This document shows, one piece after another, positions 1 to 64,000 of a stretch of DNA of 64,000 nucleotides. The stretch is taken from NCBI GenBank assembly GCA_016206805.1, contig JACQQX010000016.1, positions 13,256-77,255 of the forward strand. Reading direction: 5' to 3'. A program made the translations under genes and the position numbers. The DNA comes from Candidatus Omnitrophota bacterium. Its GTDB lineage: Bacteria; Omnitrophota; Gorgyraeia; 2-02-FULL-51-18. Numbering within the stretch: position 1 is the first letter of the stretch; each line of letters starts with the position of its first letter. Under the pieces are notes generated by a model that made no database searches, had not been told where the DNA came from, and was given only the letters and a program-made list of their open reading frames with translations.

Positions 1-1277
1 ATGATGGATCGGGCTCCCAGCGCCCGCGGACCAAACTCCATGCGCCCCTGAAACCAGCCGATCACCTTTTCCTGCGCGATCAGCTCCGCCACTCGCCTAG
101 TCAAGCTTCCCTCATCCAGCCGCGTATAAGGAATATGACGCTCTTTTAAAAAAGCTTCGATGGTTTCATTGGAAAACTCAGGCCCCAAATAAGAGCCTTT
201 GAGCGAGTCGGCGGCTTTGGACGCCACACGTTTATTGCCCAACACCTCATACCAGGCAAAAAGGGCCGCGCCCAATGCCCCTCCGGCATCTCCGGCGGCC
301 GGCTGAATCCAGATTTTTTCAAAGATATTTTCCTTCAGGATCTTTCCATTGCCGACGCAATTGAGCGCGACACCGCCAGCCAAACACAAATTCTTCTTGC
401 CGGTGACTTTTCGCGCGTGACGAGCCATGCGGCGCATCACCTCTTCAGTGACATCCTGAACAGAGCGCGCCAAATCCATTTCGCGCTGCGTCAGGTGAGA
501 TTCCGGTTTTCGAGGAGGCCCCCCAAAAAGATCATGAAATTTGGCGTTGGTCATCGTTAAACCGGCGCAATAATTAAAATAATCGAGGTTCAGCTTGAAA
601 GAACCGTCAGCCTTTAAATCCATGAGTTTAGAAAGAATAATGTCTTTGTATTTCGGCTGGCCATATGGCGCCAAACCCATCACTTTGTACTCACCGGAAT
701 TCACCCTAAAACCGGTGTAATAAGTAAAAGCGGAGTACAAAAGCCCCAGCGAGTGGGGAAAGCGAATGTCCATGAGCATTTCCAGATGATTTTGATGACC
801 CACCGCGAGACTGGAAGTGGTCCACTCCCCAACACCATCCATCGTGAGAATGGCCGCCTCATCAAAACCGGAAGGATAAAAAGCCGACGCCGCGTGCGCC
901 TGGTGATGCTCGGGGAAAATGACCTTGCCCTTGAAGCCCAGCTCCTCCTGAATGAGGTCTTTGATCCAAAGCTTCTGTTTGATCCATACGGGCATCGCTT
1001 TGATAAACGAGCGGATGCCTAGCGGCGCGTAAGCCAGATGCGTTTCAAGGATTCTTTCAAATTTGAGAAATGGCTTCTCATAAAAAGCAACCAAGTCCAA
1101 ATCCTTGGAAGCAATCCCCGCCTCGCTCAAACAGTACGCGATGGCTTTATGCGGAAAAGCCGCGTCGTGTTTTTTGCGCGTAAAACGCTCTTCCTGCGCG
1201 GCCGCGATAATCTCACCATCCCGCACCAGACACGCCGCGCTGTCATGATAATAAGCGGAAATGCCCAATATATTCAT
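1..1277 (-). CDS. Carbamoyltransferase (NodU/CmcH family), partial; the C-terminal part lies beyond the window start
   Basis: Reverse-strand translation from the ATG at 1277 begins MNILGISAYYHDSAACLVRDGEIIAAAQEERFTRKKHDAAFP. This is the characteristic N-terminus of NodU/CmcH/TobZ-type carbamoyltransferases. The frame stays open to position 1, and the plus-strand ORFs 753..1328 are antisense shadows. Confidence 0.7.
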   Translation of the reverse strand, partial: MNILGISAYYHDSAACLVRDGEIIAAAQEERFTRKKHDAAFPHKAIAYCLSEAGIASKDLDLVAFYEKPFLKFERILETHLAYAPLGIRSFIKAMPVWIKQKLWIKDLIQEELGFKGKVIFPEHHQAHAASAFYPSGFDEAAILTMDGVGEWTTSSLAVGHQNHLEMLMDIRFPHSLGLLYSAFTYYTGFRVNSGEYKVMGLAPYGQPKYKDIILSKLMDLKADGSFKLNLDYFNYCAGLTMTNAKFHDLFGGPPRKPESHLTQREMDLARSVQDVTEEVMRRMARHARKVTGKKNLCLAGGVALNCVGNGKILKENIFEKIWIQPAAGDAGGALGAALFAWYEVLGNKRVASKAADSLKGSYLGPEFSNETIEAFLKERHIPYTRLDEGSLTRRVAELIAQEKVIGWFQGRMEFGPRALGARSI

Positions 1278-1281
1278 CGTG

Positions 1282-2421
1282 CTACCTTACCATCTTCTCA
1301 AGAGCCGTCAATACTTCATTCGGCGTGATCCCGGACATGCAGGGATGGCCACCCACCCGGCAGATTTCTTCATGACAGGGTGAACAGGAAACCGGGTTCC
1401 TCAAAGTGGTCGTATTCTCCTCGAGAGACTTCCACTGCTCAAAAACATTGGTGCCGCTGTAGAGAAAAAGCGTTGGCACACTCATTGCCGCGGCGATATG
1501 CGCGGGACCTGAGTCAGGACCAATAAAAATACTGAATTTTCTCATTAAAAGGCAAAGCTCCCGAAGGGTGGTCTTGCCCAAAAGAGAAATACCGCGCGGG
1601 CAAACATCAAAAACAGCGCGGCCGACTTTTGGACTGCCTGAACCGACAAAAACGATCCGGTGATCCGGAAAGCGGTCCGCGAAGGACAAAAGAAAAGCCG
1701 TCACGTTTTCTTCGGGCCAGGCCTTAGCGGAAGCGCCTGCGCCCAATTGCAGCCCTACGTACTTTTCGCCGTCCGTTAGTCCCAAACGCCGCACAAGCGA
1801 CGGAAAACCTTTTTCTTCTTCCGCCGAAAAATAAAGCGCGGGCCTAAGCGCCTGAACGCCGATCCCGATCGAACGCAGCAAATCCAGCGCGTGACCGCTC
1901 TCATGCGCGCCCCGCCGGTAAAACACTTCACGCGTCAAAAAAAATCCGCCTCCGGTGACCCCGTAACCGACCCTTTCGGGGATGCCGGCGGCCGCCAATA
2001 AAAAATTTTCCCGAAGATCTCCGCGGAGACTGATGGCCAGATCAATCCCCTTTTTCCGCAGCAACCGCATCAACTGAAAAAAAGAAAACCGGTTGCGCGA
2101 CGCGTACCGATTTTTGGAAAACCATGGGGCGTCATAAGTAATGACTTCGTCAATGAACGGGTTATTTTCAAGCAGTGGAGCGCCCCAGCTGGAGGTCAAA
2201 AAAGTCAGGCGGCACTCCGGAAAATTTTCCTTCACCGCTTTCGGAATAGCCGTGGCCCGGAGAACATCCCCCACGTGATCCATCCGGATCACCAAAACAT
2301 GCCGCGGCGGATAAGGAGAATGCGCTTTTTTAAAAAACCGCCGTGCCAGCGGGTAGCCCGCCGCGTCTAAAACGCCGGCAAGAAAACTCTTGGTTTTTTT
2401 TCGGAAAATATATTGTTTCAT
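1282..2421 (-). CDS. Glycosyltransferase family 9 (ADP-heptose:LPS heptosyltransferase-like)
   Basis: N-terminal RHVLVIRMDHVGDVL and C-terminal GPDSGPAHIAAAMSVPTLFLYSGTN motifs are typical of GT9 heptosyltransferases (RfaF/RfaC/RfaQ family). Confidence 0.7.
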   Translation of the reverse strand: MKQYIFRKKTKSFLAGVLDAAGYPLARRFFKKAHSPYPPRHVLVIRMDHVGDVLRATAIPKAVKENFPECRLTFLTSSWGAPLLENNPFIDEVITYDAPWFSKNRYASRNRFSFFQLMRLLRKKGIDLAISLRGDLRENFLLAAAGIPERVGYGVTGGGFFLTREVFYRRGAHESGHALDLLRSIGIGVQALRPALYFSAEEEKGFPSLVRRLGLTDGEKYVGLQLGAGASAKAWPEENVTAFLLSFADRFPDHRIVFVGSGSPKVGRAVFDVCPRGISLLGKTTLRELCLLMRKFSIFIGPDSGPAHIAAAMSVPTLFLYSGTNVFEQWKSLEENTTTLRNPVSCSPCHEEICRVGGHPCMSGITPNEVLTALEKMVR

Positions 2422-2424
2422 CGG

Positions 2425-3156
2425 TCATCTTCCGGGCTTTCTTGCGAAAATCGCCAGCGAACCGGCGATCTCCCTCACCAGAGGCACGGTTTCCATCCAG
2501 GATCCGATCTGCTCGGCGGGACGCACCAAAGCGCCGGGGATCCAGGGATGCAAAAAATCAAAAGGCGTGATTGAAATATCCTGAAAACCTTTTTGCTTTA
2601 AAAACCGTTTCATCGGCCACTTGAAAAATGCGGTTTCATCGGGAGTGTCCCCCATCAAACGTTTGATAAACGGAATATTTTTTTGAATCATGATTTGGGG
2701 GTTGAGCATATTGGGTTCACAAAAAGCGATCACGCCGCCGGGCTTTAGCGTGCGCCAAATCTCGGCAAAAGCGGGCTCAAGGTCCAGATGATGCAGAACG
2801 CGGACTCCAACTACCGCATCGAATGACTCCATTTCATAAGGCAGCGCTTCCACGTCGCAAACACGAAAATCGGCGGCAGCGCCACAGCGCTCCGTTGCTT
2901 TTTGAAGCAAATCAGCCGACAAATCAATCGCGTGCAAACGCGCGCCTGAGCGAAGAAAAACTTGTGAGAAAAAACCGGTGCCGCAACCGATTTCAAGCGC
3001 CTGCTGCCCCGCGCGAAGGCCCGTTCGGCTGACAATCCATTCCGCGCGGCGCATGGAGCCTTTATAACCGGCATCCGTACCGGAATTCCAATAAAACTCC
3101 GGATGATGCAATATTTTTTTAGCGTGCTCGAGTTCCTGAACTTTATTTTGCGGCAT
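2425..3156 (-). CDS. Class I SAM-dependent methyltransferase
   Basis: SAM-binding motif I LEIGCGTGFFS followed by acidic motif II (RLHAIDLS); Methyltransf_11/25-like. Confidence 0.75.
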   Translation of the reverse strand: MPQNKVQELEHAKKILHHPEFYWNSGTDAGYKGSMRRAEWIVSRTGLRAGQQALEIGCGTGFFSQVFLRSGARLHAIDLSADLLQKATERCGAAADFRVCDVEALPYEMESFDAVVGVRVLHHLDLEPAFAEIWRTLKPGGVIAFCEPNMLNPQIMIQKNIPFIKRLMGDTPDETAFFKWPMKRFLKQKGFQDISITPFDFLHPWIPGALVRPAEQIGSWMETVPLVREIAGSLAIFARKPGR

Positions 3157-3159
3157 GCC

Positions 3160-4668
3160 TTAGTCGGTGTCCGTACCGAAATTAAAAGCATGATTGCGGA
3201 TCAGGCGAAGTCCCGAGCGGACATAATTCAAAAAAATCCGGGGAGAACGGATATCTTTCAGGGTATTGATGATGTAGGAAGGGCGAAGATAAAAACCCAG
3301 AAGTGCTTTTTTTCGGTAACCGATAAGCTCCTCGGTACTCATGGACAAGGTGCGGACAATCGGACGGGCATAATCCCCTTTGGATAGGTTCTTGTCGTCG
3401 AAAAGATTCATTTCCTTGGCCAGACGGTAATATTCAGTTCCGGGCAGCGGATAAGCAATATTAAAATCCAGGAAACTGGGATTGAGTTTTTTGGCAAAAT
3501 CAATGGTCTGCTCCACCGTCTGCCGGGTTTCCCAGGGAAGCCCAATCAGAAAAAGACCATAGGTTTTAATGCCATATTTTTTGCATAACGCTATCGCGCG
3601 CTCGGCGTCCTCCAGCTTGGCGCGCTTTTTCATCTTGTCGAGCATTTCCTGGTTGCCGCTTTCGATACCGAAACCGATAACCCAGCAGCCGGCTTTCTTC
3701 ATCCACTCCAACCGCTTTTCGCTGATGGTGTCCACACGGCTGTTGCACCCCCAGCGGATCGAAAGATTGCGCTCGATAATCATCCGGCACAAATCCATCA
3801 CCCATTTTTCATCCCAGGTAAACGTGTCCGCGCGGAAAAAGAAGTTACGGATGTTGTGACGCTCAACGCATTCGGAAATTTCATCCACAATATTTTTGGG
3901 AGAACGGACTTTAAGCTTATAGCCGGAGGCGATGGTGACCGCGCAATAGATACACTGATGAGGACAGCCGCGGCCCGTATTGATCATCGTGATCGGCTCT
4001 CCGGTGTCGGGCGCCAGATACAAACTATTATTTAAAAGATGACGCGCCGGAAAGGGAAGCGTATCCAAATGCTCCACTTCGATATAAGGCCGGTCCGCAT
4101 TTCGAGCCGGCCGGCCATCCGCGCGATACGCCAAACCCAGAATCTCTGAAAAATCTTTTTTCTCGGCAATCTCGACAATCGCATGCTCCGACTCACCGCG
4201 GATCACCAGGTCCAGCTCCGGGTTCTGCAGGATAATCTCATCGTCTTTTGAAGAAAAATGGGCGCCCTTGGCGACTGTCACGATCGAGGAGTTGATTTTT
4301 TTGGCGATGCGGCAGGCAGCCAAATCATTTTGCACGGTAGGCGTGGTTACACTGACCAAAAGAATGTCCGGCATAAAAAGGGCAATGTCCCGCTCCACCT
4401 GCTCCCATTCGGCCTTGGACGCCGCGTAGTCGGCTATTTTGCATTGGATCTGGAGCTGCTCCAGCATCGCGGCCATGTAAGCCAGATCCAGTGGCGCGCG
4501 ATTCGGCTGGGCCGTCATCCCCTCCACGGGAGCTTGGCAGCGGTCATCCCGCATATAAACTCCCGTCGGCGGATAAATCAGGAAAACTTTTGAAGCGCGC
4601 TTGGCGATGGAGGAAGGGCTAGTCGACAAAACGGTATTTGATGAGGGTACAAACGGCTTCAAGTCCAT
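3160..4668 (-). CDS. B12-binding domain-containing radical SAM protein (class B radical SAM, putative C-methyltransferase or related)
   Basis: N-terminal cobalamin-binding-like segment (DILLVSVTTPTVQ...VTVAKGAHFS) followed by a CxxxCxxC radical SAM cluster motif (GRGCPHQCIYCAV). 502 aa. The true start may be downstream of M1, which overlaps the next gene by 50 nt. Confidence 0.75.
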   Translation of the reverse strand: MDLKPFVPSSNTVLSTSPSSIAKRASKVFLIYPPTGVYMRDDRCQAPVEGMTAQPNRAPLDLAYMAAMLEQLQIQCKIADYAASKAEWEQVERDIALFMPDILLVSVTTPTVQNDLAACRIAKKINSSIVTVAKGAHFSSKDDEIILQNPELDLVIRGESEHAIVEIAEKKDFSEILGLAYRADGRPARNADRPYIEVEHLDTLPFPARHLLNNSLYLAPDTGEPITMINTGRGCPHQCIYCAVTIASGYKLKVRSPKNIVDEISECVERHNIRNFFFRADTFTWDEKWVMDLCRMIIERNLSIRWGCNSRVDTISEKRLEWMKKAGCWVIGFGIESGNQEMLDKMKKRAKLEDAERAIALCKKYGIKTYGLFLIGLPWETRQTVEQTIDFAKKLNPSFLDFNIAYPLPGTEYYRLAKEMNLFDDKNLSKGDYARPIVRTLSMSTEELIGYRKKALLGFYLRPSYIINTLKDIRSPRIFLNYVRSGLRLIRNHAFNFGTDTD

Positions 4669-5356
4669 GTCTCCAGTTTATCTTTTTCCCCTGCTCATGG
4701 GTGCGGGGAGTATAAGTGATGGCTACTTCCTGAATTGCGTAACCCGCTTTTCTGACTTTTGCGGTGAATTCAGGACAAAACTCAAAACCCCGGCATCGAA
4801 GCCGGAATTTCTCTAATACCTTTCTTCTAAATGCTTTATAACAAGTCGCTTCGTCCGTTATGTTAGCAGAGTAGAGGCGGTTTGCCAAGCCGTTTAAAAG
4901 CAGAACGCCTAAAAAGTGGTGCAGATAAACGACTTCTTCATGGCCTCCCAAAAAGCGGTTTTTAAACCAATGTTGGATAAACGTCCATGGATTCAAATCT
5001 TTGTAACGTGAGCCATAAACCACGTCTATCGCGGGATTTTCAAAAAACCGGAGGATCTTCAGATAATCATTCGGATCATATTCCAGATCGGCGTCCTGGA
5101 TAATGAGAATATCCCCGGCGGCATGAGGCAGTGCTGTCCGGATAGCGCTCCCCTTTCCCAGATTGCGCTCATGATAAATGACTTTTAAATTTTTATATTT
5201 CCCATCGATCTCTTGGCGAAGATATTGGCGGGCGTCTTCGGAAGAACCGTCATCGACGAGTATTACTTCTTTCTCGACCGGCACGGCCATCACGCGGCGC
5301 AGCGATTCGGCGACCAGCGTTTTCTCATTGTAATGGGGAATAATGACGCTTAGCAT
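4619..5356 (-). CDS. Glycosyltransferase family 2 (DPM1-like polyprenyl-phosphate sugar synthase type, soluble)
   Basis: LSVIIPHYNE...ILVDDGSSED...IQDADLEYDP (DxD) motifs; 245 aa without C-terminal TM helices. Confidence 0.7.
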   Translation of the reverse strand: MLSVIIPHYNEKTLVAESLRRVMAVPVEKEVILVDDGSSEDARQYLRQEIDGKYKNLKVIYHERNLGKGSAIRTALPHAAGDILIIQDADLEYDPNDYLKILRFFENPAIDVVYGSRYKDLNPWTFIQHWFKNRFLGGHEEVVYLHHFLGVLLLNGLANRLYSANITDEATCYKAFRRKVLEKFRLRCRGFEFCPEFTAKVRKAGYAIQEVAITYTPRTHEQGKKINWRHGLEAVCTLIKYRFVD

Positions 5357-5367
5357 GTTCGCTGATT

Positions 5368-6417
5368 CTAAAGGCTTTGGCGGAATATCTCAATCATCAT
5401 TCTTGCCGTCTTCTGCCAGGTAAAGGCTTGAGAACGGCGCCAGGCGGCATCAGCCAGTTCGCGCCTTAAACCGGCATTGGAATAAAATAAAGACATTTGG
5501 CCGGCAATACTTTCGGGATTCAGCGGGTCGGCATACAAAGCGGTGTGCCCCGCCACCTCCGGCAATGAAGAAGAATCGGAAACAATGCCGCTCAAACCAC
5601 AACGCATGGCCTCCAGAACCGGCAAACCAAACCCTTCATAGATAGACAAAAAAACATAGCCCACCGCCTGATTGTACAATTGATTTAAATCCGGATCGGC
5701 CACATACCCCAAAAGACGCACTTCTTTTTCCAAATCAAGCTCTCGGATCAAACGCCTGATGTCGTTTTCAGCGCCACCGGCTTTGCCGGCTAAAATAAGC
5801 ATCACATCCGAAGGGGTTTCTTTTTTGAATAGGCTAAAAGCGCGCAACAGATTGGGGATATTTTTTCTGGGCTCAAGCGTTCCCACATGCAGAAAAAAGG
5901 GCCGTTCGGATACGCGGGCACCCAATGTATTTTCTTTGGAAAACGCGCGGTTGGGCGCCAAAGGGACCACATGGATAGAATCCGCGGGCCTTTTCAAAAG
6001 ACGGATGATGTCCCGCCGCGTGGATTCGGAGCTGGCCACGACGACCTTCGCGCGTTTGACGCAGTGGGGCAACCACCAGGACCAATAAAAACGCGCGGCA
6101 GGCGGAAGATTGCGCGGATAAAGAACGCCGATGAGATCGTGCACGGTCACGACTTGAGGAATAGTGGAAAAAAAGGCCGGCGCAAAACCCGGACTAAAAA
6201 GAAGGTCTGCCCCACGTGACCCTAGCCTCAGAGGAATTTCCACACTTTCCCAAAGAATACGCGCGGCAGCGCTTAAATCACGGGCACGAGCGGTGGTTAA
6301 ACAATTGAGCTCAATGGAGGGGTCTTCCTGTCCGAGAGCTTCAACGAGGTTTTCGGCATAAACGCCTATCCCCGTTTTATTTCCCTGAGCGGACTGAAAA
6401 TCAACCGCGATTCTCAT
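5368..6417 (-). CDS. Glycosyltransferase family 4 (GT-B, retaining)
   Basis: C-terminal EGFGLPVLEAMRCG (E-x7-E-like GT4 signature) and GTLEPRKN motif. Confidence 0.75.
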   Translation of the reverse strand: MRIAVDFQSAQGNKTGIGVYAENLVEALGQEDPSIELNCLTTARARDLSAAARILWESVEIPLRLGSRGADLLFSPGFAPAFFSTIPQVVTVHDLIGVLYPRNLPPAARFYWSWWLPHCVKRAKVVVASSESTRRDIIRLLKRPADSIHVVPLAPNRAFSKENTLGARVSERPFFLHVGTLEPRKNIPNLLRAFSLFKKETPSDVMLILAGKAGGAENDIRRLIRELDLEKEVRLLGYVADPDLNQLYNQAVGYVFLSIYEGFGLPVLEAMRCGLSGIVSDSSSLPEVAGHTALYADPLNPESIAGQMSLFYSNAGLRRELADAAWRRSQAFTWQKTARMMIEIFRQSL

Positions 6418-7532
6418 TCAATTACCGACAAAATTTTTTTCGCGCTGTGACCGTCTCCGAAGGGATTTTTCCAGCTTCTATGTTTACGCACCATTCGTCT
6501 GGCTAGTCCAGCGATCCGCGAAGGATTGTAACCCGCCAACATATTTGCGCCAACTTTTAACGTCTCCGGCCGCTCGGTTGTTGTCCGTAGCGTGACGCAA
6601 GGGACCCCCAAAATACAGGCCTCCTCCTGAACGCCTCCCGAATCCGTGAGAATCAACGACGCGTTTTTTTCAAGAAGCAGAAACTCCAGAAACCCGACCG
6701 GTTTTATCGGATAAATCTGTTGCGGAATTTTCAACCCAAAGCGTTCCAACTGTTTCAATGTTCTGGGATGAACGGGGAAAATAACCGGCATTTTTGATTC
6801 GATAGCCACCCGACCGATTCCTTCTAAAACCGCCGCGAGCCGCTGGGCATCATCAACGCTTTCCTGGCGATGCAAAGTCATCAGACAAAAACCTTTTTCC
6901 AGCGGCAACTTTAAATCCCTTAAATCAATATCCCGTTTGGCGATTTTCAAGTTTTCCTGCACGGCATCCACGATAGTATTGCCGGTTAACGTAATGTTGT
7001 GCGCTGGGATCCCTTCTTTCAAAAGAATGCGCTTGGCCAAAGGTGTCGGCGCGAATAGGTAATGAGACATGTGGTCCGTGAGAATGCGATTCACCTCTTC
7101 GGGCATATTGCGGTCATAGCTTCTGAGACCGGCCTCCACATGGCCTAATTGGATGGCGGGCAGTTTGGCGGTCGCCAGAGCGCCGGCCAAAACGCTGTTG
7201 GTGTCTCCCTGAACCAGCACGGTAGAAGGTTTTTCGGCGGTAAGGATTTTTTCAATCTCGGTCATCATAAAAGCGGTCGGACCGGTGAGACTTCCCTGCG
7301 CGGAAACATTGGTCGGTATTTTTAATTGAAATTGCGGCTGAGGAAGCTCCAGCTGCTCAAAAAAGAGGCTGTCCATCTCAAAAGAATAATGCTGTCCGGT
7401 ATGAATCATAAAATAGGGTTTACGCGAATGTTCCAAGAGACGAATCACCGGGCTAAGCTTGATAATTTCAGGCCGAGTACCGAATACTAACGCAATCCGT
7501 TTTTTCACGAAACACCCTTCCCCTTTTCCCAC
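6414..7532 (-). CDS. wecB: UDP-N-acetylglucosamine 2-epimerase (non-hydrolysing, WecB/MnaA type)
   Basis: RIALVFGTRPEIIKLSPV, HTGQHYS, GHVEAGLRSYD and NTIVDAV motifs match Epimerase_2 family non-hydrolysing enzymes. Confidence 0.8.
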   Translation of the reverse strand: MGKGEGCFVKKRIALVFGTRPEIIKLSPVIRLLEHSRKPYFMIHTGQHYSFEMDSLFFEQLELPQPQFQLKIPTNVSAQGSLTGPTAFMMTEIEKILTAEKPSTVLVQGDTNSVLAGALATAKLPAIQLGHVEAGLRSYDRNMPEEVNRILTDHMSHYLFAPTPLAKRILLKEGIPAHNITLTGNTIVDAVQENLKIAKRDIDLRDLKLPLEKGFCLMTLHRQESVDDAQRLAAVLEGIGRVAIESKMPVIFPVHPRTLKQLERFGLKIPQQIYPIKPVGFLEFLLLEKNASLILTDSGGVQEEACILGVPCVTLRTTTERPETLKVGANMLAGYNPSRIAGLARRMVRKHRSWKNPFGDGHSAKKILSVIE

Positions 7533-8266
7533 CGCTTGGCTAATTTCACAAATTCATAATAAGCGCTCAGAAAGCTAAAGAAAAAACCTTCCATCCCGTC
7601 CAGAATCCCCGCGCGCCAAAAAACCCTGTCTAAAAAAACTGCCGGCGGCCGCCAAAAAAGCTGCCGCTTTGAAAATGGCCTTCCCTGCTCCATCCATAAA
7701 GCCGCTTCCAGAGCCGTATACTGATTAAGCTTTTTCATATAATCCGTCATCCGTTCGGTGGAGTGATGCCATAACACTCCGGATAGACAAGGCGTTTTTT
7801 CCGGCCAGGCAATGGCCTCATGCACCAAACCTGAAAAAATCGCCTTCTCTTTTTGAACCAGCCTGAGCGGCCTGTCATTCCCGCTCACGCCATGCTTCAT
7901 CCATCGGCCAAAAATCCTATTTTTACGGTGAACGCGATAAGCGCTGGAGGCCGCGCGCGCAATGGTCTGGCGGATGGACTGGGCAAGCTCAGGGCTTACC
8001 CGCTCATCCGCGTCGACGAATAAAAGCCATTGGTTGGAGGCTTTTTGGGCCGCAAAATTCTTTTGAGACGCGTAGTCCGTAAACGTCCGGCTATAAACCG
8101 CCGCGCCTAAACGCCGCGCGATTTCAAGCGTGGCGTCCCGGCTTCCTCCATCCACTATCACTTTTTCATCACAAAAATCAAGCGCCTTGAGACAGGTTTC
8201 AAGATTGCGCTCTTCGTTGAGTGTAATAATAACCGCTGAAAGACCCATACCGCTAGACCACTCCAA
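7505..8266 (-). CDS. Glycosyltransferase family 2 (LPS-core WaaE/KdtX-like)
   Basis: LSAVIITLNEERNL...VDGGSRDAT...FVDADE motifs. The likely start is M7 (8248). Confidence 0.7.
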   Translation of the reverse strand: MEWSSGMGLSAVIITLNEERNLETCLKALDFCDEKVIVDGGSRDATLEIARRLGAAVYSRTFTDYASQKNFAAQKASNQWLLFVDADERVSPELAQSIRQTIARAASSAYRVHRKNRIFGRWMKHGVSGNDRPLRLVQKEKAIFSGLVHEAIAWPEKTPCLSGVLWHHSTERMTDYMKKLNQYTALEAALWMEQGRPFSKRQLFWRPPAVFLDRVFWRAGILDGMEGFFFSFLSAYYEFVKLAKRWEKGKGVS

Positions 8267-9185
8267 AAATTTGACGATCAGGCCGGCTTGTCAATAAACC
8301 GGATTTCTTTAAACCCTGCCGGCGCCGGTACACGCGAGGCAAATGCGGCAGTGCCTGCCAAAACCCCAGAAACAATTCCGGCTTTCCGCTGAAAAGGGAA
8401 TAAGCCAGTCTAAACGGCAGCCAGAAAAAAAACCTTAAAAAAGAGTCCCTGTCCCCCAGGTTCTTCCACATGAATAAAAATGTATTCCGCGCGTTGATCA
8501 CTAGCGTCCGATGGACCCCAAAAGCGCGATGAAAGCTGGTTCCCCCCTCATGCCACGCGCGGCTGGCCGGCTCATAAAGACAAACCCAGCCTTTTTTCTG
8601 GGCGCGAAAACAAATATCGGCATCCTCCAGCCGGCCCGGAAGATAAAGATCGTCATAGCCGCCCAACTCCAGAAACTTTTTCCGGTCAAAAGCCCCAAAC
8701 CCTCCCTGGAATGTGAGCCCGGGACTGTCTTTTTCTTTTTCATACCCCGGATATAACGCATACGCCCAAAAAATACCAAAACGCAGCCGGCCACGGGTTT
8801 TATTTCCTTCGTAATCGCCGGTTTTCAAGGAAAGGCATTGCGGTGTCACAAAAAAGACATCTTTCGAGTTTAAAAACGGCTGGACCAGCGGATCGACAAA
8901 ACCCGCATCGACACGGATGTCGTTATTCATCAAAATGAGAATCTCGTCGGGGAGACCCGTGGCGGCTTCATTGTAGGCGCAAAGCACACGGTTTTGCGCC
9001 ATCGGCATCCATCCCACCGAATTAAAACCGGCGACCACCGACTGACTGGCGTCGGTACTGGCATTGTCCACTACGCTGACGCGGCAATCATGCCGGGAAT
9101 TTTTAACAGCCTGGCAATAAGACGGCAGATACTTTCTCAACAGCTCCTCGCCGTTAAAATTCAATATCAGAATATGGACTTTCAC
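8253..9185 (-). CDS. Glycosyltransferase family 2
   Basis: KVHILILNFNGEELL...VVDNASTDAS...NNDIRV motifs of GT2 (GT-A fold). Confidence 0.7.
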   Translation of the reverse strand: MKVHILILNFNGEELLRKYLPSYCQAVKNSRHDCRVSVVDNASTDASQSVVAGFNSVGWMPMAQNRVLCAYNEAATGLPDEILILMNNDIRVDAGFVDPLVQPFLNSKDVFFVTPQCLSLKTGDYEGNKTRGRLRFGIFWAYALYPGYEKEKDSPGLTFQGGFGAFDRKKFLELGGYDDLYLPGRLEDADICFRAQKKGWVCLYEPASRAWHEGGTSFHRAFGVHRTLVINARNTFLFMWKNLGDRDSFLRFFFWLPFRLAYSLFSGKPELFLGFWQALPHLPRVYRRRQGLKKSGLLTSRPDRQIFGVV

Positions 9186-9937
9186 GGACGAACCTCAGGG
9201 TAAAACCGGTCGATTTTTTGAGTGACCACCGCGTGAGCGATAATGAGAATCCATACCGCCGTTGAAGAAGCCGCGTAATAAATCAATAGGGGCTCCAATA
9301 GTCTTTCCTGAAATAAAAAAATGCCTAATGTCAAAACCGGCAGAAAAACGGGAAACGTCACAGTTTCATGCCAGATGGAAAAAAACTTTTTTAAAAAAGG
9401 CCGTGAAGCGGCCTTATTCTCCTGCGATTTTTGCCCATAGGTATCCGGTGCTGTGATCCGTATCCTTCCCTGACGCACGCGCTGCAATATCACCATGGAT
9501 TCGCAAAAAGGAATTACCGAAAGCATCAGCGACCCATAAAAAGCCGTAAAACCCGCCGCCACCCACCCCAAACCCACTCCCAGCCCTAAAAAAGTAAATG
9601 GTGGGACAATGGCATTGGCTATCGTGTCAAAAAAAAGTCCGCTGGCGCAGGTAATGCCTTGAGCCCGGGCCACTTCGCCGTCCACATGATCCAGCAAATA
9701 CCAGCCGTTCACAAAAATAATCCCCAAAAACCATTGCCCTTGGGACAAAAACCATGCCCCCGCTAGACCGGAAACGATTGAGGCAAAGTTCACCCAAAAC
9801 GGCGAAACTGAAAACGGGACCAGAGTGGCCGTGATGTAAATAGAAATGCGCCGCATCACATGACGCCCATAAAAAGAATCCTTATTCCGTCGGGGTCCTT
9901 GCAGCTTTTCTCTCGAGAGTGCGGCCTGCTTCAGCAC
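9182..9937 (-). CDS. CDP-alcohol phosphatidyltransferase family membrane protein
   Basis: DHVDGEVARAQGITCASGLFFDTIAN matches the CDP-OH P-transferase signature D-G-x2-A-R-x7-8-G-x3-D-x3-D; multiple hydrophobic helices. Alternative start M28 (9856). Confidence 0.6.
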   Translation of the reverse strand: MLKQAALSREKLQGPRRNKDSFYGRHVMRRISIYITATLVPFSVSPFWVNFASIVSGLAGAWFLSQGQWFLGIIFVNGWYLLDHVDGEVARAQGITCASGLFFDTIANAIVPPFTFLGLGVGLGWVAAGFTAFYGSLMLSVIPFCESMVILQRVRQGRIRITAPDTYGQKSQENKAASRPFLKKFFSIWHETVTFPVFLPVLTLGIFLFQERLLEPLLIYYAASSTAVWILIIAHAVVTQKIDRFYPEVRP

Positions 9938-11469
9938 GAATCATTCTCCTTCATCTTTGAACAAACAAAACGATAAAACGCTTTGATAGATTCGCCGGCC
10001 GTTTGGCTGCCGGTTTTTATCACAAAATCAGGTTTCTGTGGCGGCTCATAAGGGCTTGCCGGCGAAAAACCGATAAGATCCGGCAATTCATTCCGCTTGG
10101 CCTTGGCATACAATCCTTTCACGTCGCGGCCCATCACGCATTCCAGATTGGCGTCAAAAAAGACCTCATAAAACGAGCCCGGTAAAAGCTCCCGGGCCGC
10201 TTGCCGCGAAACCCGGTAAGGCGAAATGATGGGGACCAGAATAACATCGAACTCCGCGCGCCTGGACGCGCAAAGTGAAGCGATGCGTTCATTGTTTTCC
10301 AGAATTTCTTCCCGGGCAAAGCCCAGATCCTTATGAAAATACTTTCTAATCTCATCTCCGTCCAGCACCAACACGGAACGGCCGCTTTTCTCTAGCAGAG
10401 CCTGGATGCCGGCGGCCACGGTTGTTTTACCCGAACCCGAAAGACCGGTAAACCAAAAAACAGGGGCGTGCCGGTAAATGCGTGAAAAATCAAAACCTTT
10501 TTCAAACTCGCGGATCAGCCTCACCATCATCTCCGCGCATCCGACCGGATCTTTTCCGATGGCCGTTTCCGCGGCCAGCACCAGTCCATCCGCGCCATCA
10601 ATCAAAGTATTGATGACGTCATTGACCTCGGCCCGCGTGGGGCCGGGAGACACCGTCATGGATTCCAGGAGATTGGTGGCCACATAAACTTTTTTCCGGG
10701 CTTTTTTGGCCTGGCGGATAATGTATTTTTGAAGCCAAGGGATCCGCTCGATAGGCTCTTCGCGCGACAAATCCCCACGGTCAATCAAAAGCGCGTCGGC
10801 CTTGGCGGAGATGTCATCCAAATGCACCAATCCATTGCGGCATTCTATCTTGGCGATCACAAAAGTATCGGGATCGCAATGCTTTCGGACTTCATCCACA
10901 TCGGAGGCGTGATTGGCAAAAGAAAGCGCCACATGACGCACGCCCATTTTCCGCCCGATCGCTAGCGCTTGAAGGTCCTTCGGCGTCATCACCGGCAGGT
11001 CAATCGGCCGCTCCACCGTCACGGCTTTATTCCGCCCGATTTTGCCGCCGTTGATCACTTTTAAAATCAGCTTGCCGCCTTCGCGCCTCACCACCTGAAC
11101 CAGCACGGCATTAAAATCAATGCTGATCCTGTCTCCCGCTCTCAACTGCGGGCCAATGCCCTCCGGATAAAAATTAAACTGACGGGCATCTCCCGGCACC
11201 GGTTCTTCGGGAATAGTCACGAGACTGTCTTTTTCTAATACCACTTCCGCCGCGGCAAAATTTCCAGTACGGATCTGGGCGCCTTCGGTGTCCAGACAAA
11301 TAGGCTTGGAGGTATGGCTTCGGATCTGCCGGATCACTTTTTCAACATCCTCGGCTTTAGTATGCGATAAATTGATGCGAAAGAGCCCGACGCCCAACTC
11401 ATCCAAACGCCGGATGACCTCCGGACCCATCGAAGAAGGGCCTAGCGTGCAAAGAATTTCTTTATTCAT
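9931..11469 (-). CDS. Fusion protein: pyruvate-kinase-like barrel domain + adenylyl-sulfate (APS) kinase-like P-loop domain
   Basis: N-terminal half is PK-like (NKEILCTLGPSS...LFRINLSHT...ICLDTEGAQIRTG...MTVSPGPTRAEVNDVINTLIDGADGLVLAAETAIGKDP). C-terminal half is CysC-like (FWFTGLSGSGKTT...LDGDEIR...ISPYRVSRQAARE...EVFFDANLECVMGRDVKGLYAKA). The start is set at MNKEIL, forming an ATGA-type overlap with the upstream flippase; the ORF could extend to 11580. Confidence 0.7.
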   Translation of the reverse strand: MNKEILCTLGPSSMGPEVIRRLDELGVGLFRINLSHTKAEDVEKVIRQIRSHTSKPICLDTEGAQIRTGNFAAAEVVLEKDSLVTIPEEPVPGDARQFNFYPEGIGPQLRAGDRISIDFNAVLVQVVRREGGKLILKVINGGKIGRNKAVTVERPIDLPVMTPKDLQALAIGRKMGVRHVALSFANHASDVDEVRKHCDPDTFVIAKIECRNGLVHLDDISAKADALLIDRGDLSREEPIERIPWLQKYIIRQAKKARKKVYVATNLLESMTVSPGPTRAEVNDVINTLIDGADGLVLAAETAIGKDPVGCAEMMVRLIREFEKGFDFSRIYRHAPVFWFTGLSGSGKTTVAAGIQALLEKSGRSVLVLDGDEIRKYFHKDLGFAREEILENNERIASLCASRRAEFDVILVPIISPYRVSRQAARELLPGSFYEVFFDANLECVMGRDVKGLYAKAKRNELPDLIGFSPASPYEPPQKPDFVIKTGSQTAGESIKAFYRFVCSKMKENDSC

Positions 11470-12959
11470 ACGATTTCCTTTCGTGCTCCCCAAAAACGTC
11501 TGCGCACCGCTCCAAAAAAATCTGTCTGCCGGTTTAATCTCCAAAGAAAAGGAGCATAAATGGCCGCGAAAATCAGCCATTGCAAAAGCGACTGCCCAAA
11601 TGACCGCTCCGCATCCGGAAAAAACGCTTTAACAATAAAGAGACAAGCCGTCATGAATAAAAACTTTCCGAGCTTGATGCCGTAATCCCGGAGACATTCT
11701 CCCAACGGAGTGATCACGCGGCAAGCGATGAAATAAGTCGCCGTGAAACGGACAAAAACCACAAAAGTCGTGGCCATGCCCACTCCAACCAGGCCCCAGC
11801 CATTCTGAAGAACCAAAAAATTGGATACAAAAGCCAGAAAGCAGACTCCGGCCATGATGGGCACCAAAATCATTTGTTTGCGCATCACCGTGATGAAATA
11901 ACTATACGGATGCGCCAAGGCCAGAAAATAGGCGCTAACGATCAAAAACCGCATCGGCTCAATGCTTCCCATGTAATCCGGCAGCACGATGCGCGCGAAA
12001 TAAGGCACCAAAAACCAACCCCCGGCGATCAAAAGCGGCATGATGGCGCTGAAAGCATCCGATGATTTGGATAGATAGCCTTTTAAATCCCGCAGATTTT
12101 CTGTTTCACCAAAGCGCTGATGAAAATTGGGGATCAAGACAACGCCGATTGAATTGGGAACCGTGCCCAGATAAGTGTAAGTCAAAATGGCGACGCTATA
12201 AATACCCAGCGCCTCCAAACCCAGCATTTTGGCGATCATGAGTTTATCAATGGTCAAAAAAAGAGCGCCCGTCAACCCTACCAGCAGCAACGGAGAACCG
12301 TAACGGATGAGTGAAATAATTTTTTCACGTTCCAAGCGCCACGCAAAAACAAAGCGGTGATGCGCGAGAATATAGACGATATTGAATAGAAAGCTGAAAC
12401 ACATGGCCCACATAAACCCATAAATTTGAAAACGATAAGACAAGACTGCCACCAACACCGCGTTGATGATAGAGGAGTAAATCATCTGCCGGGACGCCAA
12501 ACCAAAAAGCTTGTATCCCCTCAGAAAAGAAATATATAAATTATTCAACCGCTGCAGGATGACCAATGCCGACATAAAAATCAAACCATAGAAAACGACT
12601 TCCGATAAATGCGCGCGGCTCCAGAAAGCATAAACCAGAAGAGCCGCCGCCGAAATAACCGCCGTCAGGGCTGAGAAACTAAAAATCGTATCCGCGGTTT
12701 CCGTGATTTTGTCATCGTCTCCCTTCCCCTGATAATAGGGAATTTCCCGGGAAATCGCCTCCGCCACTCCAAAGGTGGTGTACGCCGAATAAACCAGGAT
12801 GATTTGCAGAAGCGACCATAAACCCATCTGGGTTGGCCCCAAAAAACGCCGGCTTAAAATTGCCGCAACCAGCGTAACCAGCTGAGTGATGATAGAAGCG
12901 GCTGAGTATAGCCCGGCGTCCAGAATAACTTTTTCTCTTTCGACCTGACGGGCATTCAT
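11466..12959 (-). CDS. Polysaccharide biosynthesis protein / Wzx-like oligosaccharide flippase (MOP superfamily)
   Basis: 497 aa with about 12 predicted hydrophobic helices throughout, and a topology and size typical of Wzx/RfbX flippases in glycan loci. Confidence 0.6.
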   Translation of the reverse strand: MNARQVEREKVILDAGLYSAASIITQLVTLVAAILSRRFLGPTQMGLWSLLQIILVYSAYTTFGVAEAISREIPYYQGKGDDDKITETADTIFSFSALTAVISAAALLVYAFWSRAHLSEVVFYGLIFMSALVILQRLNNLYISFLRGYKLFGLASRQMIYSSIINAVLVAVLSYRFQIYGFMWAMCFSFLFNIVYILAHHRFVFAWRLEREKIISLIRYGSPLLLVGLTGALFLTIDKLMIAKMLGLEALGIYSVAILTYTYLGTVPNSIGVVLIPNFHQRFGETENLRDLKGYLSKSSDAFSAIMPLLIAGGWFLVPYFARIVLPDYMGSIEPMRFLIVSAYFLALAHPYSYFITVMRKQMILVPIMAGVCFLAFVSNFLVLQNGWGLVGVGMATTFVVFVRFTATYFIACRVITPLGECLRDYGIKLGKFLFMTACLFIVKAFFPDAERSFGQSLLQWLIFAAIYAPFLWRLNRQTDFFGAVRRRFWGARKEIV

Positions 12960-14818
12960 ACGGAGACCTCGAAAGCTTTTTCAACAAATCGCACCGCGCG
13001 GTCGGAGGCCTTTCCATCGTTAAGGCCCAAATAATATCCGGGATTTCTGCGGGAAAAGCGGCTTTGATACTGATCTCTACCCTCACGCGCGAGCCATGTT
13101 AATTCTGACCGTAAGCTTTCGGCGCTGGAAACAACTTTACAATAACCATCCTGAGCATAACGGTTGAGAATATCGCTTTGAAAAGGTGGCAGCGCGACAA
13201 AAAAAGTCGGCACCTTGCCAATCGCCGATTCAATCATAGCGGTAGACCAGTAAGCCACCAGCATCGCGTCCGACTCCAAAAGGATTTTAAAAAAATCATC
13301 GGAGTGCTTGGCTAGCGTCACATGTTTTCCCGGAGATTCTTTTTCAAGAAAACTTTTCCATAGCGGAATGGATTCATAGCTATGCGGTTTGATGATTAAA
13401 TCTACCGGTAAACCCTCGATGGCTTGAAAAATCGCCCGAATCACCGGGATTTGTATTCCCCCAAAACAGATGTTGTGGTTTCCCAGATAACCCTGCTGGT
13501 CCGGCGAATGGAGCCATAATCCTGTCGCGCAAAATAAAAGCTGAAGTCTTTCATTTTTTGGAGGGGGGTTGCCGCTTTTTTCTTCCAGCATCCGGATCAA
13601 ACGGTCGTACCGGGGCGTTCCCGTAACCTGGATGCCCTCGGGATTCCATCCTCTGGCGGCGTACATATCTTTTTCAAAATCCGAATGGACTAGTGTCGTG
13701 GAATGATTGAACGTCATACCTTCCGCAGGAACCGCAAAGCTCACCGCCAGGTTCGCGTGGGAAACACAAAAAATAGGCACGCCTTTTTTTCTCATGAAAG
13801 CTGCCAGAAAAGACCCCCGAAGCGCGTAATCCTCATCCAGCACCACCGCTCCTATGAAAAAATCCTTCAATAGCCTTTCATAGAACATTTGCTCACCTTC
13901 CAGACGACCCCAATAGGTCCTTGTTGTTGGCAGGATTTCATCCCTCACAAAATCTGAAAAATCATACCCCTGATACACAAAAAGACTTTCTGCGCGCGCC
14001 GCCTCAAAAGCGGCCGCCAGCTGATTTTCAACTGTCTTTGAAAAATTTCCTGAGGATGGCAAAAGATAAGGCATGCCTTTTCGCGCTGCGAATAAAAACT
14101 GTTCCCGGTGAAATGCAAAATCATAAATCGCCGCGGGCACCCTCCGGGACTTGAGTCCTTCCAATACGGGAGCCAAATGCCTCAACGAGCCATGCACCAG
14201 AACCAATGGACGTCTGCCTGGCTTCATGCAAAACCTACAAAAGACTTCCATCGCTTTTTTGACCCATTTGGCGATACGGGACTTGAATGACTTGTCCTGA
14301 AAAGGCATAACATGCTCCCCTGCCCCCTCCTCTTCAGCGATAATCTCCTGAAAAGGGATACCCGCAGAAACACACCGCGCTTTAAGAAAAGTGTTCAAAT
14401 GCGCGTTCCCTGAGAAAAAAGGATAATCCCTTTTAGCGCTGGAAATAAAAATAAGAACTTCCTCCGGCCGCTCCTTTTCCACGATTCTTTGGGCATAATA
14501 ATAATTTTTAACAGCAGGGATGAGTGTGTAAGAGAAAAAAAGCCGGATAACGGAGATCAAATTCACATCGGGGAAAATACGTCTTTCCTGGGACAAACGT
14601 ACCCATCGTCCTGTAACCAAACATCCCCAAGTGTTGATGTCGGCCCAAAGATCTTTCAAACTAAATTCATCCAAAACCTCAAAAGCAATGCCCTTGGCCT
14701 TAAAAAAACCATAAAACCGCTCATTGTCGCAATAAATTTTCCAGGCATCTAAACGGCCTAAGGTGGCTTGCTCAAATTTTCGGTACTGGGACTGGTTGGA
14801 TAAGACAACGGCTTTCAT
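12956..14818 (-). CDS. Uncharacterised 620-aa protein; possible GT-B-fold glycosyl/glycerophosphotransferase or capsule-synthesis (KpsC/KpsS/TagF-like) domain
   Basis: No clear signature. The C-terminal half (LLFCATGLWLHSP...IKPHSYESIP...VTGTPRYDRL...) resembles GT-B C-terminal Rossmann domains. Function uncertain. Confidence 0.3.
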   Translation of the reverse strand: MKAVVLSNQSQYRKFEQATLGRLDAWKIYCDNERFYGFFKAKGIAFEVLDEFSLKDLWADINTWGCLVTGRWVRLSQERRIFPDVNLISVIRLFFSYTLIPAVKNYYYAQRIVEKERPEEVLIFISSAKRDYPFFSGNAHLNTFLKARCVSAGIPFQEIIAEEEGAGEHVMPFQDKSFKSRIAKWVKKAMEVFCRFCMKPGRRPLVLVHGSLRHLAPVLEGLKSRRVPAAIYDFAFHREQFLFAARKGMPYLLPSSGNFSKTVENQLAAAFEAARAESLFVYQGYDFSDFVRDEILPTTRTYWGRLEGEQMFYERLLKDFFIGAVVLDEDYALRGSFLAAFMRKKGVPIFCVSHANLAVSFAVPAEGMTFNHSTTLVHSDFEKDMYAARGWNPEGIQVTGTPRYDRLIRMLEEKSGNPPPKNERLQLLFCATGLWLHSPDQQGYLGNHNICFGGIQIPVIRAIFQAIEGLPVDLIIKPHSYESIPLWKSFLEKESPGKHVTLAKHSDDFFKILLESDAMLVAYWSTAMIESAIGKVPTFFVALPPFQSDILNRYAQDGYCKVVSSAESLRSELTWLAREGRDQYQSRFSRRNPGYYLGLNDGKASDRAVRFVEKAFEVSV

Positions 14819-15477
14819 GAAAGCTCGAGGTAACGGGCGAGGGCTTCATAATCGGGCAGAAGCTTGGCCTGGGGAATCGAGAGACCCTTTCCCGGAGAAA
14901 GGGCCACAAAATCCACTCCCGCTAGATGGGCACCTTCCCAGTCAGCCATGGAGTCCCCAATCATCAGCACACGACCGGCAGAATAACCATTTTCCCTTAA
15001 AATACGCGAGATGATTTCATGTTTTTTCGCCGGCACTCCATAAACGGAATGAAAATATTTATCCATGCCTCTTTTGGAAATAATGCGTCGTAGCTCCCCT
15101 TCCGGCGTGCCCGAAGCCACATGAAGCGGTAAAAGCTGGTGATGGCCGGCTAAAAAAGCATCGGCGCCCGCCATCCACGGCGCACGAGCCACCTCATCCT
15201 CGACGAGCCTTGAAAAACGGCTACCCATCGCGGACTCTTCCGAAGGCGTTAGCTCTTTATTCAAAAAAACTTTATGGCAGTGCTGAAATTTCAAAAAACG
15301 TGATACGCCAAAATTTTGCAAATGATACTCAACGGCTTTTTGGGTGATGTCCCGCCCATAAGGCGCGTAAAGCTCTTCAAAAGCCTTCACTTTGATAGCC
15401 TCGGAGTCCACTAATACGCCGTCAAAATCAAAAATCAGCGCGTCATACTTCAAAGCGGTCATGCGGTTTTGAGCCAT
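14815..15477 (-). CDS. HAD-IA family hydrolase (beta-phosphoglucomutase/phosphatase-like)
   Basis: Motif I LIFDFDGVLVDSE (DxDG), a downstream MIGDSMADWEGAHLAG motif III/IV equivalent, and a cap helical domain. Confidence 0.75.
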   Translation of the reverse strand: MAQNRMTALKYDALIFDFDGVLVDSEAIKVKAFEELYAPYGRDITQKAVEYHLQNFGVSRFLKFQHCHKVFLNKELTPSEESAMGSRFSRLVEDEVARAPWMAGADAFLAGHHQLLPLHVASGTPEGELRRIISKRGMDKYFHSVYGVPAKKHEIISRILRENGYSAGRVLMIGDSMADWEGAHLAGVDFVALSPGKGLSIPQAKLLPDYEALARYLELS

Positions 15478-16478
15478 TTTTCATTCACACAATGAAAAGG
15501 TTTTTTGCCTTCCAAAACACGCTTGGCTTCCAGCGCCGCCTTGGAACGCAGCTCGGCGTCCGCTTCCACAGAAACAAATGCCGCGTGCGGCGTAATCACC
15601 AAGCGATGCGCTATCCACGCCTCACGCTTGCGCCATGCTTTAATCAACGGGTGTTTGTTATCGGCTGGTTCTATTGGCAGAACGTCCAGTCCCGCACCGC
15701 GTAAACACCCGGACTTGAGTGCCGCATGCAGCGCATCCAAATCCATCAGCGCACCGCGCGAAGTATTGATAAAAAGAGCGTCTTTTTTCATCTTAAAAAA
15801 AAAGGAAGCGTCTGCCATCCCCTTGGTTTCAGGAGTCAGCGGCACATGCATCGACACGGCATCCGCGGCAGACAATAACTCATCCAGTGATCGGCAGCGT
15901 TTGATCCCCAACGCTTTTTCCTGTCCGGGGCCGATATAAGGATCATAAAAAAGAACCTGCATGCCAAAAGCCTTGGCCCTCATTGCCACAGCCGTCCCGA
16001 TGGGCCCCAAACCAATAATCCCCAGTACTGAACCAGTAATCCGGTGCAATGTGCCAGCCGAATGCCAATTCCAATGGCTATTGGAAGCGCGAACATTTTC
16101 ACTGAACGCGTAAATCCCCCGCGCCAATGTCAGAAAAAGCGCCAGTGCGTGATCGGCCACGTCTTCGGTTCCATAATCCGGCACATTGCACACCCGGATA
16201 CCGCGCTTGCCGGCGGCGGCCAGATCAACACTATCGACACCGACACCCATCCGGACGATCACGCGGCAACGGTCCAGCTTTTCAATAACATCCGCCCTCA
16301 TGGGCATCCAATGCCACACCAGGATCGCATCCGCGCTTTTCCAAACCTTGTCTGAAATTTCCTCTGGCCGATGCGCGCAGGGCGTCATAATCCGGGCCTT
16401 TTTCCCAAAAATCCCCTGCTCGAGGCGGGCCGGCGCCTTTAAAAGATCAGGAATGAGAATGAACGGGTGTTTTGTCAT
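15459..16478 (-). CDS. D-isomer-specific 2-hydroxyacid dehydrogenase (NAD-binding; phosphoglycerate/glycerate dehydrogenase-like)
   Basis: NAD-binding GIIGLGPIGTAVAMRAKAFGMQVLFYDPY plus a catalytic domain with the R/E/H arrangement typical of the family. The start is placed at MTKHPFILI; the ORF could extend to 16556, overlapping the upstream gene. Confidence 0.7.
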   Translation of the reverse strand: MTKHPFILIPDLLKAPARLEQGIFGKKARIMTPCAHRPEEISDKVWKSADAILVWHWMPMRADVIEKLDRCRVIVRMGVGVDSVDLAAAGKRGIRVCNVPDYGTEDVADHALALFLTLARGIYAFSENVRASNSHWNWHSAGTLHRITGSVLGIIGLGPIGTAVAMRAKAFGMQVLFYDPYIGPGQEKALGIKRCRSLDELLSAADAVSMHVPLTPETKGMADASFFFKMKKDALFINTSRGALMDLDALHAALKSGCLRGAGLDVLPIEPADNKHPLIKAWRKREAWIAHRLVITPHAAFVSVEADAELRSKAALEAKRVLEGKKPFHCVNEKWLKTA

Positions 16479-17208
16479 AAGGCGTCTGTGTTTCGGTAAA
16501 ACCATTTTTTCTAAGCCAAAACTCCACTTGCGGCATCTGCCATTCATAATCCACATCTAAACCACCCCATTGCTCCAGCGGATGCACTTTGCGGCCAATC
16601 CACGGAAAAGGCGGCACACCATAATCAAAATCAAAACATTTCGGGCGCACTACGAAAGCGGAGCAGTCCGGGAAAAAAGTATCCCCCTGCGAATCGCGAT
16701 CGCAGGTTGCTGAGCTAAAGGACTCATGGGAAATAAAAGGCTGGAGCCTTCCATTCACGATTTGATGGGCACGCAGCGGGCTCCACATGTTGTAGCGGCT
16801 TACGGTCACGGCCGAGTCCAGATCCGGATTGGCGCGAAGCGCCTCTATTCCCTTATCGATAATCCCCGGCGTCACCGTCGCGCCATTGCAAAACAAAAGA
16901 ACCATCATCTCCACTTTTTCAGGCTTGTTGCGGTCAATAATGATGTCATAACCGTTCTTAAACGCGTCTTGAGAAAGCGCTTTGTTGGTGGCCAAATTCG
17001 GATCGCGCATGATGATCTCCGCGCCGTATTCCTTGCCGATGGCCGCAATCTCAGGCGAATCCGTCGATACATACACTTTGTCCACGAGCTTTGAATGTTT
17101 GGCGGCCTGGATGCAATACGACGAAAGCGGCCTGCCGACGATTTTGGTCAGGTTTTTATTTTTGAAACCGGTGCTCCCGGCCCTTCCGATAGTGAGCGCT
17201 GCTATCAT
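16447..17208 (-). CDS. Acylneuraminate cytidylyltransferase-family protein (CMP-NulO/CMP-sugar-acid synthetase-like) with C-terminal extension
   Basis: MIAALTIGRAGSTGFKNKNLTKIVGRPL...YVSTDSPEIAAIGKEYGAEII matches CTP_transf_3 (NeuA/KdsB-like). The C-terminal ~90 residues are extra. Confidence 0.7.
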   Translation of the reverse strand: MIAALTIGRAGSTGFKNKNLTKIVGRPLSSYCIQAAKHSKLVDKVYVSTDSPEIAAIGKEYGAEIIMRDPNLATNKALSQDAFKNGYDIIIDRNKPEKVEMMVLLFCNGATVTPGIIDKGIEALRANPDLDSAVTVSRYNMWSPLRAHQIVNGRLQPFISHESFSSATCDRDSQGDTFFPDCSAFVVRPKCFDFDYGVPPFPWIGRKVHPLEQWGGLDVDYEWQMPQVEFWLRKNGFTETQTPYDKTPVHSHS

Positions 17209-17843
17209 TTTTTTATCCTTTCTCGTTGAATGGAGCTGGAAAGCTCTCCAAGGCCTTCGATCGTCATGCGGACTTCATCTCCGGGTTTCACCAACGACTG
17301 ACGAGCGCCGGCCGGAGTTCCGGTAAGGACCAAGTCCCCCGGTTCGAGCGTAAAAAATCGAGTGATCAGGCTCAACGCCTGACTATCATTGAGAATACGG
17401 TTGGCCGTCGTGCTTTTTTGAGTGATGCGCTCATTGATGCGGGTCGATAGCGCGAGGTCTCGCGTGTCCAAATCCGTCGCTAAAAAGGGTCCGACCGGGC
17501 AAAATGTCTCAAGCCCTTTGGAGCGCGCCAAATGCCAGTCGCGGCCATGAATATTTTCAGCTGTCACGTCATTGGCAATCGTGTAGCCTAAAATATAATC
17601 CCGCGCGCGCGAAACCGGCACATGTCGGGCTCTTTTTTTAATCACGAATGCCAGCTCCACCTCCACCCAAACGGTGTCGATGCCCTGCGGAATACGAATC
17701 GGCTGACCCGACAGGATCACTCCGCGCGGAGATTTGAAAAAAATAAGCGGTTCATCAAATTTCTTTTTAGGACCGACCAGGTCTTTGTAATTATAGGCCA
17801 GCGCGATAACGTTCTTGGGTTGACGGAGTTTTAAGCGTTTCAT
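17205..17843 (-). CDS. Fumarylacetoacetate hydrolase (FAH) family protein (hydratase/decarboxylase/isomerase-type)
   Basis: Matches the FAH fold consensus (NVIALAYNYKDL...PLIFFKSPRGV...WVEVELAFVIKKRA...ILGYTIANDVTAENI...GLETFCPVGPFLAT) with metal-binding acidic residues. Confidence 0.7.
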   Translation of the reverse strand: MKRLKLRQPKNVIALAYNYKDLVGPKKKFDEPLIFFKSPRGVILSGQPIRIPQGIDTVWVEVELAFVIKKRARHVPVSRARDYILGYTIANDVTAENIHGRDWHLARSKGLETFCPVGPFLATDLDTRDLALSTRINERITQKSTTANRILNDSQALSLITRFFTLEPGDLVLTGTPAGARQSLVKPGDEVRMTIEGLGELSSSIQRERIKK

Positions 17844-18871
17844 AGGAATGCGATCAAATCCGCCACGCGACGGCTATAGCCCCATTCGTTGTCATACCAT
17901 AGAACTAGCTTTACATTATTTTTTGAATTGGCACGGGTCCAGCGCCCATCCACCACCAGCGATTGGTCTATTCCCAGAAAATCCACCGAAACCAGACTTT
18001 CTTCCTGGTAACCGATAATGCGACGATTCGTGCGCGCATGCCGCTTAAAAAGCTCGTTGATGCGTTTAGCGGTGACCGGCTTGGCCAGCGTCAGCGTCAG
18101 GTCAGAAGCCGAAACAGCGCCTGTCGGCACGCGGAAGGAAATGACATTTAATTTCTCATTTAAATTGGGGAGCACGCGTCCCAAAGCCTGTCCAACGGTG
18201 GTCTCTTTGGGAATTAAGCTATAGCTGCTGGCCCGTCCAAGCGCGAAGTCTTGCCAAAAATGCCCTGGGCTCGAAACAGAACGAACAGAGCCATCCAACA
18301 GATTTTGATAAGAAAGCCAGGGATGAAGCGTTGTGATATACCCGTGGTCAATGCCATAGGCCTCATCCAGGATTTTTAGGACAGGTGCCGCCGCATTCAC
18401 ATCACAAATGCTGGCGCTGACCACGTGGTGCTTGGCCGAGTTATACTGTTTTTCGTTCACACCAAAGATAAGCGTAAAATCCACGCCGTTTTTTGGAGAA
18501 TGCGTGATGATCACTTTACGCGCCGCCTGGTCTTTCAGAAGTTTGCGGCCGGAAAGCACATTTTGATAAACGCCGCTGGCATCCACAACAACATCGACGC
18601 CATATTTTTTCCAAGGCACTCTCGCGATATCCTGCTCAGAATGAAATGAAACCTTTTGACCATCCACCGTCATGGCCATATTGCCATTGGCCGCGGCTAC
18701 TTTTCCTTTAAAGCGGCCATGGATGGAGTCGTATTTTAAAAGATAGGCGTGGTTTTCCACATTGGGGTCCAGGTCATTGACCGCGACGATGCGGAAACTT
18801 TTTTCTTTTTGATTGATCCTGAAAAGGACCCGGCCGATGCGGCCAAATCCATTGAGTCCTACGCGTATCAT
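17840..18871 (-). CDS. Glyceraldehyde-3-phosphate dehydrogenase-family paralog
   Basis: N-terminal Rossmann IRVGLNGFGRIGRVLFR...IVAVND and the catalytic Cys in VVSASICDVNAAAPVLKIL (equivalent to the S-C-T-T-N-C region). Start at MIRVGL forms an ATGA overlap with the upstream gene. Confidence 0.7.
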   Translation of the reverse strand: MIRVGLNGFGRIGRVLFRINQKEKSFRIVAVNDLDPNVENHAYLLKYDSIHGRFKGKVAAANGNMAMTVDGQKVSFHSEQDIARVPWKKYGVDVVVDASGVYQNVLSGRKLLKDQAARKVIITHSPKNGVDFTLIFGVNEKQYNSAKHHVVSASICDVNAAAPVLKILDEAYGIDHGYITTLHPWLSYQNLLDGSVRSVSSPGHFWQDFALGRASSYSLIPKETTVGQALGRVLPNLNEKLNVISFRVPTGAVSASDLTLTLAKPVTAKRINELFKRHARTNRRIIGYQEESLVSVDFLGIDQSLVVDGRWTRANSKNNVKLVLWYDNEWGYSRRVADLIAFL

Positions 18872-19848
18872 AATCTCTCCTTGGCGTATTGATCGCAAAG
18901 TCTATCCAGCATTTTGCGGTATTGAGGCCTGACTTTTTCTTTTTTGAGAATAGCTTCCATACGCTTGGCTTGTTCTTCCAGAAAAGTACTGGGAAAAACG
19001 CGTGGCACATTGGCTTCGCTCATGATTTGACGGGTGCGCGCCGTTGGCAGGGTTTTCAGGAGTTTTTGGATACGGTTTAAAAATAGCGCCGGGCCTTGGG
19101 CAAACCGCTCGAACGGAACCCGTAGGAATTTCTTTTTATCGGCATTGGAAAGCCGTCGGTAACGAGCCTGAAAACTTTTGTCAAAATGGTCCATCACGCG
19201 GATGGCCTGTTCCATGCGTCCCAAGGACGCGTATTCTTTAGCCCAACCCGCCGCAAACCACGGCACCACCTTGCCGCCCGACTGGCAGCATAGCTGAAAT
19301 TCACGCGGATCATTTCCAATGCGTTTATCCCATTGACCTTCATACCAGCTTTCGACAAGCCACAACGGATGGCGCTCCATGAGAATATAAAGCTTAAGAC
19401 GGTCCTTAAAAGCCCCGAACAAAATATCCGAAGCCCCAAAAATATAATGCGTCATGAGAAATAGAATTGATTTTTTCTTTTGGATCTGTCGGACAGTGGC
19501 ATCTCCGGCCGGAGAAGCGGCTTTGAGCCTGTAAACTTCTTCTAAACCGTTTTTAGCTGCGCCACTGTCATCGTCTTTTCTAAAATTGGTGTTGCGGCCG
19601 ATCGACTGATGATAAAGGTCAATGTCGGAAAAAAGCTGAAGCATCATCGCGCAGGCTTTTTTATCGATTTTTCCAAGCAGATGAAGCGTTGAAAGCGACT
19701 CAAAAAGATAATCCAGACACCAGAGCTCCGCCCGCTCCATCGAGGAAAGAACCGGCGCCAGAAGCGTTTTGCCGGAACGGGAAAATCCATCGATGATGAC
19801 GATATTCTTGGCCAGCCGCTGGGGCCGTATCATCTCAAGAGACGACAT
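18868..19848 (-). CDS. Putative sulfotransferase-family protein (P-loop PAPS-binding-like)
   Basis: IVIIDGFSRSGKTLLAP resembles the 5'-PSB loop (G-x-PRSGTTLL) of Sulfotransfer_3-type bacterial sulfotransferases. 326 aa. No other family motif recognised, so the call is tentative. Confidence 0.4.
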   Translation of the reverse strand: MSSLEMIRPQRLAKNIVIIDGFSRSGKTLLAPVLSSMERAELWCLDYLFESLSTLHLLGKIDKKACAMMLQLFSDIDLYHQSIGRNTNFRKDDDSGAAKNGLEEVYRLKAASPAGDATVRQIQKKKSILFLMTHYIFGASDILFGAFKDRLKLYILMERHPLWLVESWYEGQWDKRIGNDPREFQLCCQSGGKVVPWFAAGWAKEYASLGRMEQAIRVMDHFDKSFQARYRRLSNADKKKFLRVPFERFAQGPALFLNRIQKLLKTLPTARTRQIMSEANVPRVFPSTFLEEQAKRMEAILKKEKVRPQYRKMLDRLCDQYAKERL

Positions 19849-21037
19849 GTTTCAGTACCCATTGGTTTTCGGTTTTCTCCCAAACATTGGAGATCGCGCG
19901 GTAACGGTCCATCACTTCCCAGAAAAAAGGCTCTTCGATATCCATGTAATCCAAAAACCATTGAAAGTATTTTTGTGGGAACTCGCCGTCATAACGGCGC
20001 GTGAGACGCACACCCTCTTCTCGCGTCAGATGATGCCGGCGGATATCCTGCTGGGCGTCGCGTGAGGCGCGACACATGCCAAATTTCATATAACTCAAAT
20101 ACCAGTGAAAACCATCAGCCTTGTCGTCCAGGCTGACATATTTATTGTAAGTGCCTTCCGAGCGGCCATCGTCATTGCACTCGAACCCGCAATATTGGAC
20201 CGCGTAATAAAAATTCTCCTGCGGCGTCCACTTTTGATAATAAGAATACCAGTGGCCTTCCACTCCCAGCTTCCGGATTTCTTCGACGGGAGGCGCTTTG
20301 TACCATTCGAGTGCCTTGCCCACTTCACTTTCTTTGAGAATCCCCCTCTTCAATCCCACGGCCGCGATATCATCCACCGTGGCGCCCTTAAACTGCTCCA
20401 CAATCCAGTCTTCCGGACCCTGTTTGGGCAGATTTTTAAATTTTTCCTGTCCGCCGTATTCCAACTCCCCATTTTCACCGTAAAAAATGAGGCTCAAACC
20501 AAACCGCCGGGCCATGTGATAAGCCCATGATTTTTGGCCGTAAGTGAATGGCTCCCAAGCGTCACCCTTGAGCTCAAACGCCAGCTTGGTCAGCTTGCGG
20601 TGAATGGAGCCATCCGGCTGACCCAAGAGATTGCTGAATCCTGAGTTGATAAAGTTCTGGAGATTTTTATAGCCGATGTCGGTGTATTCAAACGGCGTCC
20701 ATGTCACGCATAAAGGGTGCATGCCCCAGCGGACCTTGAGCTGATGCGCTACAAAAACGCTGTCCTTGCCGCCGGAGCCCGGCACGATGCAGTCAAAACT
20801 GCCGTCTTTAGAACGATGTTTCTCCAGAAGTTGCTCAAGCTCCGATTCCCGTTTTTTCCAATTCACCGCATGGTCTTTTTCGTAAGCCCATAAACAGGCC
20901 GAGCAAATCCCGTCTTCCGTGAAGCGCGTACGCGGCCGCTGATTAGAAACTACACAGTTGCGGCAAAAACGCACCTCTTTGGGAAGCGAGTCCAATTGCT
21001 TATCGAGGATGAGTGTGGGTTTCTGCGCTGGGTTCAT
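19835..21037 (-). CDS. N-acetyl sugar amidotransferase (WbuX/PseA/PtmG family, PP-loop ATP pyrophosphatase)
   Basis: N-terminal Zn-ribbon CRNCVVSNQRP...CSAC, PP-loop SGGKDS (CIVPGSGGKDSVF), and the conserved C-terminal region of LPS-biosynthesis amidotransferases. Confidence 0.8.
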   Translation of the reverse strand: MNPAQKPTLILDKQLDSLPKEVRFCRNCVVSNQRPRTRFTEDGICSACLWAYEKDHAVNWKKRESELEQLLEKHRSKDGSFDCIVPGSGGKDSVFVAHQLKVRWGMHPLCVTWTPFEYTDIGYKNLQNFINSGFSNLLGQPDGSIHRKLTKLAFELKGDAWEPFTYGQKSWAYHMARRFGLSLIFYGENGELEYGGQEKFKNLPKQGPEDWIVEQFKGATVDDIAAVGLKRGILKESEVGKALEWYKAPPVEEIRKLGVEGHWYSYYQKWTPQENFYYAVQYCGFECNDDGRSEGTYNKYVSLDDKADGFHWYLSYMKFGMCRASRDAQQDIRRHHLTREEGVRLTRRYDGEFPQKYFQWFLDYMDIEEPFFWEVMDRYRAISNVWEKTENQWVLKHVVS

Positions 21038-21690
21038 TTTTTAGAAATAAAATTTTTAAGGATGCGTAAACCCATTTCCCCGCTGCGTTCCGGATGAAAT
21101 TGGCAACCCTGAATATTATCTTGTAACAACACCGAGCAAAAACGGTCCTGCCCATATTCGGTTTGAGCCAACCAGGCCTGAGCGCTCTCCGGATAAACGC
21201 AATAGGAGTGAACAAAATACATGCAAGGTGCTTCATCCAGCCCATTCAAAAGCGTATCGCGCCAATTCCCGCCCTTGGAAGCGAGGGTCAGCCGATTCCA
21301 GCCGATTTGCGGGATTTTATAAGACTGCCCATTGTTGGGCGCCTGGAAACGACGCACTTTTCCGGCAATCAAATTTAAACCATCGTGAGAACCGCCCTCT
21401 TCGGAATGCGTCATCAAAAGCTGCATGCCCAGGCAAATCCCAAGAACGGGACAGCCCTCAGCCGCACGCTTGCGGATCGCGCTCACCAAGCCGCGCTCAT
21501 TCAAATACCGCATGCCCGCCTCAAAAGCACCCACGCCGGGCAGAATCAGTTTTTTAGCGGATAAAATATCTTCCGGTTTTCCGGAGATCACCGAAGACGC
21601 TCCTAAAAGATCAAGGGCCCGCTGGACATTAAAAAGATTGCCCACGCCGTAATCGATGATCACCGCGTCCGGGCTTTTAGCGTTTGGCAT
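21034..21690 (-). CDS. Imidazole glycerol phosphate synthase HisH-like glutamine amidotransferase (WbuY-type)
   Basis: AVIIDYGVGNLFNVQRAL...ILPGVGAF and a class I GATase Cys-His-Glu context (GICLGMQLL, H..E). The ORF may start at 21723. Confidence 0.8.
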   Translation of the reverse strand: MPNAKSPDAVIIDYGVGNLFNVQRALDLLGASSVISGKPEDILSAKKLILPGVGAFEAGMRYLNERGLVSAIRKRAAEGCPVLGICLGMQLLMTHSEEGGSHDGLNLIAGKVRRFQAPNNGQSYKIPQIGWNRLTLASKGGNWRDTLLNGLDEAPCMYFVHSYCVYPESAQAWLAQTEYGQDRFCSVLLQDNIQGCQFHPERSGEMGLRILKNFISKK

Positions 21691-22582
21691 AAGCCAGTCC
21701 CCGCACCGGAACGCCGCATTCATCCAGATAATTTTTAAGCTCAGGCAAACCCACGTGATTCACCATAATATTTTTGTAACCGCCGTAACCGTCTTTCAAA
21801 AAATCAATATTGCCGGAGTCGATATCTTCCCCCATCCGCAGCCGAGACTCATCAAAAGACATCCATCGCCGGTTGTCGCCAGGTGCAGTCGCATAATAAT
21901 AATGAAAAACCGACGCCGCGCTGACCGCGTCAGCCGCGCCCTGTGCAATGACTGAAAGAAAATCTTCCTTCTTTCCGGCTCCGCCTCCGGCAATCACCGG
22001 CACCGGCACCGCCTTCGCAACTTTAGACGTAAAGTCGACATCAAACCCATTGCCCATGCCATCGCGACGGATAGAGGTCAAAAGAATTTCTCCGGCGCCC
22101 AGGTCTACCGCGCGCCGCGCCCAGTCAAAAGCATCAATACCGGTCGGTTGACGGCCATAGTCGGTCCACACTTCATAACCGCCATGCGTTGTTTGATAAA
22201 ACTCAATGCTGGCAACGATACATTGCGAACCAAAAATCTGAGCGGCTTCTTTTAAAAGATTGGGATTTTCGATGGCGGCGGTATTGATCGCGACTTTGTC
22301 GGCGCCCGCGCGAAGGATTTCCCGGATATCTTCAACACTGCGGATGCCGCCGGCGACTGTCATCGGGATAAAAATCTTGGCGGCGGTTTTACGGATGTAT
22401 TCCAAAAGCGAATTGCGCCGGTAAAGACTGGCCACCGTATCATAAAAAATAAGTTCGTCCGCCCCTTCGCGGTAATAAATCTCGGCCAGCGCGTCCGGAG
22501 TCCCCAAAACACGATTGCCGTCAAACTGTATTCCTTTGACGACATTAGGCCCTTTAATGTCCAGGCGCGGGATGATTCTTAC
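21677..22582 (-). CDS. HisF-like cyclase subunit (WbuZ-type) with C-terminal extension
   Basis: MVRIIPRLDIKGPNVVKGIQFDG...PDALAEIYYREGADELIFYD...VAGGIRS are HisF (beta/alpha)8 barrel motifs. The ORF could extend to 22615. Confidence 0.8.
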   Translation of the reverse strand, partial: VRIIPRLDIKGPNVVKGIQFDGNRVLGTPDALAEIYYREGADELIFYDTVASLYRRNSLLEYIRKTAAKIFIPMTVAGGIRSVEDIREILRAGADKVAINTAAIENPNLLKEAAQIFGSQCIVASIEFYQTTHGGYEVWTDYGRQPTGIDAFDWARRAVDLGAGEILLTSIRRDGMGNGFDVDFTSKVAKAVPVPVIAGGGAGKKEDFLSVIAQGAADAVSAASVFHYYYATAPGDNRRWMSFDESRLRMGEDIDSGNIDFLKDGYGGYKNIMVNHVGLPELKNYLDECGVPVRGLAYAKR

Positions 22583-23379
22583 CATACGCTCAAACCCCCA
22601 TCGACCACCAGGCACTGGCCCGTCACGTAACTGGAAGCGTCCGATGCCAAGAAAATAAGCGCGCCGGTCATTTCATTGGGCTTAGCCATTCTCCCCATCG
22701 GCACGCGTCGCGAATAATTTTGAATAAACGTTTTATCCTGCCCGTTTTCCACGCCACCCGGGACAATGGCATTGACACGAATATTTTTGGACGCCCAATC
22801 GGCGGCAAGATGCTTGGTCAGGCCAATCACACCGGCTTTGGACGCCGTATACACCGCCGGCGCGCTTAACTCCCGGGGTTTAGGATAAATACGCTGGTCG
22901 GGCGCCATGAGACCATAAATCGAAGCGGTTTGGATGATGCTGCCGCCTTGATGCCTTGCCATCCGGCCGCCCACGGTTTGCGCGACCAAAAACATGCCGT
23001 CCAAATTAACAGCCATGACTTCCCGCCAGGACGAAAGATCCATGCCCGCCGCGTTTTTGTAAAAATCGGAAGAATGCTTAAGTTTTGTAGCGGCGTTATT
23101 ATGCAAAATAGAAATGGGCCCTAGCGTCTTCTCCGCCAGGGAAACCATTCGCCGGACGCTTTGGGGATCGGAAACGTCACAACCGATGCCGACGGCTTTT
23201 ACCTCGTATTTTCCGGCAATTTCCAGCGCGAATTTTTTACAAACAGCCTCATCAACGTCCACGATGGCCACATTCGCCCCGTAATCCGCCAACGCCCGGC
23301 AAAAATAACGCCCTAAAAACCCCGAGCCGCCGGTCACCACGGCGTTCTTTTTTGAAAGGTCAAACAGACTGGGTTTCAT
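22579..23379 (-). CDS. SDR-family oxidoreductase (PtmA-like)
   Basis: NAVVTGGSGFLGRYF (TGxxxGxG), NNAA, and Y-x3-K in ASKAGVIGLTK. Start at MKPSLFDL. Confidence 0.75.
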   Translation of the reverse strand: MKPSLFDLSKKNAVVTGGSGFLGRYFCRALADYGANVAIVDVDEAVCKKFALEIAGKYEVKAVGIGCDVSDPQSVRRMVSLAEKTLGPISILHNNAATKLKHSSDFYKNAAGMDLSSWREVMAVNLDGMFLVAQTVGGRMARHQGGSIIQTASIYGLMAPDQRIYPKPRELSAPAVYTASKAGVIGLTKHLAADWASKNIRVNAIVPGGVENGQDKTFIQNYSRRVPMGRMAKPNEMTGALIFLASDASSYVTGQCLVVDGGLSVW

Positions 23380-23647
23380 GTTTATCCACCTTAAAATAAA
23401 CGCGCAAGTACATGGCGATACACGCCGCCAGGAAAATGAGAGCAAGGACGTACTTTACCTGGAGCGGCCGCTGGTCGATCAAAAGAGCATACCAGAGCGC
23501 AATAATGTTTCCGATAAAAGAAATCAGGAGCAGCCGGAAACTCAGCCCGGCCACCGTTTTTGTCTTAATCGTTTTCATGATTTGAGGCCAGTAGCAGGCG
23601 GTGAAAAGAACGGTGGCCGTCCAACCCAAAATGTCGGCGAGGGTCAT
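23360..23647 (-). CDS. Small PQ-loop (SemiSWEET/MtN3-like) membrane protein
   Basis: 95 aa with three hydrophobic helices and a PQ motif in helix 1 (FTACYWPQIMKTIKTKTVAGLS). Confidence 0.45.
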   Translation of the reverse strand: MTLADILGWTATVLFTACYWPQIMKTIKTKTVAGLSFRLLLISFIGNIIALWYALLIDQRPLQVKYVLALIFLAACIAMYLRVYFKVDKHETQSV

Positions 23648-24351
23648 GATTTTTTTTCTCCTTTTCTCGTCATCAAAAAGCCAACGATTTCAAAATCCAG
23701 CTCACTATCGATGTCCAAAGACCGCTCGGGCGGCATTTCATAAAACCGGGTGGCCTTGTTGAAAAGCGGGTCTTCGCGGAAAAGATTTTTCCGGTTCCAC
23801 ACGTAAATCGAGGCGTTCATGTCATAACACCGGGGGGAATCCTGCCTTCGCAAAACCGGCGCCGCCGGCGGTTTTGAAAGTTTCGGCGCGCCATTCTTGC
23901 CCAGCTCGACAAGGTTAAAATAAGGGGAACGCCGCGACGCGGCGCCAGTGATCACGTTGGCCGCGTCGCTTTTTTCGAGAAGGCTTACAGCTTTCAAGAT
24001 ATCGTCGACATGCCGCAAAGGAGAGGTGGGGTCCAGGTCGCATACTGTTTCAAAAATAAAACCCGTACTTTTCTCGACCGCTGACACGCAATGACGGATG
24101 GCCGGCAGCTTGGGAGCGTGGTCCGTGGCAAGTTTGGCCGGCCGCCGGATCAGAAAATCAGCCCCCCATTTCCTGCCGGCTTCGAGGATGGCAGCCGAGT
24201 CACTGGTGACCGCGATAGCGGTAAAAAGTCCCGAGGCTTTTGCCTGGGAAATCGTATGGGCGATCAGGGGTTTACCGGCCAGTGGACGGATATTTTTATT
24301 TTTTACGCCTTTGGATCCGCCGCGCGCGCAAATCACGCAAAGCCTTTTCAT
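23644..24351 (-). CDS. Acylneuraminate cytidylyltransferase (CMP-nonulosonic acid synthetase, NeuA/LegF/PseF-like)
   Basis: MKRLCVICARGGSKGVKNKNIRPLAGKPLIAHTI...IAVTSDSAAILEAGRKWGADFLIRRP matches CTP_transf_3. Confidence 0.75.
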   Translation of the reverse strand: MKRLCVICARGGSKGVKNKNIRPLAGKPLIAHTISQAKASGLFTAIAVTSDSAAILEAGRKWGADFLIRRPAKLATDHAPKLPAIRHCVSAVEKSTGFIFETVCDLDPTSPLRHVDDILKAVSLLEKSDAANVITGAASRRSPYFNLVELGKNGAPKLSKPPAAPVLRRQDSPRCYDMNASIYVWNRKNLFREDPLFNKATRFYEMPPERSLDIDSELDFEIVGFLMTRKGEKKS

Positions 24352-25256
24352 CGCTTCACCCAGCTTTTCTTTTTAGCCGCTTTTTCCGCGGCAGCAATGA
24401 GGCTCATGACTTCCATCCCCTCACTGAGCCTGGCCACATCGTGGAATTTTCCTTTGAGCGCCGATTCATGCTGCCACCGGTAAGTGGCGTCGCGATCGAT
24501 TTCAAAACTTTCAATCTCTCCATCCACCCGAAGCGTTCCGCCGATCAAATCCACCTTATAACTGTGCCGGTCCGTGTTGATAAAAACTTCACGGCGCGGA
24601 TTTCTATCGATATAATTGATCTGAAGTGAAACTGCCCGGCAGCGGCGCGTGGTCATCAAAAGACAAAACACATCGTCGCTAGTGATTTTGAGCTTGCTGA
24701 AATGTCCGCCAATAGCCGCCACCGAAGTCCAGCCACCCAATAACCAGTTCAGATAATCCAGCTCATGACTCAAATCCCTCAATACCCCGCCGCCGGCTTT
24801 TTTATCCGCCGAATAACCGCGGCGATAATCCGCTTGCCGCCAGGACGGCAGGAAACTGCCGGCATATACCTGCGTGGAAATAATAGTTTCCTTCTTCAGT
24901 AAGACGCTCAGTTTCTGCAGCGCCGGATGAAAACGCAAATTATAAGCCACGCCGATATATTTAAAATGATTCACGGGGAATGAGGCTGCCTGCGCGAAAA
25001 CCGGCTTCTCAATCAAAAGCGCGCCTTTAAAACCGCTCTGTTTTAATTCCAGCACCGTCTTTCGATGGTCACTTGTCTTATTGGCAATCACCACATAATC
25101 CGGTTTTTCTTTTGAAAGTGCCGCCGCCAGCGTTTTGTAGCTGGGTTTAAAATCAATATTCCGCTTGGACACCACCGCTATCGGACATCCCAATGCCTTT
25201 AAAATCCTCGCGTGCCGCGAACCAATGGAACCATAACCGATGACAAGGGTCTTCAT
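24348..25256 (-). CDS. Gfo/Idh/MocA-family NAD(P)-dependent oxidoreductase (PtmF-like)
   Basis: MKTLVIGYGSIGSRHARIL Rossmann N-terminus and the EKP motif (LLIEKPV) characteristic of Gfo/Idh/MocA. Confidence 0.75.
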   Translation of the reverse strand: MKTLVIGYGSIGSRHARILKALGCPIAVVSKRNIDFKPSYKTLAAALSKEKPDYVVIANKTSDHRKTVLELKQSGFKGALLIEKPVFAQAASFPVNHFKYIGVAYNLRFHPALQKLSVLLKKETIISTQVYAGSFLPSWRQADYRRGYSADKKAGGGVLRDLSHELDYLNWLLGGWTSVAAIGGHFSKLKITSDDVFCLLMTTRRCRAVSLQINYIDRNPRREVFINTDRHSYKVDLIGGTLRVDGEIESFEIDRDATYRWQHESALKGKFHDVARLSEGMEVMSLIAAAEKAAKKKSWVKR

Positions 25257-26728
25257 TTGACCGTGGCCTTTAACGCGCGATTCATCACGCGATGGTGTTC
25301 GATTTTTTCATGGATATCCTTGCAAACCCGCTCAATAGCCCCCGGCTTAATGCCATTGGAAGATGGCAAACTGATTCCGCGCGCGGAAAGCGCTTCGGTC
25401 ACTGGAAATGGGTCTGAGGAACGATAGGGCGGCTGGTGATGCAGCGGATAAAAGAAGGTACGCGTCTCAATCCCTTCCCTTTCCAGCCCGCGAACCAGCT
25501 CATCACGCGTGATGCCCGTCTTTTTTTCATCAATGAGAATCGAATACAACCAGTAAATGTTTTTGGCCCAGGGCATCTCGGGCGGCAATGTAATCCCAGG
25601 CAGGCCTTTGAAACCAGCCGTGTAATGCTGAGCAATTTTCCGGCGGCTGGCCAGGAAACGGTCGATCTGCTCTAGCTGCGCCAGACCAATCGCGGCCTGG
25701 AGATTGGTCATGCGGTAATTGAATCCGGCCACCTCATGCCAATAACGCCGGCCACGCCGCATGCCATGATCGCGCAAAACCATCATCTTGTCGTATAACG
25801 AAGCGTCCGCGCAGGTCACCATCCCGCCTTCTCCTGTCGTAATCACTTTGTTTGAAAAAAAACTAAAACAGGCGGCGTCCCCAAATGTCCCAACCTTCTT
25901 GCCTTTGTATTCAGCGCCCAGCGCCTCAGCGCAATCTTCAACAACAAAAAGTTTTCTTTTCTCGGCCAAGGCCATGATTGGGTCCATATCGCAAGGATGT
26001 CCATACAAATGAACCGGCATAATGACTTTTGTCCGTGGGGTCAGAACCGATTCAAGCTTAGCCGGATCCATATTCCAATAATTTTTAGTCACATCCACGA
26101 GAATGGGTTTGGCGCCGCTATGAATCACCGCATTGGCGCTGGCCGCGAACGTTAGATTGGGAACAATCACTTCATCGCCCGGCCCCACACCCAGCGCGGT
26201 TAATGCCAGGTGAAGCGCGGCCGTGCCATTGCAGGTGGCCGTCGCGTAAGACATGTCATGGTATTTGGCAAAAGCGACTTCAAAAGACTTCACATAAGGC
26301 CCTTGGGATGAAATCCAATTGGTCGCGATGCAATCCATCACGTATTTCATTTCATTGCCCGCCAACACCGGCTCCATAATGGGCATGCGCCACATTTCAG
26401 CCCATGAAAGCACGTCAACCAGGCGCCCTTTCGCGTCCAAAATAGGCAAATGGCGAATTTCATCGGTCAACAACCGCACATTTTCTTCATGGGAAGCATT
26501 CGCGCGGCCGCTGGTGAATTTCTGTCTCAAAAAACGGGTAGCCGGCATATCCAGCGTAGCGTCTTTCAAAAAGGCGCGGCGCACGTCCCCATCCGTCATC
26601 ACGCCAACCATGCGCTTATCAGTCCCTACAAAAAAAACAGCTCCCAACGCTCCCTGATTGAGCCTATCCAAAACATCCTTTAAGGTCGCCTTTTCAGAAA
26701 CAACGTTATTGAGGAAATCTTTAGGCAT
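25253..26728 (-). CDS. Fusion: tandem CBS domains + DegT/DnrJ/EryC1/StrS-family PLP-dependent sugar aminotransferase (LegC/PseC-like)
   Basis: The N-terminal ~120 aa form a CBS pair (FFVGTDKRMVGVMTDGDVRRAF...). The remainder has NGTAALHLAL, the VIVPNLTFAASANAV PLP region, and FSFFSNKVITTGEGG with the Lys of the DegT family. Confidence 0.8.
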   Translation of the reverse strand: MPKDFLNNVVSEKATLKDVLDRLNQGALGAVFFVGTDKRMVGVMTDGDVRRAFLKDATLDMPATRFLRQKFTSGRANASHEENVRLLTDEIRHLPILDAKGRLVDVLSWAEMWRMPIMEPVLAGNEMKYVMDCIATNWISSQGPYVKSFEVAFAKYHDMSYATATCNGTAALHLALTALGVGPGDEVIVPNLTFAASANAVIHSGAKPILVDVTKNYWNMDPAKLESVLTPRTKVIMPVHLYGHPCDMDPIMALAEKRKLFVVEDCAEALGAEYKGKKVGTFGDAACFSFFSNKVITTGEGGMVTCADASLYDKMMVLRDHGMRRGRRYWHEVAGFNYRMTNLQAAIGLAQLEQIDRFLASRRKIAQHYTAGFKGLPGITLPPEMPWAKNIYWLYSILIDEKKTGITRDELVRGLEREGIETRTFFYPLHHQPPYRSSDPFPVTEALSARGISLPSSNGIKPGAIERVCKDIHEKIEHHRVMNRALKATVK

Positions 26729-27596
26729 TCAAAGGCTCCTTGAGTCGGGAGTTAATGAGTTTGATTTGAGCGGCAATGGTTTCCGGCGAAAGACGGTAGG
26801 ACTCTAGCACCCAAGGAACCCGCGGTGGAATGTGATTGGCCAACGGTTTCCAAAACCAGGAGTCCTCACTCAACGGTTCATTGGTGTCGGCGGAACCGTC
26901 ATTGTCACTCAAATGAACCGCGCGAATCGCCTCGGAAAGCTCGTGTACCGCCCGTACGGCATTAAATCCTAGCGCGATGGCCGATACTTTCAAATGCGCG
27001 ACATCCAAAAGAAGTCCCAGGTTTTTTCTTCCCACCGCTTTCAAGACAGCCAAAACTTCGTCGGCGGTAACCGCCAGCAACAATTCGTTCTTTCCATCGA
27101 TTCGGTTAAACGGCGCGAACACATTATTCTCAAAAAGGAACCCCGTGCCACGATTGGCCGCATAATCGGCCAACATTCCTAAACTTTCGTGAAAAATCGC
27201 AAGGGCGGTGTCCTTAGAGATACGTCCCAATCCCGTTTGTTTCCGGCCCAAATGCTCGGGAGCCGCATGAAAACAAAATCCCGAATGCACGCTATAAAAC
27301 GGTGACTCCAAAAGCACGCATAAATCAATGGCAGCTTTGCAATGCTGACGGCTTTTTTCAAGTGTGTCTGCATCATCAGAAGCAAGATTTAAAACAAAAG
27401 GTTTGGCGGGCGTTGGAAAATAATTATGGACCAAAAACTGAAGATGGGACTTGGCTTTTAAAACCACCGGCAGCATGCTCTCGTCATAAAGCGCGGCGGA
27501 GCTGAGCTCAACGCGCTTCCATCCGCGGCTTTGGCAAAGCGCGATGATCTCAAGAACCGATTTTTTTCCGAAAGCGCCTGTAGAAAGATAAATCAA
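26721..27596 (-). CDS. Sugar phosphate isomerase/epimerase (xylose-isomerase-like TIM barrel)
   Basis: AP_endonuc_2/xylose isomerase-like barrel pattern (MIYLSTGAF...VELSS...HNYFP...SVHSGF...LFENN...HLSDN). Confidence 0.6.
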   Translation of the reverse strand: MIYLSTGAFGKKSVLEIIALCQSRGWKRVELSSAALYDESMLPVVLKAKSHLQFLVHNYFPTPAKPFVLNLASDDADTLEKSRQHCKAAIDLCVLLESPFYSVHSGFCFHAAPEHLGRKQTGLGRISKDTALAIFHESLGMLADYAANRGTGFLFENNVFAPFNRIDGKNELLLAVTADEVLAVLKAVGRKNLGLLLDVAHLKVSAIALGFNAVRAVHELSEAIRAVHLSDNDGSADTNEPLSEDSWFWKPLANHIPPRVPWVLESYRLSPETIAAQIKLINSRLKEPLNA

Positions 27597-28207
27597 TGGT
27601 AAACTCCGAGGATTTTTTTCTTGGCCGGAACGTCCCGCAAAACCACCGACCCCGCGCCCACCGTCACTTCTGGGCCGATAGTCAGCCGGTCCGCGATCGA
27701 AGCATTCACGCCGATAAAAGAAAGCGCGCCAATAGACGTGCGCCCGGCAACAACCGCCTGGGGCGCCAAATGCGAAAAATCCCCAAGGCTCGACTCATGG
27801 TCCAGCGAAGCGCCGGTATTGACGATACAGCCTTTTCCCACGATGGCTTCCGCGCCAAGGGTAGCTCCCAAACAAACGACACTACCCTCCCCTATTTCGG
27901 CGCTTTTTTCAACCAGCGCGCTGGGATGCACAAGGCTGGGCGTCCTAAAACCATGCCGCTTCAAAAACTCAAACGCTTTTTGACGCTTGGCATTATCTCC
28001 CAGGGCCAGGTAAACGTTTCCCGCTTTATTTTTAAATTTCAGAATAGATTCAAACCGGCCAAGCACGGGCGATCCGGCGATTTTCTCCGCTTTATGCGGA
28101 TCGTAAGAATCGTCAAAGAACCCTAATACCGTAATTTTTTGAGCCTTCAAAATCGAGGCGAGAACGCGCGCATGCCCTCCGGCCCCAAACACCACGGCTT
28201 TTTTCAT
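27593..28207 (-). CDS. NeuD/PglD/LegH-family sugar N-acetyltransferase (N-terminal Rossmann-like + left-handed beta-helix)
   Basis: MKKAVVFGAGGHARVLASIL N-terminus followed by hexapeptide repeats (IGEGSVV, GKGCIVNTGASL, SIGALSFIGVNASI). Confidence 0.75.
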   Translation of the reverse strand: MKKAVVFGAGGHARVLASILKAQKITVLGFFDDSYDPHKAEKIAGSPVLGRFESILKFKNKAGNVYLALGDNAKRQKAFEFLKRHGFRTPSLVHPSALVEKSAEIGEGSVVCLGATLGAEAIVGKGCIVNTGASLDHESSLGDFSHLAPQAVVAGRTSIGALSFIGVNASIADRLTIGPEVTVGAGSVVLRDVPAKKKILGVYH

Positions 28208-29223
28208 TGGACCACATCCGGCGTGATGAGCTCATCCGCCTGAATATTTTTACGGGTCTTACGGCCAAGCACCAGATGCAGCTGATTCCCCAAGAGTCCT
28301 TTAGCCGGTCTCTTAAAAAGAATGTGTTCGGCGGTCAATACCGTTCCGGCTGAAATGTCCTGGGCCGCGACAGCGCTTCGCCGCATTCCCGTCATATTCG
28401 CGCGCTCAGCGACGGTCGGTGTTTTTTCGGCGGAGCCTAGACACTTTTCCGCGTCACGGACTAAGCGCGCCCATTTTGAAAAATCATCCGGATTTAAAGA
28501 AGTCGATTGGTCGGGGCCGGGCATATTTTTGTCCAAAGTAAAATGTTTTTCGACCACACAAGCGCCGAGAGCCACAGCGGCAATCACCGCGGTGTTGCCC
28601 GGAGTGTGATCCGAATAACCGACAGGAATTTGAAATGTTTCCGACAGGGTTTTTAAAGCGCGCAGGTGAGTGTCTTCCAGTGAGGACGGGTAATTGGTGG
28701 TGCATTGCAAAAGAATGAGGGGCGCCTTACTTTCGGCGCGGATCACTTGCACCGCCTGACCCACCTCTTCCAAAGTCGCCATTCCGGTTGAAAGATAAAT
28801 CGTTTTGCCTTTACGGGCAACATGACGAAGAAAGGGATGCTCCACCACATGGATTGAGGCCAGTTTAAAAGCCCCGGCACCCAGACTCTCCAGAAAATCG
28901 GCGTCCAGCGCGTCGTAAGGCGTGGAAAGGAATTGGATGCTTTCTTTCCGGCATAAATTGATCAGCGCGGGATAGCTGTCGCGCGAAAGCTCGAGCTTCT
29001 TGAGCATGTCCAGTTGAGATTCGGCCCGCGGCGTGGTTTTGAGCTGATACTCGGCTTTAGGCGCATTGGCCAAAGCGACTCTTTGGGCTGAAAAAGTCTG
29101 GAATTTAACACAGTCAGCCCCCGCCCTCTTGGCTTCAATCACCAAGCGCTTGGCCAGCTCCGGATCACCATTATGATTGACGCCGGCCTCGGCGATAATC
29201 AAAACAGGATCAGTCTTCTTCAT
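28204..29223 (-). CDS. neuB: N-acetylneuraminate/legionaminate/pseudaminate synthase (NeuB family, PEP-condensing) with C-terminal SAF domain
   Basis: VLIIAEAGVNHNGDPELAKRLVIEAKRAGADCVKFQTF and GYSDHTPGNTAVIAAVALGACVVEKHFTLD are NeuB motifs; the C-terminal antifreeze-like domain is present. Confidence 0.8.
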   Translation of the reverse strand: MKKTDPVLIIAEAGVNHNGDPELAKRLVIEAKRAGADCVKFQTFSAQRVALANAPKAEYQLKTTPRAESQLDMLKKLELSRDSYPALINLCRKESIQFLSTPYDALDADFLESLGAGAFKLASIHVVEHPFLRHVARKGKTIYLSTGMATLEEVGQAVQVIRAESKAPLILLQCTTNYPSSLEDTHLRALKTLSETFQIPVGYSDHTPGNTAVIAAVALGACVVEKHFTLDKNMPGPDQSTSLNPDDFSKWARLVRDAEKCLGSAEKTPTVAERANMTGMRRSAVAAQDISAGTVLTAEHILFKRPAKGLLGNQLHLVLGRKTRKNIQADELITPDVVQ

Positions 29224-29443
29224 GCGCCCAATTTCTGGCTTTATTGTAGGCTTTCCCGACCTGGTCTTCGAGCTGGGGCGACAACACCCGCAAAAGCTCC
29301 TTACCCATGATGCGGTATTGCTTCCCCACCTTCGCCGTACGAATCAACCCCTTCTTAATCATGCGCGTAACGGTACTGGCGCTAACCTTCAGCAGCACCT
29401 GGGTCTCTTCATGCGTATAAACCTCATTTTCCTTAATTTCCAT
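29210..29443 (-). CDS. Excisionase-family helix-turn-helix DNA-binding protein (77 aa)
   Basis: YTHEETQVLLKVSASTVTRMIKKGLIRTAKVGKQYRIMGKELLRVL fits the HTH_17/excisionase DNA-binding domain pattern. The gene overlaps the neuB start by 14 nt and is preceded by the only large intergenic region. Confidence 0.55.
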   Translation of the reverse strand: MEIKENEVYTHEETQVLLKVSASTVTRMIKKGLIRTAKVGKQYRIMGKELLRVLSPQLEDQVGKAYNKARNWAHEED

Positions 29444-29566
29444 AGGTCCCCCGTAAGGTCAAATCATATCAATAGCAGTCACCAGTAGTCAACAGTAACG
29501 TTTATCCCCTGGGGACGGCTTTTTGGACTAAAAGTGCCAGGCTTTGCCCCTGGGGTAAGCCTAGAC
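29444..29566 (-). promoter_or_regulatory. Only substantial intergenic region in the minus-strand gene array; candidate internal promoter/operator region
   Basis: 123 bp non-coding spacer between the SGNH-like gene and the HTH gene. It contains the tandem 10-bp direct repeat GTCACCAGTA/GTCAACAGTA (29478..29497) and two copies of CCCCTGGGG. Confidence 0.3.
29478..29497. repeat. Tandem 10-bp direct repeat (GTCACCAGTA GTCAACAGTA), candidate operator for the adjacent HTH protein
   Basis: Read directly from the sequence; the repeat lies 35-55 bp upstream of the HTH start codon on the minus strand. Confidence 0.3.
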
Positions 29567-30991
29567 TTAGTTAGTAGAGCTCGCTGACTTTTTTAGGTAT
29601 GGGAGAATTTCTTGGGCTACTAGTTTGTTGCCGAGAGTGTTCATGTGGCCGTCTACTTCGAAGTATGGGAGGTCCGAGAGGTCTTTTCCCTGATCCGGCA
29701 GTCCATTCACATAGTTTAGGAATGTGGATCTTAGGTCCAGGAAGTCGATGTCGTTTTGCTGACACAGGCTCTTGATGGCTTCGGCAACCTGGTTCTCGTA
29801 ATGGCTGGGTGGAGCGGGTTGGCCCAGCACTTTTTGGTGATAGACGAACGCTTTAGATGGAAAGAAAATGATGGCCATGGCCCTGCCCCGTTCGGAAGCG
29901 GTTTGTTTGGCTCTGAGAATGGCTTCCTGGGTGAGGCGAAATTGCAATGCTTCGGCATCAAAGGGAATTTTGGCGCCCGTTAAAACAACTCCGCGATAAG
30001 GAAGAAAACGGGACTGGGCCTGCTGGCGGCGTTTGATCAAACGGTCAAATAAATCCGAAACCTGCTCTTTCAGAGCCTGCTTGGAAAAATGAATGGTTGA
30101 GTTGATGACTTTAAAGAATTTATAGCGGGCTCTTTCCTCATGCATGTAGTCATTAATGATACCAATGCCACCCGTAAATACTTTTCCTTCAAGTGCCTTG
30201 GTTTTATTCACATAGTTGAGCTCGCGCGTTTCAAATCCAGGCGTATACCCAAAAAAAACAATATCCGTTTTGAATCGCCCTCCAAACCGCTCCAAACTTC
30301 CCTTGATCTGAATAGGCGCGTATCCCTGCACCCCCAAATTGTAAACCGGAAAACCCCTCCGCGTTAAAAGCGTTGTCCACATCAATTCAACGGGAAGCCC
30401 CATTGCCTCAACAAAAGAATCGCCGGCGGCAATAGCGACCACCCTCTCTTGCCTAGCCAAATCAGGAATATTCTTGAAACCCAGCTCATCCGTCTGCCAC
30501 AAGTTGACAAAGTCCTCTCCCCTGGCGCCATGGCTTCGTATCGTCGTATTGGGCCGGAACTTTACCCAAGGACTGTCTTCTAAATATTCAATCATCTGAG
30601 CTTTCTTATGATGGGAATATAAAAGTGAGGGGTTGGTATTAATAATGGCCTGTGGCAGCGTCTGAGGAAACGTCGAGAAAAAAACTTCCAGAAGAAGCAG
30701 AATCCCAACCATAAAAAAGTGGGATGTATTCCATAAAAGCATGGCGGATTGGAATCGCTCCGATTTTTTCAAGCTCCACAGGCTGCCGATAACTAGCGCC
30801 GTAAAATAAGCGGCTACCCCAACCGTTTCAAAATCCAATAGTTCAATATTTCCCCGTAAAGCTATCCACCGGAGCGTAAAAAAAAGCGCGCCAAAACACG
30901 CGTTTATCCCCAACAAAACCGGAATCAGCATCCTATACAGCATACAAAGGTCCTTTTGATTGCTGAAGCCGGATTCCCATGGCGTCAGCAT
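29567..30991 (-). CDS. Membrane-anchored SGNH/GDSL-like protein (AlgX/AlgJ/PatB-like O-acyltransferase accessory)
   Basis: Several N-terminal hydrophobic helices, then an extracytoplasmic domain with a GDS motif (VVAIAAGDSFVEAMG). The start may be M17, which reduces the 59-nt overlap with the upstream gene. Confidence 0.5.
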   Translation of the reverse strand: MLTPWESGFSNQKDLCMLYRMLIPVLLGINACFGALFFTLRWIALRGNIELLDFETVGVAAYFTALVIGSLWSLKKSERFQSAMLLWNTSHFFMVGILLLLEVFFSTFPQTLPQAIINTNPSLLYSHHKKAQMIEYLEDSPWVKFRPNTTIRSHGARGEDFVNLWQTDELGFKNIPDLARQERVVAIAAGDSFVEAMGLPVELMWTTLLTRRGFPVYNLGVQGYAPIQIKGSLERFGGRFKTDIVFFGYTPGFETRELNYVNKTKALEGKVFTGGIGIINDYMHEERARYKFFKVINSTIHFSKQALKEQVSDLFDRLIKRRQQAQSRFLPYRGVVLTGAKIPFDAEALQFRLTQEAILRAKQTASERGRAMAIIFFPSKAFVYHQKVLGQPAPPSHYENQVAEAIKSLCQQNDIDFLDLRSTFLNYVNGLPDQGKDLSDLPYFEVDGHMNTLGNKLVAQEILPYLKKSASSTN

Positions 30992-32081
30992 CCATAACCC
31001 TTTCCAAAACCGGACTTTCCTGGGCGATTCGCGCTAAAAGACGTGCATAAGCCTTTTCGGAAGCATGAAAATCATTAAACGCCTCGTAGTCCGTGGCACC
31101 GGTCGACTGAAGATCCGAAAAATCATAAAACTCGTAACCTTGCGCTTGGAACGCGGCCGAAAGCGCGATGGGCAGACCATGCAGATAATCCCGAGATCGA
31201 GAAATCGCATCAAGCTTTTCCATCACCACATGTCTCATGGGTGTTGTAAAACCGATGACGTGAATATTCTTTTCCCGGCAAAGTTTCAAAAAAGCTTCTA
31301 ACTCCATCAACCCATCCTGTTTAAAAGTTTCAGCCTCCACCACATAAGCATAATCAATTTTTTCCTTATCTTCATAAGGCTTTCCCGATTCAAAGTCTTT
31401 TAAATGCTCGGCCGTGATCCGATTTACTCCTTGGCCATAATCGTAACTGCCATCCTTCCGAAATCCGCTATTCTCAATAACAGCTTTCAAGCCAATCTTT
31501 TCGGCGCCGTTCTCAAAAAGAGTTTTCAAGGTATACTTTCCAGAAAAATAGTCGGCATAAACCTTGGTCCAATTTCCAAAAAGCGTGGTCACTGGTTCAA
31601 AACGCGATGATGTCCCATCCCCCGCCAGATCACGAGCAAGAGGATTTTCCCAGGGCCAGCGTGGCATATAAAAATAAGCGTCCAACCCCAGAAGCACCAT
31701 CTCCGGCTCCTGGCCTTGCGGGATGCGTCTCAAAAAATCTCCGGCATCCGGCAGCCTGAAATTGCCGGCGCTGGCATTAAAAAACTGAGGCTCAGTGAAA
31801 AATTCCTTCCGAATCGGCATCGTGTGCGAATTCCCCAAAACCAAGATCTTGGGCCGGACCTGTAAAGCCGCGAGCTGTTTAAAATGCCCGCCGGTGTTCC
31901 GGTAAGCCAATCCCACCAAGACATCTTCTGAGGAAGATTGGTATTCCGATACAATCCGTTCCATCGGCCGGATTTCATGGGTCCGGTATAGAACCACTGC
32001 CGGGAATAAAAATAAAACCGCCAGTGGCAGCAAAAACAAAGGCAAGCGGACCAAAAATAAAGACAGAAGATGCCGGTTCAT
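30933..32081 (-). CDS. DltD/AlgJ-like membrane-anchored protein (putative acyl-transfer accessory)
   Basis: N-terminal TM anchor (LFLVRLPLFLLPLAVLFLFPAVVLY), then a soluble domain with ILVLGNSHT, a candidate nucleophile-Ser block. Size and topology match DltD/AlgJ. Confidence 0.4.
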   Translation of the reverse strand: MNRHLLSLFLVRLPLFLLPLAVLFLFPAVVLYRTHEIRPMERIVSEYQSSSEDVLVGLAYRNTGGHFKQLAALQVRPKILVLGNSHTMPIRKEFFTEPQFFNASAGNFRLPDAGDFLRRIPQGQEPEMVLLGLDAYFYMPRWPWENPLARDLAGDGTSSRFEPVTTLFGNWTKVYADYFSGKYTLKTLFENGAEKIGLKAVIENSGFRKDGSYDYGQGVNRITAEHLKDFESGKPYEDKEKIDYAYVVEAETFKQDGLMELEAFLKLCREKNIHVIGFTTPMRHVVMEKLDAISRSRDYLHGLPIALSAAFQAQGYEFYDFSDLQSTGATDYEAFNDFHASEKAYARLLARIAQESPVLERVMDADAMGIRLQQSKGPLYAV

Positions 32082-32087
32082 AGGCTC

Positions 32088-33464
32088 CTAGAACTTGAAA
32101 TAAATAAAATCTTTGGGCAACAATTGTCCAAAGCAGACAATAGAAAGCAGCGCCGCGTAATACACGCTATACCGCACCACTCTGGGCCTCCATAATCCCC
32201 GCCAGGCCGGTGAGGCTTGGGTCCAATGAACTAGCTCCATCAAGACGATGAATAAAATGACCATCATCAAATGGGCCTGGCTGATGCCCAAACCCAATTG
32301 CCAAAACGACCAATCCCCCTGAAACATGCGGCGGAATATTTCCGCGGCCTGTTCCGCGGAACGGGCCCGGATAAAAACAAAAGAGAAGACAACCAGATGA
32401 AAAGTGATCATGGGCGTGACAAAGCTTCTCACGCGTCCCAGCCGGACGGATTTTTTTGCGATTTTATTTCTCCATGGCAGCGTGATCGCTGAAACGCTCA
32501 TATAAATACTTTGAATCACGCCAAAAACGATAAAGTTAGTCGTCGCGCCATGCCAAATCCCGATGGCCATCATGCTGGCGCATAAGGACACTACCAGCCC
32601 CATCCGCCCCCAATAACGGGTGGCCATTTGCAAAGGCTTAAAAACATAATCCAAGATCCAGGAGGTGAGCGTCATATGCCAGCGGCGCCAGAACTCCTGG
32701 ATATTGGGCGCGTAAAAAGGCCGGTTAAAATTGGGGGGCGACTGGATGCCGAATACACGCGCGACACCGATGGCGATATCTGTTAAGCCAGAAAAATCAG
32801 CGAAAAGCTGAAGCGTGAAACAATAAACCGCTATCCAGACCGCCGCCGCGTTAAAATCAGCTGGGTGCCCAAAAACCTGATTGACGGGAATCGCCAAGGT
32901 ATCCGCGATCACAAGCTTTTTGAAAAAACCAAAGAGCATCAGCTTTAATCCGCTGGTAACCGTCTCCTCCGGAAGAGACGGCTGGCTTTCGACTTTCTGG
33001 ATTTCCGCAAAGAAATCGTCCGAACGCTGAATGGGCCCGCAAAGGATTTGCGGAAAAAAAGAAAAATACAGCGCCAACTTCCAAAAATCCCTCTGGGCCT
33101 TCATCTTCTCCCAGTAAACATCCAAAACATAACTGATCATTTTGAACGTGTAATAAGAAATGCCTAGCGGCATGAGAACGCGCGACCATAAACCTTCCCC
33201 ATGCGGCGCGTACTTGAAAAAAATAAGATTCAGCAGAATAACCGATAGGATGAACATCAACGCTTTTTTTCCGCCTTTACCGGCGGCGGCATAGACCAAA
33301 CCCGTCAAAACCACGAGCCAAATTAAAAACCAAACACTCCAAAACGCGTAGAAAAGACAGGATAAGAATAAAAGCCAGCGCCCTCTGGCGGCCCCAGGTA
33401 TTACAAAATAAGTCAGGGCGGCCGCGAGAAAAAAAAGCAGGAATTCAATCGAATTGAAAAGCAC
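32088..33464 (-). CDS. MBOAT-family membrane-bound O-acyltransferase (DltB/AlgI/PatA-like)
   Basis: Multi-pass membrane protein with the MBOAT signature EFWRRWHMTLTSWILDYVF containing the invariant His. Confidence 0.8.
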   Translation of the reverse strand: MLFNSIEFLLFFLAAALTYFVIPGAARGRWLLFLSCLFYAFWSVWFLIWLVVLTGLVYAAAGKGGKKALMFILSVILLNLIFFKYAPHGEGLWSRVLMPLGISYYTFKMISYVLDVYWEKMKAQRDFWKLALYFSFFPQILCGPIQRSDDFFAEIQKVESQPSLPEETVTSGLKLMLFGFFKKLVIADTLAIPVNQVFGHPADFNAAAVWIAVYCFTLQLFADFSGLTDIAIGVARVFGIQSPPNFNRPFYAPNIQEFWRRWHMTLTSWILDYVFKPLQMATRYWGRMGLVVSLCASMMAIGIWHGATTNFIVFGVIQSIYMSVSAITLPWRNKIAKKSVRLGRVRSFVTPMITFHLVVFSFVFIRARSAEQAAEIFRRMFQGDWSFWQLGLGISQAHLMMVILFIVLMELVHWTQASPAWRGLWRPRVVRYSVYYAALLSIVCFGQLLPKDFIYFKF

Positions 33465-33707
33465 TTAAGGCAGGCTCTTTTGGATAAGCTGAATAAAATC
33501 GCCGACATTTTTCAGCCGGACAATGTCTTTTGTGGAAAAAGATACGCCGAACTTCTTTTCCGAGGCGACAATCAGATTGATATGAGTCAACGAATCCCAG
33601 TTATCGACATCTCTGGCTGTCATCTGATCATGCACCTGTATCGAGTCATCATCAAACACATCCCTAAAAATCAAGTTGAGTTGGGTTCGGATCTGGTCAG
33701 CGTTCAT
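33465..33707 (-). CDS. Acyl/D-alanyl carrier protein-like (DltC-type, 80 aa)
   Basis: Four-helix carrier-protein size with a phosphopantetheine attachment Ser in DNWDSLTHINLIVASE, closely resembling the DltC pattern LDSxGxVELL. Confidence 0.7.
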   Translation of the reverse strand: MNADQIRTQLNLIFRDVFDDDSIQVHDQMTARDVDNWDSLTHINLIVASEKKFGVSFSTKDIVRLKNVGDFIQLIQKSLP

Positions 33708-35463
33708 TTTTCATATACGTCGCTTTAGAAACATAGGAAGTGACTTCTTTTTCCCAAACCACAGCGCCGTCTGGCGCCGGAGCGCTGGGCGTAAACGCGT
33801 ATCGGCCATAAAAATGCTCAACCATTCTATTTTTGGCGGTTGGGTGATACTGTCCGACAACTTTCGTGCAGCCATGCTCACTCGCATACCGGAATACCGC
33901 ATTCATCATCTGATCCTCGACGCCGCGATACAACACTCGGCAGCTCATAATCCATTCTTCAACAAAAGCCACCCGGCCTTCCCAGCGCATCACAACAACC
34001 GATATCAGGCCGCTGTCACTGAACTTGTCCTTCAAGGTGGCATACAACGGCAAATAGGCGTGATCACTGGCCATCTGTTCGCATTGGGCTTCGGAAAAAC
34101 GCCGCGTCATGAGATTGAACTGGTTGCTTCTTTGGATAAGCTGGGCGATCCGCGGCAGGTAAAACGAGTCAAAGCGGGCTATCTTCATCGTCATGTCCAG
34201 CGACTTCAAATAATCGTCGATGCTGGCATGCTGTTCGCGCAAAGACTGGCGCTGGGATTCCGCCTGATAAAACTCCGTCCGGCCGGCGTCTTCCTTCGCG
34301 ACTGCATTGGATTCAAAAAGATTCATTTCGGACAAGAGCCGCAACAAGCTCACCGGGTCCGCGGGAAATTCCGGAACGACCACCTCGGGCAAATGCTGCC
34401 TCACAAGATTTCTCTCGAAAGGGTCGTCATCGATGAATACCATCGAATCAAAACCGATGTTCAACGTTTGTTGGATGGTTTTGATATTTTCCACTTTGTT
34501 ATTCCAATTGGCGACAAAAACCGCAAAGTCTTTTTCATTCAAAACCATGTCCGGATGTTTTTGAAAAGGCAAAAGCGCGTTGTGCGCGTCATTTTTGCTG
34601 CAAGCGGCCAGCACAATCCCCCGCCGCTTAAGCGCCCGGAAGTACTGCTGGATTTTCGTGTAAATCTCCCCTTCATCCAAGTCGCCAATCTTAATCCCTT
34701 CCAGGCCATCTTCGCCGATAACACCACCCCACAGCGTATTGTCCAGGTCCAGCACCACGCATTTGATGCAACGGCCTCGAAAAGACAGCGAGATATCTAC
34801 CAGGTTTTGAGCGACCCGCGGCAAATGCTCCAGCGCGCATAAGGACTTGGACAAAAGCCAAAGCTTTTCATCATGCCACTCCTTGAGGCCCGCATAGGAG
34901 GCCAAATACTGGACGTCATGGATGAAAACATTTTTATGAGCCAGGGCTTTTTCCATGATCAAATGATTGATGGTCAAAACGGAGCGGTAAAACGTGGCTT
35001 TCACTTTCTGGTCGAAATTTCCGTAAAGTCTTTCATGGGGCAGCGAATAATTTCCCTGGATAATAATGGCATCCGGCAAATTTTTTGTGACCAAGTCCCA
35101 GACATGAAATATTTTTTCGGAGGTGATTGAAGCGAAGGAGTCCGTGGGATCTTCCTGTTCGTGGAACTCCTGCCGCAGCTTCATCACCGAATGCATGATA
35201 ATGACTTGTTCCGGCTTGAAGGCGTAAAGGCCGGACTGCGCATCCAAAACCTCATGCGTAATGGAGTCATACTCGGCTTCGTAAAGCTCGAGATTCACTC
35301 CTTTAGAGTGAAATAGGGTTTTCAGCAAAATCGCCAGCTGCTGCGTGGCAAAATCGGCGAGAATCGCCGCGCGCACAACAGGAAAGCCTTCCGAAGAAGA
35401 AAGCTTGCGGCTTTTTTTCATCAAATCAAAATAGTCTAATTCCGCGGAATGACCGTTCTGCAT
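33697..35463 (-). CDS. FkbH-like domain protein (HAD-superfamily subfamily IIIC; putative 1,3-bisphosphoglycerate-dependent glyceryl-carrier-protein loading enzyme)
   Basis: Central HAD motif I CVVLDLDNTLWGG (DxDxT), further HAD motifs (ACSKND, FIDDDPFE), an N-terminal FkbH-like region, and a C-terminal domain with Cys residues. 588 aa. Architecture is like FkbH/OzmB. Confidence 0.6.
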   Translation of the reverse strand: MQNGHSAELDYFDLMKKSRKLSSSEGFPVVRAAILADFATQQLAILLKTLFHSKGVNLELYEAEYDSITHEVLDAQSGLYAFKPEQVIIMHSVMKLRQEFHEQEDPTDSFASITSEKIFHVWDLVTKNLPDAIIIQGNYSLPHERLYGNFDQKVKATFYRSVLTINHLIMEKALAHKNVFIHDVQYLASYAGLKEWHDEKLWLLSKSLCALEHLPRVAQNLVDISLSFRGRCIKCVVLDLDNTLWGGVIGEDGLEGIKIGDLDEGEIYTKIQQYFRALKRRGIVLAACSKNDAHNALLPFQKHPDMVLNEKDFAVFVANWNNKVENIKTIQQTLNIGFDSMVFIDDDPFERNLVRQHLPEVVVPEFPADPVSLLRLLSEMNLFESNAVAKEDAGRTEFYQAESQRQSLREQHASIDDYLKSLDMTMKIARFDSFYLPRIAQLIQRSNQFNLMTRRFSEAQCEQMASDHAYLPLYATLKDKFSDSGLISVVVMRWEGRVAFVEEWIMSCRVLYRGVEDQMMNAVFRYASEHGCTKVVGQYHPTAKNRMVEHFYGRYAFTPSAPAPDGAVVWEKEVTSYVSKATYMKNER

Positions 35464-35466
35464 GGA

Positions 35467-36174
35467 TTAGCCGCCCGTAACGGGCAAATTGACATCGTTC
35501 ATGTAGGAGGATTCCGGTGACAGCAGAAATTGAATGGCGGCGGCGACCTCATCCGGCTCGGCGATGCGGCCCATCGGTAAACCATATTCCACAGTTTCAA
35601 TGAATCGGGCCGGCAGGTCCGCGTTAAAATCCGTCCGCGTCATCCCGGGTGACACGGCGTTCACGCGAATACCATATTTGGAAAACTCCGCGGCCTGAGA
35701 CCGGGCCAAACCCCAATGCAAATATTTTAAAGCCACATAAGCGCCCTGCTTTTCCGGCGCCGCGGCCAATACCACAGAAGACAAAAGATGGACGATGGAG
35801 CCACGGGCTTTTCTTTTTTGAATGCCGGAAGCGAACGCGCGGGAGACCTCAAAAACGCCACGGATCCCCGTTGTGACATATTCCATGAAAACGGCTGTTT
35901 CCATTTTGAGCAGCGCTTCACGGGCATAAAGCTGCGCGGCGCAATACACAAAACCATCAAAACCACCGTCTTCGGCCACCCTCGCCAATTTCTGTATGGA
36001 TTCAGCCGAATGAAAATCATAAAGCACGCGCTCAGCGCCTGTCGAGGAGGCCAGCTGCCCCGCCTCTTTTTCATGACGGCAATAAGTGAATGTGACGGAA
36101 TGGTTGCCCGCTCTCAAACGCCGCACAAGGCTGGCGCCAATTCCCTGACTGCCCCCGACAACGAGAACTTTCAC
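35467..36174 (-). CDS. SDR-family oxidoreductase (FabG-like, possibly acting on the carrier-protein-bound acyl group)
   Basis: MKVLVVGGSQGIGASL (GxxxGxG), a catalytic Y-x3-K (YVALKYLHWGLARSQAAE), and VNAVSPG. Confidence 0.7.
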   Translation of the reverse strand: MKVLVVGGSQGIGASLVRRLRAGNHSVTFTYCRHEKEAGQLASSTGAERVLYDFHSAESIQKLARVAEDGGFDGFVYCAAQLYAREALLKMETAVFMEYVTTGIRGVFEVSRAFASGIQKRKARGSIVHLLSSVVLAAAPEKQGAYVALKYLHWGLARSQAAEFSKYGIRVNAVSPGMTRTDFNADLPARFIETVEYGLPMGRIAEPDEVAAAIQFLLSPESSYMNDVNLPVTGG

Positions 36175-36584
36175 GACATCATCCCTATCTGCGTTTTTGC
36201 TGACGCGCTTAAATGCGACCGCGTTTTATTGAATAAATCCATTTTAACCACAACCACCTTCACCGACGGCACTATTTGCGCCACCCGGGCTTTGAGAATA
36301 ATTTCATCGTTAAGATAATTTGGGTTTTTGAACTCGATATGAACGGATTGCAGCAACGAACGCCCTGCCGGAAAAACCATGCCGACAAAATGCGATATGA
36401 AGCCATTCAAGATACCCCCATGCATGACACGGCCTTCAAAACCGGCTTTCCGGGCAAACTGATCATCGATATGGATAGGATTTTGATCTTTGAAAAACTC
36501 GACATACTGACGGTAAACGTCTTCCGTTATCCGGTAAACGCTTTCATGGCTGTCATCGACACGGATGTCGTCAAAAAGCTTCAA
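36171..36584 (-). CDS. MaoC-like (R)-specific hydratase/dehydratase, hot-dog fold
   Basis: FFKDQNPIHIDDQFARKAGFEGRVMHGGILNGFISHFVG matches the MaoC dehydratase active-site region (D-x4-H...G-x-HG). Confidence 0.7.
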   Translation of the reverse strand: MKLFDDIRVDDSHESVYRITEDVYRQYVEFFKDQNPIHIDDQFARKAGFEGRVMHGGILNGFISHFVGMVFPAGRSLLQSVHIEFKNPNYLNDEIILKARVAQIVPSVKVVVVKMDLFNKTRSHLSASAKTQIGMMS

Positions 36585-36608
36585 CCCGTTGGTCTCCTTG
36601 ATGTTGCA

Positions 36609-38396
36609 TTATATCGCATAGCGATAAATGCTGTACACATACTTTGCTTTACCCTCACTATGCGCATACTCAAAAACCTTTTCATACGGATGCGTCTGGA
36701 CATATTTCCGTATTTCCGGATCAGAGCCTTCTTCCACCCATATAAACGTAAAATGTTCGCGATCCAGATACTCTGCCCAAGCGATGCCCTGTCTCTCCAG
36801 CCTATTTTTCAAAGCCGCCGTATAAAATACGGCTTTATCCGGCCGCTGGCGATAAAACCGGCGGGGCTGGGCGGAAAGAAAAATACTCTCTTTTGGATCG
36901 GCGTGGCGGTTCAGATAATCAAACCCGCGAAAAGAGCGCTCATTTTTCAAAAGATAATCGCGGGCGTTTTCCGCTCCCAGCGCTACCGGCCAGGCATTCC
37001 ACGTTTGACACACAAATATCGCGCCATGAAGAACTAAAGCGCTGTAGAAAAGAAGCTGCGTTGTTTTCCATAGCGCCGCCCCATAACTCCTAGCTTTCGC
37101 AAAAGCAAAGCCGGCTCCGACAGCCGCGTAAGGCGCCAGCATAAAAAGAAAACGCGCGGCCTGCTGGGTGAATACAAGAAGATATATCGAAAACGTATAA
37201 AAAAGGAATGCTCTTTGTGTTTTTGTATTGCGCACACTAAGCGCCATAAGCGGGAGCAGCATCAAATAAAGAGGGCCTATTAATTCTCCCAGAGGAAACG
37301 CGTCCGGATGCAAGGTAAAATTCCAGGGCAGCTTAATAAAAGCCGGGAAATCCTGCCCCATGCCGGTCAGCCGGTCAACGGAGTCCTTAAAACCATTCCC
37401 TCCGAATAGGCCTGATAAAAAAGGATAAATAGGATTCCCCGCCAGGATCCAACTGCGCGCATACCAAATCCCTCCGGTCAACGCGCAAGCCGCCATAAAA
37501 TAAAAAAGAAGTGACGCCTTTTTTAAATTCCAGCTTTGGATAATCCATAAAACAACCAGCGGTATCAGCGCCCCAAAGGCGAGATACTTCGTCCCTAAAG
37601 CACCCCCGCACAGCAGGCCGGACAAAACCGCGTTATTTTTTTTATGAGAGAATGGGACGAGAAACGCGTAAATCGCCGCGAAAGTAAAAAAAACGATGCC
37701 CAGCTCCACATAAGCTTTTGAAGACTGAAAAAAAGCCAGCGGCGTGAATAAAAATACGAGCATCGCCCATTCCGCTTCTTTTTTCCCGCCCTGAAAACGC
37801 AGCACAAACGCGTAAATGGCGTAAGCGGTTAAAACATAAAATGCCCAATGAAAAAGATGGGCCAGTATCGTGCCCTGAAGCAGCAGCCCCAGCGTAAAAA
37901 ACATTTCCATTTGATACGGCCACAAGGATTCACGGGAATCTGGGATCGCAAAAATCTTGCCGCTTTCGATAAACTCGCGAGGATGCGCCAGATGATACAC
38001 CAGCGCGTCATGCCCAGTCGGAGGGGCCAGCGCCTGAAGCCAGGAGAGAAAAAGAGCTAATGCAATCCACATCCACGTCGTTTTGGAGAATTCGGGCCAG
38101 CCCTCCGCTTTTTCTTTTTGGCCGGTCAGTGAAAAAATAAACAATAAACCGGCCAAGCCAATGGCGACTTCTCGTCGCAGCATTCCCAAAAGGCCGATGG
38201 CTAAAACACCCAACGCCAAAAGCGCCATTCCCATAGCCGTAAAAAAGATGCGCTTTTCATGGACGGAGAACTCCGCGGCGGAGCCTCCGGATAAACCCCA
38301 AATCCTGGCGCCCACACGATAAGCCGACCACACCAGCAGGGCTAAAAGTGAGCTGGCCCAAAGGGCGGGCCCTATTCCCTGCGTCACAAAAGACAT
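36609..38396 (-). CDS. GT-C-fold integral membrane glycosyltransferase (ArnT/PMT family 39/83-like)
   Basis: More than 10 hydrophobic helices with an acidic/His-containing first extracytoplasmic loop (PPTGHDALVYHLAHPREF). Start set at MSFVTQG, forming a 1-nt overlap with the upstream gene; the ORF could extend to 38507. Confidence 0.5.
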   Translation of the reverse strand: MSFVTQGIGPALWASSLLALLVWSAYRVGARIWGLSGGSAAEFSVHEKRIFFTAMGMALLALGVLAIGLLGMLRREVAIGLAGLLFIFSLTGQKEKAEGWPEFSKTTWMWIALALFLSWLQALAPPTGHDALVYHLAHPREFIESGKIFAIPDSRESLWPYQMEMFFTLGLLLQGTILAHLFHWAFYVLTAYAIYAFVLRFQGGKKEAEWAMLVFLFTPLAFFQSSKAYVELGIVFFTFAAIYAFLVPFSHKKNNAVLSGLLCGGALGTKYLAFGALIPLVVLWIIQSWNLKKASLLFYFMAACALTGGIWYARSWILAGNPIYPFLSGLFGGNGFKDSVDRLTGMGQDFPAFIKLPWNFTLHPDAFPLGELIGPLYLMLLPLMALSVRNTKTQRAFLFYTFSIYLLVFTQQAARFLFMLAPYAAVGAGFAFAKARSYGAALWKTTQLLFYSALVLHGAIFVCQTWNAWPVALGAENARDYLLKNERSFRGFDYLNRHADPKESIFLSAQPRRFYRQRPDKAVFYTAALKNRLERQGIAWAEYLDREHFTFIWVEEGSDPEIRKYVQTHPYEKVFEYAHSEGKAKYVYSIYRYAI

Positions 38397-40855
38397 TATC
38401 CGCCCCACGCTTTCGGAACAATAACCCATAAAAGATAAAGGGAGAAAACAATTCCCATCCAAATCGCGATCAGCAGCGGAGCTTTCCGTTTTTTCCAATA
38501 GAGCCACAAAAACAAGCTTCCCAACAAGACCCAGGCCGCGTTCGAAATGAGTTCAAGAAAATCATGAAACCGGTAGTCATAAAAAAACTCAACTTGATGG
38601 CGGCCTGGCGTTTCAAGCCGTATTCCGCACAACGCGTGATTCACCGGCATCAGCCGGGTCTCCACTCCATCCACCGCGGCCTTCCATCGGGGATAAAACA
38701 CTCCTGAAAAAACAACAACCGTCGGCCGGTCAATATCCAGCGCTGCTCTTGCATGATCCTGGCTATCTTTTTCAATAACAACAGGGATATCCGCGCCGGA
38801 GGAGCCGATGGACGAATCGGCTTCTCCTTCCAAGACAGCTTCGCGGCGTGGATTAAAAGCGGGGCTTTTTAAATAGGCCAGCCTCTCCTCTTTGGCATCC
38901 AAGGATTTCCATTGGGCCACGGCATAAATCCTGGGCAACGCATCGGCGTTCCGGTAAATCCAATGCCGGCCCAATTGTTCCAAAAATACAAGGCCTTCCA
39001 AAACCAATTCTTTGTCCGCCACGACAACCGTAACGCCCAGCATATCCAAAAGCGGTTTTTGATTCCTCCACACGTGAACCGATGTCGGCCGGCGGCCTGT
39101 AGAGCTATCCACAAAACCTAAATCTCCAAAAAGCTCCTCATATCTTTTGATCGTTAGCGGCGAATAAATACCCGCATGCCGTATGCCGTAAAGCATATTG
39201 GAAGAAGCCTGCAGAGGCTCTCCGCCCGGATGATCGGATAACTCGGCGACCACTCCGCCCCACTCTTTTTGGAGGCCTTGCACGCGCTGGATAAGCGCGG
39301 TTTCTGTGAAAGGTATTTTTCCGGCATTCCCAATAAACCCAACGCCCGCCGGACCGCCCCACACCGCGGCGCCAAAACCATACAAATCCACGATCAAAAG
39401 CGCAAAAGCCCAATGCGCCAAACGCCGTCTTTTAGCCGGGGTTGCATCTGCCCGAAGCGCCGCGTAAACAATAAAAACGGAAAGGCTTGCGAAAACAGCG
39501 GTCAAAATATTCTGAATGGCCAAAGGGTTCAAATGCTCCTGCAAAACCGAGAATAAAAAGCGCATTTTATCCTGGTAATATTCAGGCGCTTTGGCCAAAG
39601 CGCCTTTTTGGAGGGCTATTTTTTCAGCGAAGGCATGGCCTTTTTGAAGCCAAAAATCCTGCGAGGCCCTGAAAAGAAAGGACGCGGCCAGAGGGAACAA
39701 GGCGATCAGGCTTCCCATAAGGGTCAGCGCCGGCAACGCCTTTTTCCAAACTGTTTCTTTTAAAAAAATCTTATCAAAACCAAAACCGGCCGCGAACGAT
39801 AACGCCATCGCCGAGAAAAAAAGAAACTTGGAGGGATTGCGAAAAGCGGTTAGCGAAAACTTTTCGACGACAAAAGCATACAAAGGATTATATTTTCCCA
39901 AAGCCAGCAAGGCGAAGATGAGTGCCAGCCATAAAAGTTTTTTTTCTTTCGCGGTTTTTGGTAAAACCAGCGATGCCGCCAAACAAAAAAGAGGAAAAAT
40001 TCCAATATAAAAACTGACGCTTAAAAAACGGCTGATACTGGGAAAAATAATCGAGGCTAAGGCCGGAGGCATCACCGATCCCCATAAAGCGAACTCCGGC
40101 GTTTGGCCCTGCCGGGTGGAGGCCGACGCCAGCTCTGCCGTAGCTCCGATTTGCGGCAAAGCCAGTAAAACAGAAAAAGCGAAACAAATTCCAAAAAAAG
40201 CAAAAAGATTCGGGCGTTTTTCACGGACCAGCGCCATGTCCAAAGCCAAATACCCAACCGCATAAACAGCCAACTGAGGAAAACCGGCTGTTTCCATTTG
40301 TGAAAATAAAAAGGCAAGCCACGCTCCCCAAAAACTTTTTTCCAGCCATCCCTCTCTTTCACGGACATGTTCTAAAATCCATAGACACCAGGGAAGCCAT
40401 GTCAAAACGCGTAAAGTGCCCGTCGTATAAAAACAACCGCCGTACGTGGTGGAAAATGAAAAAAGAATGGCCGAGAAAACCGCGGCTTTACCGCTTTGTC
40501 CGATTTTACCGGCGTAAAGATAGGCCCCTATCCCTCCGGCAAGCACATGAAGCACGATGCCCCAAGTATAGGCCGCCTCAAACGGCAGCAACCGGTACAA
40601 CCATTGATGCAGCCAATAATAAGCGGCCACTTGGCCCTCCGCCACCAGCGGAAAACCCAAAGCGACTAGATTCGTCCAATAAGGAAGGCTTCCCCCCTCC
40701 AACGCAGAGGCGTAATGAAAACTCCAGGGATAAAACTGCACCCAATAATCTCCGCCGATGAAAGTCTGCTTCAGAAATACCAGCGGCCATAAAAACAGCA
40801 GAAAAATCAGGCCATAATAAAAAATAAAATGGGAATGGCGTTTAGCGAAGCTCAT
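38396..40855 (-). CDS. YfhO-family membrane protein (large GT-C-like glycosyltransferase, 819 aa)
   Basis: N-terminal pattern FIFYYGLIFLLFLWPLVFLKQTFIGGDYWVQFYPWSFHYASALEGGSLPYW and overall topology (~12 TM plus a large C-terminal extracytoplasmic domain) are typical of YfhO. Confidence 0.55.
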   Translation of the reverse strand: MSFAKRHSHFIFYYGLIFLLFLWPLVFLKQTFIGGDYWVQFYPWSFHYASALEGGSLPYWTNLVALGFPLVAEGQVAAYYWLHQWLYRLLPFEAAYTWGIVLHVLAGGIGAYLYAGKIGQSGKAAVFSAILFSFSTTYGGCFYTTGTLRVLTWLPWCLWILEHVREREGWLEKSFWGAWLAFLFSQMETAGFPQLAVYAVGYLALDMALVREKRPNLFAFFGICFAFSVLLALPQIGATAELASASTRQGQTPEFALWGSVMPPALASIIFPSISRFLSVSFYIGIFPLFCLAASLVLPKTAKEKKLLWLALIFALLALGKYNPLYAFVVEKFSLTAFRNPSKFLFFSAMALSFAAGFGFDKIFLKETVWKKALPALTLMGSLIALFPLAASFLFRASQDFWLQKGHAFAEKIALQKGALAKAPEYYQDKMRFLFSVLQEHLNPLAIQNILTAVFASLSVFIVYAALRADATPAKRRRLAHWAFALLIVDLYGFGAAVWGGPAGVGFIGNAGKIPFTETALIQRVQGLQKEWGGVVAELSDHPGGEPLQASSNMLYGIRHAGIYSPLTIKRYEELFGDLGFVDSSTGRRPTSVHVWRNQKPLLDMLGVTVVVADKELVLEGLVFLEQLGRHWIYRNADALPRIYAVAQWKSLDAKEERLAYLKSPAFNPRREAVLEGEADSSIGSSGADIPVVIEKDSQDHARAALDIDRPTVVVFSGVFYPRWKAAVDGVETRLMPVNHALCGIRLETPGRHQVEFFYDYRFHDFLELISNAAWVLLGSLFLWLYWKKRKAPLLIAIWMGIVFSLYLLWVIVPKAWGG

Positions 40856-42591
40856 GCGGGATCGAAAGCGTATAGCTCGAGATAGGGGCCGGGACGGTTC
40901 CGGGAAAAAAGCTCTCCGGCATCAAAAGGCAGCGCCACATGGGCCCACCGGTCTTCAGTCATGATCTTGCGGCTGTCCTTGTAGGGCGAAAATACTTTGA
41001 GAAGCCGCATGCTCGGCTTTAACTGGCGGTCAAAAATCTCTGTTTCTCCCGGATAACGGTAACGGACAAAATAAGCCACGTTCTTTTCTCTGAACTCATT
41101 CACGTCCGCGCCAATCAGCGGCGGCCATAATAGAAAGGGGGTTTCCTCCAAACCTTCGGCGTTCAAATAAAAAATACGATGGGTCTTTTTGTCTTTCTGC
41201 GCTTCCAGCATCCATTGGATTTTTTTGGCCTTCAGCTGTCCATGCGGGTCTTCCGCGTTGATTTTTCCTGATTTTTTTAAGATTTCTTCCGGCACTTGAA
41301 CCAGTGGCGGAGAAAAGAAAGGGTGATCCACTACGATGGAGGCGCCCGCCGGCACTTCTTTTTGAATCCATTCATTCACTAAAACCCGTGTATCCGAAAC
41401 CGGCAGAAGACGCGACAACTGCACATCTTTGACCAGCGATGGAAGTGAAATAGCCAATACCACGGCCAGCCAGAATGGGCCGCGGACCCTGGACACCATC
41501 CAAGCCGCGCCCAAACATAGAAATGGAATAATGGGCATCGCGTAACGCTCGTAATGCTGGCTGAATAAAGCGATCATCACGTAATAAACAAAAGGAAAGG
41601 CCGTCAGCCATCGTTTTTCTGGAAATTTAATCCAGAAGGTCACAAGCCCCGCCACACCCACCGCCAAAAGCGGCCAGCCTACTCCCCCACCCAAAGAATA
41701 CCGCAGATGATGGAAAAAGGGCATGGCCGACTCCGACACCGCCTGCTGCCGTATCTCGGAGATGAAAAAAGGAAAGTCCAAAAAGCTGAAAGGGTTGAGT
41801 GTCGCGTAAGTAACCCCCGTCAAAACTGCGGCGCTCAAAAGCCGTTTTCTAAAAAATAAAAAAGGCAGGGCCACGGGAGCGGCGATGTATTTGAGCGCGA
41901 CGGCGATTCCCGCCGCTACGGCCGCCATATTCCAATAAAACACCTTTCCGCTTTTTTGATATTCCGCCAATAAATCAAAAGTCACCAGCATCGCCAGAAT
42001 CATGGGGATGTCCGCATACAGATAATGCGAGTCCCGAACGGGCATATAAGCCAGCGCCATGAAAAAAGCCGCCGCTACTGCCGTTTTTTCATCCCACAGT
42101 TTCCGCGCCAAACGGTAAAGAATGATAACCGAAGCCGCGCCCGCCAAAGCTCCAAAAATCAAGCGGCCAGCCAGATAAAAAACGGTTGGGTCCTTAAAAA
42201 ATAAAATCGCGAAATCCTGGACACTCCAGCGGTAAATCAGCGCCGCGGCCAGATAGAGGATGCCGTAAACGCCGGCCAAAAGATAAGACAAGAGCGGCGG
42301 GATTTTAAAAAAATGGGGATTCAGGTTCCCTGAAGCAAAAGCCAACGCATGATTGACGATGATAGGCTCATCCTGATGGAAAAGATGCGGCAATCCAAAA
42401 TCAATACCGATACAGCGTATCGCCAGCGCCCCCAAAAAAACGAGCCCAATCGCTTTTCCCTTCACCGGGCCACGGCCTTTACGATAAAAAGCAGCGCGAA
42501 ACGGTCCGGCCAAATACGCGCCATGCGATAACGGATGCCAAACGGCAAGAGACTCAACGTCAGGTTGACGCATTGAATGGCTTTGCGCCAA
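40852..42591 (-). CDS. GT-C-fold membrane glycosyltransferase (PMT_2/ArnT-like, polyprenyl-phosphate-sugar dependent)
   Basis: About 11 TM helices with conserved acidic residues in loop 1 (LFHQDEPIIVNHALAF) and a C-terminal soluble domain. A possible GTG start at 42465 would avoid the 130-nt overlap with the methyltransferase gene. Confidence 0.55.
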   Translation of the reverse strand: MAQSHSMRQPDVESLAVWHPLSHGAYLAGPFRAAFYRKGRGPVKGKAIGLVFLGALAIRCIGIDFGLPHLFHQDEPIIVNHALAFASGNLNPHFFKIPPLLSYLLAGVYGILYLAAALIYRWSVQDFAILFFKDPTVFYLAGRLIFGALAGAASVIILYRLARKLWDEKTAVAAAFFMALAYMPVRDSHYLYADIPMILAMLVTFDLLAEYQKSGKVFYWNMAAVAAGIAVALKYIAAPVALPFLFFRKRLLSAAVLTGVTYATLNPFSFLDFPFFISEIRQQAVSESAMPFFHHLRYSLGGGVGWPLLAVGVAGLVTFWIKFPEKRWLTAFPFVYYVMIALFSQHYERYAMPIIPFLCLGAAWMVSRVRGPFWLAVVLAISLPSLVKDVQLSRLLPVSDTRVLVNEWIQKEVPAGASIVVDHPFFSPPLVQVPEEILKKSGKINAEDPHGQLKAKKIQWMLEAQKDKKTHRIFYLNAEGLEETPFLLWPPLIGADVNEFREKNVAYFVRYRYPGETEIFDRQLKPSMRLLKVFSPYKDSRKIMTEDRWAHVALPFDAGELFSRNRPGPYLELYAFDPA

Positions 42592-43217
42592 TAAGAAGGG
42601 TTGCGGCGGATATCACTCACAATCGAGTCCCGCATCGAATAAGCCGGGACATAATCGGTCCATTCAATCGCAAAGCCGGCTTTCTTAAGATCATCAATGA
42701 GTTCATTCAGACGATAACGTCTCACATGATGCACGCCATCGGCGCGCATATTGGGCTGACCCACATATAAAACGCCGCCAGCCTTAAGAACATCATGAAC
42801 TCCACAAAGTGTTTTATTGGGATAATGCAAATGCTCCAGCACTTCAAAACAAAATGCGACGTCATAACTGGCCGCTTCCATCGGAAAACGCTTGCCAATA
42901 TCCCCAAAGATCGCATGAAACCCGGCCTGGCGGGCCGCCTCAAGCCCCGACTGACTGATATCCAGGATGTGCGCGCCTTTAAACCCTAAATACTGCATCA
43001 GTTGGCCATTTCCTCCGGCCACATCTAAAATCTTGTCGCCACTGCGAACCTGGAGGCGCGAACGAACCCGGTCATAAAGCTTTTGATAATAAGCCCGTCG
43101 CGTGCGCTGGAGAGCCTCATCTTTCCAATAATCTTTGTAATACTCCTGGGCATGCACGGAGGGGGATTCCATTAAACGGCCTTCTTTCGCAGCGGCAGCC
43201 ACCGGATATTGTCCCAA
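42462..43217 (-). CDS. Class I SAM-dependent methyltransferase
   Basis: ILDVAGGNGQLMQYL motif I, AHILDIS motif II, and VLYVGQPN post-II. Alternative start MESPS (43172). Confidence 0.7.
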   Translation of the reverse strand: MGQYPVAAAAKEGRLMESPSVHAQEYYKDYWKDEALQRTRRAYYQKLYDRVRSRLQVRSGDKILDVAGGNGQLMQYLGFKGAHILDISQSGLEAARQAGFHAIFGDIGKRFPMEAASYDVAFCFEVLEHLHYPNKTLCGVHDVLKAGGVLYVGQPNMRADGVHHVRRYRLNELIDDLKKAGFAIEWTDYVPAYSMRDSIVSDIRRNPSYWRKAIQCVNLTLSLLPFGIRYRMARIWPDRFALLFIVKAVAR

Positions 43218-44632
43218 CGGAAATCAAAAAGAACGTGTTTCAAGAAAAAAGCGGCAATCATCGCCATCAATATTTCCACTGGAAATCGGTATTTCCGGTC
43301 CGGGAAAATAATCATATGCTCAGCCATCCAGAAAAAAATGCAGCTGGCTACGACAAGCAGTCCGCGCCTGGAGGGCTCAGAAAATACTTTCCATCGCCGC
43401 CCGATCAAAATCATGGAAAAAATAAAACAAAAAAGAAGGCTGTAATAAAACGAAAATGCCGTCTCTTCCAGAAGATCCTTGGTGTGTTGCGCGATAGGCC
43501 GCGCCGGATCATAAGAACCCTCGTAATACTGGTACCATATCGGCCAAATCCCTCCGCTGCGGTCCCAGCCCATAAACACCAAAAGCCGCTTGCTTCCAAA
43601 ATTTAAAAACTCCAGCGGGTGACTGGCGATCCACCGGGTCATTAAACGGCTGCCCAGCACATGGCGCACGCCAATATTGTCGGTTTTCTGGGCCGCCTCC
43701 AGCTCTTCTGAAAAACCCGGCTCTCCCCGCTCAGGAAAACGGCCGGACCCCTCCGGAGTCGCGTATGAATTGACGACCTTGTAGAGACCGTCCCCGGTAT
43801 AGGTGTAAGTGATCACCTGCCCCCAGATTTTGTAATTGCGGATCACCCAAGGAAGATTGACCAGCTGCATCACCAGAAAAACCGATACGACCCCCAACAG
43901 AACCGAGCGCCAGGATTTCCGCATCAGAAAATAAGCCCAACCCACAACCAGCGGCATAAACACCGCATTCGTCCGGGTCATCGTGGCGTACCCGAAAATC
44001 AGGCCGTACCATAGACAGGCGAAGGGAATTTTTTTACCGGCAACCTCCGCCAGAAGCAGCAGCAAACCGCCGTACCAAAGCGGTAAAAATAGATGCTCGT
44101 CCGTAGCCATGTTGACACTGTAAACAGCGATGGGGTGAATCGCGTATAACAGTCCGGCGATTAGGGCCGCTTTCTGATCAAACACCCTTTTGGTGATGCC
44201 ATACACGAGAAAAAATGTCACCGCAAAAAGAAAAAGACTGGAAAGAACGATCACTTCAAAATGAACTCCAAAAATCTTATACAAAAGCCCTAAAAACATC
44301 GGGTAACCGATGGGCCGGCGCGCAACCGCTTCGCCCATGCCATCATGAAACCAGATGCCCTTGGTCAGTTCGATCGCATGCATGTTGGTATTGTCGCTCT
44401 CAATCATGTGGAACTGATTCCATTCCGTGCGAGGGGCATAGCTAGAAAAAGCGGCCCACCCCAGCCGAAGACCCAATCCCAGCAAGAGGAATAAAATCAA
44501 AAGGACGCGCGGAGAAATACGCAAAGACAGGCGGAGATATTTCCATAGCGATAAACCCGTCAGCAGAATGACCAGATGCAGCGTGAAGTGATTGGTCTCG
44601 AAATATTCGCCGAGATAAGACAGCAGGCTCAT
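43172..44632 (-). CDS. GT-C-fold membrane glycosyltransferase (ArnT/PMT_2-like)
   Basis: RPIGYPMFLGLLYKIFG and multiple TM helices, similar to 4-amino-4-deoxy-L-arabinose transferase-like proteins. Confidence 0.55.
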   Translation of the reverse strand: MSLLSYLGEYFETNHFTLHLVILLTGLSLWKYLRLSLRISPRVLLILFLLLGLGLRLGWAAFSSYAPRTEWNQFHMIESDNTNMHAIELTKGIWFHDGMGEAVARRPIGYPMFLGLLYKIFGVHFEVIVLSSLFLFAVTFFLVYGITKRVFDQKAALIAGLLYAIHPIAVYSVNMATDEHLFLPLWYGGLLLLLAEVAGKKIPFACLWYGLIFGYATMTRTNAVFMPLVVGWAYFLMRKSWRSVLLGVVSVFLVMQLVNLPWVIRNYKIWGQVITYTYTGDGLYKVVNSYATPEGSGRFPERGEPGFSEELEAAQKTDNIGVRHVLGSRLMTRWIASHPLEFLNFGSKRLLVFMGWDRSGGIWPIWYQYYEGSYDPARPIAQHTKDLLEETAFSFYYSLLFCFIFSMILIGRRWKVFSEPSRRGLLVVASCIFFWMAEHMIIFPDRKYRFPVEILMAMIAAFFLKHVLFDFRWDNIRWLPLRKKAV

Positions 44633-45615
44633 CGGGGCTGAATATCGATATTGACCGCCTCATGGACGATAAAAAGCGGCCGGCGTTTTACTTCCGAATA
44701 AGTCCGGCCGACATATTCACCGAGTATTCCAATGCCCAGACTGTTCAAACCGATGGCCGCCAGGATCAAAAGAATCACTGTCGGAATACCGGGAGGCGGC
44801 GTGCCTTGAATGGTCAACCAAAGATAAAAGATGAACGCCAGCGACGTTACACCCAGAAGAATAAACCCCATCATGGTAAAAATCCTCAGAGGTTTGAGTG
44901 AGAAACTCGTCACCGCGTTAAAAACAAAAACCAAAAGATACCAGAACGGCGCTTTGCTTTTACCGGCCTTACGGGGCTTGCGCTCATAAGGAACACCGGC
45001 CTGCTTGAAACCCAGCCAGGAAATCAGCCCTCTCAGATAACGGTTCACTTCCCCACATTCTAAAAACGCGTCGCGAACCTGCCGAGTGATCAACCGAAAA
45101 TCACCGGCATTAACGGGAATGGAAACATCTGAAGCCCATTGAATAAGGCGGTAAGCGATCTTCACGGCAAAATTCCGCCACGCCGGTTCGCCGGGCCTTG
45201 TAGTGCGAACCCCATAAACAACATCATACCCTTCACGCCATTTCTCAAGCAGCAGCGGAATGGCTGACGGCGGATCCTGCAAATCCGAATACAGCACAAT
45301 GATGGCGTCCCCAGAAGCGTAGCGGTAACCGGCCGTCATCGACATTTCAGCGGTAAAGTTACGACTCAGACGCAGGTATTTCCAGCGATTATCACGACCG
45401 CATATTTCTTTGACCAATTGGCCGGTGCGATCGGTGCTGCAATTATCGATGATAAGGAATTCAAAACGATACGGCAGGCCGTTCAGGGCCTCGTTGATTT
45501 CTTTTTCCAGAAAAGGAATATTTTCTTCTTCGTTGTAGGCCGGTATCACCACTGAAACCAGATTCATCGCTTGGATTCCCCCGCTTTCGTGAGTTTTTGC
45601 TGGGCCTGATTCCAC
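44629..45615 (-). CDS. GT2 polyprenyl-phosphate sugar synthase (GtrB/ArnC/DPM1-like, with two C-terminal TM helices)
   Basis: LVSVVIPAYNEEENIP...LIIDNCSTDRTGQL...DLQDPP plus C-terminal membrane helices (FTMMGFILLGVTSLAFIFYLW). Confidence 0.75.
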   Translation of the reverse strand: MESGPAKTHESGGIQAMNLVSVVIPAYNEEENIPFLEKEINEALNGLPYRFEFLIIDNCSTDRTGQLVKEICGRDNRWKYLRLSRNFTAEMSMTAGYRYASGDAIIVLYSDLQDPPSAIPLLLEKWREGYDVVYGVRTTRPGEPAWRNFAVKIAYRLIQWASDVSIPVNAGDFRLITRQVRDAFLECGEVNRYLRGLISWLGFKQAGVPYERKPRKAGKSKAPFWYLLVFVFNAVTSFSLKPLRIFTMMGFILLGVTSLAFIFYLWLTIQGTPPPGIPTVILLILAAIGLNSLGIGILGEYVGRTYSEVKRRPLFIVHEAVNIDIQPR

Positions 45616-46649
45616 AGAATCGTCCTTTTGATCGCCGTATCCAGGTCTACTGTGATTTCCAAACCCAAAGAATTTTGCGCCAGTGAAATATCCGGCACTA
45701 AACGCGAGCGCTGGGCCTTGCCGGGCGGCAAAAGGTGGGAGGCGATGCGCGGCTTATCGGGAAAAAGATCCGCGATTTTTTCAGCCAGCGCCAAAAGCGT
45801 CACCCCTTCCGGGCTGCCCACATTGTAATTTTGCCCAGGAACGCCATCAGTGAGAATGCGCAACAGCCAGAACGCCATGTCGCTGGGATACATATAACTC
45901 CGCACTGTTTGTCCGTCGCCGAGAATCCTGATGGCTCCCCCTAAAAGCGCGTCGCGCATGAAGTTATTGACCGCCCATGGCCTGTCCAGCATCTGATAGG
46001 GTCCGATAAAAGCAAAAGGCCGTGCGCACACCAGCGGCAAACGGTGCTGGCTACGGTAAACCGTGCAAAGGGTCTCCGCAAAACGCTTGGCTTCGGCGTA
46101 AGAGGACATCACAGAAGCGCAGTCAAGATTTCCAAAAAATCCTTCAGAAATTTTTTCAAGGTTATCCGGTTGATTCCCATAGATACTGGCAGAGCTGACA
46201 TTCAGCATCTTTTTGAGATTGGGCAAGCGTGTGGCGCAATCCAAAACAGCGGCAGTGCCGCGAGTGATCACTTCTATTCCCCTCAAAGGCTCAGAAGCAT
46301 AAACACGATTATCCGGATTACCGGCGGCATGGATAATCCAGGAAACTTCCTGCGGGATTTCCATCAAACCCCGGATATCACGCTCGATCAGCGTCACATC
46401 AGGCCGGACAGCGATATGCGGCGCGCGGGCGCTGAGATTATTGGCCCGACCAGACAAAAGAAAAAGTTTCGTGCCGAAACCGAAGTGGTCATTGAGAGTC
46501 GCGATCATTTCCGCCAGCCATGTCCCCATAAATCCGGTGCCGCCGGTGATGAGAACGGTTTCACCTTTCAGGGCGCCTAGCACCTCCGGGCGCTTTAACG
46601 CGTTCCGGCAATCTTCCTGCACAATATCCATCACGTAAGATGATTTCAT
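45564..46649 (-). CDS. NAD-dependent epimerase/dehydratase (extended SDR) acting on a nucleotide sugar
   Basis: VLITGGTGFMGTWLAEM Rossmann motif and an SxnYxxxK-type catalytic region (SSASIYG). Paralogous to 50335..51306. Confidence 0.65.
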   Translation of the reverse strand: MKSSYVMDIVQEDCRNALKRPEVLGALKGETVLITGGTGFMGTWLAEMIATLNDHFGFGTKLFLLSGRANNLSARAPHIAVRPDVTLIERDIRGLMEIPQEVSWIIHAAGNPDNRVYASEPLRGIEVITRGTAAVLDCATRLPNLKKMLNVSSASIYGNQPDNLEKISEGFFGNLDCASVMSSYAEAKRFAETLCTVYRSQHRLPLVCARPFAFIGPYQMLDRPWAVNNFMRDALLGGAIRILGDGQTVRSYMYPSDMAFWLLRILTDGVPGQNYNVGSPEGVTLLALAEKIADLFPDKPRIASHLLPPGKAQRSRLVPDISLAQNSLGLEITVDLDTAIKRTILWNQAQQKLTKAGESKR

Positions 46650-47662
46650 CGGCTAACCTTTTTACCGGCAAGGTCCATCGCCACTTCAATAATCAAGTCT
46701 TCTTGCCCAGCCACAACCTTACGACGGCCCAATTCAAAAAAAAGATCCCGGGGATCCACGCCATACTCCTTGGACGCGCGCTCAACATGTTTGGAAAACC
46801 CGGAAAATACTCCGGCCAGGCCGCTGACGATGCTAATGGATTGAATAGCGGGAATAACTTTCATGATCTCCCGCTCAGCGATCTCGGCGGCATCCAAAAG
46901 TTTATAAAAATCAATCCCTGTCGAGTAGCCCATTTTATCCAGAACCGCGATGAGCACTTCCAGCTGCGTATTTCCGGCGCCCGCCCCGAAACCGCGCACC
47001 GTGCCGTCCAGTATCGTCGCGCCCGCTTCAGCGGCCGCCACGGAATTAGCCACAGCCATACCCAGGTTATTATGCCCATGAAAACCCACCGGAATATTGA
47101 GTGCTTTGACGAGCTCCGCGATCCGTTCCGTCACATCCGACGGGAGATAAGCGCCGGCCGAGTCCATGATAATAATGCCTTCGGCGCCATAGGACTCCAT
47201 CTTGAGCGACTCTTCAGCCAAAGTTTCCTTGGAAACCATATGCGACATCATCAAAACGCCATATACTTCTTTTCCACGTTCGCGCACGTAACCAATGTGA
47301 CGGCGCGTGACGTCCGCTTCGGTGCAATGCGCGCCGACTCGAAACACATCCACGCCCACTTCGACCGCTTTTTCAATATCTTTGCGTATCGTCGCGAAAC
47401 CCGGCATCACATGGACACCCAATTTCGAACGCACCAGCTTCCTTCGCGCGGCCTTGAGCATTTCCATGTCACCGACGGCGCTCTCGCCCACCTGAAGAGA
47501 AGACGCGCCCAGCCCATTCCCATGCCCCACCTCGACAATGGGGATTTGAGCGGCTTCCGCGGCTTCGGCGTACCGCGCGATTTGTTCGGCGGTCAGCTGA
47601 TGCTTGACGGCGTGGTTACCGTCGCGGAGCGTGGGATCGCTGATCAGTATCTTTTTTTTCAT
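46646..47662 (-). CDS. 4-hydroxy-2-oxovalerate aldolase-like (DmpG/MhpE/BphI family, HMGL-like class II pyruvate aldolase)
   Basis: MKKKILISDPTLRDGNHAVKH, VEVGHGNGLGASS and GFHGHNNLGMAVANSVAA match DmpG. The start was verified as the ATG at 47660..47662. Confidence 0.8.
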   Translation of the reverse strand: MKKKILISDPTLRDGNHAVKHQLTAEQIARYAEAAEAAQIPIVEVGHGNGLGASSLQVGESAVGDMEMLKAARRKLVRSKLGVHVMPGFATIRKDIEKAVEVGVDVFRVGAHCTEADVTRRHIGYVRERGKEVYGVLMMSHMVSKETLAEESLKMESYGAEGIIIMDSAGAYLPSDVTERIAELVKALNIPVGFHGHNNLGMAVANSVAAAEAGATILDGTVRGFGAGAGNTQLEVLIAVLDKMGYSTGIDFYKLLDAAEIAEREIMKVIPAIQSISIVSGLAGVFSGFSKHVERASKEYGVDPRDLFFELGRRKVVAGQEDLIIEVAMDLAGKKVSR

Positions 47663-48521
47663 TTTTATTCGCGAAAGCTTCGGCGGTCGCGATGGCCGCG
47701 CAGTTGATGATATCCAGATTTCCCGCGTAACGCGGCAAATAATCGCCAAGCCCCTGAACTTTGACCATGATGACAATGCGGTTATTTTCATAAACAGGGC
47801 CGGCGAGAAGCCGGTAGCCCGGAACATAGGCTTGGATCTTGGCGACTATCGCTTTGACTTCGCGGTCAAGCGCCTCAAGATTCGGCTGTTTTACTTTTGC
47901 GAAAAGCGTGGTTTGCATGTCAATGCAAGGCACGGCGGGATTTTGAATCAGAATGGTTTTAGTTTTCGCGCAGCCTGAAAAAAATGCCAACGCGTCTTCG
48001 GTAGTTTCAACATATTCATCGATATTCAACCGTGTGGCGGGACCGGAGCTGCGAGAAGCGATGCTCGAAACCACTTCCACATAATCCACCTCATGCGTTC
48101 TACCCAAAGCGTGCGCCAGCGGGATCGAAGCCTGGCCGCCACAAGTGACCATGTTGACATTGCGCTGGTCCAAACATGGGTCAAGATTGATCGCCGGGAT
48201 GCACATGGTGCCGATTTTGGACGGCGTCATATCGATCACGATTTTTCCAAGGCTTTGTAGAACAGACCAATGATGGCGATGATCGATGGCGGATGTAGCG
48301 TCGAAGACCAGATCACAAGAGTCTGGCTCGCTGCGAATGGCTTCTATGCCCCGGTCCGAGATTTTTACCCCTAAGCTATTGGCTCGAGTCATGCCGGGCG
48401 AGGAAAGATTGCGGCCGATGAAAGCAGCGCATTCCAAGACCGGGGAACGCAGGGTCTTGATTAAAAGATCAGTGCCGATATTGCCGCTACCCAGAATCGC
48501 AACTTTGAGCTTTTTCATCAT
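47616..48521 (-). CDS. Acetaldehyde dehydrogenase (acetylating) (DmpF/MhpF/BphJ family)
   Basis: MKKLKVAILGSGNIGTDLLIK N-terminus and MVTCGGQASIP with the catalytic Cys are typical of DmpF. Confidence 0.8.
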   Translation of the reverse strand: MMKKLKVAILGSGNIGTDLLIKTLRSPVLECAAFIGRNLSSPGMTRANSLGVKISDRGIEAIRSEPDSCDLVFDATSAIDHRHHWSVLQSLGKIVIDMTPSKIGTMCIPAINLDPCLDQRNVNMVTCGGQASIPLAHALGRTHEVDYVEVVSSIASRSSGPATRLNIDEYVETTEDALAFFSGCAKTKTILIQNPAVPCIDMQTTLFAKVKQPNLEALDREVKAIVAKIQAYVPGYRLLAGPVYENNRIVIMVKVQGLGDYLPRYAGNLDIINCAAIATAEAFANKNEKKDTDQRSHAPRR

Positions 48522-50338
48522 TCCACCTTGATTTGCGCTGATTTTGGATGAAGGCCAATCAACATATTATCTTTAAGCTCTTGTCTGGGCAATAGCGGCG
48601 ACAGATCTTCCAGCGGAGGCGAAACAAGCGTCCCATCCGCCTGGGGAGCCAGCGAGAGCTTGGGCACAAAAGGCTGCTCCGGATGCATGAACACTTCGCA
48701 AATCAGAGGTCCTTTTTCTTTTTGAATTCCCGGAATCACACGCTCAAAATCCGGCCACGTGCGGATTTGAAAAGCCGTCATGTCGAATGCCTTGGCTAAT
48801 TTAGTAAAGTCGGGACATGAAATGCCGGATTTTTGGTCCGTCCCGGCATAATGACCTTTAAAAAGGGCTTTCTGCGTGTGCTTGATCATCAAATAACCAT
48901 CATTATTGAAAATAATGATTTTGATAGGAAGCTTATGATGAGCGATGGTTTGCAGCTCCTGCAAATTCATCATCATCCCGCCGTCGCAGTTCAGACAAAG
49001 CACTTCGCTTTTATTTTTGGCAAAGGACGCTCCGATAGCGCCGGGCAGACCAAAACCCATTTCCCCCAGCCCTGTCGAAGTAATGAGGCGCTGCCCCTCT
49101 TTTATCTTGAGCGCCTGATGCCCGGACAAAAGCGCGGTCCCCATATCCGTGACGACGATTTGATCCGGTTTCAAATGATTCGACAGCTTGTCCATGAAGG
49201 GGTAGGAATTTAAAAACCCGTTCTCATCGCGATGTTCCGACCCGACCCAGGGATATTTTGTTCGATAGCGGTTGCACGTTTTGATCCATTCATCAAAAAC
49301 TGGCGGCGAACGCTTACTCGCCTGATCCAGCAGCGAATCCAGAAATACATCCGCGGAAGCGCAAATCGGCAGATCCACCCGATTGCCCAGTTTCCGGGTT
49401 TCGGACTCCTCCACATCCACCATCACTATTTTGGCGGCGCGGGCAAACTCACTTAAGTCATAGCCTACTTGAGGAATGGCCAGGCGCGTGCCGATAGTCA
49501 AAAGAAAATCGCAATTCTGCAAAATAAAATTGGCCGATCGCTGCCCATAAACACCGGCACGCCCAAACACCAACGGATGGCCTGAGTCCACGATATCGAT
49601 ACCCGCCCAAGACACCAGCGTCGGCACACGCAAATTTTCTAAAAGCGTTTTAACTCGCGAAACAGCGTTGGCATGGCGGATACCAATCCCGAGCCAAAGC
49701 AACGGGCGTTTGGCTTGAGATAAAAGATCCAGCGTCTGACGGACCTGCTCCTCCAAATCGGTATTTTGGGAAGGCGAGGACGAGACTTTCCACTGTTCAT
49801 AATCTTTTTCTTCGACGGCCATAGACTGGATATTCATGGGAATATCAATCCAACAAGGACCGGGGCGGCCGGAACGCGCGATCGCATAAGCTTTTTCCAG
49901 CTCCGCGTCCACCTGCCGAGGATCCATAACACGATGGGCGTATTTGGTGACCTTGCGCACCATTTCCACGCTGTCATAGCCCTGGACGCCCCAAACGCGC
50001 AACGGATTTTCCGGTGTCGTGTATTTGGAGTTTTCATTTCCTGAAATGATAAGGCCCGGCATCGAATCCATCCAGGCGCCGACGACGCCCGTGACTCCGT
50101 TGGAGGAACCGCCGCCCGTGGTCAGAATAGCGGCCGTGACTTTGCCTGAAATACGGTAATAAGACTGCATCGCCATCGTCGCGGCCTGTTCATGATGGAC
50201 GCAAATGATTTCTGTGAAACCCAACCGCGCGATCGAATCAAAAATATGGGCATTGCCCGCGCCCACGATGCCGAATACGTGGCGGATGCCATGTCTTTTT
50301 AAAAACTTAGCGATGCGGTCGCTTGCCTTAACACTCAT
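48518..50338 (-). CDS. Thiamine-diphosphate-dependent enzyme, acetolactate-synthase-large-subunit-like (YerE-like candidate)
   Basis: Three-domain ThDP enzyme: N-terminal Pyr domain (HVFGIVGAGNAHIFDSI...VHHEQAATMAMQSY...GVVGAWMDSMPGLIISG), a middle domain, and a C-terminal PP domain with a GDG-x24-NN-type ThDP motif (NCDGGMMMNLQELQT...IIIFNNDGY). Confidence 0.8.
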   Translation of the reverse strand: MSVKASDRIAKFLKRHGIRHVFGIVGAGNAHIFDSIARLGFTEIICVHHEQAATMAMQSYYRISGKVTAAILTTGGGSSNGVTGVVGAWMDSMPGLIISGNENSKYTTPENPLRVWGVQGYDSVEMVRKVTKYAHRVMDPRQVDAELEKAYAIARSGRPGPCWIDIPMNIQSMAVEEKDYEQWKVSSSPSQNTDLEEQVRQTLDLLSQAKRPLLWLGIGIRHANAVSRVKTLLENLRVPTLVSWAGIDIVDSGHPLVFGRAGVYGQRSANFILQNCDFLLTIGTRLAIPQVGYDLSEFARAAKIVMVDVEESETRKLGNRVDLPICASADVFLDSLLDQASKRSPPVFDEWIKTCNRYRTKYPWVGSEHRDENGFLNSYPFMDKLSNHLKPDQIVVTDMGTALLSGHQALKIKEGQRLITSTGLGEMGFGLPGAIGASFAKNKSEVLCLNCDGGMMMNLQELQTIAHHKLPIKIIIFNNDGYLMIKHTQKALFKGHYAGTDQKSGISCPDFTKLAKAFDMTAFQIRTWPDFERVIPGIQKEKGPLICEVFMHPEQPFVPKLSLAPQADGTLVSPPLEDLSPLLPRQELKDNMLIGLHPKSAQIKVE

Positions 50339-51306
50339 GGTCTATGCCAATCCACTGTTTTTCGCACAGCCTCTTCCAAATTAACCGTTTGTTTAAGATT
50401 GAATTGATTTTGCGCGACCCCGATATCCGGCAAATAACGCTTCCCGCCCATGCCCGTCATATTTTGATTTTCCATTTCAATCTTGGGCCGCGGATTGAAT
50501 GCGCCAGCCACCGCCCGCGCGGCCTCAAAAATCGTAGTTGGCTGAGCGGAGCCCACATCCACCGCCTGCCCCGTCTTCGCTTTCAAAAGCACCGTCCAAA
50601 GCCATGCCGCCATATCGGAAGCATACAAATAAGAACGCACCGGCGTTCCATCCCCCTTCACTCGGATCGGACCGCCACTCAACGCGTCGGCGATAAAATT
50701 GCCTATCGCGTAATGCGCATCCAGCGGCAATCGCGGTCCGACAAAGGAAAAGCACCGCGCGATTTTCGCTTGAACGCCTTTGGCGGACGCGTCCTGACAC
50801 ATCCACTCGGCTTCTTTTTTGGCTTCAGCGTAAAGCGAGAGCGGCCCATACACAGCGCCCGAACTCAAAAAAAGAAATCGGACGTTCTCCTGCAGGGCCG
50901 CAAACTCCAAAACCTGGCGGGTTCCCTCAACCATCGTATCCGCCTGATCCGGTTGAGCGGCCGCGTGAATCACATGCGAAAAGCGGCCCTGGGGAAATTT
51001 AAAATCACGCACATCGCCCACAATCCACTCAACAACACTGGAAGAAACTTTCCCGGGGCCTCGTGTCAAACAAACCGCGTGAGCGCCCAAATGCATCGCA
51101 TGGTTGGCATGCAAAAAACTTTCCAGAAGCCATGAGCCGATAAAACCGCCGGCGCCCGTAAAAAAAACTGTTTTACCGCGAAGCTCATCCCACAAATCCT
51201 TCGTCGAATCTAAAACCGCGTCCAGGTCTTTAACGGGCAGAGACAAACTCATGGAAAGAACCGATAATAAAATCCAGCATGGGCCGGGTGAGTCCCGGAT
51301 AAACAC
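50335..51306 (-). CDS. NAD(P)-dependent epimerase/dehydratase-family reductase (candidate 4-keto/branch reductase of the dideoxyhexose pathway)
   Basis: [20 protein letters not shown] Rossmann motif, with SSGAVYGP and a YAEAK catalytic Y-x3-K. Alternative start M19 (51252). Confidence 0.65.
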
Positions 51307-52546
51307 CTATCCAGAACGACCGGTTCATCACAAAGTCGGACCGGTTCAAATCACTGGCTTGACGGTAACGGACATCCGCGTACGCGGGCTGTTTGGTGAG
51401 GTTTCCCCCAAAAACAAGACGGGCGTGAATGGCGTTTTTTTCCAAATGGGCGATGATTTCATTGCGTGAAAAAGGAGCTTTTTCTCGGACAGAAATAGGA
51501 AAACCAAACCAACTGGGCTCACTGCCGGCAGTGGCTTCCGGCAAAATAAAAAAATCTTCCAGGTCCTTCAGGCCCTGGTAAAGGATTTTGAAATTCTCTT
51601 TCCTTTTTTCGACAAAAGACGGAAGTTTTTTGAGTTGGGAAACGCCCACCGCGGCCTGCATGTCGGTGGCTTTCAAGTTATAGCCCACATGGGAATACGT
51701 GTACTTATGATCGAAACCCTTCGGAAGCTGCCCCAACTGCCAGTTAAAACGCCTGCCGCAGGTATTGTCCTTGCCCGGATCGCACCAACAGTCCCTGCCC
51801 CAATCCCGGAAAGACTCGACGATCACTTTAAGTTTCCCGTCCGATGTGAGCACAGCGCCCCCCTCTCCCATCGTGATGTGATGCGCCGGATAAAAACTCG
51901 TTGTCGCCAGATCCCCAAAAGACCCGACTTTTTTTCCTTTATAAAGCGACCCTACCGCGTCACAACAGTCTTCAATCAGCCAAAAGCCGTAACGCTTGGC
52001 AAAATCCGTCACCGCGTCCAAATCAAACGGATTGCCCAGCGTATGCGAAACGATAATGGCCCGCGTGCGCGGCGAAAGCGCGGCGTCTAACCACGAAGGA
52101 TCCAGGTTATAAGTCGGCAAGGAAATATCGATAAAAACCGGCACAAGATTATTTTGGATGATGGGATTGACTGTCGTTGGAAAGCCGGCGGCGACGGTGA
52201 TCACTTCGTCACCCGGCTTAACCTGCCGGGCGCCAAGCTTGGGCGAAGTGATCGCGGAAACAGCCAAAAGATTGGCCGAAGAACCGGAATTGGTCAAAAG
52301 CGCATGACGCACCCCGATAAAATCCGCAAATTCTTTTTCGAATTGTTTGGCAAACCGGCCCGTCGTCAGCCAAAAATCCAGTGACGCGTCGACCAATGAA
52401 TTTAAATCTTCGGAATCAAATACCTTCCCGGAAGCGGGAATCGGGGTTTTGCCGGGAACAAAAGACGGCGGGGAAAAAGAAAGCGCGTGATACTTTTCCA
52501 CCAGCCCAAAAATTTCCTTACGCAGCTGAGCGCCGGGCAAGGTCAT
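51230..52546 (-). CDS. ddhC: CDP-4-keto-6-deoxy-D-glucose-3-dehydrase (E1; DdhC/RfbH/AscC)
   Basis: A near full-length match to the RfbH pattern ([20 protein letters not shown]...[34 protein letters not shown]...[27 protein letters not shown]...HTLGNPFD); the [2Fe-2S]-ligating Cys residues [15 protein letters not shown] are present. Confidence 0.85.
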
Positions 52547-53559
52547 GAATTAAAAAAATCGCGGTACCAGCCGATGGTGCGCTCAAGACCCGCGTCCAAC
52601 GTGAAAAGCGGCGCCCACCCGAGGATTTTCCTGGCTTTGGCCGCGCTCAAATACTGGTGACGGATTTCATGTTTGGCCTCATTGCGGATATCCGGCTTGA
52701 GCTTCGAATCCATCAGCTTCAAGATACGCTCGACAATTTCCCGGACGGTGGTCTGCTCTTCATTGGAAAAATTAAACGCATGCCCCCTAAGGTCGGGATT
52801 TTTGGCCAGGCGCTCGGCCAACAGCATGTAAGCCGCCGCGCCGTCTTCAATATAAAAATAATCACGGATGAACTTTCCATCAGAACGGATCACAGGCCTT
52901 TCTCCGCGCAACACCGAGCGAACGGACCCTGGCACGATCCGATTCCAGTTCAAGTCCCCGCCGCCATAAAAATTCCCGCAGCGCGTAATCACAACGGGCA
53001 AATCAAAAGTTTCCGCGTAGGACTGCGCGAGAATATCCGTGCAAGCTTTGCTGGCATCGTACGGATGGCGGCCGCCAAGCGGCGTTTCCTCACTGTAGGG
53101 CAATTTTTTCTGCTCGCCATAAGCTTTGTCGGAGGAAGCCACGATCACCTGTTTCACGCGTGGGCTGCGACGGCAGGCTTCAAAGAGGCTCCAGGTGCCG
53201 CCGATATTGGTTTCAAAGGTGGAAACAGGGTTGGCGCTGGCAATACCCACGATGGTCTGAGCGGCCAGATGAAAAACCGTTTCGATTTCATATTCTCCGA
53301 GCACGCGCTCCAAAACCGCCTGATCTCTCACGTCTCCGCGCACAATGGTTGTTTTGTCATTCAGCTTGTCGCGGACAAAAAGACTTTGAGGAACCCAATC
53401 CCTGACCAGAGACACCACATCAGCGCCTTCTTCCACTAAACGCTTGGTCAGCCATCCGCCCGCAAGTCCGGTAGCGCCAGTGATCAAAGTCCGCCGGTCA
53501 CGCCAAAATCCGCTCGGTTTCAATTCCATATCCTCCAAGGCGCTTTTCCGCCCGTCCAA
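52543..53559 (-). CDS. ddhB: CDP-glucose 4,6-dehydratase (DdhB/RfbG)
   Basis: [31 protein letters not shown] and [15 protein letters not shown] (Y-x3-K) match RfbG. Alternative start M11 (53529). Confidence 0.85.
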
Positions 53560-54320
53560 AGCTCATTCAGATAATTGTATTCGCGGTAAGTGTCCATCGC
53601 GTAAAAGAACCCTTCATGCCGATAGGCCATCAACTCCCCCTCACGCGCCAGACGCTCCAGTGGGTCGCGCTCCAAAACACAATCGTCCCCGCCCAGATAT
53701 TTGAAAAAATTCTTATTGAACACCATAAAACCGGCGCTGGCCCAGCCATCCAGCTGCGGCTTTTCGGCAAAGTGTTTAATCCGGCCCTTGCTATCCAGAT
53801 CAACTACTCCAAAACGGGAGACAGGCTTCACGATAGTCACCGTCGCCATTTTTCCATGCGAACGGTGAAACCGAACCAGGTCCTGCACATCCACATCCGA
53901 TACCCCATCCCCATAAGTCACGATAAAAAGATCCGTATCGATATAAGGCTCGCTGCGCTTCACTCTCCCACCCGTCATGGTTTCAAGCCCCGTCTCCACC
54001 AACGTTACCCGGAAATCCTGCTCGGGATGGGCATCGTGATAGGTCACGCGGCTTTGGCGGCCCAGAGAAATTGTAAAATTATTGTTCATGGCCTCGTAAT
54101 TTAAGAAATATTCTTTAATCATATTGCCGCGATAACCCAGGCAAAGCACAAAATCATCTAACCCAAAGTGGGCAAAAGACTTCATGATATGCCACAAAAT
54201 AGGTTTTCCGCCTATTTCAACCAGCGGTTTGGGGCGATATTCGGTTTCTTCCCGCATGCGGGTTCCCTGTCCCCCGCAGAGGATCAGAACCTTGGAGCGA
54301 TTTTTAACTTTTTTAGGCAT
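53520..54320 (-). CDS. ddhA: Glucose-1-phosphate cytidylyltransferase (DdhA/RfbF)
   Basis: [38 protein letters not shown] matches the RfbF signature G-G-x-G-T-R...KP. Confidence 0.85.
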
Positions 54321-54335
54321 AAGAGTTGAATTTTA

Positions 54336-55949
54336 TCATAGTTTTTCCCTTAAATCATAGACAAAAACCGAGTGCCCAAGGACATGCGTGGGCCTAGCCC
54401 CGCGAGTCCATTCGAACCCCTCTAGGAAATGGGCGCCAAGCGCGTAAACTGTCTTTTTGGGATTATTAAACTCATCGGGTGTGGCGGAACGGCTAGGAAT
54501 GCCATAATAGGCCGGATCGGCAGATTGATGAAAAGCCAGGACCACTTCCGGGTATTTTTCTTTCTGAACCAGTTCACCCAATAGCTTCATGTCCTGCCCC
54601 CAATCCAGATTAGAGTCCCGAAGCACTTTATAACCATTTTGCGGACCGCCGGCCAGCTGATTGAAATAAGCCAGATGATGAGGAAAGATCCGCAAAGCCT
54701 CAGCCGCATGCCAAACCATGAAAACCACAACCACCGCCTTAAAAAACGCTTTCTTTTTCCATAAATAAGCGCTCACCCCTCCGCCCAAAATAAAAATCAG
54801 CGGGTAAATCGGCAGAAAATAACGAATACCGGCCTGAGCCTTATCCCGGAAAGTGACTAAAAAGAAAAATAGGATGGGGAGAATAAGAATAACTTTGCCA
54901 AGCTTGTCCAAGCCCAACCGCGAAAGAAAAGCCAGGGAAAGAATAAACAGCAAAAGAAGCGGAATGGTATTTTTCACCGCGAAAGCGACTGGATAATAAT
55001 ACCACCATCCCTGCCTTGACCATTCTCCCATCAAAAAAGCACGGGTTCCTTCACCGCGCGTATGCGTCATACCCGCCACCGCCGAAAAAAAGGTCGCCAG
55101 CGGAACGGGCGTCTTCCGCGCAAACTCTACCATGGACTCGCCACCCAACTCCCTGACAAATTCTGTTTTGGCTTCCACGTGGGTGACATGCGACAAAACC
55201 GGCTTCATTTCAAAAAAATAACCGGCCCAAACGGTGAACAAACACACCGATGAAAAAATAATGATGTTTCGGATGGAAAAAAACCGGCCGCGTCCCGTGA
55301 TAATCCCGGCAACCAAAAAAATCGGGAAAAGCAGGATCGCGCTAAATTTGGACAGAAGCGCCAAGCCCGTCAAAACTCCCGTTCGGTAAACCCCCGGAAG
55401 GCCAGGCGTTCGCAGCCACGACGCAAAACTCATCAAAGCCAGAAAAAAGAAAAACGCCACGGCCAGGTCCGCGGTCGCCAGTCCCGAATGGGCCACGATA
55501 TCCGGACAAAAAACATATAACGCTAGGCTCGCCACAGCCGCCCATTCCCCGAAAAATATTTTCGCGAAATAAAAAACAGCCCAGGCGAAAAAAAGCGACA
55601 GGAGGACTATCGGCATACGGGACCAAAAAAGAAAATGCTCCATCCCTTGATTGGAGCGGTAAAAAAGATCCTGCGCGAAAGCGGGACTATCGGCCGCCTC
55701 CCAAGCGGGGCCGGTCGGGAAATTTAATTTCATTATCACCAGCGGCAACGACGATAAAAGCCGCGGGAGAGGTGGCGAAGCCGGGTTCATCCGGAAATCC
55801 CGCCTCATCCAATACGAGTAACCGCTGGAAACGTGATGCGTCAGCTCATCCGCGGTCGGAGACTTGAATCGCATGGCAAAAACCGTTTGCAGAAAAAGAA
55901 CCGTCAGGAGCCCAATGACGGTGAGTCGAATAGACCATTTCGCTTTCAT
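54336..55949 (-). CDS. GT-C-fold membrane glycosyltransferase (ArnT/PMT-like)
   Basis: The first extracytoplasmic loop carries a DE motif (PTADELTHHVSSGYSYW). About 12 hydrophobic helices and a C-terminal soluble domain. Confidence 0.55.
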   Translation of the reverse strand: MKAKWSIRLTVIGLLTVLFLQTVFAMRFKSPTADELTHHVSSGYSYWMRRDFRMNPASPPLPRLLSSLPLVIMKLNFPTGPAWEAADSPAFAQDLFYRSNQGMEHFLFWSRMPIVLLSLFFAWAVFYFAKIFFGEWAAVASLALYVFCPDIVAHSGLATADLAVAFFFFLALMSFASWLRTPGLPGVYRTGVLTGLALLSKFSAILLFPIFLVAGIITGRGRFFSIRNIIIFSSVCLFTVWAGYFFEMKPVLSHVTHVEAKTEFVRELGGESMVEFARKTPVPLATFFSAVAGMTHTRGEGTRAFLMGEWSRQGWWYYYPVAFAVKNTIPLLLLFILSLAFLSRLGLDKLGKVILILPILFFFLVTFRDKAQAGIRYFLPIYPLIFILGGGVSAYLWKKKAFFKAVVVVFMVWHAAEALRIFPHHLAYFNQLAGGPQNGYKVLRDSNLDWGQDMKLLGELVQKEKYPEVVLAFHQSADPAYYGIPSRSATPDEFNNPKKTVYALGAHFLEGFEWTRGARPTHVLGHSVFVYDLREKL

Positions 55950-57469
55950 GGATTCCCCGCCTCATTCAGCCGGAATATCAGATACCGCTCCGCTTCCCGA
56001 TGTACCGAAAAATGCGTCCGCAGATAATCCTCAAAACCTTTTTCCGCTACGGCCAGGTTTTGCCGCGTCGTGACAAAATAATCCGCTCCTTTTTTCCTCA
56101 TTTCCTCCAACTGCGGGATGGATTTTTCGAGCGGGTGCGAAATCGTAATGCTCCATCCTTTCCGGTGGCAATAATAAAGAAGCGAGTGAGTGGACCCATA
56201 GGAGCTGACGATCAGCGAATCAGGCGCCGTCGTTTTCCGGACTTCCTCTCCCGCCTCAATCACATGAAGATGTTCCTTCGGAATAAAATAAAGCCCCCGA
56301 TAATAATAATAAAGTGTGGCAACCGTCATCAGCGTCATAATCCCCAGAACTATCGGCTTAAGCGCCCATTGACGTGTTTTCGGATCATCCAAAACCCGCT
56401 TGGTTCCCACACCCACAAAAACAGCGCACACCGGAAGCATGGCCAACAGATAATAATGATTCATGATGAAAATCGGCCATACCGCGGCCAAGAAAAGAAC
56501 GATGCCAAAAAACCAGACATAAAAAATCAGGCTTTCCTTTTCCGGTTTCCGGTTTAAAAAACCCAGCAGAAAAAGAATTGAGGCAACGGGTGTGAGCACG
56601 TGAATGAAAAATATTTTGAAAATCGTCACAAAGTGTCCGAGGGACAAAAGATATCCCCAGCTCAAAGGTACGACTCCCCGGTCATAGGCCAGTGTCCGGT
56701 AATTCTGGTTCATGGTAAGGGACAGCTCGTACATATTCCAGTACCAAAAAAGCGATAGGGCCGCCACCGCCAGATAAAAATAATATTTTGGGTCACGAAA
56801 AATACTCTTCCCTTGGGCGTTCCAAGCCATCACAAAAATAACCGGAAGCAAATAAAGCGTGTAAGGTTTGGTCCACAGCGCCAGCATCAAAAAAATGAGC
56901 GAGATGAAAAAATGCTTCAGGCCTCGCGTCCGACAGTACTCATAAAAAAAATAAAGGCAGGAAGCGCTGGCCAGCAACATAAACATGTCCGGCTGCACCG
57001 AACGGCTGAAGGCCACGCTAATGGGAGAAAACGCCAGAAAACATAAAGCCGCATTGGCCGCGACAATACCGTAGATCCGCTTCACGAACAAAAACATCAC
57101 CAGCATGAAAAGAAGGGAAAATAGAACCGAAACCATGCGACCGGCCCATTCCCGCACTCCGCCTGCCGCCTTGTAACTCAAAGCGATCAGATACGGCACT
57201 ACCGGCACTTCGGCGGTTTCATAATAAGGGCCTGGACCGTTCAGATCGATCTCGGGATAAAAAAAGTTGAAACCATGTTCGTAAAAATTCCGCGCGATCG
57301 TAGCGGTAGTCATCTGACGGCTGACGCTATTGTAAGGTTCCATGTAAGGCAGATCCAGATGATAGAAACGCACGGCCACCGCGGCAAAAATAATCAGCCA
57401 GAACGCGGCCTTTGCCTTACCCTTCACTTGACACCTCCCCGGCTCACTTGTAAAATCCTCGAATGCCAT
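55946..57469 (-). CDS. GT-C-fold membrane glycosyltransferase (ArnT/PMT_2-like)
   Basis: An ArnT-like N-terminal region (LDLPYMEPYNSVSRQMTTATIARNFYEHGFNFFYP) and about 12 TM helices. Confidence 0.55.
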   Translation of the reverse strand: MAFEDFTSEPGRCQVKGKAKAAFWLIIFAAVAVRFYHLDLPYMEPYNSVSRQMTTATIARNFYEHGFNFFYPEIDLNGPGPYYETAEVPVVPYLIALSYKAAGGVREWAGRMVSVLFSLLFMLVMFLFVKRIYGIVAANAALCFLAFSPISVAFSRSVQPDMFMLLASASCLYFFYEYCRTRGLKHFFISLIFLMLALWTKPYTLYLLPVIFVMAWNAQGKSIFRDPKYYFYLAVAALSLFWYWNMYELSLTMNQNYRTLAYDRGVVPLSWGYLLSLGHFVTIFKIFFIHVLTPVASILFLLGFLNRKPEKESLIFYVWFFGIVLFLAAVWPIFIMNHYYLLAMLPVCAVFVGVGTKRVLDDPKTRQWALKPIVLGIMTLMTVATLYYYYRGLYFIPKEHLHVIEAGEEVRKTTAPDSLIVSSYGSTHSLLYYCHRKGWSITISHPLEKSIPQLEEMRKKGADYFVTTRQNLAVAEKGFEDYLRTHFSVHREAERYLIFRLNEAGNP

Positions 57470-58203
57470 CCATAGCCGTCATACCCACTTACAATGAAAA
57501 ACAAAATATCGAAGAATTAATTTCTCAAATCCTGGAAACCGATCCCAACATTCACATCCTCATCGTCGACGACAAGTCTCCTGACGGCACGGATCAACTC
57601 GTCCGGGAAGCCGCCAAACGCTCCGCGCGCGTGCACCTTCTGTCCCGGGAGGGAAAACGGGGACGCGGCCTGGCCGGCATCACTGGGTTTCAATACGCCG
57701 TGCGCGAAGGATTCGATCCCATCCTGGAGATGGATGCTGACTTTTCGCACGACCCCAAAGAAATCCCCCACTTTTTGGAAGCGATCCGTTCCAGCGACGT
57801 AGTCATCGGATCGCGGTTTGTCGCCGGCGGCGGAGAGTCAGGAAGAGGCATGCACCGCCGCCTGCTATCACGGGCGGCCAACAAATTCACACGCACCGTT
57901 CTAGGCCTGGCCATCAAAGACTGCACATCCGGTTTCCGCTGCTTTCGCAGACGAGTCTTGGAGTCGCTTCCACTTCAGGATATGTTCTCTGAAGGACCCT
58001 CGATCATCGCCGAAGTCCTATGCGCCTGCAAAGCGCGCGGCTACTCCATCCGCGAAATACCGATTTGGTTTAAAAATAGAGGCCGCGGGAAATCGAAATT
58101 AAATGCCTGGAAAGTACTGATCGTCCTTTGGAATGTCGTGCGGGTTTCCCTCCACCCGCAACCGACCGTTCACGCGCGCGCCAGCGGATCGATTTCAAAA
58201 TAG
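57463..58203 (+). CDS. Polyprenyl-phosphate mannose/sugar synthase (DPM1/Ppm1-like GT2, soluble)
   Basis: IAVIPTYNEKQNIEEL...ILIVDDKSPDGTDQLV...LEMDADFSHDP...VVIGSRF are canonical DPM1-like motifs. This is one of only two plus-strand genes. Confidence 0.8.
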   Translation: MPSIAVIPTYNEKQNIEELISQILETDPNIHILIVDDKSPDGTDQLVREAAKRSARVHLLSREGKRGRGLAGITGFQYAVREGFDPILEMDADFSHDPKEIPHFLEAIRSSDVVIGSRFVAGGGESGRGMHRRLLSRAANKFTRTVLGLAIKDCTSGFRCFRRRVLESLPLQDMFSEGPSIIAEVLCACKARGYSIREIPIWFKNRGRGKSKLNAWKVLIVLWNVVRVSLHPQPTVHARASGSISK

Positions 58204-58766
58204 CAAACATTTCCAAAAAAAACGCCTCTTTGGCGGAACTCCCGAACGCTCAGCCCCTTCAGCGTTTCACGCCACTGATCTTTTCGAAGATAAGCTTTTC
58301 CGCCATCAAATAAATCCCAATATTTTTTTTGAAGCCATCCACGAAACCGCCCATCATGCCGGATATGGTCCAGGACCAGTACCCTCTCCTTGGCCACACG
58401 CTGGGCTTCGCTCAAAACCTTCGCCCATTTCTCGAAGTCGATGTGATGCAAAACAAAAAAAATGGTGACCAGGTCAAAACTTTTGTCCTTGAAAGGAAGC
58501 GCATCGGCGGAGGCCACAAGACATTGGGAGCGCGGATATTTTTGCTTACAAGCCTCAACCATTTCAGGCGAATTGTCGACAGCGGCATGTTGACGGGTCC
58601 GCTCAGGCGAATAATATAACTGCAGCGGCCCGCAGCCGATGTCCAGAACGCTCTTGCCTCCGGTCAAAGCATCCACCGAAAAACCGCCCAAACCATTCAC
58701 CGCGCTAAGCGCCCTATTTTTGTATTCATACAACGATGGAAAACGGAAAATATTTTCAGGGTTCAT
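58170..58766 (-). CDS. Class I SAM-dependent methyltransferase
   Basis: VLDIGCGPLQLYYS motif I, AVDNSPEM motif II, and FDLVTIFFVLHHI. Its 3' end overlaps the convergent plus-strand GT2 gene by 34 nt. Confidence 0.7.
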   Translation of the reverse strand: MNPENIFRFPSLYEYKNRALSAVNGLGGFSVDALTGGKSVLDIGCGPLQLYYSPERTRQHAAVDNSPEMVEACKQKYPRSQCLVASADALPFKDKSFDLVTIFFVLHHIDFEKWAKVLSEAQRVAKERVLVLDHIRHDGRFRGWLQKKYWDLFDGGKAYLRKDQWRETLKGLSVREFRQRGVFFGNVCYFEIDPLARA

Positions 58767-58769
58767 CGT

Positions 58770-59711
58770 TTAAAGGTTGACCGCTTCATCGATAATGGTC
58801 ATCGGCTGGTTTTTAACCTGCCGGTAAACCCGGCCCAGGTATTCCCCGATAATCCCTAAAAAAATGGCGTTCAGAGTGATCGAAATCAAAATTAAAACGG
58901 AGAGCGTGATAAAACCGGCGGGCCATTCCTGATGAAACAGGAATTTAATGGCCAGAAGAATGCCCAGGTAAATGACCAGACCCCCCGCGATGAGAAAACC
59001 GGTGAAAGACGCCAGGCGCAAAGGGACCAGCGAGTGGTTCAAAATACCGTCCATGGCCAAGGCCATCAATGAACCGAGACGAAACTTGCTTTCTCCATGC
59101 TGGCGGGCCAAACGATCGTATTCGATGCCGGTTTGATTGAATCCGAAAGCGGCGATAGTCCCGCGGATATAAGGGCTGGCATCGTAAAGTTTTCTCAACT
59201 GGTCCACAACCTTGCGGCTGACCAGCCTGAAATCCCCGGCATCATGCGGGAGGCCGTCATCCGATAAAAAGTCGATCAGTCGGTAAAAAATCCTCCTGAT
59301 CCGTCCCAATAACCAGCCTTCGCGCCTTGTCCGGCGAATGCCGTACACCACTTCATAGCCCTGTTTCCACTTTTTGACAAAATCCAAAATCAGCTCCGGA
59401 GGGTCCTGCAAGTCACAATCCATCTGGATGACAGCATCTCCCGAAGCCAGGCAATAGGCGGTAAAAATAGATTTTTGGTATCCAAAATTTCTTGAAAACC
59501 GGGCCACTTTCACGCGGGAATCACGCGCGGCCAGTTGTTTTAAAAGAAGAAAGCTGCCGTCCGTGCTCCGGTTATCGGTAAAAACAAATTCATAATCAAA
59601 CTCGGGGAGGCTGCTGAGAACGGCTTTTGTTTTTTCATAAAAAAGCGGGATATTCTGCTCTACGTTATAAACCGGGATGACAATGGATAGCATTTCTTTT
59701 TTATCGCTCAT
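58770..59711 (-). CDS. GT2 polyprenyl-phosphate glycosyltransferase (GtrB/ArnC-like, C-terminal TM helices)
   Basis: LSIVIPVYNVEQNIPLF...FVFTDNRSTDGSF...DCDLQDPP plus C-terminal membrane helices. Confidence 0.75.
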   Translation of the reverse strand: MSDKKEMLSIVIPVYNVEQNIPLFYEKTKAVLSSLPEFDYEFVFTDNRSTDGSFLLLKQLAARDSRVKVARFSRNFGYQKSIFTAYCLASGDAVIQMDCDLQDPPELILDFVKKWKQGYEVVYGIRRTRREGWLLGRIRRIFYRLIDFLSDDGLPHDAGDFRLVSRKVVDQLRKLYDASPYIRGTIAAFGFNQTGIEYDRLARQHGESKFRLGSLMALAMDGILNHSLVPLRLASFTGFLIAGGLVIYLGILLAIKFLFHQEWPAGFITLSVLILISITLNAIFLGIIGEYLGRVYRQVKNQPMTIIDEAVNL

Positions 59712-60594
59712 AGACGCGCCTGATCCCCTCTTTTAGAGAAACTTTCGCCTTCCAACCGGGCAAAAACCGGACATTCCCCGGATCCATGATTTCGCGTGGA
59801 CGATAGGGCCGCCCTCCCCAGTTCACCTTCAGCTTTTCGCCGGAAACATCCTCATAAATCCGGACGACTTCCCTCAAGCTGTGTTTGGCGCCAGTCCCAA
59901 CCGCATAGCTGGAATGCAGAGCGTCTTTTCTTTTTTTACACAACAGCTCCGCGGCATAAATAAAAGCGTCTACGACATCCGTGATATAAACATGGTCCAG
60001 TTTTTGGCGCCCCGGACTCAAATCCAATGTTTTTTTATTTTTGATCGATTGCGCGATGTGATGAAAGAGTTTGGGGCGAGTGTCATTGGGACAATACACA
60101 TTATAAAGCTTTAAAGTCAGGCTGGTGATCGGTGTTGTTTCGGTGTAATAACGGATGATGTCTTCAAAAGCCTGCTTGGTCGCGGCGTATAAATTGACCG
60201 GATTATACGCTTCATTGGCGTAATGCTGCCAATAAGTGCCGGCATTCACCAAATACCGGCAATCCGTCTGCCGCATGGCTTCCAGAATCTGAGTCCCCAA
60301 GAGAACATTGGACTGGATAAGGGGTTCAATGTCGGAAGGTTCATGCTCGATCAAAGTCGACGCCGCCAAATGAAAAACCACCTGAGGCTTTTTCTTCTGA
60401 AATACGCGCATAACCGACTGGGTGGACCCATCATAACTACAGATGGATCCTGAAGAAAGGGATTTGGCGGGGCTTTTTTTTAGGGAGCCGGGCCGCACCA
60501 AAAAACAGAGCTCCCATCCTCTGGCCAGAAGCTCCTGGGATAAGTGACGGCCAATGATCCCGGTCACGCCGGTAATTAACGCTGATGGACGCAT
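59701..60594 (-). CDS. NAD-dependent epimerase/dehydratase (extended SDR)
   Basis: ALITGVTGIIGRHLSQELLARGWEL Rossmann motif and a YAATKQAFE catalytic Y-x3-K. Confidence 0.7.
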   Translation of the reverse strand: MRPSALITGVTGIIGRHLSQELLARGWELCFLVRPGSLKKSPAKSLSSGSICSYDGSTQSVMRVFQKKKPQVVFHLAASTLIEHEPSDIEPLIQSNVLLGTQILEAMRQTDCRYLVNAGTYWQHYANEAYNPVNLYAATKQAFEDIIRYYTETTPITSLTLKLYNVYCPNDTRPKLFHHIAQSIKNKKTLDLSPGRQKLDHVYITDVVDAFIYAAELLCKKRKDALHSSYAVGTGAKHSLREVVRIYEDVSGEKLKVNWGGRPYRPREIMDPGNVRFLPGWKAKVSLKEGIRRVYER

Positions 60595-60660
60595 CTGACT
60601 CCCCTAAAAAGACTTAGGATAACGGATGAGATTATCGAATGCAATCGTTTTATGTCCGTC

Positions 60661-60690
60661 TTGGAAAAAGAGCCCTCTTTGTGCTAGAAT
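60661..60690 (+). promoter_or_regulatory. Candidate sigma70-like promoter for the plus-strand membrane-protein gene (TTGGAA -35, 18-bp spacer, TGnTAGAAT extended -10)
   Basis: Read from the sequence: ttggaa(60661..60666)-18 nt-TGcTAGAAT(60682..60690), only 5 nt before the ATG at 60696. This implies a leaderless or near-leaderless transcript. Sequence match only. Confidence 0.2.
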
Positions 60691-60695
60691 CCGGC

Positions 60696-62378
60696 ATGTC
60701 AAAAAAATGGATTATCGGGATCCTTTTGGCCCTCATCGGTTTTTCCTGGGCTGCCTTCCTCACCGAAAATCTTCCCTTTAACACGATGGACGACATGAAT
60801 TACCTGTACCAGGCAAAGGCCAATTCATTCCCCGCCGTTCTCAAGCGCATCGCCAATCCGCTGACGCCTACTTGGACCTATCAGTTTGGGAGCATTGTTG
60901 GAGACCAGCGGCTAATGGGCCTCAGGCCGGTAGAGCTTCTATCCTGGAAAGTGCTATTGGCCCTGTTTCATTATGATCCGGCGCCTTATTATCTTTTTAA
61001 GGCATTATGGCTGGGCATTATCGGCGTCTTTATCTTTGGCTTTATCTTATTTTTAACCCGCAACACGCTCATTTCTTTCTTGGCGGGGATTTTTTACTGC
61101 ACCACATTGCCCAACTTCATGACACTGTTTTATTTGTCCGATTTTGGATTGCTCGCCCAAATTTTTCAAGCGGCGGCAATCACTTTCTTTTTATTGATTT
61201 ACTTTCGGATTGAAGAAGGACGATTCACCGCCCGCCAAACTCTTTTATCTTGCCTGGGGCTTTTAGCCATCACGCTCTTGGGGATCAAAACCTATGAAAC
61301 GATTAAAATCCTGCCCCCTCTCTTTCTAGGCTTTTTATTCCTGAAAAATGTGCGCAATATTCCGCGATGGCTGGGCAACAGCCGGCAAATTATTTTACTC
61401 AGCGCCGTACTTCTCGGTTTTCTCATGGTCGTCCCGATAACCACAAGCTTTCAGGCTGTTGATACCAGTGGGAATGTTGCCAAAAACACTCCTCTGGTCT
61501 ATCACTGGGACACGGTGTACCGCTTTCTCATTCAAAATACCCGCAACGCCTGGGAAACCGAAGGGGACATCGCGTTTTTTTCGCTGAAATCCTATCTCCC
61601 CTTTTCCATCGCCAGAACGTTTGGGTTTTTTCTCTGCTGGCTCACTTTATTTTCAGCGCTTTGGATGGCCTTCAAACGCAACACGGGAAAGCTTGAGGCG
61701 CGGCAACGCCATACCGTTCATTTTCTGGCCCTCTGGGCGCTGGCTAATCTTGTGGCCCTGGGGCTGCCGCAAGAATCCGACGGCCGCCATCTCATGGCGC
61801 CGCTTATCCCTTTCACAATAGGCGCCGCGTTTTTAATCACGCAAACTTATCGCGGCCTCTCCAAAACCATAGCGAAGATTTTTGTCACTTTCGGCCTGGT
61901 GGGATGGGTTTTCGCTACCCTCACGAACATGAACCATGATATGTACTTCCGGAAGTTTCTGGGTGGCGTCTCAATCGCCCAGGAGAAATACATGCCTTTC
62001 ATCTATAAGGACGATCGTGGCAGCGAGTCTTACAATTTTGAAAACCTGATGGCGTACATGCGCGTGCCCGAGGGGTTATGCATATGGAACATGCGCTTTA
62101 TCGTGGACGATCTTTACGGAGACTTCAGCCAGCTGTCAAAACCGGAGAAACTTTTATCACTCCATCGCGAGTTTGGGAAAGCGTATCTGGTCACGCAGGA
62201 TGAAGGCTTGATACCGGCCCAGGACAAACGTTATGTGAAGCTGGGAAGCTTCGACCAGGTCAACAAAAGCTTATACAGCCGGTGGGTGCTCCGCTTCAAA
62301 AAAAAGAAGGCCGGAATCCATCACGTTTACAAATTTATTCCGATACAAGATTCTGCCGGGACAACCATTGCGCGATAA
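60696..62378 (+). CDS. Polytopic integral membrane protein, probable GT-C-like glycosyltransferase or polymerase (uncharacterised)
   Basis: About 12 hydrophobic helices, acidic residues in the first loop (NTMDDMNYLYQ), and a C-terminal soluble domain. Start chosen at MSKKWIIG; the ORF opens at 60639. No family signature recognised. Confidence 0.4.
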   Translation: MSKKWIIGILLALIGFSWAAFLTENLPFNTMDDMNYLYQAKANSFPAVLKRIANPLTPTWTYQFGSIVGDQRLMGLRPVELLSWKVLLALFHYDPAPYYLFKALWLGIIGVFIFGFILFLTRNTLISFLAGIFYCTTLPNFMTLFYLSDFGLLAQIFQAAAITFFLLIYFRIEEGRFTARQTLLSCLGLLAITLLGIKTYETIKILPPLFLGFLFLKNVRNIPRWLGNSRQIILLSAVLLGFLMVVPITTSFQAVDTSGNVAKNTPLVYHWDTVYRFLIQNTRNAWETEGDIAFFSLKSYLPFSIARTFGFFLCWLTLFSALWMAFKRNTGKLEARQRHTVHFLALWALANLVALGLPQESDGRHLMAPLIPFTIGAAFLITQTYRGLSKTIAKIFVTFGLVGWVFATLTNMNHDMYFRKFLGGVSIAQEKYMPFIYKDDRGSESYNFENLMAYMRVPEGLCIWNMRFIVDDLYGDFSQLSKPEKLLSLHREFGKAYLVTQDEGLIPAQDKRYVKLGSFDQVNKSLYSRWVLRFKKKKAGIHHVYKFIPIQDSAGTTIAR

Positions 62379-63588
62379 GCGCTTCGGCAAAAACATTTCC
62401 TTCGGCGGTCCAATGATGATCCAGCCGGTAATGCAGCCTGCCGGCAAAACCCTCCAAAGCCGCTTGACGGAAGGATGGCGTCAAATCCAAATAAGGAACT
62501 TCTTGGGCATCGGACCAAAACATCAGCTCTTTTTCTAAAACAGTGGTCCGGCGGACCCATTCTGGATTGATAACCATCCCTGCCTGCGACCAAACCGCTC
62601 CATACGAAGGATCATATTGAAATGGGGCGGGGGCCAATATCACACCAACCCAAATTTGCCGCGAACGGCACTCCTGAACCATGTCATTCAAGACGCCTTT
62701 CATAATGTCCCATTTCTTTTGGGATCTCTCCGAAGCGATATCCAAAGAATTGGCCCAATAATCCGGATCCAGGAGTCCAAGCGCCAATACCCAACCATCC
62801 ATCCTTCCGCGGTTGGCGGTTTCTACCCAATCGGGGTTCAAGGCCTCCCTCCATTGGTTGATTCTTGCTTCAGAAATCCCTCTGCTTTTAGCCAGATCCA
62901 CCGTGCTGTCTATCCATTTTTTGGGAATATTCTCGGACAAACCGCCAGTCTGCGCGCCAGCCTTCAAGCGCACACGCTGCAGCAACGTATACAACCGCGG
63001 AAAAAATCGATGAACCAACGGCTTGATACCCATTCCATAGCGGCCAAAAGACAACAAAGATCTGCCGGAAGCAACCTCATCCGGCGTATCGGAAACGTCA
63101 TTGGCATACAGCATGATTAAAACAGCGTCGGGATCGTATTTTAACCCTATATATTTCAAAACGCGGGCATAATCCAACGGACCTGTTCCCGCCAATCCTC
63201 CATTGATCACCCTGGTCGGACCGGATCGAGACAAGCGTGTCTCCAGAAGAGACGCCATCGATTGGCCTTCTGATACACCTACGCCCTGCGCGAATGAATC
63301 CCCTAAAAGAAGAAGACGACGTTCTTGTGGAGATTTTTTGAATGGAATTTCAGGATAACGCAATCCCTGGCTATTGGTAGTGAATTCATACGAATATTCC
63401 TCAAAATCAACACGGGAATGAAAGTGAGGCACGCAGGCTATCTGCATTTTTAAATTATCTTTGAAGCCCATGAAGGCCAAAAGCCCTTCCGCCGCAAAAA
63501 GGGACAGAAGGGATCCTCCAATCAACAAAATTCCTGCAAAAAAAAATTTTTTCACGGCGTCTTCAAGGCTCTTCGAAATCGCATCCAC
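62335..63588 (-). CDS. Secreted/membrane-anchored SGNH (GDSL-like) hydrolase/acyltransferase-family protein
   Basis: N-terminal signal/anchor, GDS block I (RLLLLGDSFAQGVGVS) and a DHHW block V (LDHHWTAEGN) as in AlgX/AlgJ-type SGNH proteins. Convergent 44-nt overlap with the plus-strand gene. Confidence 0.6.
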   Translation of the reverse strand: MDAISKSLEDAVKKFFFAGILLIGGSLLSLFAAEGLLAFMGFKDNLKMQIACVPHFHSRVDFEEYSYEFTTNSQGLRYPEIPFKKSPQERRLLLLGDSFAQGVGVSEGQSMASLLETRLSRSGPTRVINGGLAGTGPLDYARVLKYIGLKYDPDAVLIMLYANDVSDTPDEVASGRSLLSFGRYGMGIKPLVHRFFPRLYTLLQRVRLKAGAQTGGLSENIPKKWIDSTVDLAKSRGISEARINQWREALNPDWVETANRGRMDGWVLALGLLDPDYWANSLDIASERSQKKWDIMKGVLNDMVQECRSRQIWVGVILAPAPFQYDPSYGAVWSQAGMVINPEWVRRTTVLEKELMFWSDAQEVPYLDLTPSFRQAALEGFAGRLHYRLDHHWTAEGNVFAEALIAQWLSRQNLVSE

Positions 63589-64000
63589 AGAAGAATGTAA
63601 GATGCCACCCCGGCCAACAGCAGAAAGTTGATTCTTTTATAAAAGGACAAAACACCGGCCAGCGAATAAATCAATATAAGCTCAATATCCAACGGCCAAC
63701 GGGAAAGCACAATCCAGGGCAGTGCCCAAAATAAGTAGTTGTAAATGAAGGGGCTGGTTAACGAAACGTAAAAAAGAAGAAAAACCAATGCCAGAGTCCT
63801 AAAAAAGGATTCAGCCGAAATAAAAGGTTTCAAGGCCAGCCGAACCCATAACACCCCATATGCCACTATATAAGACGCCAGAAAAACTTTTCGCGCCAAG
63901 TTTTCGCTAACCGTTAAACCCGCCTTTCCCAGCGCCATCACAACAGCATAAGGAATCGTATTGGTATAAAACCGGTCTTGAAGCGCCGTCAACGCTCCAA
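63552..64000 (-). CDS. Hydrophobic membrane protein, probably N-terminally truncated by the window end
   Basis: The ORF begins with a TTG at 63992, and the frame is open to the window edge. The sequence is highly hydrophobic (LVFLLFYVSLTSPFIYNYLFWALPWIVL). No family assignment. Confidence 0.3.
   Translation of the reverse strand, partial: GALTALQDRFYTNTIPYAVVMALGKAGLTVSENLARKVFLASYIVAYGVLWVRLALKPFISAESFFRTLALVFLLFYVSLTSPFIYNYLFWALPWIVLSRWPLDIELILIYSLAGVLSFYKRINFLLLAGVASYILLWMRFRRALKTP

What the first reader, a model, noticed from the sequence alone, without database searches (positions are those of the whole stretch)
19835..29223. Nonulosonic-acid (legionaminic/pseudaminic-like) module with acetamidino-forming WbuX/HisH/HisF triad and Campylobacter ptm-like gene content
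Consecutive genes encode the recognised building blocks of a nonulosonic acid pathway. These are a NeuB-family synthase, a NeuD/PglD-type N-acetyltransferase, a xylose-isomerase-like TIM-barrel protein, a DegT-family aminotransferase that is unusually fused to an N-terminal CBS pair, a Gfo/Idh/MocA oxidoreductase, a CMP-NulO synthetase, an SDR, and an N-acetyl-sugar amidotransferase with HisH-like and HisF-like partners (PP-loop SGGKDS). This content parallels the C. jejuni ptm/leg genes that make CMP-Leg5Am7Ac, where PtmG is the amidotransferase, PtmA the SDR, PtmF the Gfo/Idh/MocA enzyme, and PtmE carries CBS domains. The sugar therefore probably carries an acetimidoyl (acetamidino) group. 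No NeuC-type hydrolysing 2-epimerase or PseB/LegB 4,6-dehydratase is recognisable in the window. The 2-epimerase at 6414..7532 looks WecB-type. A small PQ-loop membrane protein is embedded at 23360..23647.
Basis: partly seen in the sequence, partly recalled or inferred. Interest (0 to 1): 0.55.

Follow-up and report, generated by a model that had tools for sequence, protein, structure and literature searches.

The report
Hybrid legionaminic-type nonulosonic acid operon
This stretch of a Candidatus Omnitrophica genome is an operon for a CMP-activated, sialic-acid-like nine-carbon sugar carrying an acetamidino group; its second half matches ordinary legionaminic-acid clusters, but its first half is a widespread, unstudied four-gene cassette that lacks two enzymes every known route needs.

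Summary
All eleven ORFs at 19835-29223 (minus strand) have the stated domains. The SGGKDS PP-loop is present, the distant 2-epimerase is WecB-type, and the window holds no LegB/PseB or NeuC.

The locus is a mosaic.

Back half (Gfo/Idh/MocA, cytidylyltransferase, SDR, HisF/HisH/WbuX): it has the same gene content as PGAP-annotated legionaminic-acid clusters on Rhizobium and Sphingomonad plasmids. It is collinear with them through the SDR and 41-63% identical, so the ptm-like parallel and the NulO-linked acetamidino triad hold.

Front half (NeuB, N-acyltransferase, xylose-isomerase-like TIM barrel, CBS~aminotransferase): this is a conserved cassette found in 24 loci (23 with DNA) from about ten bacterial lineages. 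None has LegB, LegG/NeuC or a PtmE nucleotidyltransferase domain. Five have a GDP-mannose 4,6-dehydratase next to the cassette or a few kb upstream.

The aminotransferase fails the LegC and PseC cut-offs. Its closest solved relative is GDP-perosamine synthase. Its CBS pair is homologous to that of PtmE-type enzymes.

Best guess (inferred): the 4-keto sugar comes from GDP-mannose. The product would be a legionaminic-type sugar, possibly with 5-OH.

The CBS fusion is common, not unusual. Rating: new variant of a known kind.

The parts
29463..29492 (-). Sigma-70-like promoter match (TTGACT-18-TATGAT, with TG) in the only sizeable intergenic gap; a possible operon start
   Evidence: 10 of 12 matches, the best site on this strand. 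The number of sites in the region is not above the shuffled expectation, so this is suggestive only.
29210..29443 (-). Small HTH_17 (excisionase/MerR-like) DNA-binding protein, 77 aa, overlapping the NeuB start
   Evidence: PF12728 41.5 bits. The gene is called in the identical Logan contig. It sits in the same position in the sister Omnitrophica MAG L089.
28204..29223 (-). NeuB-family NulO synthase (NeuB + SAF), LegI-like
   Evidence: TIGR03569 400.6 against 399.65; PseI 279.4, below 340.25. It is 41% identical to the NeuB of PGAP-annotated Leg clusters. In an NJ tree it groups with cassette NeuBs and canonical LegI, well away from the second 'NeuB2' type.
27593..28207 (-). NeuD/PglD/PerB-type left-handed beta-helix N-acetyltransferase
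   Evidence: TIGR03570 211.6, above 160.8. The best solved relative is perosamine N-acetyltransferase PerB (4EA7, 125 bits), against 81 for PglD. In related loci this slot holds a GNAT or a formyltransferase instead.
26721..27596 (-). Xylose-isomerase-like (AP_endonuc_2) metal TIM barrel of unknown reaction; always immediately upstream of the CBS~aminotransferase wherever it is present (absent from minimal locus L008, unresolved in short contig L019)
   Evidence: PF01261 70.3 bits. The family has 1570 homologues. AF2 pLDDT is 96. Best folds are MJ1311, TTHB071, Art22, UlaE, ketose 3-epimerases, YcjR and Endo IV. Invariant residues are H57, H104, E156, D198, H201, H228, D237 and E265.
25253..26728 (-). 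CBS pair (about residues 1-112) fused to a Per/LegC-type sugar 4-aminotransferase
   Evidence: DegT 444.7 bits; LegC family 368.5, below 420; PseC 314, below 423.5. The best solved relative is C. crescentus GDP-perosamine synthase at 392 bits. The CBS pair is homologous to that of a PtmE-like enzyme, E 2e-14. It is 100% identical to an NCBI Candidatus Omnitrophica protein.
24348..25256 (-). Gfo/Idh/MocA oxidoreductase, PtmF-like
   Evidence: Pfam. It is 44-50% identical to the Gfo/Idh/MocA gene that sits between the nucleotidyltransferase and the cytidylyltransferase in plasmid Leg clusters. It gives a weak match to 6Z3B/6Z3C (deposited as 'Gfo/Idh/MocA family oxidoreductase') and to YjhC, about 30 bits.
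23644..24351 (-). CMP-NulO synthetase, LegF-like
   Evidence: CTP_transf_3 73 bits. Solved NeuA structures score about 97 bits. It is 55-63% identical to the cytidylyltransferase of canonical Leg clusters. It is only 25-37% identical to those of the other cassette loci, and those in turn are only 27-37% identical to canonical LegF.
23360..23647 (-). SemiSWEET / PQ-loop membrane protein, 95 aa; a lineage-specific insertion
   Evidence: PF04193 51 bits; NF037968 41.8, below its 80-bit cut-off. It is absent from the otherwise collinear sister MAG L089.
22579..23379 (-). Classical SDR, PtmA-like (the ORF runs to 23445; the likely start is M23 at 23379)
   Evidence: adh_short_C2 175 bits. It is 57% identical to the SDR that follows the cytidylyltransferase in the Rhizobium Leg cluster. 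The start is inferred.
21677..22615 (-). HisF-like cyclase subunit (WbuZ/AglZ type)
   Evidence: WbuZ 263.7, below 299.7; HisF 278.7, below 294.55. It is 52% identical to the PGAP-annotated wbuZ of the Rhizobium Leg cluster.
21034..21723 (-). HisH-like glutaminase subunit
   Evidence: TIGR01855 213.5, above 105.4. It is 39-41% identical to the hisH of plasmid Leg clusters.
19835..21037 (-). WbuX-family N-acetyl-sugar amidotransferase with a PP-loop
   Evidence: TIGR03573 323, above 203.2. SGGKDS lies at residues 88-93. It is 42% identical to the amidotransferase of the Rhizobium Leg cluster. A 53%-identical WbuX directly follows the CBS~aminotransferase in L029.
18868..19848 (-). Soluble 326-aa protein, weakly sulfotransferase-like; kept next to WbuX in the sister MAG; membership of the module is uncertain
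   Evidence: Sulfotransfer_3 E 0.0026, below cut-off. A paralogue in L089 matches Sulfotransfer_1 at 24.6 bits, above 22. It has an RSGKT P-loop-like motif. L089 carries two paralogues directly after WbuX. Single-sequence AF2 was uninformative.

Best explanation
One operon makes a CMP-activated 9-deoxy nonulosonic acid of the legionaminic (LegI/LegF-compatible) type that ends up carrying an acetamidino group. It is a mosaic of two parts.

Back half (well supported by homology and synteny; no enzymology). This is the ordinary PtmF-LegF-PtmA-WbuX/WbuZ/HisH block of GDP-type legionaminic-acid clusters. The cytidylyltransferase activates the sugar. The glutamine-dependent PP-loop amidotransferase triad converts an N-acetyl group to an acetamidino group. 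What the two oxidoreductases do is unknown.

Front half (inferred). This is a conserved four-gene cassette that replaces LegB, LegC, LegG, LegH, LegI and PtmE. My proposal for how it works:
1. The 4-keto-6-deoxy sugar nucleotide is not made by a dedicated LegB. It is drawn from a shared pool, most likely GDP-4-keto-6-deoxy-D-mannose made by Gmd.
2. The CBS-regulated aminotransferase is the committed step and forms a GDP-perosamine-type 4-amino sugar. The CBS pair may sense the CMP-sugar end product.
3. The acyltransferase N-acetylates that sugar. In other genomes the equivalent enzyme formylates or otherwise acylates it.
4. The metal TIM barrel either epimerises the keto intermediate or releases the free sugar. 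A manno-configured sugar needs no 2-epimerase.
5. NeuB condenses the free sugar with PEP.

If step 1 is right, the product is 7-acetamid(in)o-3,7,9-trideoxy-non-2-ulosonic acid with 5-OH, rather than the usual 5,7-diamino sugar.
For: Domains.

Mosaic structure:
- Versus the Rhizobium plasmid Leg cluster the back half is 41-63% identical (44/63/57/52/41/42%). It is collinear through Gfo-cytidylyltransferase-SDR, and the amidotransferase triad follows in a different internal order.
- The front half is only 34-41% identical to LegC, LegH and LegI of the same cluster.
- The window's cytidylyltransferase is LegF-like (63%), while other cassette loci use a different one (27-37%).

Cassette conservation:
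- NeuB, acyltransferase, TIM and CBS~aminotransferase occur together, nearly always with a cytidylyltransferase. There are 24 loci (23 with DNA) from Beta-, Gamma- and Alphaproteobacteria, Rhodothermales, Verrucomicrobia, Rokubacteria, Chloroflexi, Bacteroidota, Lachnospiraceae and Omnitrophica.
- One locus (L008) keeps only the aminotransferase, a cytidylyltransferase and a NeuB2-type synthase.

Missing enzymes:
- No locus has a LegG/NeuC homologue.
- The best LegB match in any locus is 23-31%, and these are cross-hits to Gmd, RmlB or CDP-glucose dehydratases. Canonical clusters are 57-63% identical to each other.
- PtmE matches cover the CBS part only.

Gmd:
- A true Gmd lies directly upstream of the cassette in L006, L015 and L088 (589-607 bits against a cut-off of 415), and in L015 without Fcl.
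- L093 has one at 75% identity, and the P0007 locus has the same pair by Pfam pattern.

Aminotransferase:
- Its closest solved relative is GDP-perosamine synthase, 392 bits, against 167 for PglE and 145 for PseC.
- It is 46-50% identical to Gmd-adjacent homologues from Caulobacter, Salmonella and Mesorhizobium.
- It fails the LegC cut-off.

Other points:
- The acyltransferase slot is filled by PerB-like, GNAT or sugar N-formyltransferase-like proteins.
- This CBS subtype is shared with PtmE-type nucleotidyltransferases and other sugar-precursor enzymes.
- The TIM barrel keeps the metal and catalytic residues of the superfamily.
Against: - The window itself has no Gmd, and 19 of the 24 cassette loci show none nearby.
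- In four of the five Gmd-bearing loci Gmd comes with Fcl, so it could simply serve fucose synthesis.
- L046, a locus with a LegB-like dehydratase (57-61% identical to LegB), has an aminotransferase 51% identical to the window's. Sequence identity therefore cannot decide whether C2 of the substrate carries OH or NHAc.
- The acetyltransferase is as close to LegH of canonical clusters (34-37%) as to Gmd-linked PerB-like proteins (32-35%).
- The LegF-like cytidylyltransferase and the PtmF/PtmA-like genes fit ordinary legionaminic acid equally well.
- I know of no natural mono-amino 9-deoxy nonulosonic acid, and one literature search found none.
- The TIM barrel's reaction is unassigned. No precedent was found for this fold acting on a nucleotide sugar.
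- The whole genome could not be searched.
Confidence: 0.42

Rival explanations
1. This is ordinary legionaminic acid (5,7-diamino, e.g. Leg5Am7Ac). The dehydratase, the hydrolysing 2-epimerase and the enzymes that make the nucleotide-GlcNAc precursor are encoded elsewhere in the genome. The TIM barrel is an accessory or a stereochemical tailoring enzyme.
For: - The back half is orthologous to that of canonical Leg clusters, including a 63%-identical LegF-like synthetase and PtmF/PtmA-like genes.
- NeuB falls in the LegI-like clade.
- The aminotransferase's best NCBIfam model is the LegC family.
- A LegB-linked aminotransferase (L046) is 51% identical.
- Only 64 kb of an 85-kb contig could be seen.
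Against: - All 23 cassette loci with DNA, from about ten lineages, would have to keep LegB, LegG and PtmE unlinked, whereas canonical clusters keep them adjacent.
- The aminotransferase fails the LegC cut-off that true LegC passes (368.5 against 492.9; cut-off 420).
- A Gmd, not a LegB, is what recurs next to the cassette.
- The always-present TIM barrel would have no necessary role.
Confidence: 0.3
2. The WbuX/HisH/HisF triad does not act on the nonulosonic acid. It acts on a separate N-acetyl hexosamine of the same glycan, such as a FucNAm-, QuiNAm- or ManNAc3NAmA-type sugar, as in E. coli O145 or archaeal AglXYZ (my own knowledge of those systems).
For: - The WbuX family model is a generic 'N-acetyl sugar amidotransferase'.
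- HisF falls just below both the WbuZ and the AglZ cut-offs.
- A WecB gene and many glycosyltransferases show that other HexNAc sugars occur in this glycan.
- Most cassette loci lack the triad.
Against: - In the Rhizobium plasmid Leg cluster the triad sits directly after the PtmA-like SDR. In the Sphingomonad cluster it lies about 7 kb downstream in the same locus. It is contiguous with the module in both Omnitrophica MAGs.
- WbuX directly follows the CBS~aminotransferase in L029, and follows the cytidylyltransferase in the canonical locus L062.
- No FnlA-type or other 6-deoxy-HexNAc pathway is present in the window.
Confidence: 0.1
3. NeuB makes a Kdn- or Neu5Ac-type sugar from an ordinary hexose. 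The amino group is then introduced after condensation, on the free or CMP-linked ulosonic acid: oxidation by the Gfo/Idh/MocA or SDR enzymes, keto handling by the TIM barrel, then transamination and N-acetylation.
For: - No dehydratase or epimerase would be needed.
- The solved Gfo/Idh/MocA structures the window's enzyme weakly resembles (about 30 bits) are 6Z3B/6Z3C and YjhC, which from my own knowledge are 2,7-anhydro-Neu5Ac oxidoreductases.
- The solved 8-amino-3,8-dideoxy-manno-octulosonate (Kdo8N) transaminase is a DegT-family enzyme (169 bits), so this family can aminate a free ulosonic acid.
- TIM barrels of this superfamily act next to carbonyl groups.
Against: - Most cassette loci have no oxidoreductase at all, so no keto group could be formed.
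- The aminotransferase and the acyltransferases (PerB-like, or sugar N-formyltransferase-like) are of types that act on nucleotide-hexoses.
- No source of ManNAc is present, since the epimerase is WecB-type and 14 kb away.
Confidence: 0.08

Closest known systems
GDP-type CMP-legionaminic acid clusters. Examples: C. jejuni leg/ptm and T. forsythia (PMC5378307, PMC4481668); PGAP-annotated clusters on Rhizobium sp. WL3 plasmid NZ_CP042825 and Sphingomonadaceae plasmid CP099622.
   Same: - NeuB/LegI-like synthase (41% identical), NeuD/PglD-type N-acetyltransferase, and a Per/LegC-superfamily aminotransferase.
- The order [CBS protein]-Gfo/Idh/MocA-cytidylyltransferase-SDR is the same, and a WbuX/WbuZ/HisH triad follows. 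These genes are 41-63% identical.
- The CBS pair is the same subtype as in PtmE-like enzymes.
   Different: - No LegB, no LegG/NeuC and no nucleotidyltransferase domain.
- The CBS pair is on the aminotransferase instead.
- The aminotransferase scores below the LegC cut-off.
- There is an extra metal TIM barrel that canonical clusters lack (no hit in L046, L062, L090 or L091).
- A SemiSWEET gene is inserted.
GDP-perosamine / N-acetylperosamine pathway: Gmd, Per and PerB of Caulobacter crescentus (PDB 3DR4/3BN1 and 4EA7), and Gmd-Per gene pairs in Salmonella and Mesorhizobium.
   Same: - The aminotransferase domain and the acetyltransferase each have the C. crescentus enzyme as their closest solved relative (392 and 125 bits).
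- Homologues adjacent to Gmd are 46-50% identical.
- Gmd lies next to the cassette, or a few kb upstream, in five related loci.
- In L029 a sugar N-formyltransferase fills the acyltransferase slot.
   Different: - Here the enzymes are coupled to a NeuB synthase, a cytidylyltransferase and a TIM barrel, and the aminotransferase carries a CBS pair.
- Perosamine pathways hand the GDP-sugar straight to glycosyltransferases.
- The window has no Gmd.
WbuX/WbuY/WbuZ (E. coli O145), AglX/Y/Z (Methanococcus) and PseA/PtmG (Campylobacter) acetamidino-forming amidotransferases. The system names come from my own knowledge; the family models are NCBIfam.
   Same: A PP-loop amidotransferase with HisH-like glutaminase and HisF-like partners. 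WbuX passes its family cut-off, and the SGGKDS motif is present.
   Different: - The acceptor sugar is untested.
- HisF scores just below both the WbuZ and the AglZ equivalog cut-offs.
MJ1311 / ketose-3-epimerase-like and endonuclease-IV-like TIM barrels (PDB 3WQO, 3AYT, 8Z1I, 3CQJ, 6WN6, 1QTW).
   Same: The fold matches (TM 0.6-0.78), and the Glu/Asp/His metal and catalytic residues are conserved in the same strand positions.
   Different: - Identity is only 12-21%.
- MJ1311 is deposited as 'Uncharacterized protein MJ1311' and 'D-tagatose 3-epimerase-like protein'.
- None of these proteins is known to me to act in nonulosonic-acid synthesis.

Membership tests
CMP-legionaminic acid pathway (LegB, C, H, G, I, F + PtmE; defined in PMC5378307 citing Schoenhofen 2009) | LegB: NDP-GlcNAc 4,6-dehydratase | tested here: not met
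   The only 4,6-dehydratase in the window scores 149.6 on TIGR04180 (cut-off 475) and is the CDP-glucose type. The best match to two LegB seeds is 28-30%. LegB is absent from all 23 cassette loci with DNA.
CMP-legionaminic acid pathway | LegC-family aminotransferase (equivalog TIGR04181) | tested here: not met
   It scores 368.5, below 420. The LegC of canonical locus L062 scores 492.9. It is 34-39% identical to three LegC proteins.
CMP-legionaminic acid pathway | LegG: hydrolysing NDP-sugar 2-epimerase (NeuC family) | tested here: not met
   The only epimerase is WecB (NeuC model 70, below 235.9) and lies 14 kb away. Two LegG seeds give only 20-21% matches, and these fall on that WecB gene.
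CMP-legionaminic acid pathway | LegI: NeuB-family synthase of the Leg type | tested here: inconclusive
   TIGR03569 400.6 against 399.65. The model does not separate NeuB from LegI, since a LegI from a canonical cluster scores 363.7. It is 41% identical to LegI of PGAP clusters and clusters with them in an NJ tree. True NeuB and PseI references were missing from that tree.
CMP-legionaminic acid pathway | LegF cytidylyltransferase with PtmF- and PtmA-like neighbours | tested here: met
   It is 55-63% (cytidylyltransferase), 44-50% (Gfo) and 57% (SDR) identical to, and in the same order as, PGAP-annotated Leg clusters. No enzymology was done.
CMP-legionaminic acid pathway | PtmE: CBS + GlcN-1-P guanylyltransferase | tested here: not met
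   Only the CBS pair is present, and it is fused to the aminotransferase. The nucleotidyltransferase seeds match only the unrelated glucose-1-P cytidylyltransferase at 53520-54320.
Pseudaminic acid pathway (PseB, C, H, G, I, F) | PseB, PseC, PseI and PseF equivalogs | tested here: not met
   PseB 51.1 < 407.75. PseC 314 < 423.5, PseI 279.4 < 340.25 and PseF 126.5 < 205.7. PseG and PseH were not tested.
Neu5Ac pathway (NeuC, NeuB, NeuA) | NeuC hydrolysing UDP-GlcNAc 2-epimerase as the source of ManNAc | tested here: not met
   No NeuC is present. NeuB passes TIGR03569 by only 1 bit. An aminotransferase and an N-acetyltransferase are not part of that pathway.
WbuX/WbuY/WbuZ-type acetamidino system | PP-loop N-acetyl-sugar amidotransferase | tested here: met
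   TIGR03573 323, above 203.2. SGGKDS lies at residues 88-93.
WbuX/WbuY/WbuZ-type acetamidino system | HisH-like glutaminase and HisF-like (WbuZ/AglZ) partner encoded next to it | tested here: inconclusive
   HisH 213.5, above 105.4, but this is the generic HisH model. HisF-like: WbuZ 263.7 < 299.7 and AglZ 204.4 < 310. It is 52% identical to a PGAP 'wbuZ'. The three genes are adjacent.
GDP-perosamine pathway (Gmd, Per, PerB) | Gmd supplying GDP-4-keto-6-deoxy-mannose | tested here: not met
   There is no Gmd in the 64-kb window; the best match is 26%, to the CDP-glucose dehydratase. Gmd is present next to the cassette or a few kb upstream in five related loci. The rest of the genome was not searchable.
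GDP-perosamine pathway (Gmd, Per, PerB) | Per-type aminotransferase and PerB-type N-acetyltransferase | tested here: inconclusive
   These are the closest solved relatives (392 and 125 bits), and the domain nests among Gmd-linked homologues in an NJ tree. However, no perosamine-synthase model appeared among the NCBIfam matches, a LegB-linked homologue is equally close (51%, L046), and substrate use was not tested.

The most novel reading that the evidence does not exclude
The NeuB / N-acyltransferase / TIM barrel / CBS~aminotransferase cassette, found across about ten bacterial lineages, is a third, undescribed route to bacterial nine-carbon ulosonic acids. It starts from GDP-mannose via N-acyl-perosamine and needs neither a dedicated 4,6-dehydratase nor a NeuC-type hydrolysing epimerase. 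It would give a new class of mono-amino sugar, 7-acylamido-3,7,9-trideoxy-non-2-ulosonic acid with 5-OH. The TIM barrel would be a new kind of enzyme that releases or epimerises a nucleotide sugar. The CBS pair would act as an end-product sensor that has been shuffled between the committed enzymes of different ulosonic-acid pathways.
Probability: 0.3. Interest if true: 0.8.

Novelty: new variant of a known kind. Interest (0 to 1): 0.58.

Why it matters
Nonulosonic acids decorate flagella, S-layers, capsules and LPS, and they shape recognition by hosts and phages. All textbook routes to the 9-deoxy members need a dedicated 4,6-dehydratase and (Leg) a hydrolysing 2-epimerase or (Pse) a nucleotidase.

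A cassette that lacks these in all 24 loci sampled, across many environmental phyla, means one of two things. Either current genome mining by LegB/LegG/PseB markers systematically misses producers, or there is an undescribed pathway and perhaps an undescribed sugar.

The question is directly testable with four or five recombinant proteins and LC-MS. It would also assign a function to a 1570-member family now labelled 'sugar phosphate isomerase/epimerase'. The mosaic found here also shows how the front and back ends of such pathways are recombined.

Tried and rejected
- A sequence search of the PDB with the TIM barrel alone found nothing. Only a family profile reached MJ1311. The fold search could not separate an epimerase/isomerase from a phosphoesterase.
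- Literature searches for the cassette (CBS, aminotransferase, xylose isomerase, nonulosonic; and perosamine + nonulosonic + NeuB) found nothing relevant. A search for the Art22 isomerase found no usable paper.
- I could not retrieve the original description of PtmA and PtmF function. Their roles are left open rather than quoted from memory.
- NCBIfam cannot separate LegI from NeuB, because a canonical LegI scores below both cut-offs. The requested NeuB phylogeny could only be done against synteny-defined references.
- The acetyltransferase does not discriminate LegH from PerB (32-37% to both).
- Percent identity of the aminotransferase cannot settle the C2 substituent, because the LegB-linked L046 enzyme is 51% identical.
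- Promoter and terminator scans were not above the shuffled background.
- Single-sequence AF2 of the 326-aa ORF failed (pLDDT 38). Its PDB search was empty.
- I considered that the CDP-glucose 4,6-dehydratase at 52543-53559 might feed the module. I rejected this because it sits in its own RfbH/TPP-enzyme cassette 24 kb away.
- I considered a recent PtmE-LegC deletion fusion as the origin of the CBS~aminotransferase. I rejected this because the full-length fusion is 55-66% identical in many loci that lack any ptm genes.

Full report
**Source and setting**

The CBS~aminotransferase is 100% identical to an NCBI protein from a Candidatus Omnitrophica MAG, on an 85,234-bp contig. The called genes lie almost entirely on the minus strand and are tightly packed or overlapping. 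The whole 64 kb is a glycan-biosynthesis locus. It holds heptosyl- and other glycosyltransferases, several PMT_2/GT-C proteins, a flippase, MBOAT/SGNH acylation genes and a CDP-sugar cassette.

**Checking the observation**

Scores are given in the observation check. The SGGKDS PP-loop lies at residues 88-93 of the WbuX protein.

- The distant epimerase (6414-7532) is a non-hydrolysing WecB: 373.7 bits against 70 on the NeuC model.
- The only 4,6-dehydratase in the window (52543-53559) is the CDP-glucose type. It sits with RfbH (729.8 bits) and a glucose-1-P cytidylyltransferase, and scores far below the LegB and PseB cut-offs.
- So the statement that no LegB/PseB or NeuC is recognisable is correct.

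Additions:
- A 77-aa HTH_17 gene (29210-29443) lies directly upstream of NeuB, with a promoter-like site at 29492-29463. They occupy the only real intergenic gap.
- The SDR probably starts at 23379.

**The CBS fusion is common and marks a conserved cassette**

The 491-aa CBS~DegT protein has many close relatives. All 120 best-scoring 90%-identity clusters listed are 55-100% identical. All but one are full-length (~465-513 aa), and that one is a truncated gene call. They come from Omnitrophica, Verrucomicrobia, Rhodothermales, Betaproteobacteria, Chloroflexi and others.

I fetched neighbourhoods by exact-protein look-up and by a scan of one genome per species. I mapped them with tblastn.

- In 24 loci of the CBS type (23 with DNA), the same order recurs: NeuB, an N-acyltransferase, the TIM barrel, then the CBS~aminotransferase. 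A cytidylyltransferase usually follows.
- One minimal locus (L008) keeps only the aminotransferase, an acyltransferase, a cytidylyltransferase and a NeuB2-type synthase. L019 is too short to judge.
- The acyltransferase slot is filled by non-homologous enzymes: a PerB/PglD-type beta-helix protein, a small GNAT, or in L029 a sugar N-formyltransferase-like protein.
- The aminotransferase's CBS-less relatives (42-54% identical) are almost never next to a NeuB.

**What the cassette lacks**

As seeds I used LegB, LegC, LegG, LegI, LegF and PtmE from canonical clusters. These were L062, validated by NCBIfam (LegB 501.6 > 475; LegC 492.9 > 420), and two PGAP-annotated plasmid clusters.

- No CBS-type locus has a LegG/NeuC homologue.
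- None has a LegB. The best matches are 23-31% cross-hits to Gmd, RmlB or CDP-glucose dehydratases, whereas canonical clusters are 57-63% identical to each other.
- PtmE seeds match only the ~110-residue CBS pair.

**What the cassette resembles**

- The aminotransferase domain's closest solved relative by far is C. crescentus GDP-perosamine synthase: 392 bits, against 167 for PglE and 145 for PseC.
- The acetyltransferase's closest solved relative is perosamine N-acetyltransferase PerB: 125 bits, against 81 for PglD.
- Among the CBS-less relatives, at least thirteen have a Gmd in the locus. In several, including Salmonella, Mesorhizobium, Caulobacter and Tabrizicola, it is directly adjacent. 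That is the classic Gmd-Per pair.
- In an NJ tree the CBS forms nest among these Gmd-linked proteins.
- A true Gmd (589-607 bits, cut-off 415) lies directly upstream of the cassette in L006, L015 and L088, and in L015 without Fcl.
- L093 has a Gmd 75% identical about 4.5 kb upstream. The P0007 locus shows the same pair by Pfam pattern.

This is the positive evidence that the keto-sugar comes from GDP-mannose. It is not conclusive, for four reasons.
- The window has no Gmd.
- Fcl accompanies Gmd in four of the five loci.
- A LegB-linked aminotransferase (L046) is also 51% identical.
- The acetyltransferase is as close to LegH as to PerB-like proteins.

**The back half is canonical**

A protein search of plasmids with the Gfo/Idh/MocA gene found annotated legionaminic-acid clusters. 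In Rhizobium sp. WL3 the order is LegB, LegC, NeuC, NeuB, acetyltransferase, nucleotidyltransferase, Gfo/Idh/MocA, cytidylyltransferase, SDR, N-acetyl-sugar amidotransferase, WbuZ, HisH.

| Window gene | Identity to Rhizobium cluster |
|---|---|
| Gfo/Idh/MocA | 44% |
| Cytidylyltransferase | 63% |
| SDR | 57% |
| HisF | 52% |
| HisH | 41% |
| WbuX | 42% |
| NeuB | 41% |
| Acetyltransferase | 37% |
| Aminotransferase | 34% |

- The order Gfo-cytidylyltransferase-SDR is the same in both. The triad follows in both, though its internal order differs.
- Other cassette loci use a cytidylyltransferase only 27-37% identical to LegF.
- A second Omnitrophica MAG (L089) has the same hybrid order at 61-84% identity. 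It lacks the SemiSWEET gene and has a split HisH call.
- The window is therefore a mosaic: cassette front end, Leg-type back end.
The amidotransferase triad groups with nonulosonic-acid clusters, not with a separate hexosamine pathway. WbuX is also directly adjacent to the cassette in L029.

**The CBS pair**

It is homologous to the CBS pair of a PtmE-like nucleotidyltransferase: 29% identity, E 2e-14, with a shared TDGDxRRA motif.

A library-wide search with the CBS part alone found 2080 relatives. Many are about 350 aa long. Of the ten I scanned, six were CBS + NTP_transferase. The other four were one CBS + PglD-type acetyltransferase, one CBS + GHMP kinase and two CBS + GT2.

I infer a portable regulatory module placed on entry enzymes of sugar-precursor pathways. 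Placing it on the aminotransferase fits the idea that this is the committed step drawing on a shared keto-sugar pool.

**The TIM barrel**

- The family has 1570 members, with source names reading 'sugar phosphate isomerase/epimerase' among the 120 best listed, apart from one 'hypothetical protein'.
- The AF2 model is confident, with pLDDT 96.
- The nearest structures are MJ1311 (no assigned function in its PDB entries), TTHB071, Art22, UlaE, ketose 3-epimerases, YcjR and endonuclease IV, at TM 0.6-0.78 and 12-21% identity.
- The invariant residues H57, H104, E156, D198-x-x-H201, H228, D237 and E265 align with the Glu/Asp/His motifs of MJ1311. Over the segment aligned, they also align with D-tagatose 3-epimerase.
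- From my own knowledge of the superfamily, these are the metal and acid-base residues. The chemistry is then either proton abstraction next to a carbonyl or phosphoester hydrolysis.
- Either would fit a step around the keto-sugar or the release of the free sugar. I cannot decide between them.

**NeuB**

In an NJ tree the cassette NeuBs and canonical LegI proteins form one superclade. It is clearly separate from a second 'NeuB2' type, 26-31% identical, that many cassette loci carry with a DHDPS-family gene. The window lacks NeuB2 and DHDPS.

**Verdict**

- Observation: confirmed.
- Interpretation: partly supported.
- The operon very probably makes a CMP-activated legionaminic-type sugar with an acetamidino group. 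That general claim I put at about 0.8.
- The route into it is not the Campylobacter one. The specific GDP-mannose/perosamine reading is my best mechanistic guess, at about 0.4.
- I rate it a new variant of a known kind. The interest lies mainly in the widespread, uncharacterised cassette rather than in this particular window.

Noticed in passing
window 44629-54320 (minus strand): A complete-looking cassette for a CDP-linked 3,6-dideoxy, probably branched-chain hexose. It holds a glucose-1-P cytidylyltransferase (321.6 > 300.25), a CDP-glucose 4,6-dehydratase-like gene, RfbH (729.8 bits), two SDR epimerase/reductases, an acetolactate-synthase-like TPP enzyme, a DmpG/DmpF-like aldolase and acetaldehyde dehydrogenase, and a GT2. 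From memory it resembles yersiniose-type pathways.
   Followed up: partly
window 18868-19848 and 9931-11580; L089 15377-17360: A weakly sulfotransferase-like 326-aa protein sits right after WbuX, with two paralogues in the sister MAG (one passes Sulfotransfer_1). Further downstream is an odd fusion of a pyruvate-kinase barrel to an APS kinase domain. Together these hint that the glycan, or the nonulosonic acid itself, is sulfated.
   Followed up: partly
window 14815-18898: Directly downstream of the module lie a GAPDH-like protein (below cut-off), an FAA-hydrolase-family protein, a second cytidylyltransferase in which only the N-terminal third matches CTP_transf_3, a phosphoglycerate-dehydrogenase-like 2-hydroxyacid dehydrogenase and a HAD phosphatase. 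GAPDH-like is also kept in the sister MAG. This may be a C3-acid (glycerate-type) substituent pathway. It remains unexplained.
   Followed up: no
window 29567-36584: Upstream block: an AlgX-like SGNH protein, an unknown 382-aa protein with a signal-like N-terminus, an MBOAT, an FkbH_N-domain protein (588 aa), an SDR and a 137-aa hot-dog-like ORF. MBOAT and neighbouring genes are also upstream of the HTH-NeuB start in L089. It looks like an extracytoplasmic glycan O-acylation system, perhaps using a glyceryl unit. No ACP gene was seen.
   Followed up: partly
L001, L002, L006, L010, L011, L014, L017, L092, L093, L094 and the P0007 locus: Many cassette loci carry a DHDPS-family gene and a second, divergent NeuB, both directly after the cytidylyltransferase. 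The DHDPS gene's best model is 5-dehydro-4-deoxyglucarate dehydratase, well below cut-off. The second NeuB is 26-31% identical and below both the NeuB and PseI cut-offs. Often a PhyH-family dioxygenase lies just upstream of the first NeuB. The window lacks all three. Their role is unknown.
   Followed up: partly
L013 (Magnetospirillum sp. MAG, JACRFY010000017.1): A Magnetospirillum MAG carries the cassette: cytidylyltransferase, NeuB, a GNAT-like match, TIM and CBS~aminotransferase. [quoted passage not shown] A link is pure speculation, but it is a lead.
   Followed up: no
window 23360-23647 versus L089: The SemiSWEET gene is wedged between the cytidylyltransferase and the SDR, overlapping both. 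It is absent from the collinear sister MAG, so it is a recent insertion. A sugar transporter inside a nucleotide-sugar operon is unusual.
   Followed up: partly
proteins P0241, P0247, P0264, P0272: The same CBS subtype is fused N-terminally to GT2 glycosyltransferases, a PglD-type acetyltransferase and a GHMP kinase, as well as to PtmE-type nucleotidyltransferases and the aminotransferase. This suggests a portable regulatory module for glycan-precursor enzymes.
   Followed up: partly
window 2425-4668: A B12-binding radical SAM protein (its best model is HpnJ, 255 bits, far below cut-off) and a class-I methyltransferase are embedded among the glycosyltransferases. They may carry out C-methylation or another radical tailoring of the glycan.
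   Followed up: no
L089 13535-14176: In the sister Omnitrophica MAG the HisH-like gene is called as two fragments (121 and 69 aa). It may be a frameshift or an assembly error.
   Followed up: no

Follow-up and report, generated by a model that had tools for sequence, protein, structure and literature searches.

A Candidate Carrier-Dependent MBOAT-SGNH Acylation Module With an FkbH-Family Loader in a Surface Glycan Locus of an Omnitrophota Bacterium

Introduction

The described targets of MBOAT-SGNH systems are teichoic acids, peptidoglycan, alginate and cellulose, and in these systems the acyl group is handed on by an acyl-tyrosine shuttle in an FxYxxF motif and a serine relay in the SGNH partner (PMC12148441). 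To date, an FxYxxF motif fused to the MBOAT is documented solely in enzymes that use acyl-CoA, the pathways of which operate without a carrier protein (PMC12148441). FkbH enzymes, together with a stand-alone acyl carrier protein (ACP), convert 1,3-bisphosphoglycerate (1,3-BPG) to glyceryl-ACP (PMC7489565), and the DH-KR proteins of the FR901464 and lankacidin pathways process glyceryl-S-ACP further to lactyl-S-ACP (PMC4765723).

Here, we analyze seven genes encoded on the minus strand (29567-36584) of a 64-kb stretch of DNA from an Omnitrophota bacterium, referred to as the window, in which elements of these systems occur side by side. With a probability of roughly 70%, we consider the seven genes to be a single operon for the extracytoplasmic O-acylation of a surface glycan, with a carrier-protein thioester as donor instead of acyl-CoA. 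The core of the system, FkbH-ACP-MBOAT-SGNH, is widespread and recurs across many bacterial phyla, and no earlier description of it was found in the literature searched.

The Seven-Gene Locus and Its Products

All seven open reading frames were found where the original prediction had placed them, and they follow each other with junctions of -4, +3, -11, 0, +6 and -59 nt. The module is surrounded by polysaccharide biosynthesis genes, including nonulosonic-acid genes, GT-C and GT2 transferases and a Wzx-like flippase, and GT-C/PMT-like transferases are unusually abundant in the window. Directly downstream lie genes for NeuB, a PglD-like acetyltransferase, an aminotransferase and a cytidylyltransferase. 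As had been predicted, an adenylation enzyme is missing, with neither an AMP-binding enzyme nor the PS00455 motif anywhere in the window, and a DltX-like open reading frame is likewise not present.

The 588-aa product of 33697..35463 is recognized as an FkbH-like protein by family scans (FkbH_N, 114 bits; HAD-IIIC, 70 bits) and matches the TIGR01686 FkbH domain from end to end (305.7 bits, cut-off 146.65). Its structural model resolves three domains, namely an N-terminal SGNH-like fold (approximately aa 28-225), a HAD-IIIC phosphatase domain (approximately aa 233-360) with D239-L-D241-N-T243, S289, K323 and D345, and a C-terminal GNAT fold (approximately aa 420-588) with the universal S507-C508-R-V motif; the codons of D239 and C508 are at 34747-34749 and 33940-33942. 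The HAD/GNAT residues examined (D239, D241, T243, S289, K323, D345 and S507-C508-R509-V510) are invariant in glycan-type FkbH proteins and equally in PKS-type FkbH, for which enzymes of hydroxy/methoxymalonyl-ACP cassettes were used. Nevertheless, the two types share just 26-29% identity over the HAD and GNAT region, and the N-terminal SGNH-fold domain is confined to the glycan type, hence the substrate of the FkbH-like protein could differ from 1,3-BPG. The sole relative with a solved structure is functionally uncharacterized.

The adjacent gene (33465..33707) shares 11 nt with the FkbH gene, runs up to the MBOAT start codon with a gap of 0 nt and encodes a stand-alone ACP of 80 aa, which carries the motif W37-D38-S39-L40-x-H42 with S39 (codon 33591-33593) as predicted phosphopantetheine site. 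Although the protein stays below every curated cut-off (PP-binding, 20.0 versus 20.8 bits; best NCBIfam ACP model, 31 bits), W-D-S39-L-x-H is near-invariant and WDSL is 91-99% conserved among 74 orthologues, and 2lml, a solved "putative acyl carrier protein", matches with 65.7 bits. The original description as a DltC-like carrier thus holds for the carrier, but not for the likeness to DltC by sequence, as the DltC model gives only 17 bits.

The MBOAT of 458 aa (32088..33464; Pfam MBOAT, 71 bits) has the expected WRRWH motif (W259-R-R-W-H263) and the universal catalytic H305 (codon 32550-32552), which pairs with the catalytic His336 of DltB in an alignment to 6bug that covers MBOAT residues 7-343 only. 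An extension of approximately 115 aa, absent from DltB, follows; its last six residues, immediately ahead of the stop codon, are the acyl-shuttle motif F453-I-Y455-F-K-F458 (codons 32091-32108), and of the 64 MBOATs from FkbH loci, 63 have F-[ILV]-Y-x-x-F at the C-terminus. The original view of a Dlt-like module is therefore supported for a carrier-fed MBOAT/SGNH machine but not for a DltB-like MBOAT, since the fused FxYxxF sets the architecture apart, DltX is lacking and the score on the DltB equivalog model TIGR04091 is 202 bits with a cut-off of 375. The FIYFKF motif, typical of PatA/AlgI-type MBOATs, argues for a hybrid system in which DltX is not needed.

Two SGNH-type proteins complete the downstream part of the block. 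The 382-aa protein (30933..32081) has a DltD fold and is anchored by one N-terminal TM segment (aa 4-35). Its motifs are a block I G83-N-S85 (S85 codon, 31827-31829), D210-G-S212, D320 and, in the C-terminal part, N336-D337-F-H339 (H339 codon, 31065-31067), in which Asn replaces the Asp of the D-x-x-H found in relatives. The 474-aa protein (29567..30991) is a putative second SGNH/AlgX-like protein on the basis of one Pfam match just over threshold (ALGX, 30.2 bits, GA 26.5; Lipase_GDSL_2 is below GA at 23.4 bits), with approximately three N-terminal TM segments, G190-D-S192 (S192 codon, 30416-30418) and D447-x-H449. A search of the PDB returned the GDSL protein 7ddy as the sole match (E 0.058), and no orthologue was present among the 160 loci retrieved. 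As the gene overlaps its upstream neighbor by 59 nt, translation may truly start at an internal Met.

At the upstream end, 36171..36584 encodes a MaoC-type hot-dog (R)-hydratase/dehydratase of 137 aa (MaoC_dehydratas, 40.4 bits, GA 27), in which the hydratase-2 motif D33-x-N35-P36-x-H38 (codons 36471-36488) shows a conservation of 85% or more among 22 orthologues encoded in FkbH loci. The following gene (35467..36174) encodes a FabG-like short-chain dehydrogenase/ketoreductase (SDR) of 235 aa (adh_short_C2, 130.8 bits; TIGR01830, 121.9 bits and under its equivalog cut-off) with the cofactor motif G7-G8-x-x-G11-x-G13 and the catalytic Y146-x-x-x-K150, and the GG..G.G and Y...K patterns are conserved in 20 orthologues. 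Both genes occur in roughly one-fifth to one-third of the loci, so that the pair is an optional accessory and FkbH-ACP-MBOAT-SGNH is the conserved unit.

Conservation of the Core Across Genomes

The comparison of gene neighborhoods that the original prediction had called for was made on 46 FkbH loci flanked by 4 kb or more on both sides, drawn from more than 10 phyla, and it reveals the anticipated co-occurrence: an ACP is encoded in 44 of the 46 loci and an MBOAT within 6 kb in 40, whereas FkbH is found in just two of 26 generic MBOAT loci. FkbH loci are found in Acidobacteriota, Proteobacteria, Myxococcota, Planctomycetota, Verrucomicrobiota, Omnitrophota, Bacteroidota, Ignavibacteria, Clostridia and Leptospiraceae, and pSymB of Sinorhizobium meliloti also carries the module. 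Among 57 ACP-MBOAT pairs on the same strand, 34 have the ACP stop codon no more than 60 nt away from the start of the MBOAT. The MBOAT is mostly followed by a gene of SGNH type (GDSL_2, DUF1574, ALGX, DltD, DHHW or DUF459). The neighborhoods of 135 sampled genes are made up mainly of GT1/GT2/GT4 transferases, sugar-nucleotide enzymes, Bac_transf initiating transferases and Wzy_C polymerases. In one Planctomycetia genome, the module shows synteny with the gene for an 819-aa membrane protein.

The enzyme in the loader slot can demonstrably be exchanged, as sister loci hold an AMP-binding enzyme in exactly the position of FkbH (AMP-binding-ACP-MBOAT-partner) with an ACP of the same family (57-81 bits). 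Carrier-linked MBOATs also group by sequence (nearest-neighbor agreement 0.84; permutation mean 0.53, maximum 0.72; 0.94 versus 0.55 in the background sample alone), with A222, R283, G289 and F314 as discriminating positions, and this clustering may in part be an effect of phylogeny.

The conserved linkage, the intact catalytic residues common to PKS-type FkbH and the adenylase that fills the same slot in sister loci together support the central claim of the original prediction, that an FkbH-family enzyme and no adenylase loads the carrier which feeds an MBOAT/SGNH trans-membrane acylation machine. None of the observations that had been named as speaking against it was made, namely an FkbH-like protein devoid of FkbH-specific residues or domains, an 80-aa protein other than a carrier, a DltA-like adenylation enzyme close by, or an MBOAT that is just an AlgI-type acetyltransferase unrelated to the carrier. 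Comparative genomics backs most of the earlier interpretation, which as a whole is partly supported.

Proposed Pathway and Alternative Explanations

By analogy with the established chemistry of these families, the FkbH-like enzyme would take up a C3 acyl phosphate that is itself phosphorylated, with 1,3-BPG as the most likely, though inferred, substrate, and D239/D241 of the HAD domain would remove the phosphate from the captured unit. The glyceryl group would then reside on C508 of the GNAT-fold domain before its transfer to the phosphopantetheine arm at Ser39 of the ACP. Given the FR901464/lankacidin precedent, the MaoC protein and the SDR are predicted to turn glyceryl-ACP into lactyl-ACP: the former would strip the 3-OH from glyceryl-S-ACP, a 3-hydroxyacyl thioester, to yield enol-pyruvoyl/pyruvoyl-S-ACP, and the latter would reduce this to lactyl-S-ACP. 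The acyl group would be a three-carbon unit, probably glyceroyl that is converted to lactyl, and the earlier suggestion of lactylation gains a published precedent in the DH-KR proteins (PMC4765723). A dedicated GAPDH paralog had also been proposed; a GAPDH-family gene is indeed present (17840-18898), but it belongs to a different sub-cluster approximately 11 kb away, and with GAPDH near the module in one of 80 loci it is not a conserved partner.

The acyl-ACP would dock at the cytoplasmic face of the MBOAT, where His305 may catalyze transfer through the membrane tunnel to Tyr455 of the MBOAT's own FIYFKF. From acyl-Tyr455, the DltD-fold protein, itself anchored in the membrane, would receive the group on Ser85 and pass it on to a glycan hydroxyl, either directly or via the 474-aa protein, which, by analogy to AlgJ/AlgX, is proposed as terminal transferase to the glycan or as a second specificity module. 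The acceptor would be the glycan produced by the surrounding nonulosonic-acid, GT-C/GT2 and Wzx-like genes.

It is quite improbable that two separate functions merely adjoin here, with FkbH, ACP, MaoC and SDR serving to N- or O-acylate a nucleotide sugar in the cytoplasm, e.g., a legionaminic/pseudaminic-type nonulosonic acid made by the downstream genes, and the MBOAT with both SGNH proteins performing ordinary acetyl-CoA-dependent O-acetylation of the PatA/PatB or AlgI/J/X type. The tie of fused FxYxxF architectures to acyl-CoA donors (PMC12148441) would fit such a division, as would the NeuB, PglD-like, aminotransferase and cytidylyltransferase genes next door, the presence of cj1302, an fkbH-domain gene, in the flagellar glycosylation locus of C. 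jejuni, as well as the six of 46 FkbH loci in which FkbH-ACP lacks an MBOAT, and a Niveispirillum locus in which FkbH-ACP stands beside a WcbI-type putative acetyltransferase and no MBOAT is present. However, the asymmetric linkage between FkbH and MBOAT loci, the tight ACP-MBOAT spacing both here and elsewhere, the use of the same ACP family between AMP-binding enzymes and MBOATs and the distinct sequences of carrier-linked MBOATs all argue against it, and the seven-gene block holds no candidate for a cytoplasmic acyl-ACP-dependent acyltransferase.

Two further possibilities leave the loader-ACP-MBOAT-SGNH architecture in place. The FkbH-like enzyme might draw on some other acyl phosphate or phosphoester and load another acyl group, on which MaoC and SDR would act to give a product that is neither glyceroyl nor lactyl; the low identity to PKS-type FkbH, their lack of the N-terminal SGNH-fold domain, the uncharacterized solved relative and the interchangeable loader slot point in this direction, yet we regard it as improbable, with the shared HAD/GNAT invariants, an end-to-end TIGR01686 match at twice the cut-off, a hot-dog dehydratase and ketoreductase that are the exact pair known for glyceryl-S-ACP processing, and no ketosynthase to build, e.g., a 3-hydroxybutyryl unit. 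An acceptor other than a polysaccharide, lipid- or protein-linked (e.g., a glycolipid anchor, an S-layer/pilin glycoprotein glycan or a peptidoglycan-like polymer), is rather unlikely. GT-C/PMT-like transferases, which glycosylate proteins or lipid A in other systems, the syntenic 819-aa membrane protein and the range of known MBOAT-SGNH targets would be in keeping with it, while the classical polysaccharide-locus make-up of the sampled neighborhoods and the Wzx-like flippase in the window are not; in any case, it concerns just the target, and the mechanism would stay as proposed.

Comparison With Known Systems

The carrier-fed O-acylation system proposed here can best be classed as a third kind of MBOAT-SGNH pathway, which is carrier-dependent like Dlt and has the Tyr shuttle fused to the MBOAT like PatA/AlgI. 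In contrast to Dlt, an FkbH-family HAD/GNAT enzyme stands in place of the adenylating DltA, the MBOAT has the additional C-terminal extension and falls short of the DltB cut-off, the carrier scores poorly as DltC, the DltX microprotein is absent, a hydroxy-acid instead of an amino acid is predicted as acyl group and the host is not a Firmicute. With PatA/PatB and AlgI/AlgJ/AlgF/AlgX the system shares the C-terminal FxYxxF fused to the MBOAT on extra helices, the one or two periplasmic SGNH-like partners (MBOAT plus two here parallels AlgI plus AlgJ plus AlgX) and the position inside a polymer-biosynthesis locus. However, O-acetylation of peptidoglycan by PatA/PatB and of alginate by the Alg proteins is described with acetyl-CoA and without a carrier protein (PMC12148441), whereas in the present system the MBOAT comes with a dedicated ACP and its loader, which are coupled to it at the level of translation and inherited together with it across phyla.

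Like the glyceryl-ACP loaders FkbH, OzmB, Mad7 and Mad14 of tetronate and methoxymalonyl-ACP biosynthesis, the enzyme has the invariant D-x-D-x-T, S, K, D and S-C-R-V residues and a stand-alone ACP encoded next to it. It differs from these by approximately 240 extra N-terminal residues, the SGNH-fold domain (FkbH_N, as in BF1531 of B. fragilis), and by the lack of a PKS, NRPS, FkbI/K/G or FabH-like partner, and its ACP would serve a glycan locus, with a membrane acyltransferase as recipient instead of an assembly line. As in the FR901464 and lankacidin pathways, genes for a dehydratase and a ketoreductase immediately accompany those for an FkbH-type loader and its ACP (PMC4765723). Here, however, they are two small separate proteins, a MaoC hot-dog protein and a FabG-like SDR, and not a bifunctional PKS-type DH-KR, and the lactyl group would be a glycan substituent instead of a polyketide starter.

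Organization of the gene block

The predicted acylation module comprises seven minus-strand open reading frames (ORFs), all of which are present at window positions 29567-36584, encoding in order a MaoC dehydratase, an SDR, an FkbH-like protein (588 aa), an acyl carrier protein (ACP, 80 aa), an MBOAT (458 aa) and two SGNH-like proteins of 382 and 474 aa. The junctions between the genes measure -4, +3, -11, 0, +6 and -59 nt, and the block is flanked, by consensus match only, by a sigma-70-like site (36637-36608) shortly before the first gene and a terminator-like hairpin (29553-29537) shortly past the last. Families were assigned by profile searches with Pfam and NCBIfam models, which returned most of the assignments of the original prediction (MaoC, SDR, FkbH, MBOAT and ALGX). 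That prediction had proposed a Dlt-like acylation system in which an FkbH-like enzyme takes the place of DltA, and at the level of architecture the favored reading is now that an FkbH enzyme loads a carrier-dependent MBOAT-SGNH acylation system, with a probability of roughly 0.7. The module and the NeuB gene are separated by a gap of 343 nt that holds a 77-aa HTH_17 ORF (excisionase/MerR-like; 29210-29443, minus strand), which has a promoter-like site to itself and may be a local regulator.

An FkbH-family loader and its carrier protein

An NCBI entry under the name "HAD-IIIC family phosphatase" matches the 588-aa protein at 100% identity; the window itself is a contig from a metagenome-assembled genome of Candidatus Omnitrophica. 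In the profile searches this protein matches FkbH_N (114 bits) and HAD-IIIC, and the TIGR01686 FkbH domain scores 305.7 bits (cut-off 146.65) over positions 3-319 of the 323-position model. In an alignment with 22 homologs at approximately 50% identity, D239-L-D241-(N)-T243, S289-K-N, K323, D345-D346 and M-S-C508-R-V are invariant. For comparison with FkbH proteins of polyketide cassettes (PKS-type), the HAD and C-terminal portions were aligned with short proteins from annotated plasmids, namely one from a Bacillus thuringiensis hybrid NRPS/PKS cluster and two from Streptomyces cassettes encoding a 3-hydroxyacyl-CoA dehydrogenase, an ACP, an acyl-CoA dehydrogenase and FkbH. D239, D241, T243, S289, K323, D345 and S507-C508-R509-V510 remained invariant, while C461 is invariant among the FkbH proteins of loci like that of the window (glycan-type) and is not conserved in the PKS-type. 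C508, which lies in the GNAT-fold domain, is the sole cysteine invariant in both sets and the candidate site of an acyl-S-enzyme; work on OzmB reportedly places FkbH catalysis on an acyl-cysteine. The FkbH-specific domain and catalytic residues on which the original prediction depended are thus present, and, judged by these features, the 588-aa loader is a bona fide FkbH-family enzyme. Its sole solved relative is the uncharacterized BF1531 of B. fragilis (3slr), which covers the first two domains.

The cognate ACP is encoded as a stand-alone protein, its gene sharing 11 nt with that of FkbH. Taken alone, the 80-aa protein is weakly ACP-like, with a PP-binding score of 20.0 bits (GA 20.8) and 17 bits on the DltC model (cut-off 68), and generic ACP models reach 31 bits. 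Among 74 orthologs from the fetched loci, however, W37-D38-S39-L40-x-H42 is near-invariant. The best PDB match, at 65.7 bits, is 2lml, titled "putative acyl carrier protein," which we take to be an LPS-associated ACP of Geobacter (GmACP3); ACPs of fatty acid synthesis score far lower.

A membrane acyltransferase with a fused tyrosine shuttle

The MBOAT domain (PF03062) is matched at 71 bits, and H305, invariant in the MBOAT alignment, aligns with the catalytic His336 of DltB. DltB is also the best solved relative (111 bits), covering only residues 7-343 of 458; the remaining approximately 115 residues end in F453-I-Y455-F-K-F458, directly followed by the stop codon. This F-[ILV]-Y-x-x-F terminus recurs in 63 of 64 MBOATs of FkbH loci. 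According to the most recent mechanistic paper, a 2025 study of PatA/PatB (PMC12148441), DltC of the Dlt system hands the acyl group to DltX, a separate microprotein whose FxYxxF motif provides the receiving tyrosine. All other MBOAT-SGNH pathways have this motif on the MBOAT itself, fused to it on two additional helices, and the paper explicitly describes them as being without carrier proteins. The window MBOAT has the fused shuttle and adjoins a translationally coupled ACP, therefore combining both features, and is, as far as its sequence tells, a hybrid of two known designs. The term "Dlt-like" was consequently half right: a carrier protein does adjoin the MBOAT, but the latter scores 202 bits on the DltB equivalog TIGR04091 (cut-off 375) and carries a fused FIYFKF. 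A separate DltX-like microprotein can be discarded for this module, as no small ORF ending in the FxYxxF motif was found within 29200-36700.

Both proteins encoded after the MBOAT are SGNH-like and have a candidate catalytic serine, and SGNH-type partners accompany the MBOAT in related loci too. The 382-aa protein has no family match in the Pfam and NCBIfam searches and is predicted to be a membrane-anchored SGNH-like acyltransferase with a DltD fold and S85 as its serine. Word-indexed homolog searches returned only seven to eight relatives, but an exhaustive HMMER search revealed a large family of 4,676 representatives with a DltD fold and no Pfam model. The 474-aa protein reaches 30.2 bits on ALGX (GA 26.5) and has approximately three transmembrane segments, G-D-S192 and D447-x-H449; no ortholog was found among the fetched loci, and of the seven proteins it has the least secure assignment (SGNH/AlgX-like). 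Near one end of the window (62335-63588, minus strand) another SGNH protein is encoded, which is GDSL_2/DUF459-like. A second MBOAT beside it, at the right edge, was considered and dismissed, since the partial ORF there lacks the motif end and is not MBOAT-like.

Linkage across genomes and exchange of the loader

Nearly 8,000 FkbH-like protein clusters were found, and a scan with the FkbH alignment, limited to one genome per species, gave at least 593 relatives. The 80 FkbH loci kept from these represent Acidobacteriota, Alpha-, Beta- and Gammaproteobacteria, Myxococcota, Planctomycetota, Verrucomicrobiota, Omnitrophota, Nitrospirae, Bacteroidota, Ignavibacteria, Clostridia and Leptospiraceae. 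Among the 46 with at least 4 kb of flank on both sides, an ACP lies beside FkbH in 44 and an MBOAT within 6 kb in 40, with MaoC nearby in 14 and an SDR in 10. In 34 of 57 same-strand pairs, no more than 60 nt separate the ACP stop codon from the MBOAT start, and the gene after the MBOAT encodes a GDSL_2, DUF1574, ALGX, Lipase_GDSL, DltD, DHHW or DUF459 protein. As a background control, rather than an ortholog set, 80 generic MBOAT loci from metagenomes were taken among the matches listed in a reverse scan with the closest MBOAT relatives (29-38% identity; fused motif in 74 of 80). FkbH is nearby in only 2 of the 26 background loci with enough flank, so the expected co-occurrence of FkbH, ACP and MBOAT across genomes holds well above background.

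One alternative, that the carrier is charged by a conventional adenylating enzyme, would call for a DltA somewhere in the window. None was found: there is no AMP-binding Pfam match among the 47 window ORFs scanned, and the PS00455 motif is absent from every window ORF of at least 150 aa, as the original prediction had anticipated. Any ORF with an AMP-binding signature occurs in just 3 of the 80 FkbH loci. Genes for adenylases do accompany the same carrier family elsewhere. An ACP of this family lies directly upstream of the MBOAT in 6 of the 26 background loci, and where FkbH is lacking the gene before the ACP, typically of approximately 505 aa, has an AMP-binding signature (Pfam AMP-binding 182-246 bits in three such genes). 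Since some loci have an adenylase and others FkbH, the loader position is an exchangeable slot, which is the strongest support for FkbH acting instead of DltA. Another alternative, an acyl-CoA donor without a carrier as in PatAB and AlgIJX, fits the fused shuttle, but the linkage of ACP and loader genes to the MBOAT argues against it. MBOATs linked to a carrier also group by sequence, with a nearest-neighbor label agreement of 0.84 (permutation mean 0.53, maximum 0.72), or 0.94 vs. 0.55 in the background sample alone, a signal to which shared ancestry may contribute; the discriminating positions are A222, R283, G289 and F314.

Four metagenomic loci (L084, L095, L113 and L128) encode an AMP-binding enzyme of approximately 505-545 aa, a WDSL-type ACP, an MBOAT ending in FIY(F/L/M)QF and then a partner of approximately 310-350 aa, the contig of L084 stopping at the MBOAT. 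They resemble Dlt systems in which a fused tyrosine shuttle has replaced DltX. FkbH-ACP pairs can also feed other transferases: on a Niveispirillum cyanobacteriorum plasmid (L082, 8848-13328), genes for an FkbH-like protein and an ACP are accompanied by those for an SDR and a putative acetyltransferase of the WcbI family but not by an MBOAT gene, so that the donor pair evidently couples to a cytoplasmic-type acyltransferase as well. Furthermore, an fkbH-domain gene, cj1302, is located in the flagellar glycosylation locus of C. jejuni.

In 40 Sinorhizobium pSymB replicons, genes for an MBOAT, a 409-aa protein, an ACP and an FkbH-like protein lie beside capsule and ABC-transporter genes. The 409-aa protein, annotated as "TonB-dependent receptor," has no Pfam match and is probably a mis-annotated partner protein. 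Because S. meliloti 1021 has this four-gene core on pSymB (NC_003078.1, 631,205-636,239; equivalent to fetched locus L081), the hypothesis is directly testable there.

The predicted acyl group

The conversion of 1,3-bisphosphoglycerate (1,3-BPG) to glyceryl-S-ACP is FkbH-family chemistry (PMC7489565), and by analogy 1,3-BPG is the probable source of the C3 unit. The core of FkbH, ACP, MBOAT and SGNH protein alone predicts a glyceroyl ester. MaoC and SDR are present in roughly a fifth to a third of loci, including the window, where they are encoded next to the loader and the ACP with intact catalytic motifs conserved across loci, namely D33-x-N-P-x-H38 in the MaoC protein (40 bits) and GGxxGxG with Y146-x-x-x-K150 in the SDR (131 bits). 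As glyceryl-S-ACP is a 3-hydroxyacyl thioester, its dehydration would give enol-pyruvoyl/pyruvoyl-S-ACP, and reduction of the latter would yield lactyl-S-ACP. DH-KR proteins are documented to turn glyceryl-S-ACP into lactyl-S-ACP when the starter units of FR901464 and lankacidin are made (PMC4765723), and O-lactylation is favored here because MaoC and SDR are present and this precedent performs the same conversion. MaoC and SDR are, in contrast, separate stand-alone proteins and so may be analogous rather than homologous to these DH-KR proteins. We give lactyl as the final acyl group of the window locus somewhat less than even odds. A 3-hydroxybutyryl-type product was rejected, as the block contains no ketosynthase.

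The original prediction also had a GAPDH paralog supply the 1,3-BPG. The GAPDH-family ORF is real (17840-18898), but a homolog occurs in only 1 of 80 FkbH loci, and the paralog is accordingly rejected as a conserved part of the module; it may have a local role.

The probable acceptor glycan and the surrounding genes

The window encodes a nonulosonic-acid pathway (NeuB, a PglD-like acetyltransferase, a CBS-DegT aminotransferase, a GFO/IDH/MocA oxidoreductase, a cytidylyltransferase and HisF/H-like proteins), five GT-C/PMT-like membrane glycosyltransferases (36609-44632 and 54336-57469, minus strand), GT2 and GT9 transferases, sugar-nucleotide dehydratases and a Wzx-like flippase. In a census of 135 module neighbors in other genomes, methyltransferases, GT1/GT2/GT4, epimerases, dehydratases, Bac_transf and Wzy_C predominate. 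The acceptor is most likely a surface polysaccharide. An 819-aa polytopic protein without Pfam match (38396-40855, minus strand) has a homolog (333 bits) in a Planctomycetia genome, directly upstream of genes for MaoC, SDR, FkbH, ACP, MBOAT and a DltD-like protein, and a PMT_2 protein follows the module there. Together with the GT-C/PMT-like genes of the window, this synteny suggests that GT-C enzymes build up the acceptor glycan on the outer face.

Five genes at 14815-18898 (minus strand), encoding a HAD_2 phosphatase, a D-2-hydroxyacid dehydrogenase, a CTP_transf_3 cytidylyltransferase, a FAA-hydrolase-family protein and the GAPDH paralog, make up a sub-cluster of their own. They may lead separately to a hydroxy-acid or sugar-acid substituent in nucleotide-activated form; of the five, the dehydrogenase and cytidylyltransferase genes recur in another Omnitrophota locus (L036). 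Inside the glycan locus, a DmpG-like 4-hydroxy-2-oxovalerate aldolase, an acylating acetaldehyde dehydrogenase and a TPP-dependent acetolactate-synthase-like enzyme (46646-50338, minus strand) may serve to equip the nonulosonic acid with an unusual acyl or keto-acid substituent. A pyruvate-kinase barrel and an APS kinase domain are fused in a 549-aa protein also encoded inside the glycan locus (9931-11580, minus strand), an unusual architecture that may be a hint of sulfation or phospho-transfer chemistry. A B12-binding radical SAM enzyme is encoded near the other window end (3160-4668, minus strand).

Implications and comparison with known systems

MBOAT-SGNH systems determine the surface charge of bacterial envelope polymers, their recognition by phages and the immune system, and their material properties. 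Neither the components nor the relay logic are new in themselves; what appears new is the combination of FkbH loader, dedicated ACP, fused-shuttle MBOAT and DltD-fold partner, as well as its breadth, and no description linking FkbH or HAD-IIIC with MBOAT, AlgI, DltB or polysaccharide acylation was found in the open-access and bioRxiv literature. It is an evenly balanced proposition that more than ten phyla share an unrecognized, modular class of envelope-glycan acylation, in which a WDSL-type ACP would deliver to an MBOAT with its own shuttle and the loader would be exchangeable, either FkbH drawing on 1,3-BPG (glyceroyl, or lactyl with MaoC and SDR) or an adenylase supplying another acid. If true, bacterial surface polysaccharides, including those of S. 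meliloti, gut Clostridia and Bacteroidota, would commonly carry non-acetyl hydroxy-acid esters that have been overlooked. A function would thereby be given to the very large "HAD-IIIC family phosphatase" family, including the solved but unexplained BF1531 structure, and to the families of the WDSL-type ACP and of the 4,676 DltD-fold proteins.

Current mechanistic reviews set Dlt, with carrier protein and DltX, against the rest, with acyl-CoA and fused shuttle. A third design, and a widespread one, is indicated by the window locus and its relatives; it would tie central glycolysis directly to surface decoration and place hydroxy-acid esters on glycans, and the loci combining adenylase, ACP and fused-shuttle MBOAT likewise fall outside this dichotomy. 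With the Dlt system the module has the DltD-type SGNH-like acyltransferase in common, whereas DltA, DltB orthology and the DltX microprotein are all missing. With PatAB and AlgIJX it shares the catalytic histidine of the MBOAT, the C-terminal FxYxxF and the adjoining SGNH partner, and the trio of AlgI, AlgJ and AlgX is paralleled here by an MBOAT and two SGNH-like proteins.

Follow-up and report, generated by a model that had tools for sequence, protein, structure and literature searches.

In the three-component systems of extracytoplasmic glycosylation (reviewed in PMC8035078 and PMC11127046), represented by GtrA/GtrB/GtrC of Shigella and Salmonella phages and, in the case of lipoteichoic acid, by CsbB/GtcA/YfhO, a single sugar is linked to polyprenyl phosphate by a GtrB-type GT2 enzyme that has two helices at its C-terminus. 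GT-C enzymes, a YfhO member among them, are encoded by adjacent genes and then transfer this sugar outside the cytoplasm. Teichoic-acid polymers are the acceptors of characterised YfhO enzymes (PMC5836110, PMC8035078). The same components are encoded by the locus described here, which belongs to the metagenome-assembled genome of an uncultivated Omnitrophota bacterium. However, where those systems have one enzyme of each type, its array has three or four synthases and seven GT-Cs from different families, no GtrA/GtcA flippase gene was found in it, and its host is a member of a diderm candidate phylum.

Many distinct clustered GT-Cs drawing on few polyprenyl-phosphate sugar donors are also found in the mycobacterial and corynebacterial assembly of arabinogalactan and LM/LAM, carried out by EmbA/B/C, AftA-D, MptA/B and PimE with Ppm1 and DPA synthesis. 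An MptA_B-family GT-C occurs in related Omnitrophota loci, and the structural matches of one of our GT-Cs include AftA and EmbA/B. In contrast, sequence-level orthology is absent, the envelope type differs, the predicted sugars are a branched 3,6-dideoxyhexose and nonulosonic acid, and the locus has no decaprenyl-phosphoribose pathway. The ArnC/ArnT pathway of lipid A aminoarabinose modification resembles the locus in that the GT2 enzymes resemble ArnC from end to end (155-163 bits) and ArnT is another of these structural matches, but equivalents of ArnA, ArnB and ArnD were not seen here and the ArnC scores fall far below the 529-bit cutoff; the Arn pathway was rejected as the identity of the locus. 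Finally, a PgfS-like GT2, a 4-epimerase-like SDR and GT-Cs are grouped both here and in the Streptococcus mutans Pgf operon (PgfS-PgfM1-PgfE-PgfM2) and the streptococcal GtrB-dependent O-glycosylation of proteins (PMC11092751).

The GT-C proteins and the polyprenyl-phosphate sugar synthases

The window, i.e. the whole 64-kb stretch of DNA analysed, contains the following GT-C, GT2 and methyltransferase genes.

4619..5356, minus strand: gt2s2, short GT2, possible fourth polyprenyl-phosphate sugar synthase, weak call (Dol-P-Man synthase, 55 bits)
36609..38396, minus strand: GT-C A, PMT/GT39-like (Pfam PMT 28.7 bits, cutoff 22.7)
38396..40855, minus strand: GT-C B, divergent YfhO family, 819 aa
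40852..42591, minus strand: GT-C C, PMT_2 (44.1 bits, cutoff 26.1)
42462..43217, minus strand: SAM methyltransferase MT1, the array's conserved partner (Methyltransf_11 and related models)
43172..44632, minus strand: GT-C D, PMT_2, GT39-like (55.7 bits across the whole model, cutoff 26.1)
44629..45615, minus strand: gt2a, GtrB/ArnC-type polyprenyl-phosphate sugar synthase (GT2 98 bits; two C-terminal TM helices)
54336..55949, minus strand: GT-C E, PMT_2 (34.8 bits, cutoff 26.1)
55946..57469, minus strand: GT-C F, PMT_2 (71.9 bits, cutoff 26.1)
57463..58203, plus strand: gt2s, short soluble DPM-synthase/AglJ/PpgS-like GT2 (P. furiosus Dol-P-Man synthase)
58170..58766, minus strand: SAM methyltransferase MT2 (Methyltransf_11 69.8 bits)
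58770..59711, minus strand: gt2b, GtrB/ArnC-type polyprenyl-phosphate sugar synthase (PgfS and ArnC over full length; two C-terminal TM helices)
60639..62378, likely start 60696, plus strand: GT-C G, family nearly without Pfam coverage (AF2 structure and hhalign)

Open reading frames are present at all the coordinates given in the earlier note, and the products of the seven GT-C genes are predicted to have seven to 15 TM helices (A 10, B 15, C 7, D 8, E 10, F 8 and G 11). Taken together, Pfam, family profiles and the predicted structure of G identify all seven large polytopic proteins as GT-C-fold glycosyltransferases, as the earlier note had proposed; A passes the PMT cutoff, and C, D, E and F that of PMT_2. 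The shorter starts given previously for A (38396) and G (60696) are genuine ATG codons consistent with homologue alignments, A thus having 595 aa while its longest ORF extends to 38507. C and F probably start at GTG codons, at 42465 and 57427, respectively.

The two remaining proteins were assigned through their relatives and predicted structure. B has no direct Pfam match, and its proposed YfhO-like nature was borne out, as a divergent member, by the 22 of 29 family members that match PF09586 (best E 6.8e-34). It has 126 homologues, mostly from Omnitrophica, and carries a large extracytoplasmic loop. G gave no match in Pfam or NCBIfam; it has five close homologues and 207 library representatives, and only six of 87 family members show any match to the PMT_2, PMT or PTPS_related models. 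However, the top 25 PDB matches of its AF2 model (pLDDT 90.9), including ArnT, AftA and EmbA/B, are all GT-Cs, and its family profile matches that of the D family (PMT_2) with 95.6% hhalign probability; by predicted structure and profile comparison, G is a GT-C.

An acidic motif in the first loop is the catalytic hallmark of GT-C enzymes, as in the structures of ArnT, PglB and PMT. Such a motif is conserved just past TM1 across the orthologues of B (GDY), C (HQDEP), D (E78 and D80, nearly invariant in the family), E (SPTxDE), F and G (MDD, invariant in the family). A role other than sugar transfer for any of the seven, as a Wzy-type polymerase, an O-antigen ligase or a flippase-associated protein, is thus very improbable. 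This possibility is suggested by the weak matches of D to Wzy_C (E 0.009, 16 bits against a cutoff of 31.7), the sole Wzy_C signal, and of F to the Agl23 'flippase activity-associated' family (24 bits), and by the absence of an otherwise recognisable Wzy or WaaL in the window. Both matches fall well short of their cutoffs, and the full-model PMT_2 scores of D and F outweigh them, while the structural matches of G are exclusively GT-C.

The interleaving of the GT-C genes with genes for GtrB/DPM1-type synthases and sugar-nucleotide enzymes was confirmed. The gt2a product, whose gene overlaps D by 4 nt, aligns over its full length with Synechocystis GtrB (5EKP, 244 bits) and ArnC (163 bits), and gt2b likewise with PgfS (213 bits) and ArnC (157 bits); the two are 40% identical. 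PgfS is the best NCBIfam family of both (242 bits for gt2a). None of the GT2 enzymes reaches an NCBIfam equivalog cutoff (PgfS 500 bits, ArnC 529 bits, AglJ 325). For gt2s the best match is P. furiosus Dol-P-Man synthase (5MLZ, 110 bits), followed by ArnC; within NCBIfam it scores highest with the families AglJ, PpgS and Dol-P-hexose transferase. Of the four synthases proposed earlier these three stand, while the fourth, gt2s2, is only weakly DPM1-like: its best PDB match, Dol-P-Man synthase at 55 bits, is near generic GT2 scores (AglJ 76 bits), and its gene adjoins no GT-C gene.

On the minus strand, 19 genes from 57469 to 33697 are packed as in an operon, neighbours either overlapping or being separated by at most 24 nt, suggesting that the GT-C genes, GT2 and sugar pathway are likely co-transcribed.

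Conservation and gene order in related Omnitrophota loci

The locus was compared with six related Omnitrophota contigs (L001, L002, L007, L008, L009 and L010). The order [GtrB-type GT2]-MT-D-MT1-(E)-C-B-A was found again in L008, L009 and L010, in the last two of which the D orthologue likewise has a GtrB-type GT2 upstream, and the set E-F/gt2s/MT2/GT2/G recurs in L007, where gt2s (76% identity) lies between F and G and the MT2 orthologue is 72% identical. Orthologues of each GT-C share 38-61% identity: 38-41% for A, which immediately follows the YfhO-like gene in L008 and L009, 46-50% for C, 50-56% for E and 41-61% for F. D has 110 homologues at 37-56% identity, the named ones mostly from Omnitrophica. 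MT1 orthologues (59-68%) adjoin GT-C genes in L001, L008 and L010. The grouping GT2-epimerase-G was found again in L001 and L002, where the G orthologue is likewise preceded by an epimerase. A similar combination of GT2, epimerase and GT-C genes is found in the streptococcal operon for Pgf protein glycosylation.

In an all-versus-all comparison the seven GT-Cs could not be aligned with one another, except E with F (32% identity over 155 residues), which excludes the assembly duplication considered in the earlier note and speaks against recent duplication. The seven are ancient, distinct families, and their orthologues in conserved gene order indicate that the array is a core conserved within the lineage rather than an expansion of recent or strain-level origin. 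The earlier suggestion of a recent, genome-specific expansion of paralogues for variable or combinatorial surface decoration is thus largely refuted and has very little probability left, also in view of the many homologues of D alone. What varies between genomes, in line with that suggestion, is just the sugar-supply and acylation genes: the block upstream of gt2a and D contains a JanthE-like enzyme with DmpFG here versus a PDH-E1 alpha/beta-like pair in L008 and L009, and the acyl-transfer module shifts position.

The acceptor

MBOAT and AlgX/SGNH O-acyl-transfer genes directly follow A and are interleaved with GT-C genes in L008 and L010. O-acyl transfer by MBOAT and AlgX/SGNH proteins has exported polymers as its substrates, which favours a polysaccharide as the acceptor. 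The window also encodes a Wzx-type flippase, a GT9 heptosyltransferase, a nonulosonic-acid pathway and cytoplasmic GT2, GT4 and GT9 enzymes. No GtrA-type flippase, initiating phosphoglycosyltransferase, Wzy or WaaL was recognised in the 64 kb, and LPS or O-antigen is therefore only circumstantially linked to the locus as its acceptor.

Protein O-mannosyltransferases also belong to the PMT/PMT_2 enzymes, and giant adhesin-like proteins are typical of Omnitrophota. The array could accordingly be a PMT- or Pgf-type machine, a reading that we regard as unlikely, with secreted or surface proteins, for example pilins, S-layer or giant adhesin-like proteins, receiving sugars from polyprenyl phosphate in their Ser/Thr-rich regions. 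The PMT score of A, PgfS as the best family of gt2a and gt2b, and the genes gt2b-epimerase-G, which mirror PgfS-PgfE-PgfM, agree with it, and in streptococci, systems of GtrB and GT-C attach O-glycans to membrane proteins in their disordered regions (PMC11092751). However, the PgfS scores do not come to half of the equivalog cutoff, no candidate substrate protein, such as a linked adhesin, is encoded in the window or the six related loci, and neither TPR nor MIR domains, both characteristic of PMT/TMTC enzymes that act on proteins, were detected. Moreover, the GT-Cs outnumber those of the Pgf operon, their genes are interleaved with the polysaccharide O-acylation genes, and the locus holds the Wzx, heptosyltransferase and nonulosonic-acid genes.

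Rather improbable, in our judgement, is the building of a whole lipoglycan de novo in the periplasm, as in the case of mycobacterial LM/LAM and arabinogalactan, with the GT-Cs acting as elongating or branching polymerases instead of adding single side branches. Just three or four donor synthases serve seven GT-Cs, related loci contain an additional MptA_B/GT87-family GT-C, and conservation of the enzyme set at only 38-61% identity across genomes suggests a conserved backbone. Against this, the window has no MptA_B member, its cytoplasmic glycosyltransferases and Wzx flippase could make a backbone conventionally, and processive and single-addition GT-Cs are not distinguished here at the sequence level.

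On a modest balance of probability, the genes of this span form the core of an Omnitrophota envelope-glycan locus that is conserved within the lineage and operates a multi-branch GtrB/GT-C three-component scheme outside the cytoplasm, with a lipid- or LPS-anchored polysaccharide as acceptor. We infer the donors, enzyme pairings and order of action as follows. At the cytoplasmic face polyprenyl phosphate would receive single sugars from nucleotide sugars through the action of gt2a and gt2b, together with one or both of the short DPM-synthase-like GT2s, the sugars coming from the neighbouring epimerases and the CDP-3,6-dideoxy branched-sugar pathway and perhaps being modified by the two methyltransferases. 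After flipping, seven non-redundant GT-Cs, PMT/PMT_2-like A, C, D, E and F, YfhO-like B, and G, would each put a lipid-linked sugar on a different position of the acceptor at the periplasmic face. The acceptor would be made by the same 64-kb locus and would not be a protein; the exo-facial location proposed for it in the earlier note is sensible. The array thus points to an uncharacterised cell-surface glycan completed outside the cytoplasm.

The sugar-supply block

Between gt2a and E, and next to gt2b, lie genes for sugar-nucleotide enzymes.

45564..46649, minus strand: SDR sugar-nucleotide reductase/epimerase (Epimerase 114 bits)
46646..47827, minus strand: DmpG-type 4-hydroxy-2-oxovalerate aldolase (TIGR03217 397 bits, cutoff 286)
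47616..48521, minus strand: DmpF-type acetylating acetaldehyde dehydrogenase (TIGR03215 384 bits, cutoff 282)
48518..50338, minus strand: YerE/ErwE/JanthE-type ThDP carboligase, sugar C-branching (PDB 8RPH, JanthE, 825 bits)
50335..51306, minus strand: SDR reductase/epimerase (Epimerase 96.6 bits)
51230..52546, minus strand: RfbH/E1 CDP-6-deoxy-4-hexulose 3-dehydrase (NF011936 730 bits, cutoff 423)
52543..53559, minus strand: CDP-glucose 4,6-dehydratase-like SDR (TIGR02622 230 bits, under the cutoff of 278 yet the top-scoring family)
53520..54320, minus strand: glucose-1-phosphate cytidylyltransferase, RfbF (TIGR02623 322 bits, cutoff 300)
59701..60594, minus strand: GalE-like sugar-nucleotide epimerase (Epimerase 121 bits)

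The nucleotide-sugar epimerase/dehydratases and two methyltransferases reported earlier were thus found, the former being four SDR proteins. The block appears to encode a complete-looking pathway for a CDP-3,6-dideoxyhexose branched sugar, together with the ThDP carboligase and the DmpFG pair. Its RfbF, RfbH, CDP-glucose dehydratase-like SDR and carboligase have counterparts in the erwiniose, caryophyllose and yersiniose pathways (YerE, ErwE, MMAR_2332, JanthE; PMC12247030, PMC12188165), and the unusual CDG ThDP motif of JanthE is identical in the carboligase (residue 451). Unlike in these pathways, no E3/RfbI reductase was seen here, the carboligase gene adjoins the DmpG/DmpF aldolase-dehydrogenase pair, and the product would feed a GtrB/GT-C cassette. 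This cassette may consist of gt2a and D, possibly for the branched sugar, adjacency being the sole pointer to a link between gt2a and the CDP-sugar. GtrB-type enzymes are, to our knowledge, known with UDP or GDP sugars and not with CDP sugars. ErwE uses 4-hydroxy-2-oxopentanoate and JanthE accepts 4-hydroxy-2-oxovalerate (PMC12247030, PMC12188165); the enzymes of the DmpG/DmpF pair next to the carboligase gene could produce such a donor.

Identity of the seven GT-C proteins

The annotated gene content shows the whole 64 kb to be one putative surface-glycan super-locus. Pfam and NCBIfam scans of all window ORFs of at least 100 aa identified genes for glycan building, namely a GT9 heptosyltransferase, GT2 and GT4 enzymes and a Wzx-type flippase; neither an initiating transferase nor Wzy nor WaaL could be discerned in the window, and no tRNA or Rfam features were found. 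The GC content is about 0.50 and the minus strand carries nearly every gene. Nineteen minus-strand genes, from F (57469) to the FkbH gene (33697), overlap or lie at most 24 nt apart. The long apparent overlaps vanish if internal starts are used for C (42465), F (57427) and the methyltransferase MT1 (43172), as supported by orthologue alignments, while the overlap of gt2a and D is 4 nt. Every ORF named in the earlier note is present.

Predicted GT-C, GT2 and methyltransferase genes. HMM scores all lie above the Pfam gathering threshold in brackets; identities are those of orthologues in other Omnitrophota contigs
36609-38396, minus strand: A, GT-C protein, Pfam PMT 28.7 bits (22.7); 38-41% identity
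38396-40855, minus strand: B (NCBI HY592_01225), GT-C protein, no direct Pfam match at E<=0.01; 42-48% identity
40852-42591, minus strand: C, GT-C protein, PMT_2 44.1 bits (26.1); 46-50% identity
43172-44632, minus strand: D, GT-C protein, PMT_2 55.7 bits (26.1); 52-55% identity
54336-55949, minus strand: E, GT-C protein, PMT_2 34.8 bits (26.1); 50-56% identity
55946-57469, minus strand: F, GT-C protein, PMT_2 71.9 bits (26.1); 41-61% identity
60639-62378, plus strand, likely start 60696: G (NCBI HY592_01320), GT-C protein, no Pfam, NCBIfam or PDB sequence match; 47-50% identity
44629-45615, minus strand: gt2a, GT2 protein
58770-59711, minus strand: gt2b, GT2 protein
57463-58203, plus strand: gt2s, short GT2 protein
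4619-5356, minus strand: gt2s2, short GT2 protein
42462-43217: MT1, SAM methyltransferase
58170-58766: MT2, SAM methyltransferase

Each of the seven large proteins is polytopic, spanning the membrane with 7-15 predicted transmembrane (TM) helices. Acidic motifs located directly after the first helix are kept among the orthologues of B (GDY), C (HQDEP), D (E78/D80), E (SPTxDE), F (LExYN) and G (an invariant MDD); the first-loop acidic motif of A, HDAL, comes from a single sequence. The polytopic core, the first-loop acidic residues and an HMM or fold match place all seven in the GT-C superfamily. The earlier assignment to GT-C transferases is therefore upheld by HMM, fold and first-loop motif evidence, and no identity as Wzy polymerases, ligases or transporters emerged. 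Wzy_C (PF04932) gave no match above threshold, the sole one being to D with 16.3 bits versus a cutoff of 31.7. Nor were near-identical paralogs, the sign of an assembly duplication, found among the seven. PDB sequence searches with A, B, F and G, as well as with the 620-aa protein encoded at 12956-14818, gave no matches.

The 126 homologues of B belong mainly to Omnitrophica. The YfhO model (PF09586) is matched by 22 of the 29 homologues scanned (best E 6.8e-34), which are 27-48% identical to B, and by transitivity through these sequences B is classed as a probable divergent YfhO member. Profile-profile comparison of the B and D families with hhalign revealed no relation (1.7% probability), so that the GT-C status of B derives from the YfhO link only.

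Protein G has only five close homologues, and a profile search of 1.84 billion proteins yielded 207 representatives. Of 87 representatives of the family, only 6 gave any match to the models PMT_2, PMT or PTPS_related. A structural model built from six sequences was poor (pLDDT 61) and was replaced by an AF2 model on the 87-sequence alignment (pLDDT 90.9, pTM 0.91). The best 25 PDB matches of this model in Foldseek all have the GT-C fold and include STT3, PglB, AglB, DPY19, AftA, ArnT, Pmt4, ALG3, EmbA/B and Pmt1/2; the sole non-enzyme among them is a GPI-transamidase subunit of the same fold class. Transporters rank after these matches, with probabilities of <=0.1. In hhalign the G family is related to the D family (PMT_2) with 95.6% probability (E 1.3e-8). 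G represents an added GT-C family almost without Pfam coverage, backed by a confident model.

Conservation of the array in Omnitrophota

The neighbourhoods of G and D homologues were compared by BLASTP, and a profile search of genome contigs with a narrow alignment returned two loci. Orthologues of all seven GT-Cs are present in other Omnitrophota contigs (L001, L002 and L007-L010).

Gene order in related Omnitrophota contigs
L009: GT2(GtrB-type)-MT-D-E'-C-B-A
L008: D-MT1-E'-AlgX-C-B-A-HTH
L010: E-GT2-MT-D-MT1-MBOAT-x-C-B
L007: E-F/gt2s/MT2/GT2/G
L001 and L002: B-C-(E')-F/GT2-epimerase-G

Together with the kept gene order and the 110 homologues of D (37-56% identity, the named ones mostly from Omnitrophica), these orthologues indicate that the array is long established and conserved in the lineage. 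The proposal that the locus arose by paralog expansion and provides variable decoration was not borne out, since the seven GT-Cs are instead conserved across contigs in kept order. A and D, which are absent from L001 and L002, were considered as accessory members; their orthologues in L008-L010 rule this out.

Two elements differ between loci, the position of the MBOAT/AlgX genes and the sugar-supply block. L008 and L009 carry DegT genes and a PDH-E1 alpha/beta-like pair (E1_dh and Transket_pyr; L008 1174-3164, L009 4567-6544) upstream of the D-headed array, where the window has JanthE/DmpFG. A methyltransferase, plus a GT2 in L009, lies between the pair and the array, a layout resembling that of JanthE/DmpFG upstream of gt2a-D. 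The arrangement suggests a different route of sugar branching, by two-carbon units, that would supply the same array. An extra GT-C of the MptA_B/GT87 family, which is absent from the window, occurs beside a short GT2 in L001 (15043-16386), L002 (15489-16859) and L010 (610-1956).

Predicted lipid-linked sugar donors and the putative branched-sugar block

The earlier note had proposed four polyprenyl-phosphate-sugar synthases. Two of these, gt2a and gt2b, are 40% identical to each other and have two C-terminal TM helices each (approximately residues 240-300). The alignment of gt2a (residues 20-324) with Synechocystis GtrB (5EKP; 244 bits) runs from end to end, and gt2a and gt2b both align full-length with ArnC and PgfS, with NCBIfam scores of 157-242 bits that fall below the equivalog cutoffs of 500-529. 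By homology they are assigned as GtrB-type synthases in the same broad family as ArnC and PgfS, but not as these two enzymes themselves. The third, gt2s, is a soluble protein whose best match is the Pyrococcus furiosus Dol-P-Man synthase (110 bits, residues 5-227), followed by ArnC. The same synthase is the top match of gt2s2, but at 55 bits, near generic GT2 scores, which leaves the fourth synthase a weak call; scores of gt2s and gt2s2 are all below the NCBIfam cutoffs. The gt2s2 gene adjoins genes for a B12-binding radical-SAM enzyme and a methyltransferase (3160-4668, minus strand), a pair that could perform sugar C-methylation.

These parts fit the established GtrB/GT-C scheme (PMC8035078, PMC11127046), in multiplied form. 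Cytoplasmic synthases would load single sugars onto polyprenyl phosphate and, after flipping, each GT-C would add its own sugar at a specific extracytoplasmic site. With seven transferases drawing on three or four donors, several linkages or sites per donor are implied, as is likewise the case for mycobacterial LM/LAM. A GtrA/GtcA-type flippase (about 120 aa, 4 TM) was not detected as an ORF or Pfam match among the window ORFs, and the intergenic gaps are too small to house its gene.

The genes between the two GT-C blocks, where the earlier note listed epimerase/dehydratases, do include SDRs, but the block holds much more.

Components of the putative branched-sugar block
RfbF: above cutoff
CDP-glucose 4,6-dehydratase-like SDR: just below cutoff
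RfbH/E1: 730 bits, above cutoff
Two further SDRs
DmpF and DmpG equivalogs: both above cutoff
ThDP enzyme: 825 bits to PDB 8RPH (JanthE)

The ThDP enzyme contains the unusual CDG ThDP motif of JanthE, and the YerE/ErwE/JanthE-type set (activation, 4,6-dehydratase, E1 and YerE-like ThDP enzyme) is found together in one cluster at 46646-54320, minus strand. No ferredoxin-reductase-type protein that could act as the E3 (RfbI/DdhD) reductase was identified among the window ORFs, and this partner may be encoded elsewhere in the genome. DmpF converts acetyl-CoA to acetaldehyde, which DmpG condenses with pyruvate to form 4-hydroxy-2-oxovalerate. This keto acid is accepted by JanthE, the physiological substrates of which were not known in the work describing it, and the related ErwE joins 4-hydroxy-2-oxopentanoate to CDP-4-keto-3,6-dideoxyglucose to give erwiniose (PMC12247030, PMC12188165). 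Since DmpG and DmpF could supply the keto acid, an erwiniose- or caryophyllose-like branched sugar is the most likely product of the block, as judged from its predicted enzymes. The carboligase gene directly adjoins the DmpF/DmpG homologues, and this adjacency may point to the function of JanthE-type enzymes in nature. The JanthE-type carboligase (PMC12188165) is thereby placed beside enzymes that would produce both 4-hydroxy-2-oxovalerate and CDP-4-keto-3,6-dideoxyhexose.

The acceptor and the surrounding gene sets

A polysaccharide or lipoglycan has about an even chance of being the acceptor. It is favoured by the interleaving of O-acyl-transfer genes for exported polymers with GT-C genes in three loci, and by the YfhO enzymes characterised to date, which act on polymers (PMC5836110). 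A Pgf- or PMT-type system for protein O-glycosylation is a real though unlikely rival; no substrate protein is linked to the locus, which favours the polymer.

Omnitrophota, uncultivated nanobacteria of high abundance, are ultra-small for the most part and probably depend on a host. Attachment to hosts or prey presumably occurs through their cell surface. In the boldest reading, which is a long shot, members of the phylum would make a characteristic major envelope lipoglycan, largely assembled in the periplasm by at least seven dedicated GT-Cs including the G family, and a cassette of gt2a and D would carry an erwiniose-like branched higher sugar, activated with CDP, by way of a polyprenyl-phosphate intermediate. 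If this is true, gt2a would be the first GtrB-type synthase to depend on a CDP-sugar, and JanthE-type carboligases would gain a physiological role.

Among the papers searched, none describes this GT-C array in Omnitrophota or pairs the phylum with GT-C, family 39 or YfhO. The Omnitrophota genome papers checked, including the main phylum survey, do not describe envelope glycans, and the survey does not cover glycosylation or LPS. Multi-GT-C loci are known in Corynebacteriales. The component types are all known, and the locus extends an established mechanism rather than presenting a new one. What is new is a conserved array of seven GT-C families in a candidate phylum of diderms, the G family almost lacking in Pfam coverage, and the coupling of the array to a predicted JanthE/DmpFG branched-sugar pathway. 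Seven GT-Cs with dedicated lipid-sugar synthases offer a concrete genetic handle on the Omnitrophota surface, and a defined gene set to seek in the transcriptomes and proteomes of enrichments and to use for heterologous reconstitution.

Gene sets and regions surrounding the array
29567-36584, minus strand: Dlt-like acyl-transfer module (MaoC dehydratase, FabG-like SDR, FkbH-like loader, carrier-like ORF, MBOAT, 382-aa unknown, AlgX/SGNH)
29210-29443, minus strand: 77-aa HTH_17 ORF just upstream of NeuB
19835-29223, minus strand: nonulosonic-acid pathway (NeuB, PglD-like acetyltransferase, CBS-DegT, GFO oxidoreductase, CMP-type cytidylyltransferase, HisH/HisF-like genes, 400-aa protein without Pfam match)
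9182-18898, minus strand: pyruvate-kinase-barrel/APS-kinase fusion (9931-11580), CDP-alcohol phosphatidyltransferase, HAD phosphatase, 2-hydroxyacid dehydrogenase, second cytidylyltransferase, FAA hydrolase, GAPDH-like protein, 620-aa protein with weak TagF-like C-terminus
1-1281: 1.28 kb in which no frame has an ORF of at least 100 aa, without tRNA or Rfam match
63552-64000, minus strand: C-terminal 4-TM membrane-protein fragment running off the window, upstream of an SGNH/GDSL gene (62335-63588)

The acyl-transfer module, which includes an unannotated 80-aa carrier-protein-like ORF (33465-33707; PP-binding 20.0 bits, DSL motif), points to esterification of an exported glycan with glyceryl or hydroxyacyl groups. 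In L001, L002 and L008 the same small HTH gene separates the GT-C array from the sugar genes that follow, and this repeated position points to a conserved boundary or regulator. The nonulosonic-acid set is reminiscent of those for acetamidino-modified legionaminic or pseudaminic acids, and the genes at 9182-18898 possibly form a pathway for a phospho-glycerate or polyol-phosphate substituent. The region 1-1281, at the locus end, could represent a gene in decay or else a long leader without coding function. The fragment at 63552-64000 was considered as a paralog of the window MBOAT, but no similarity was recognised and no Pfam match was obtained; it could be part of another acyltransferase or of an eighth GT-C.
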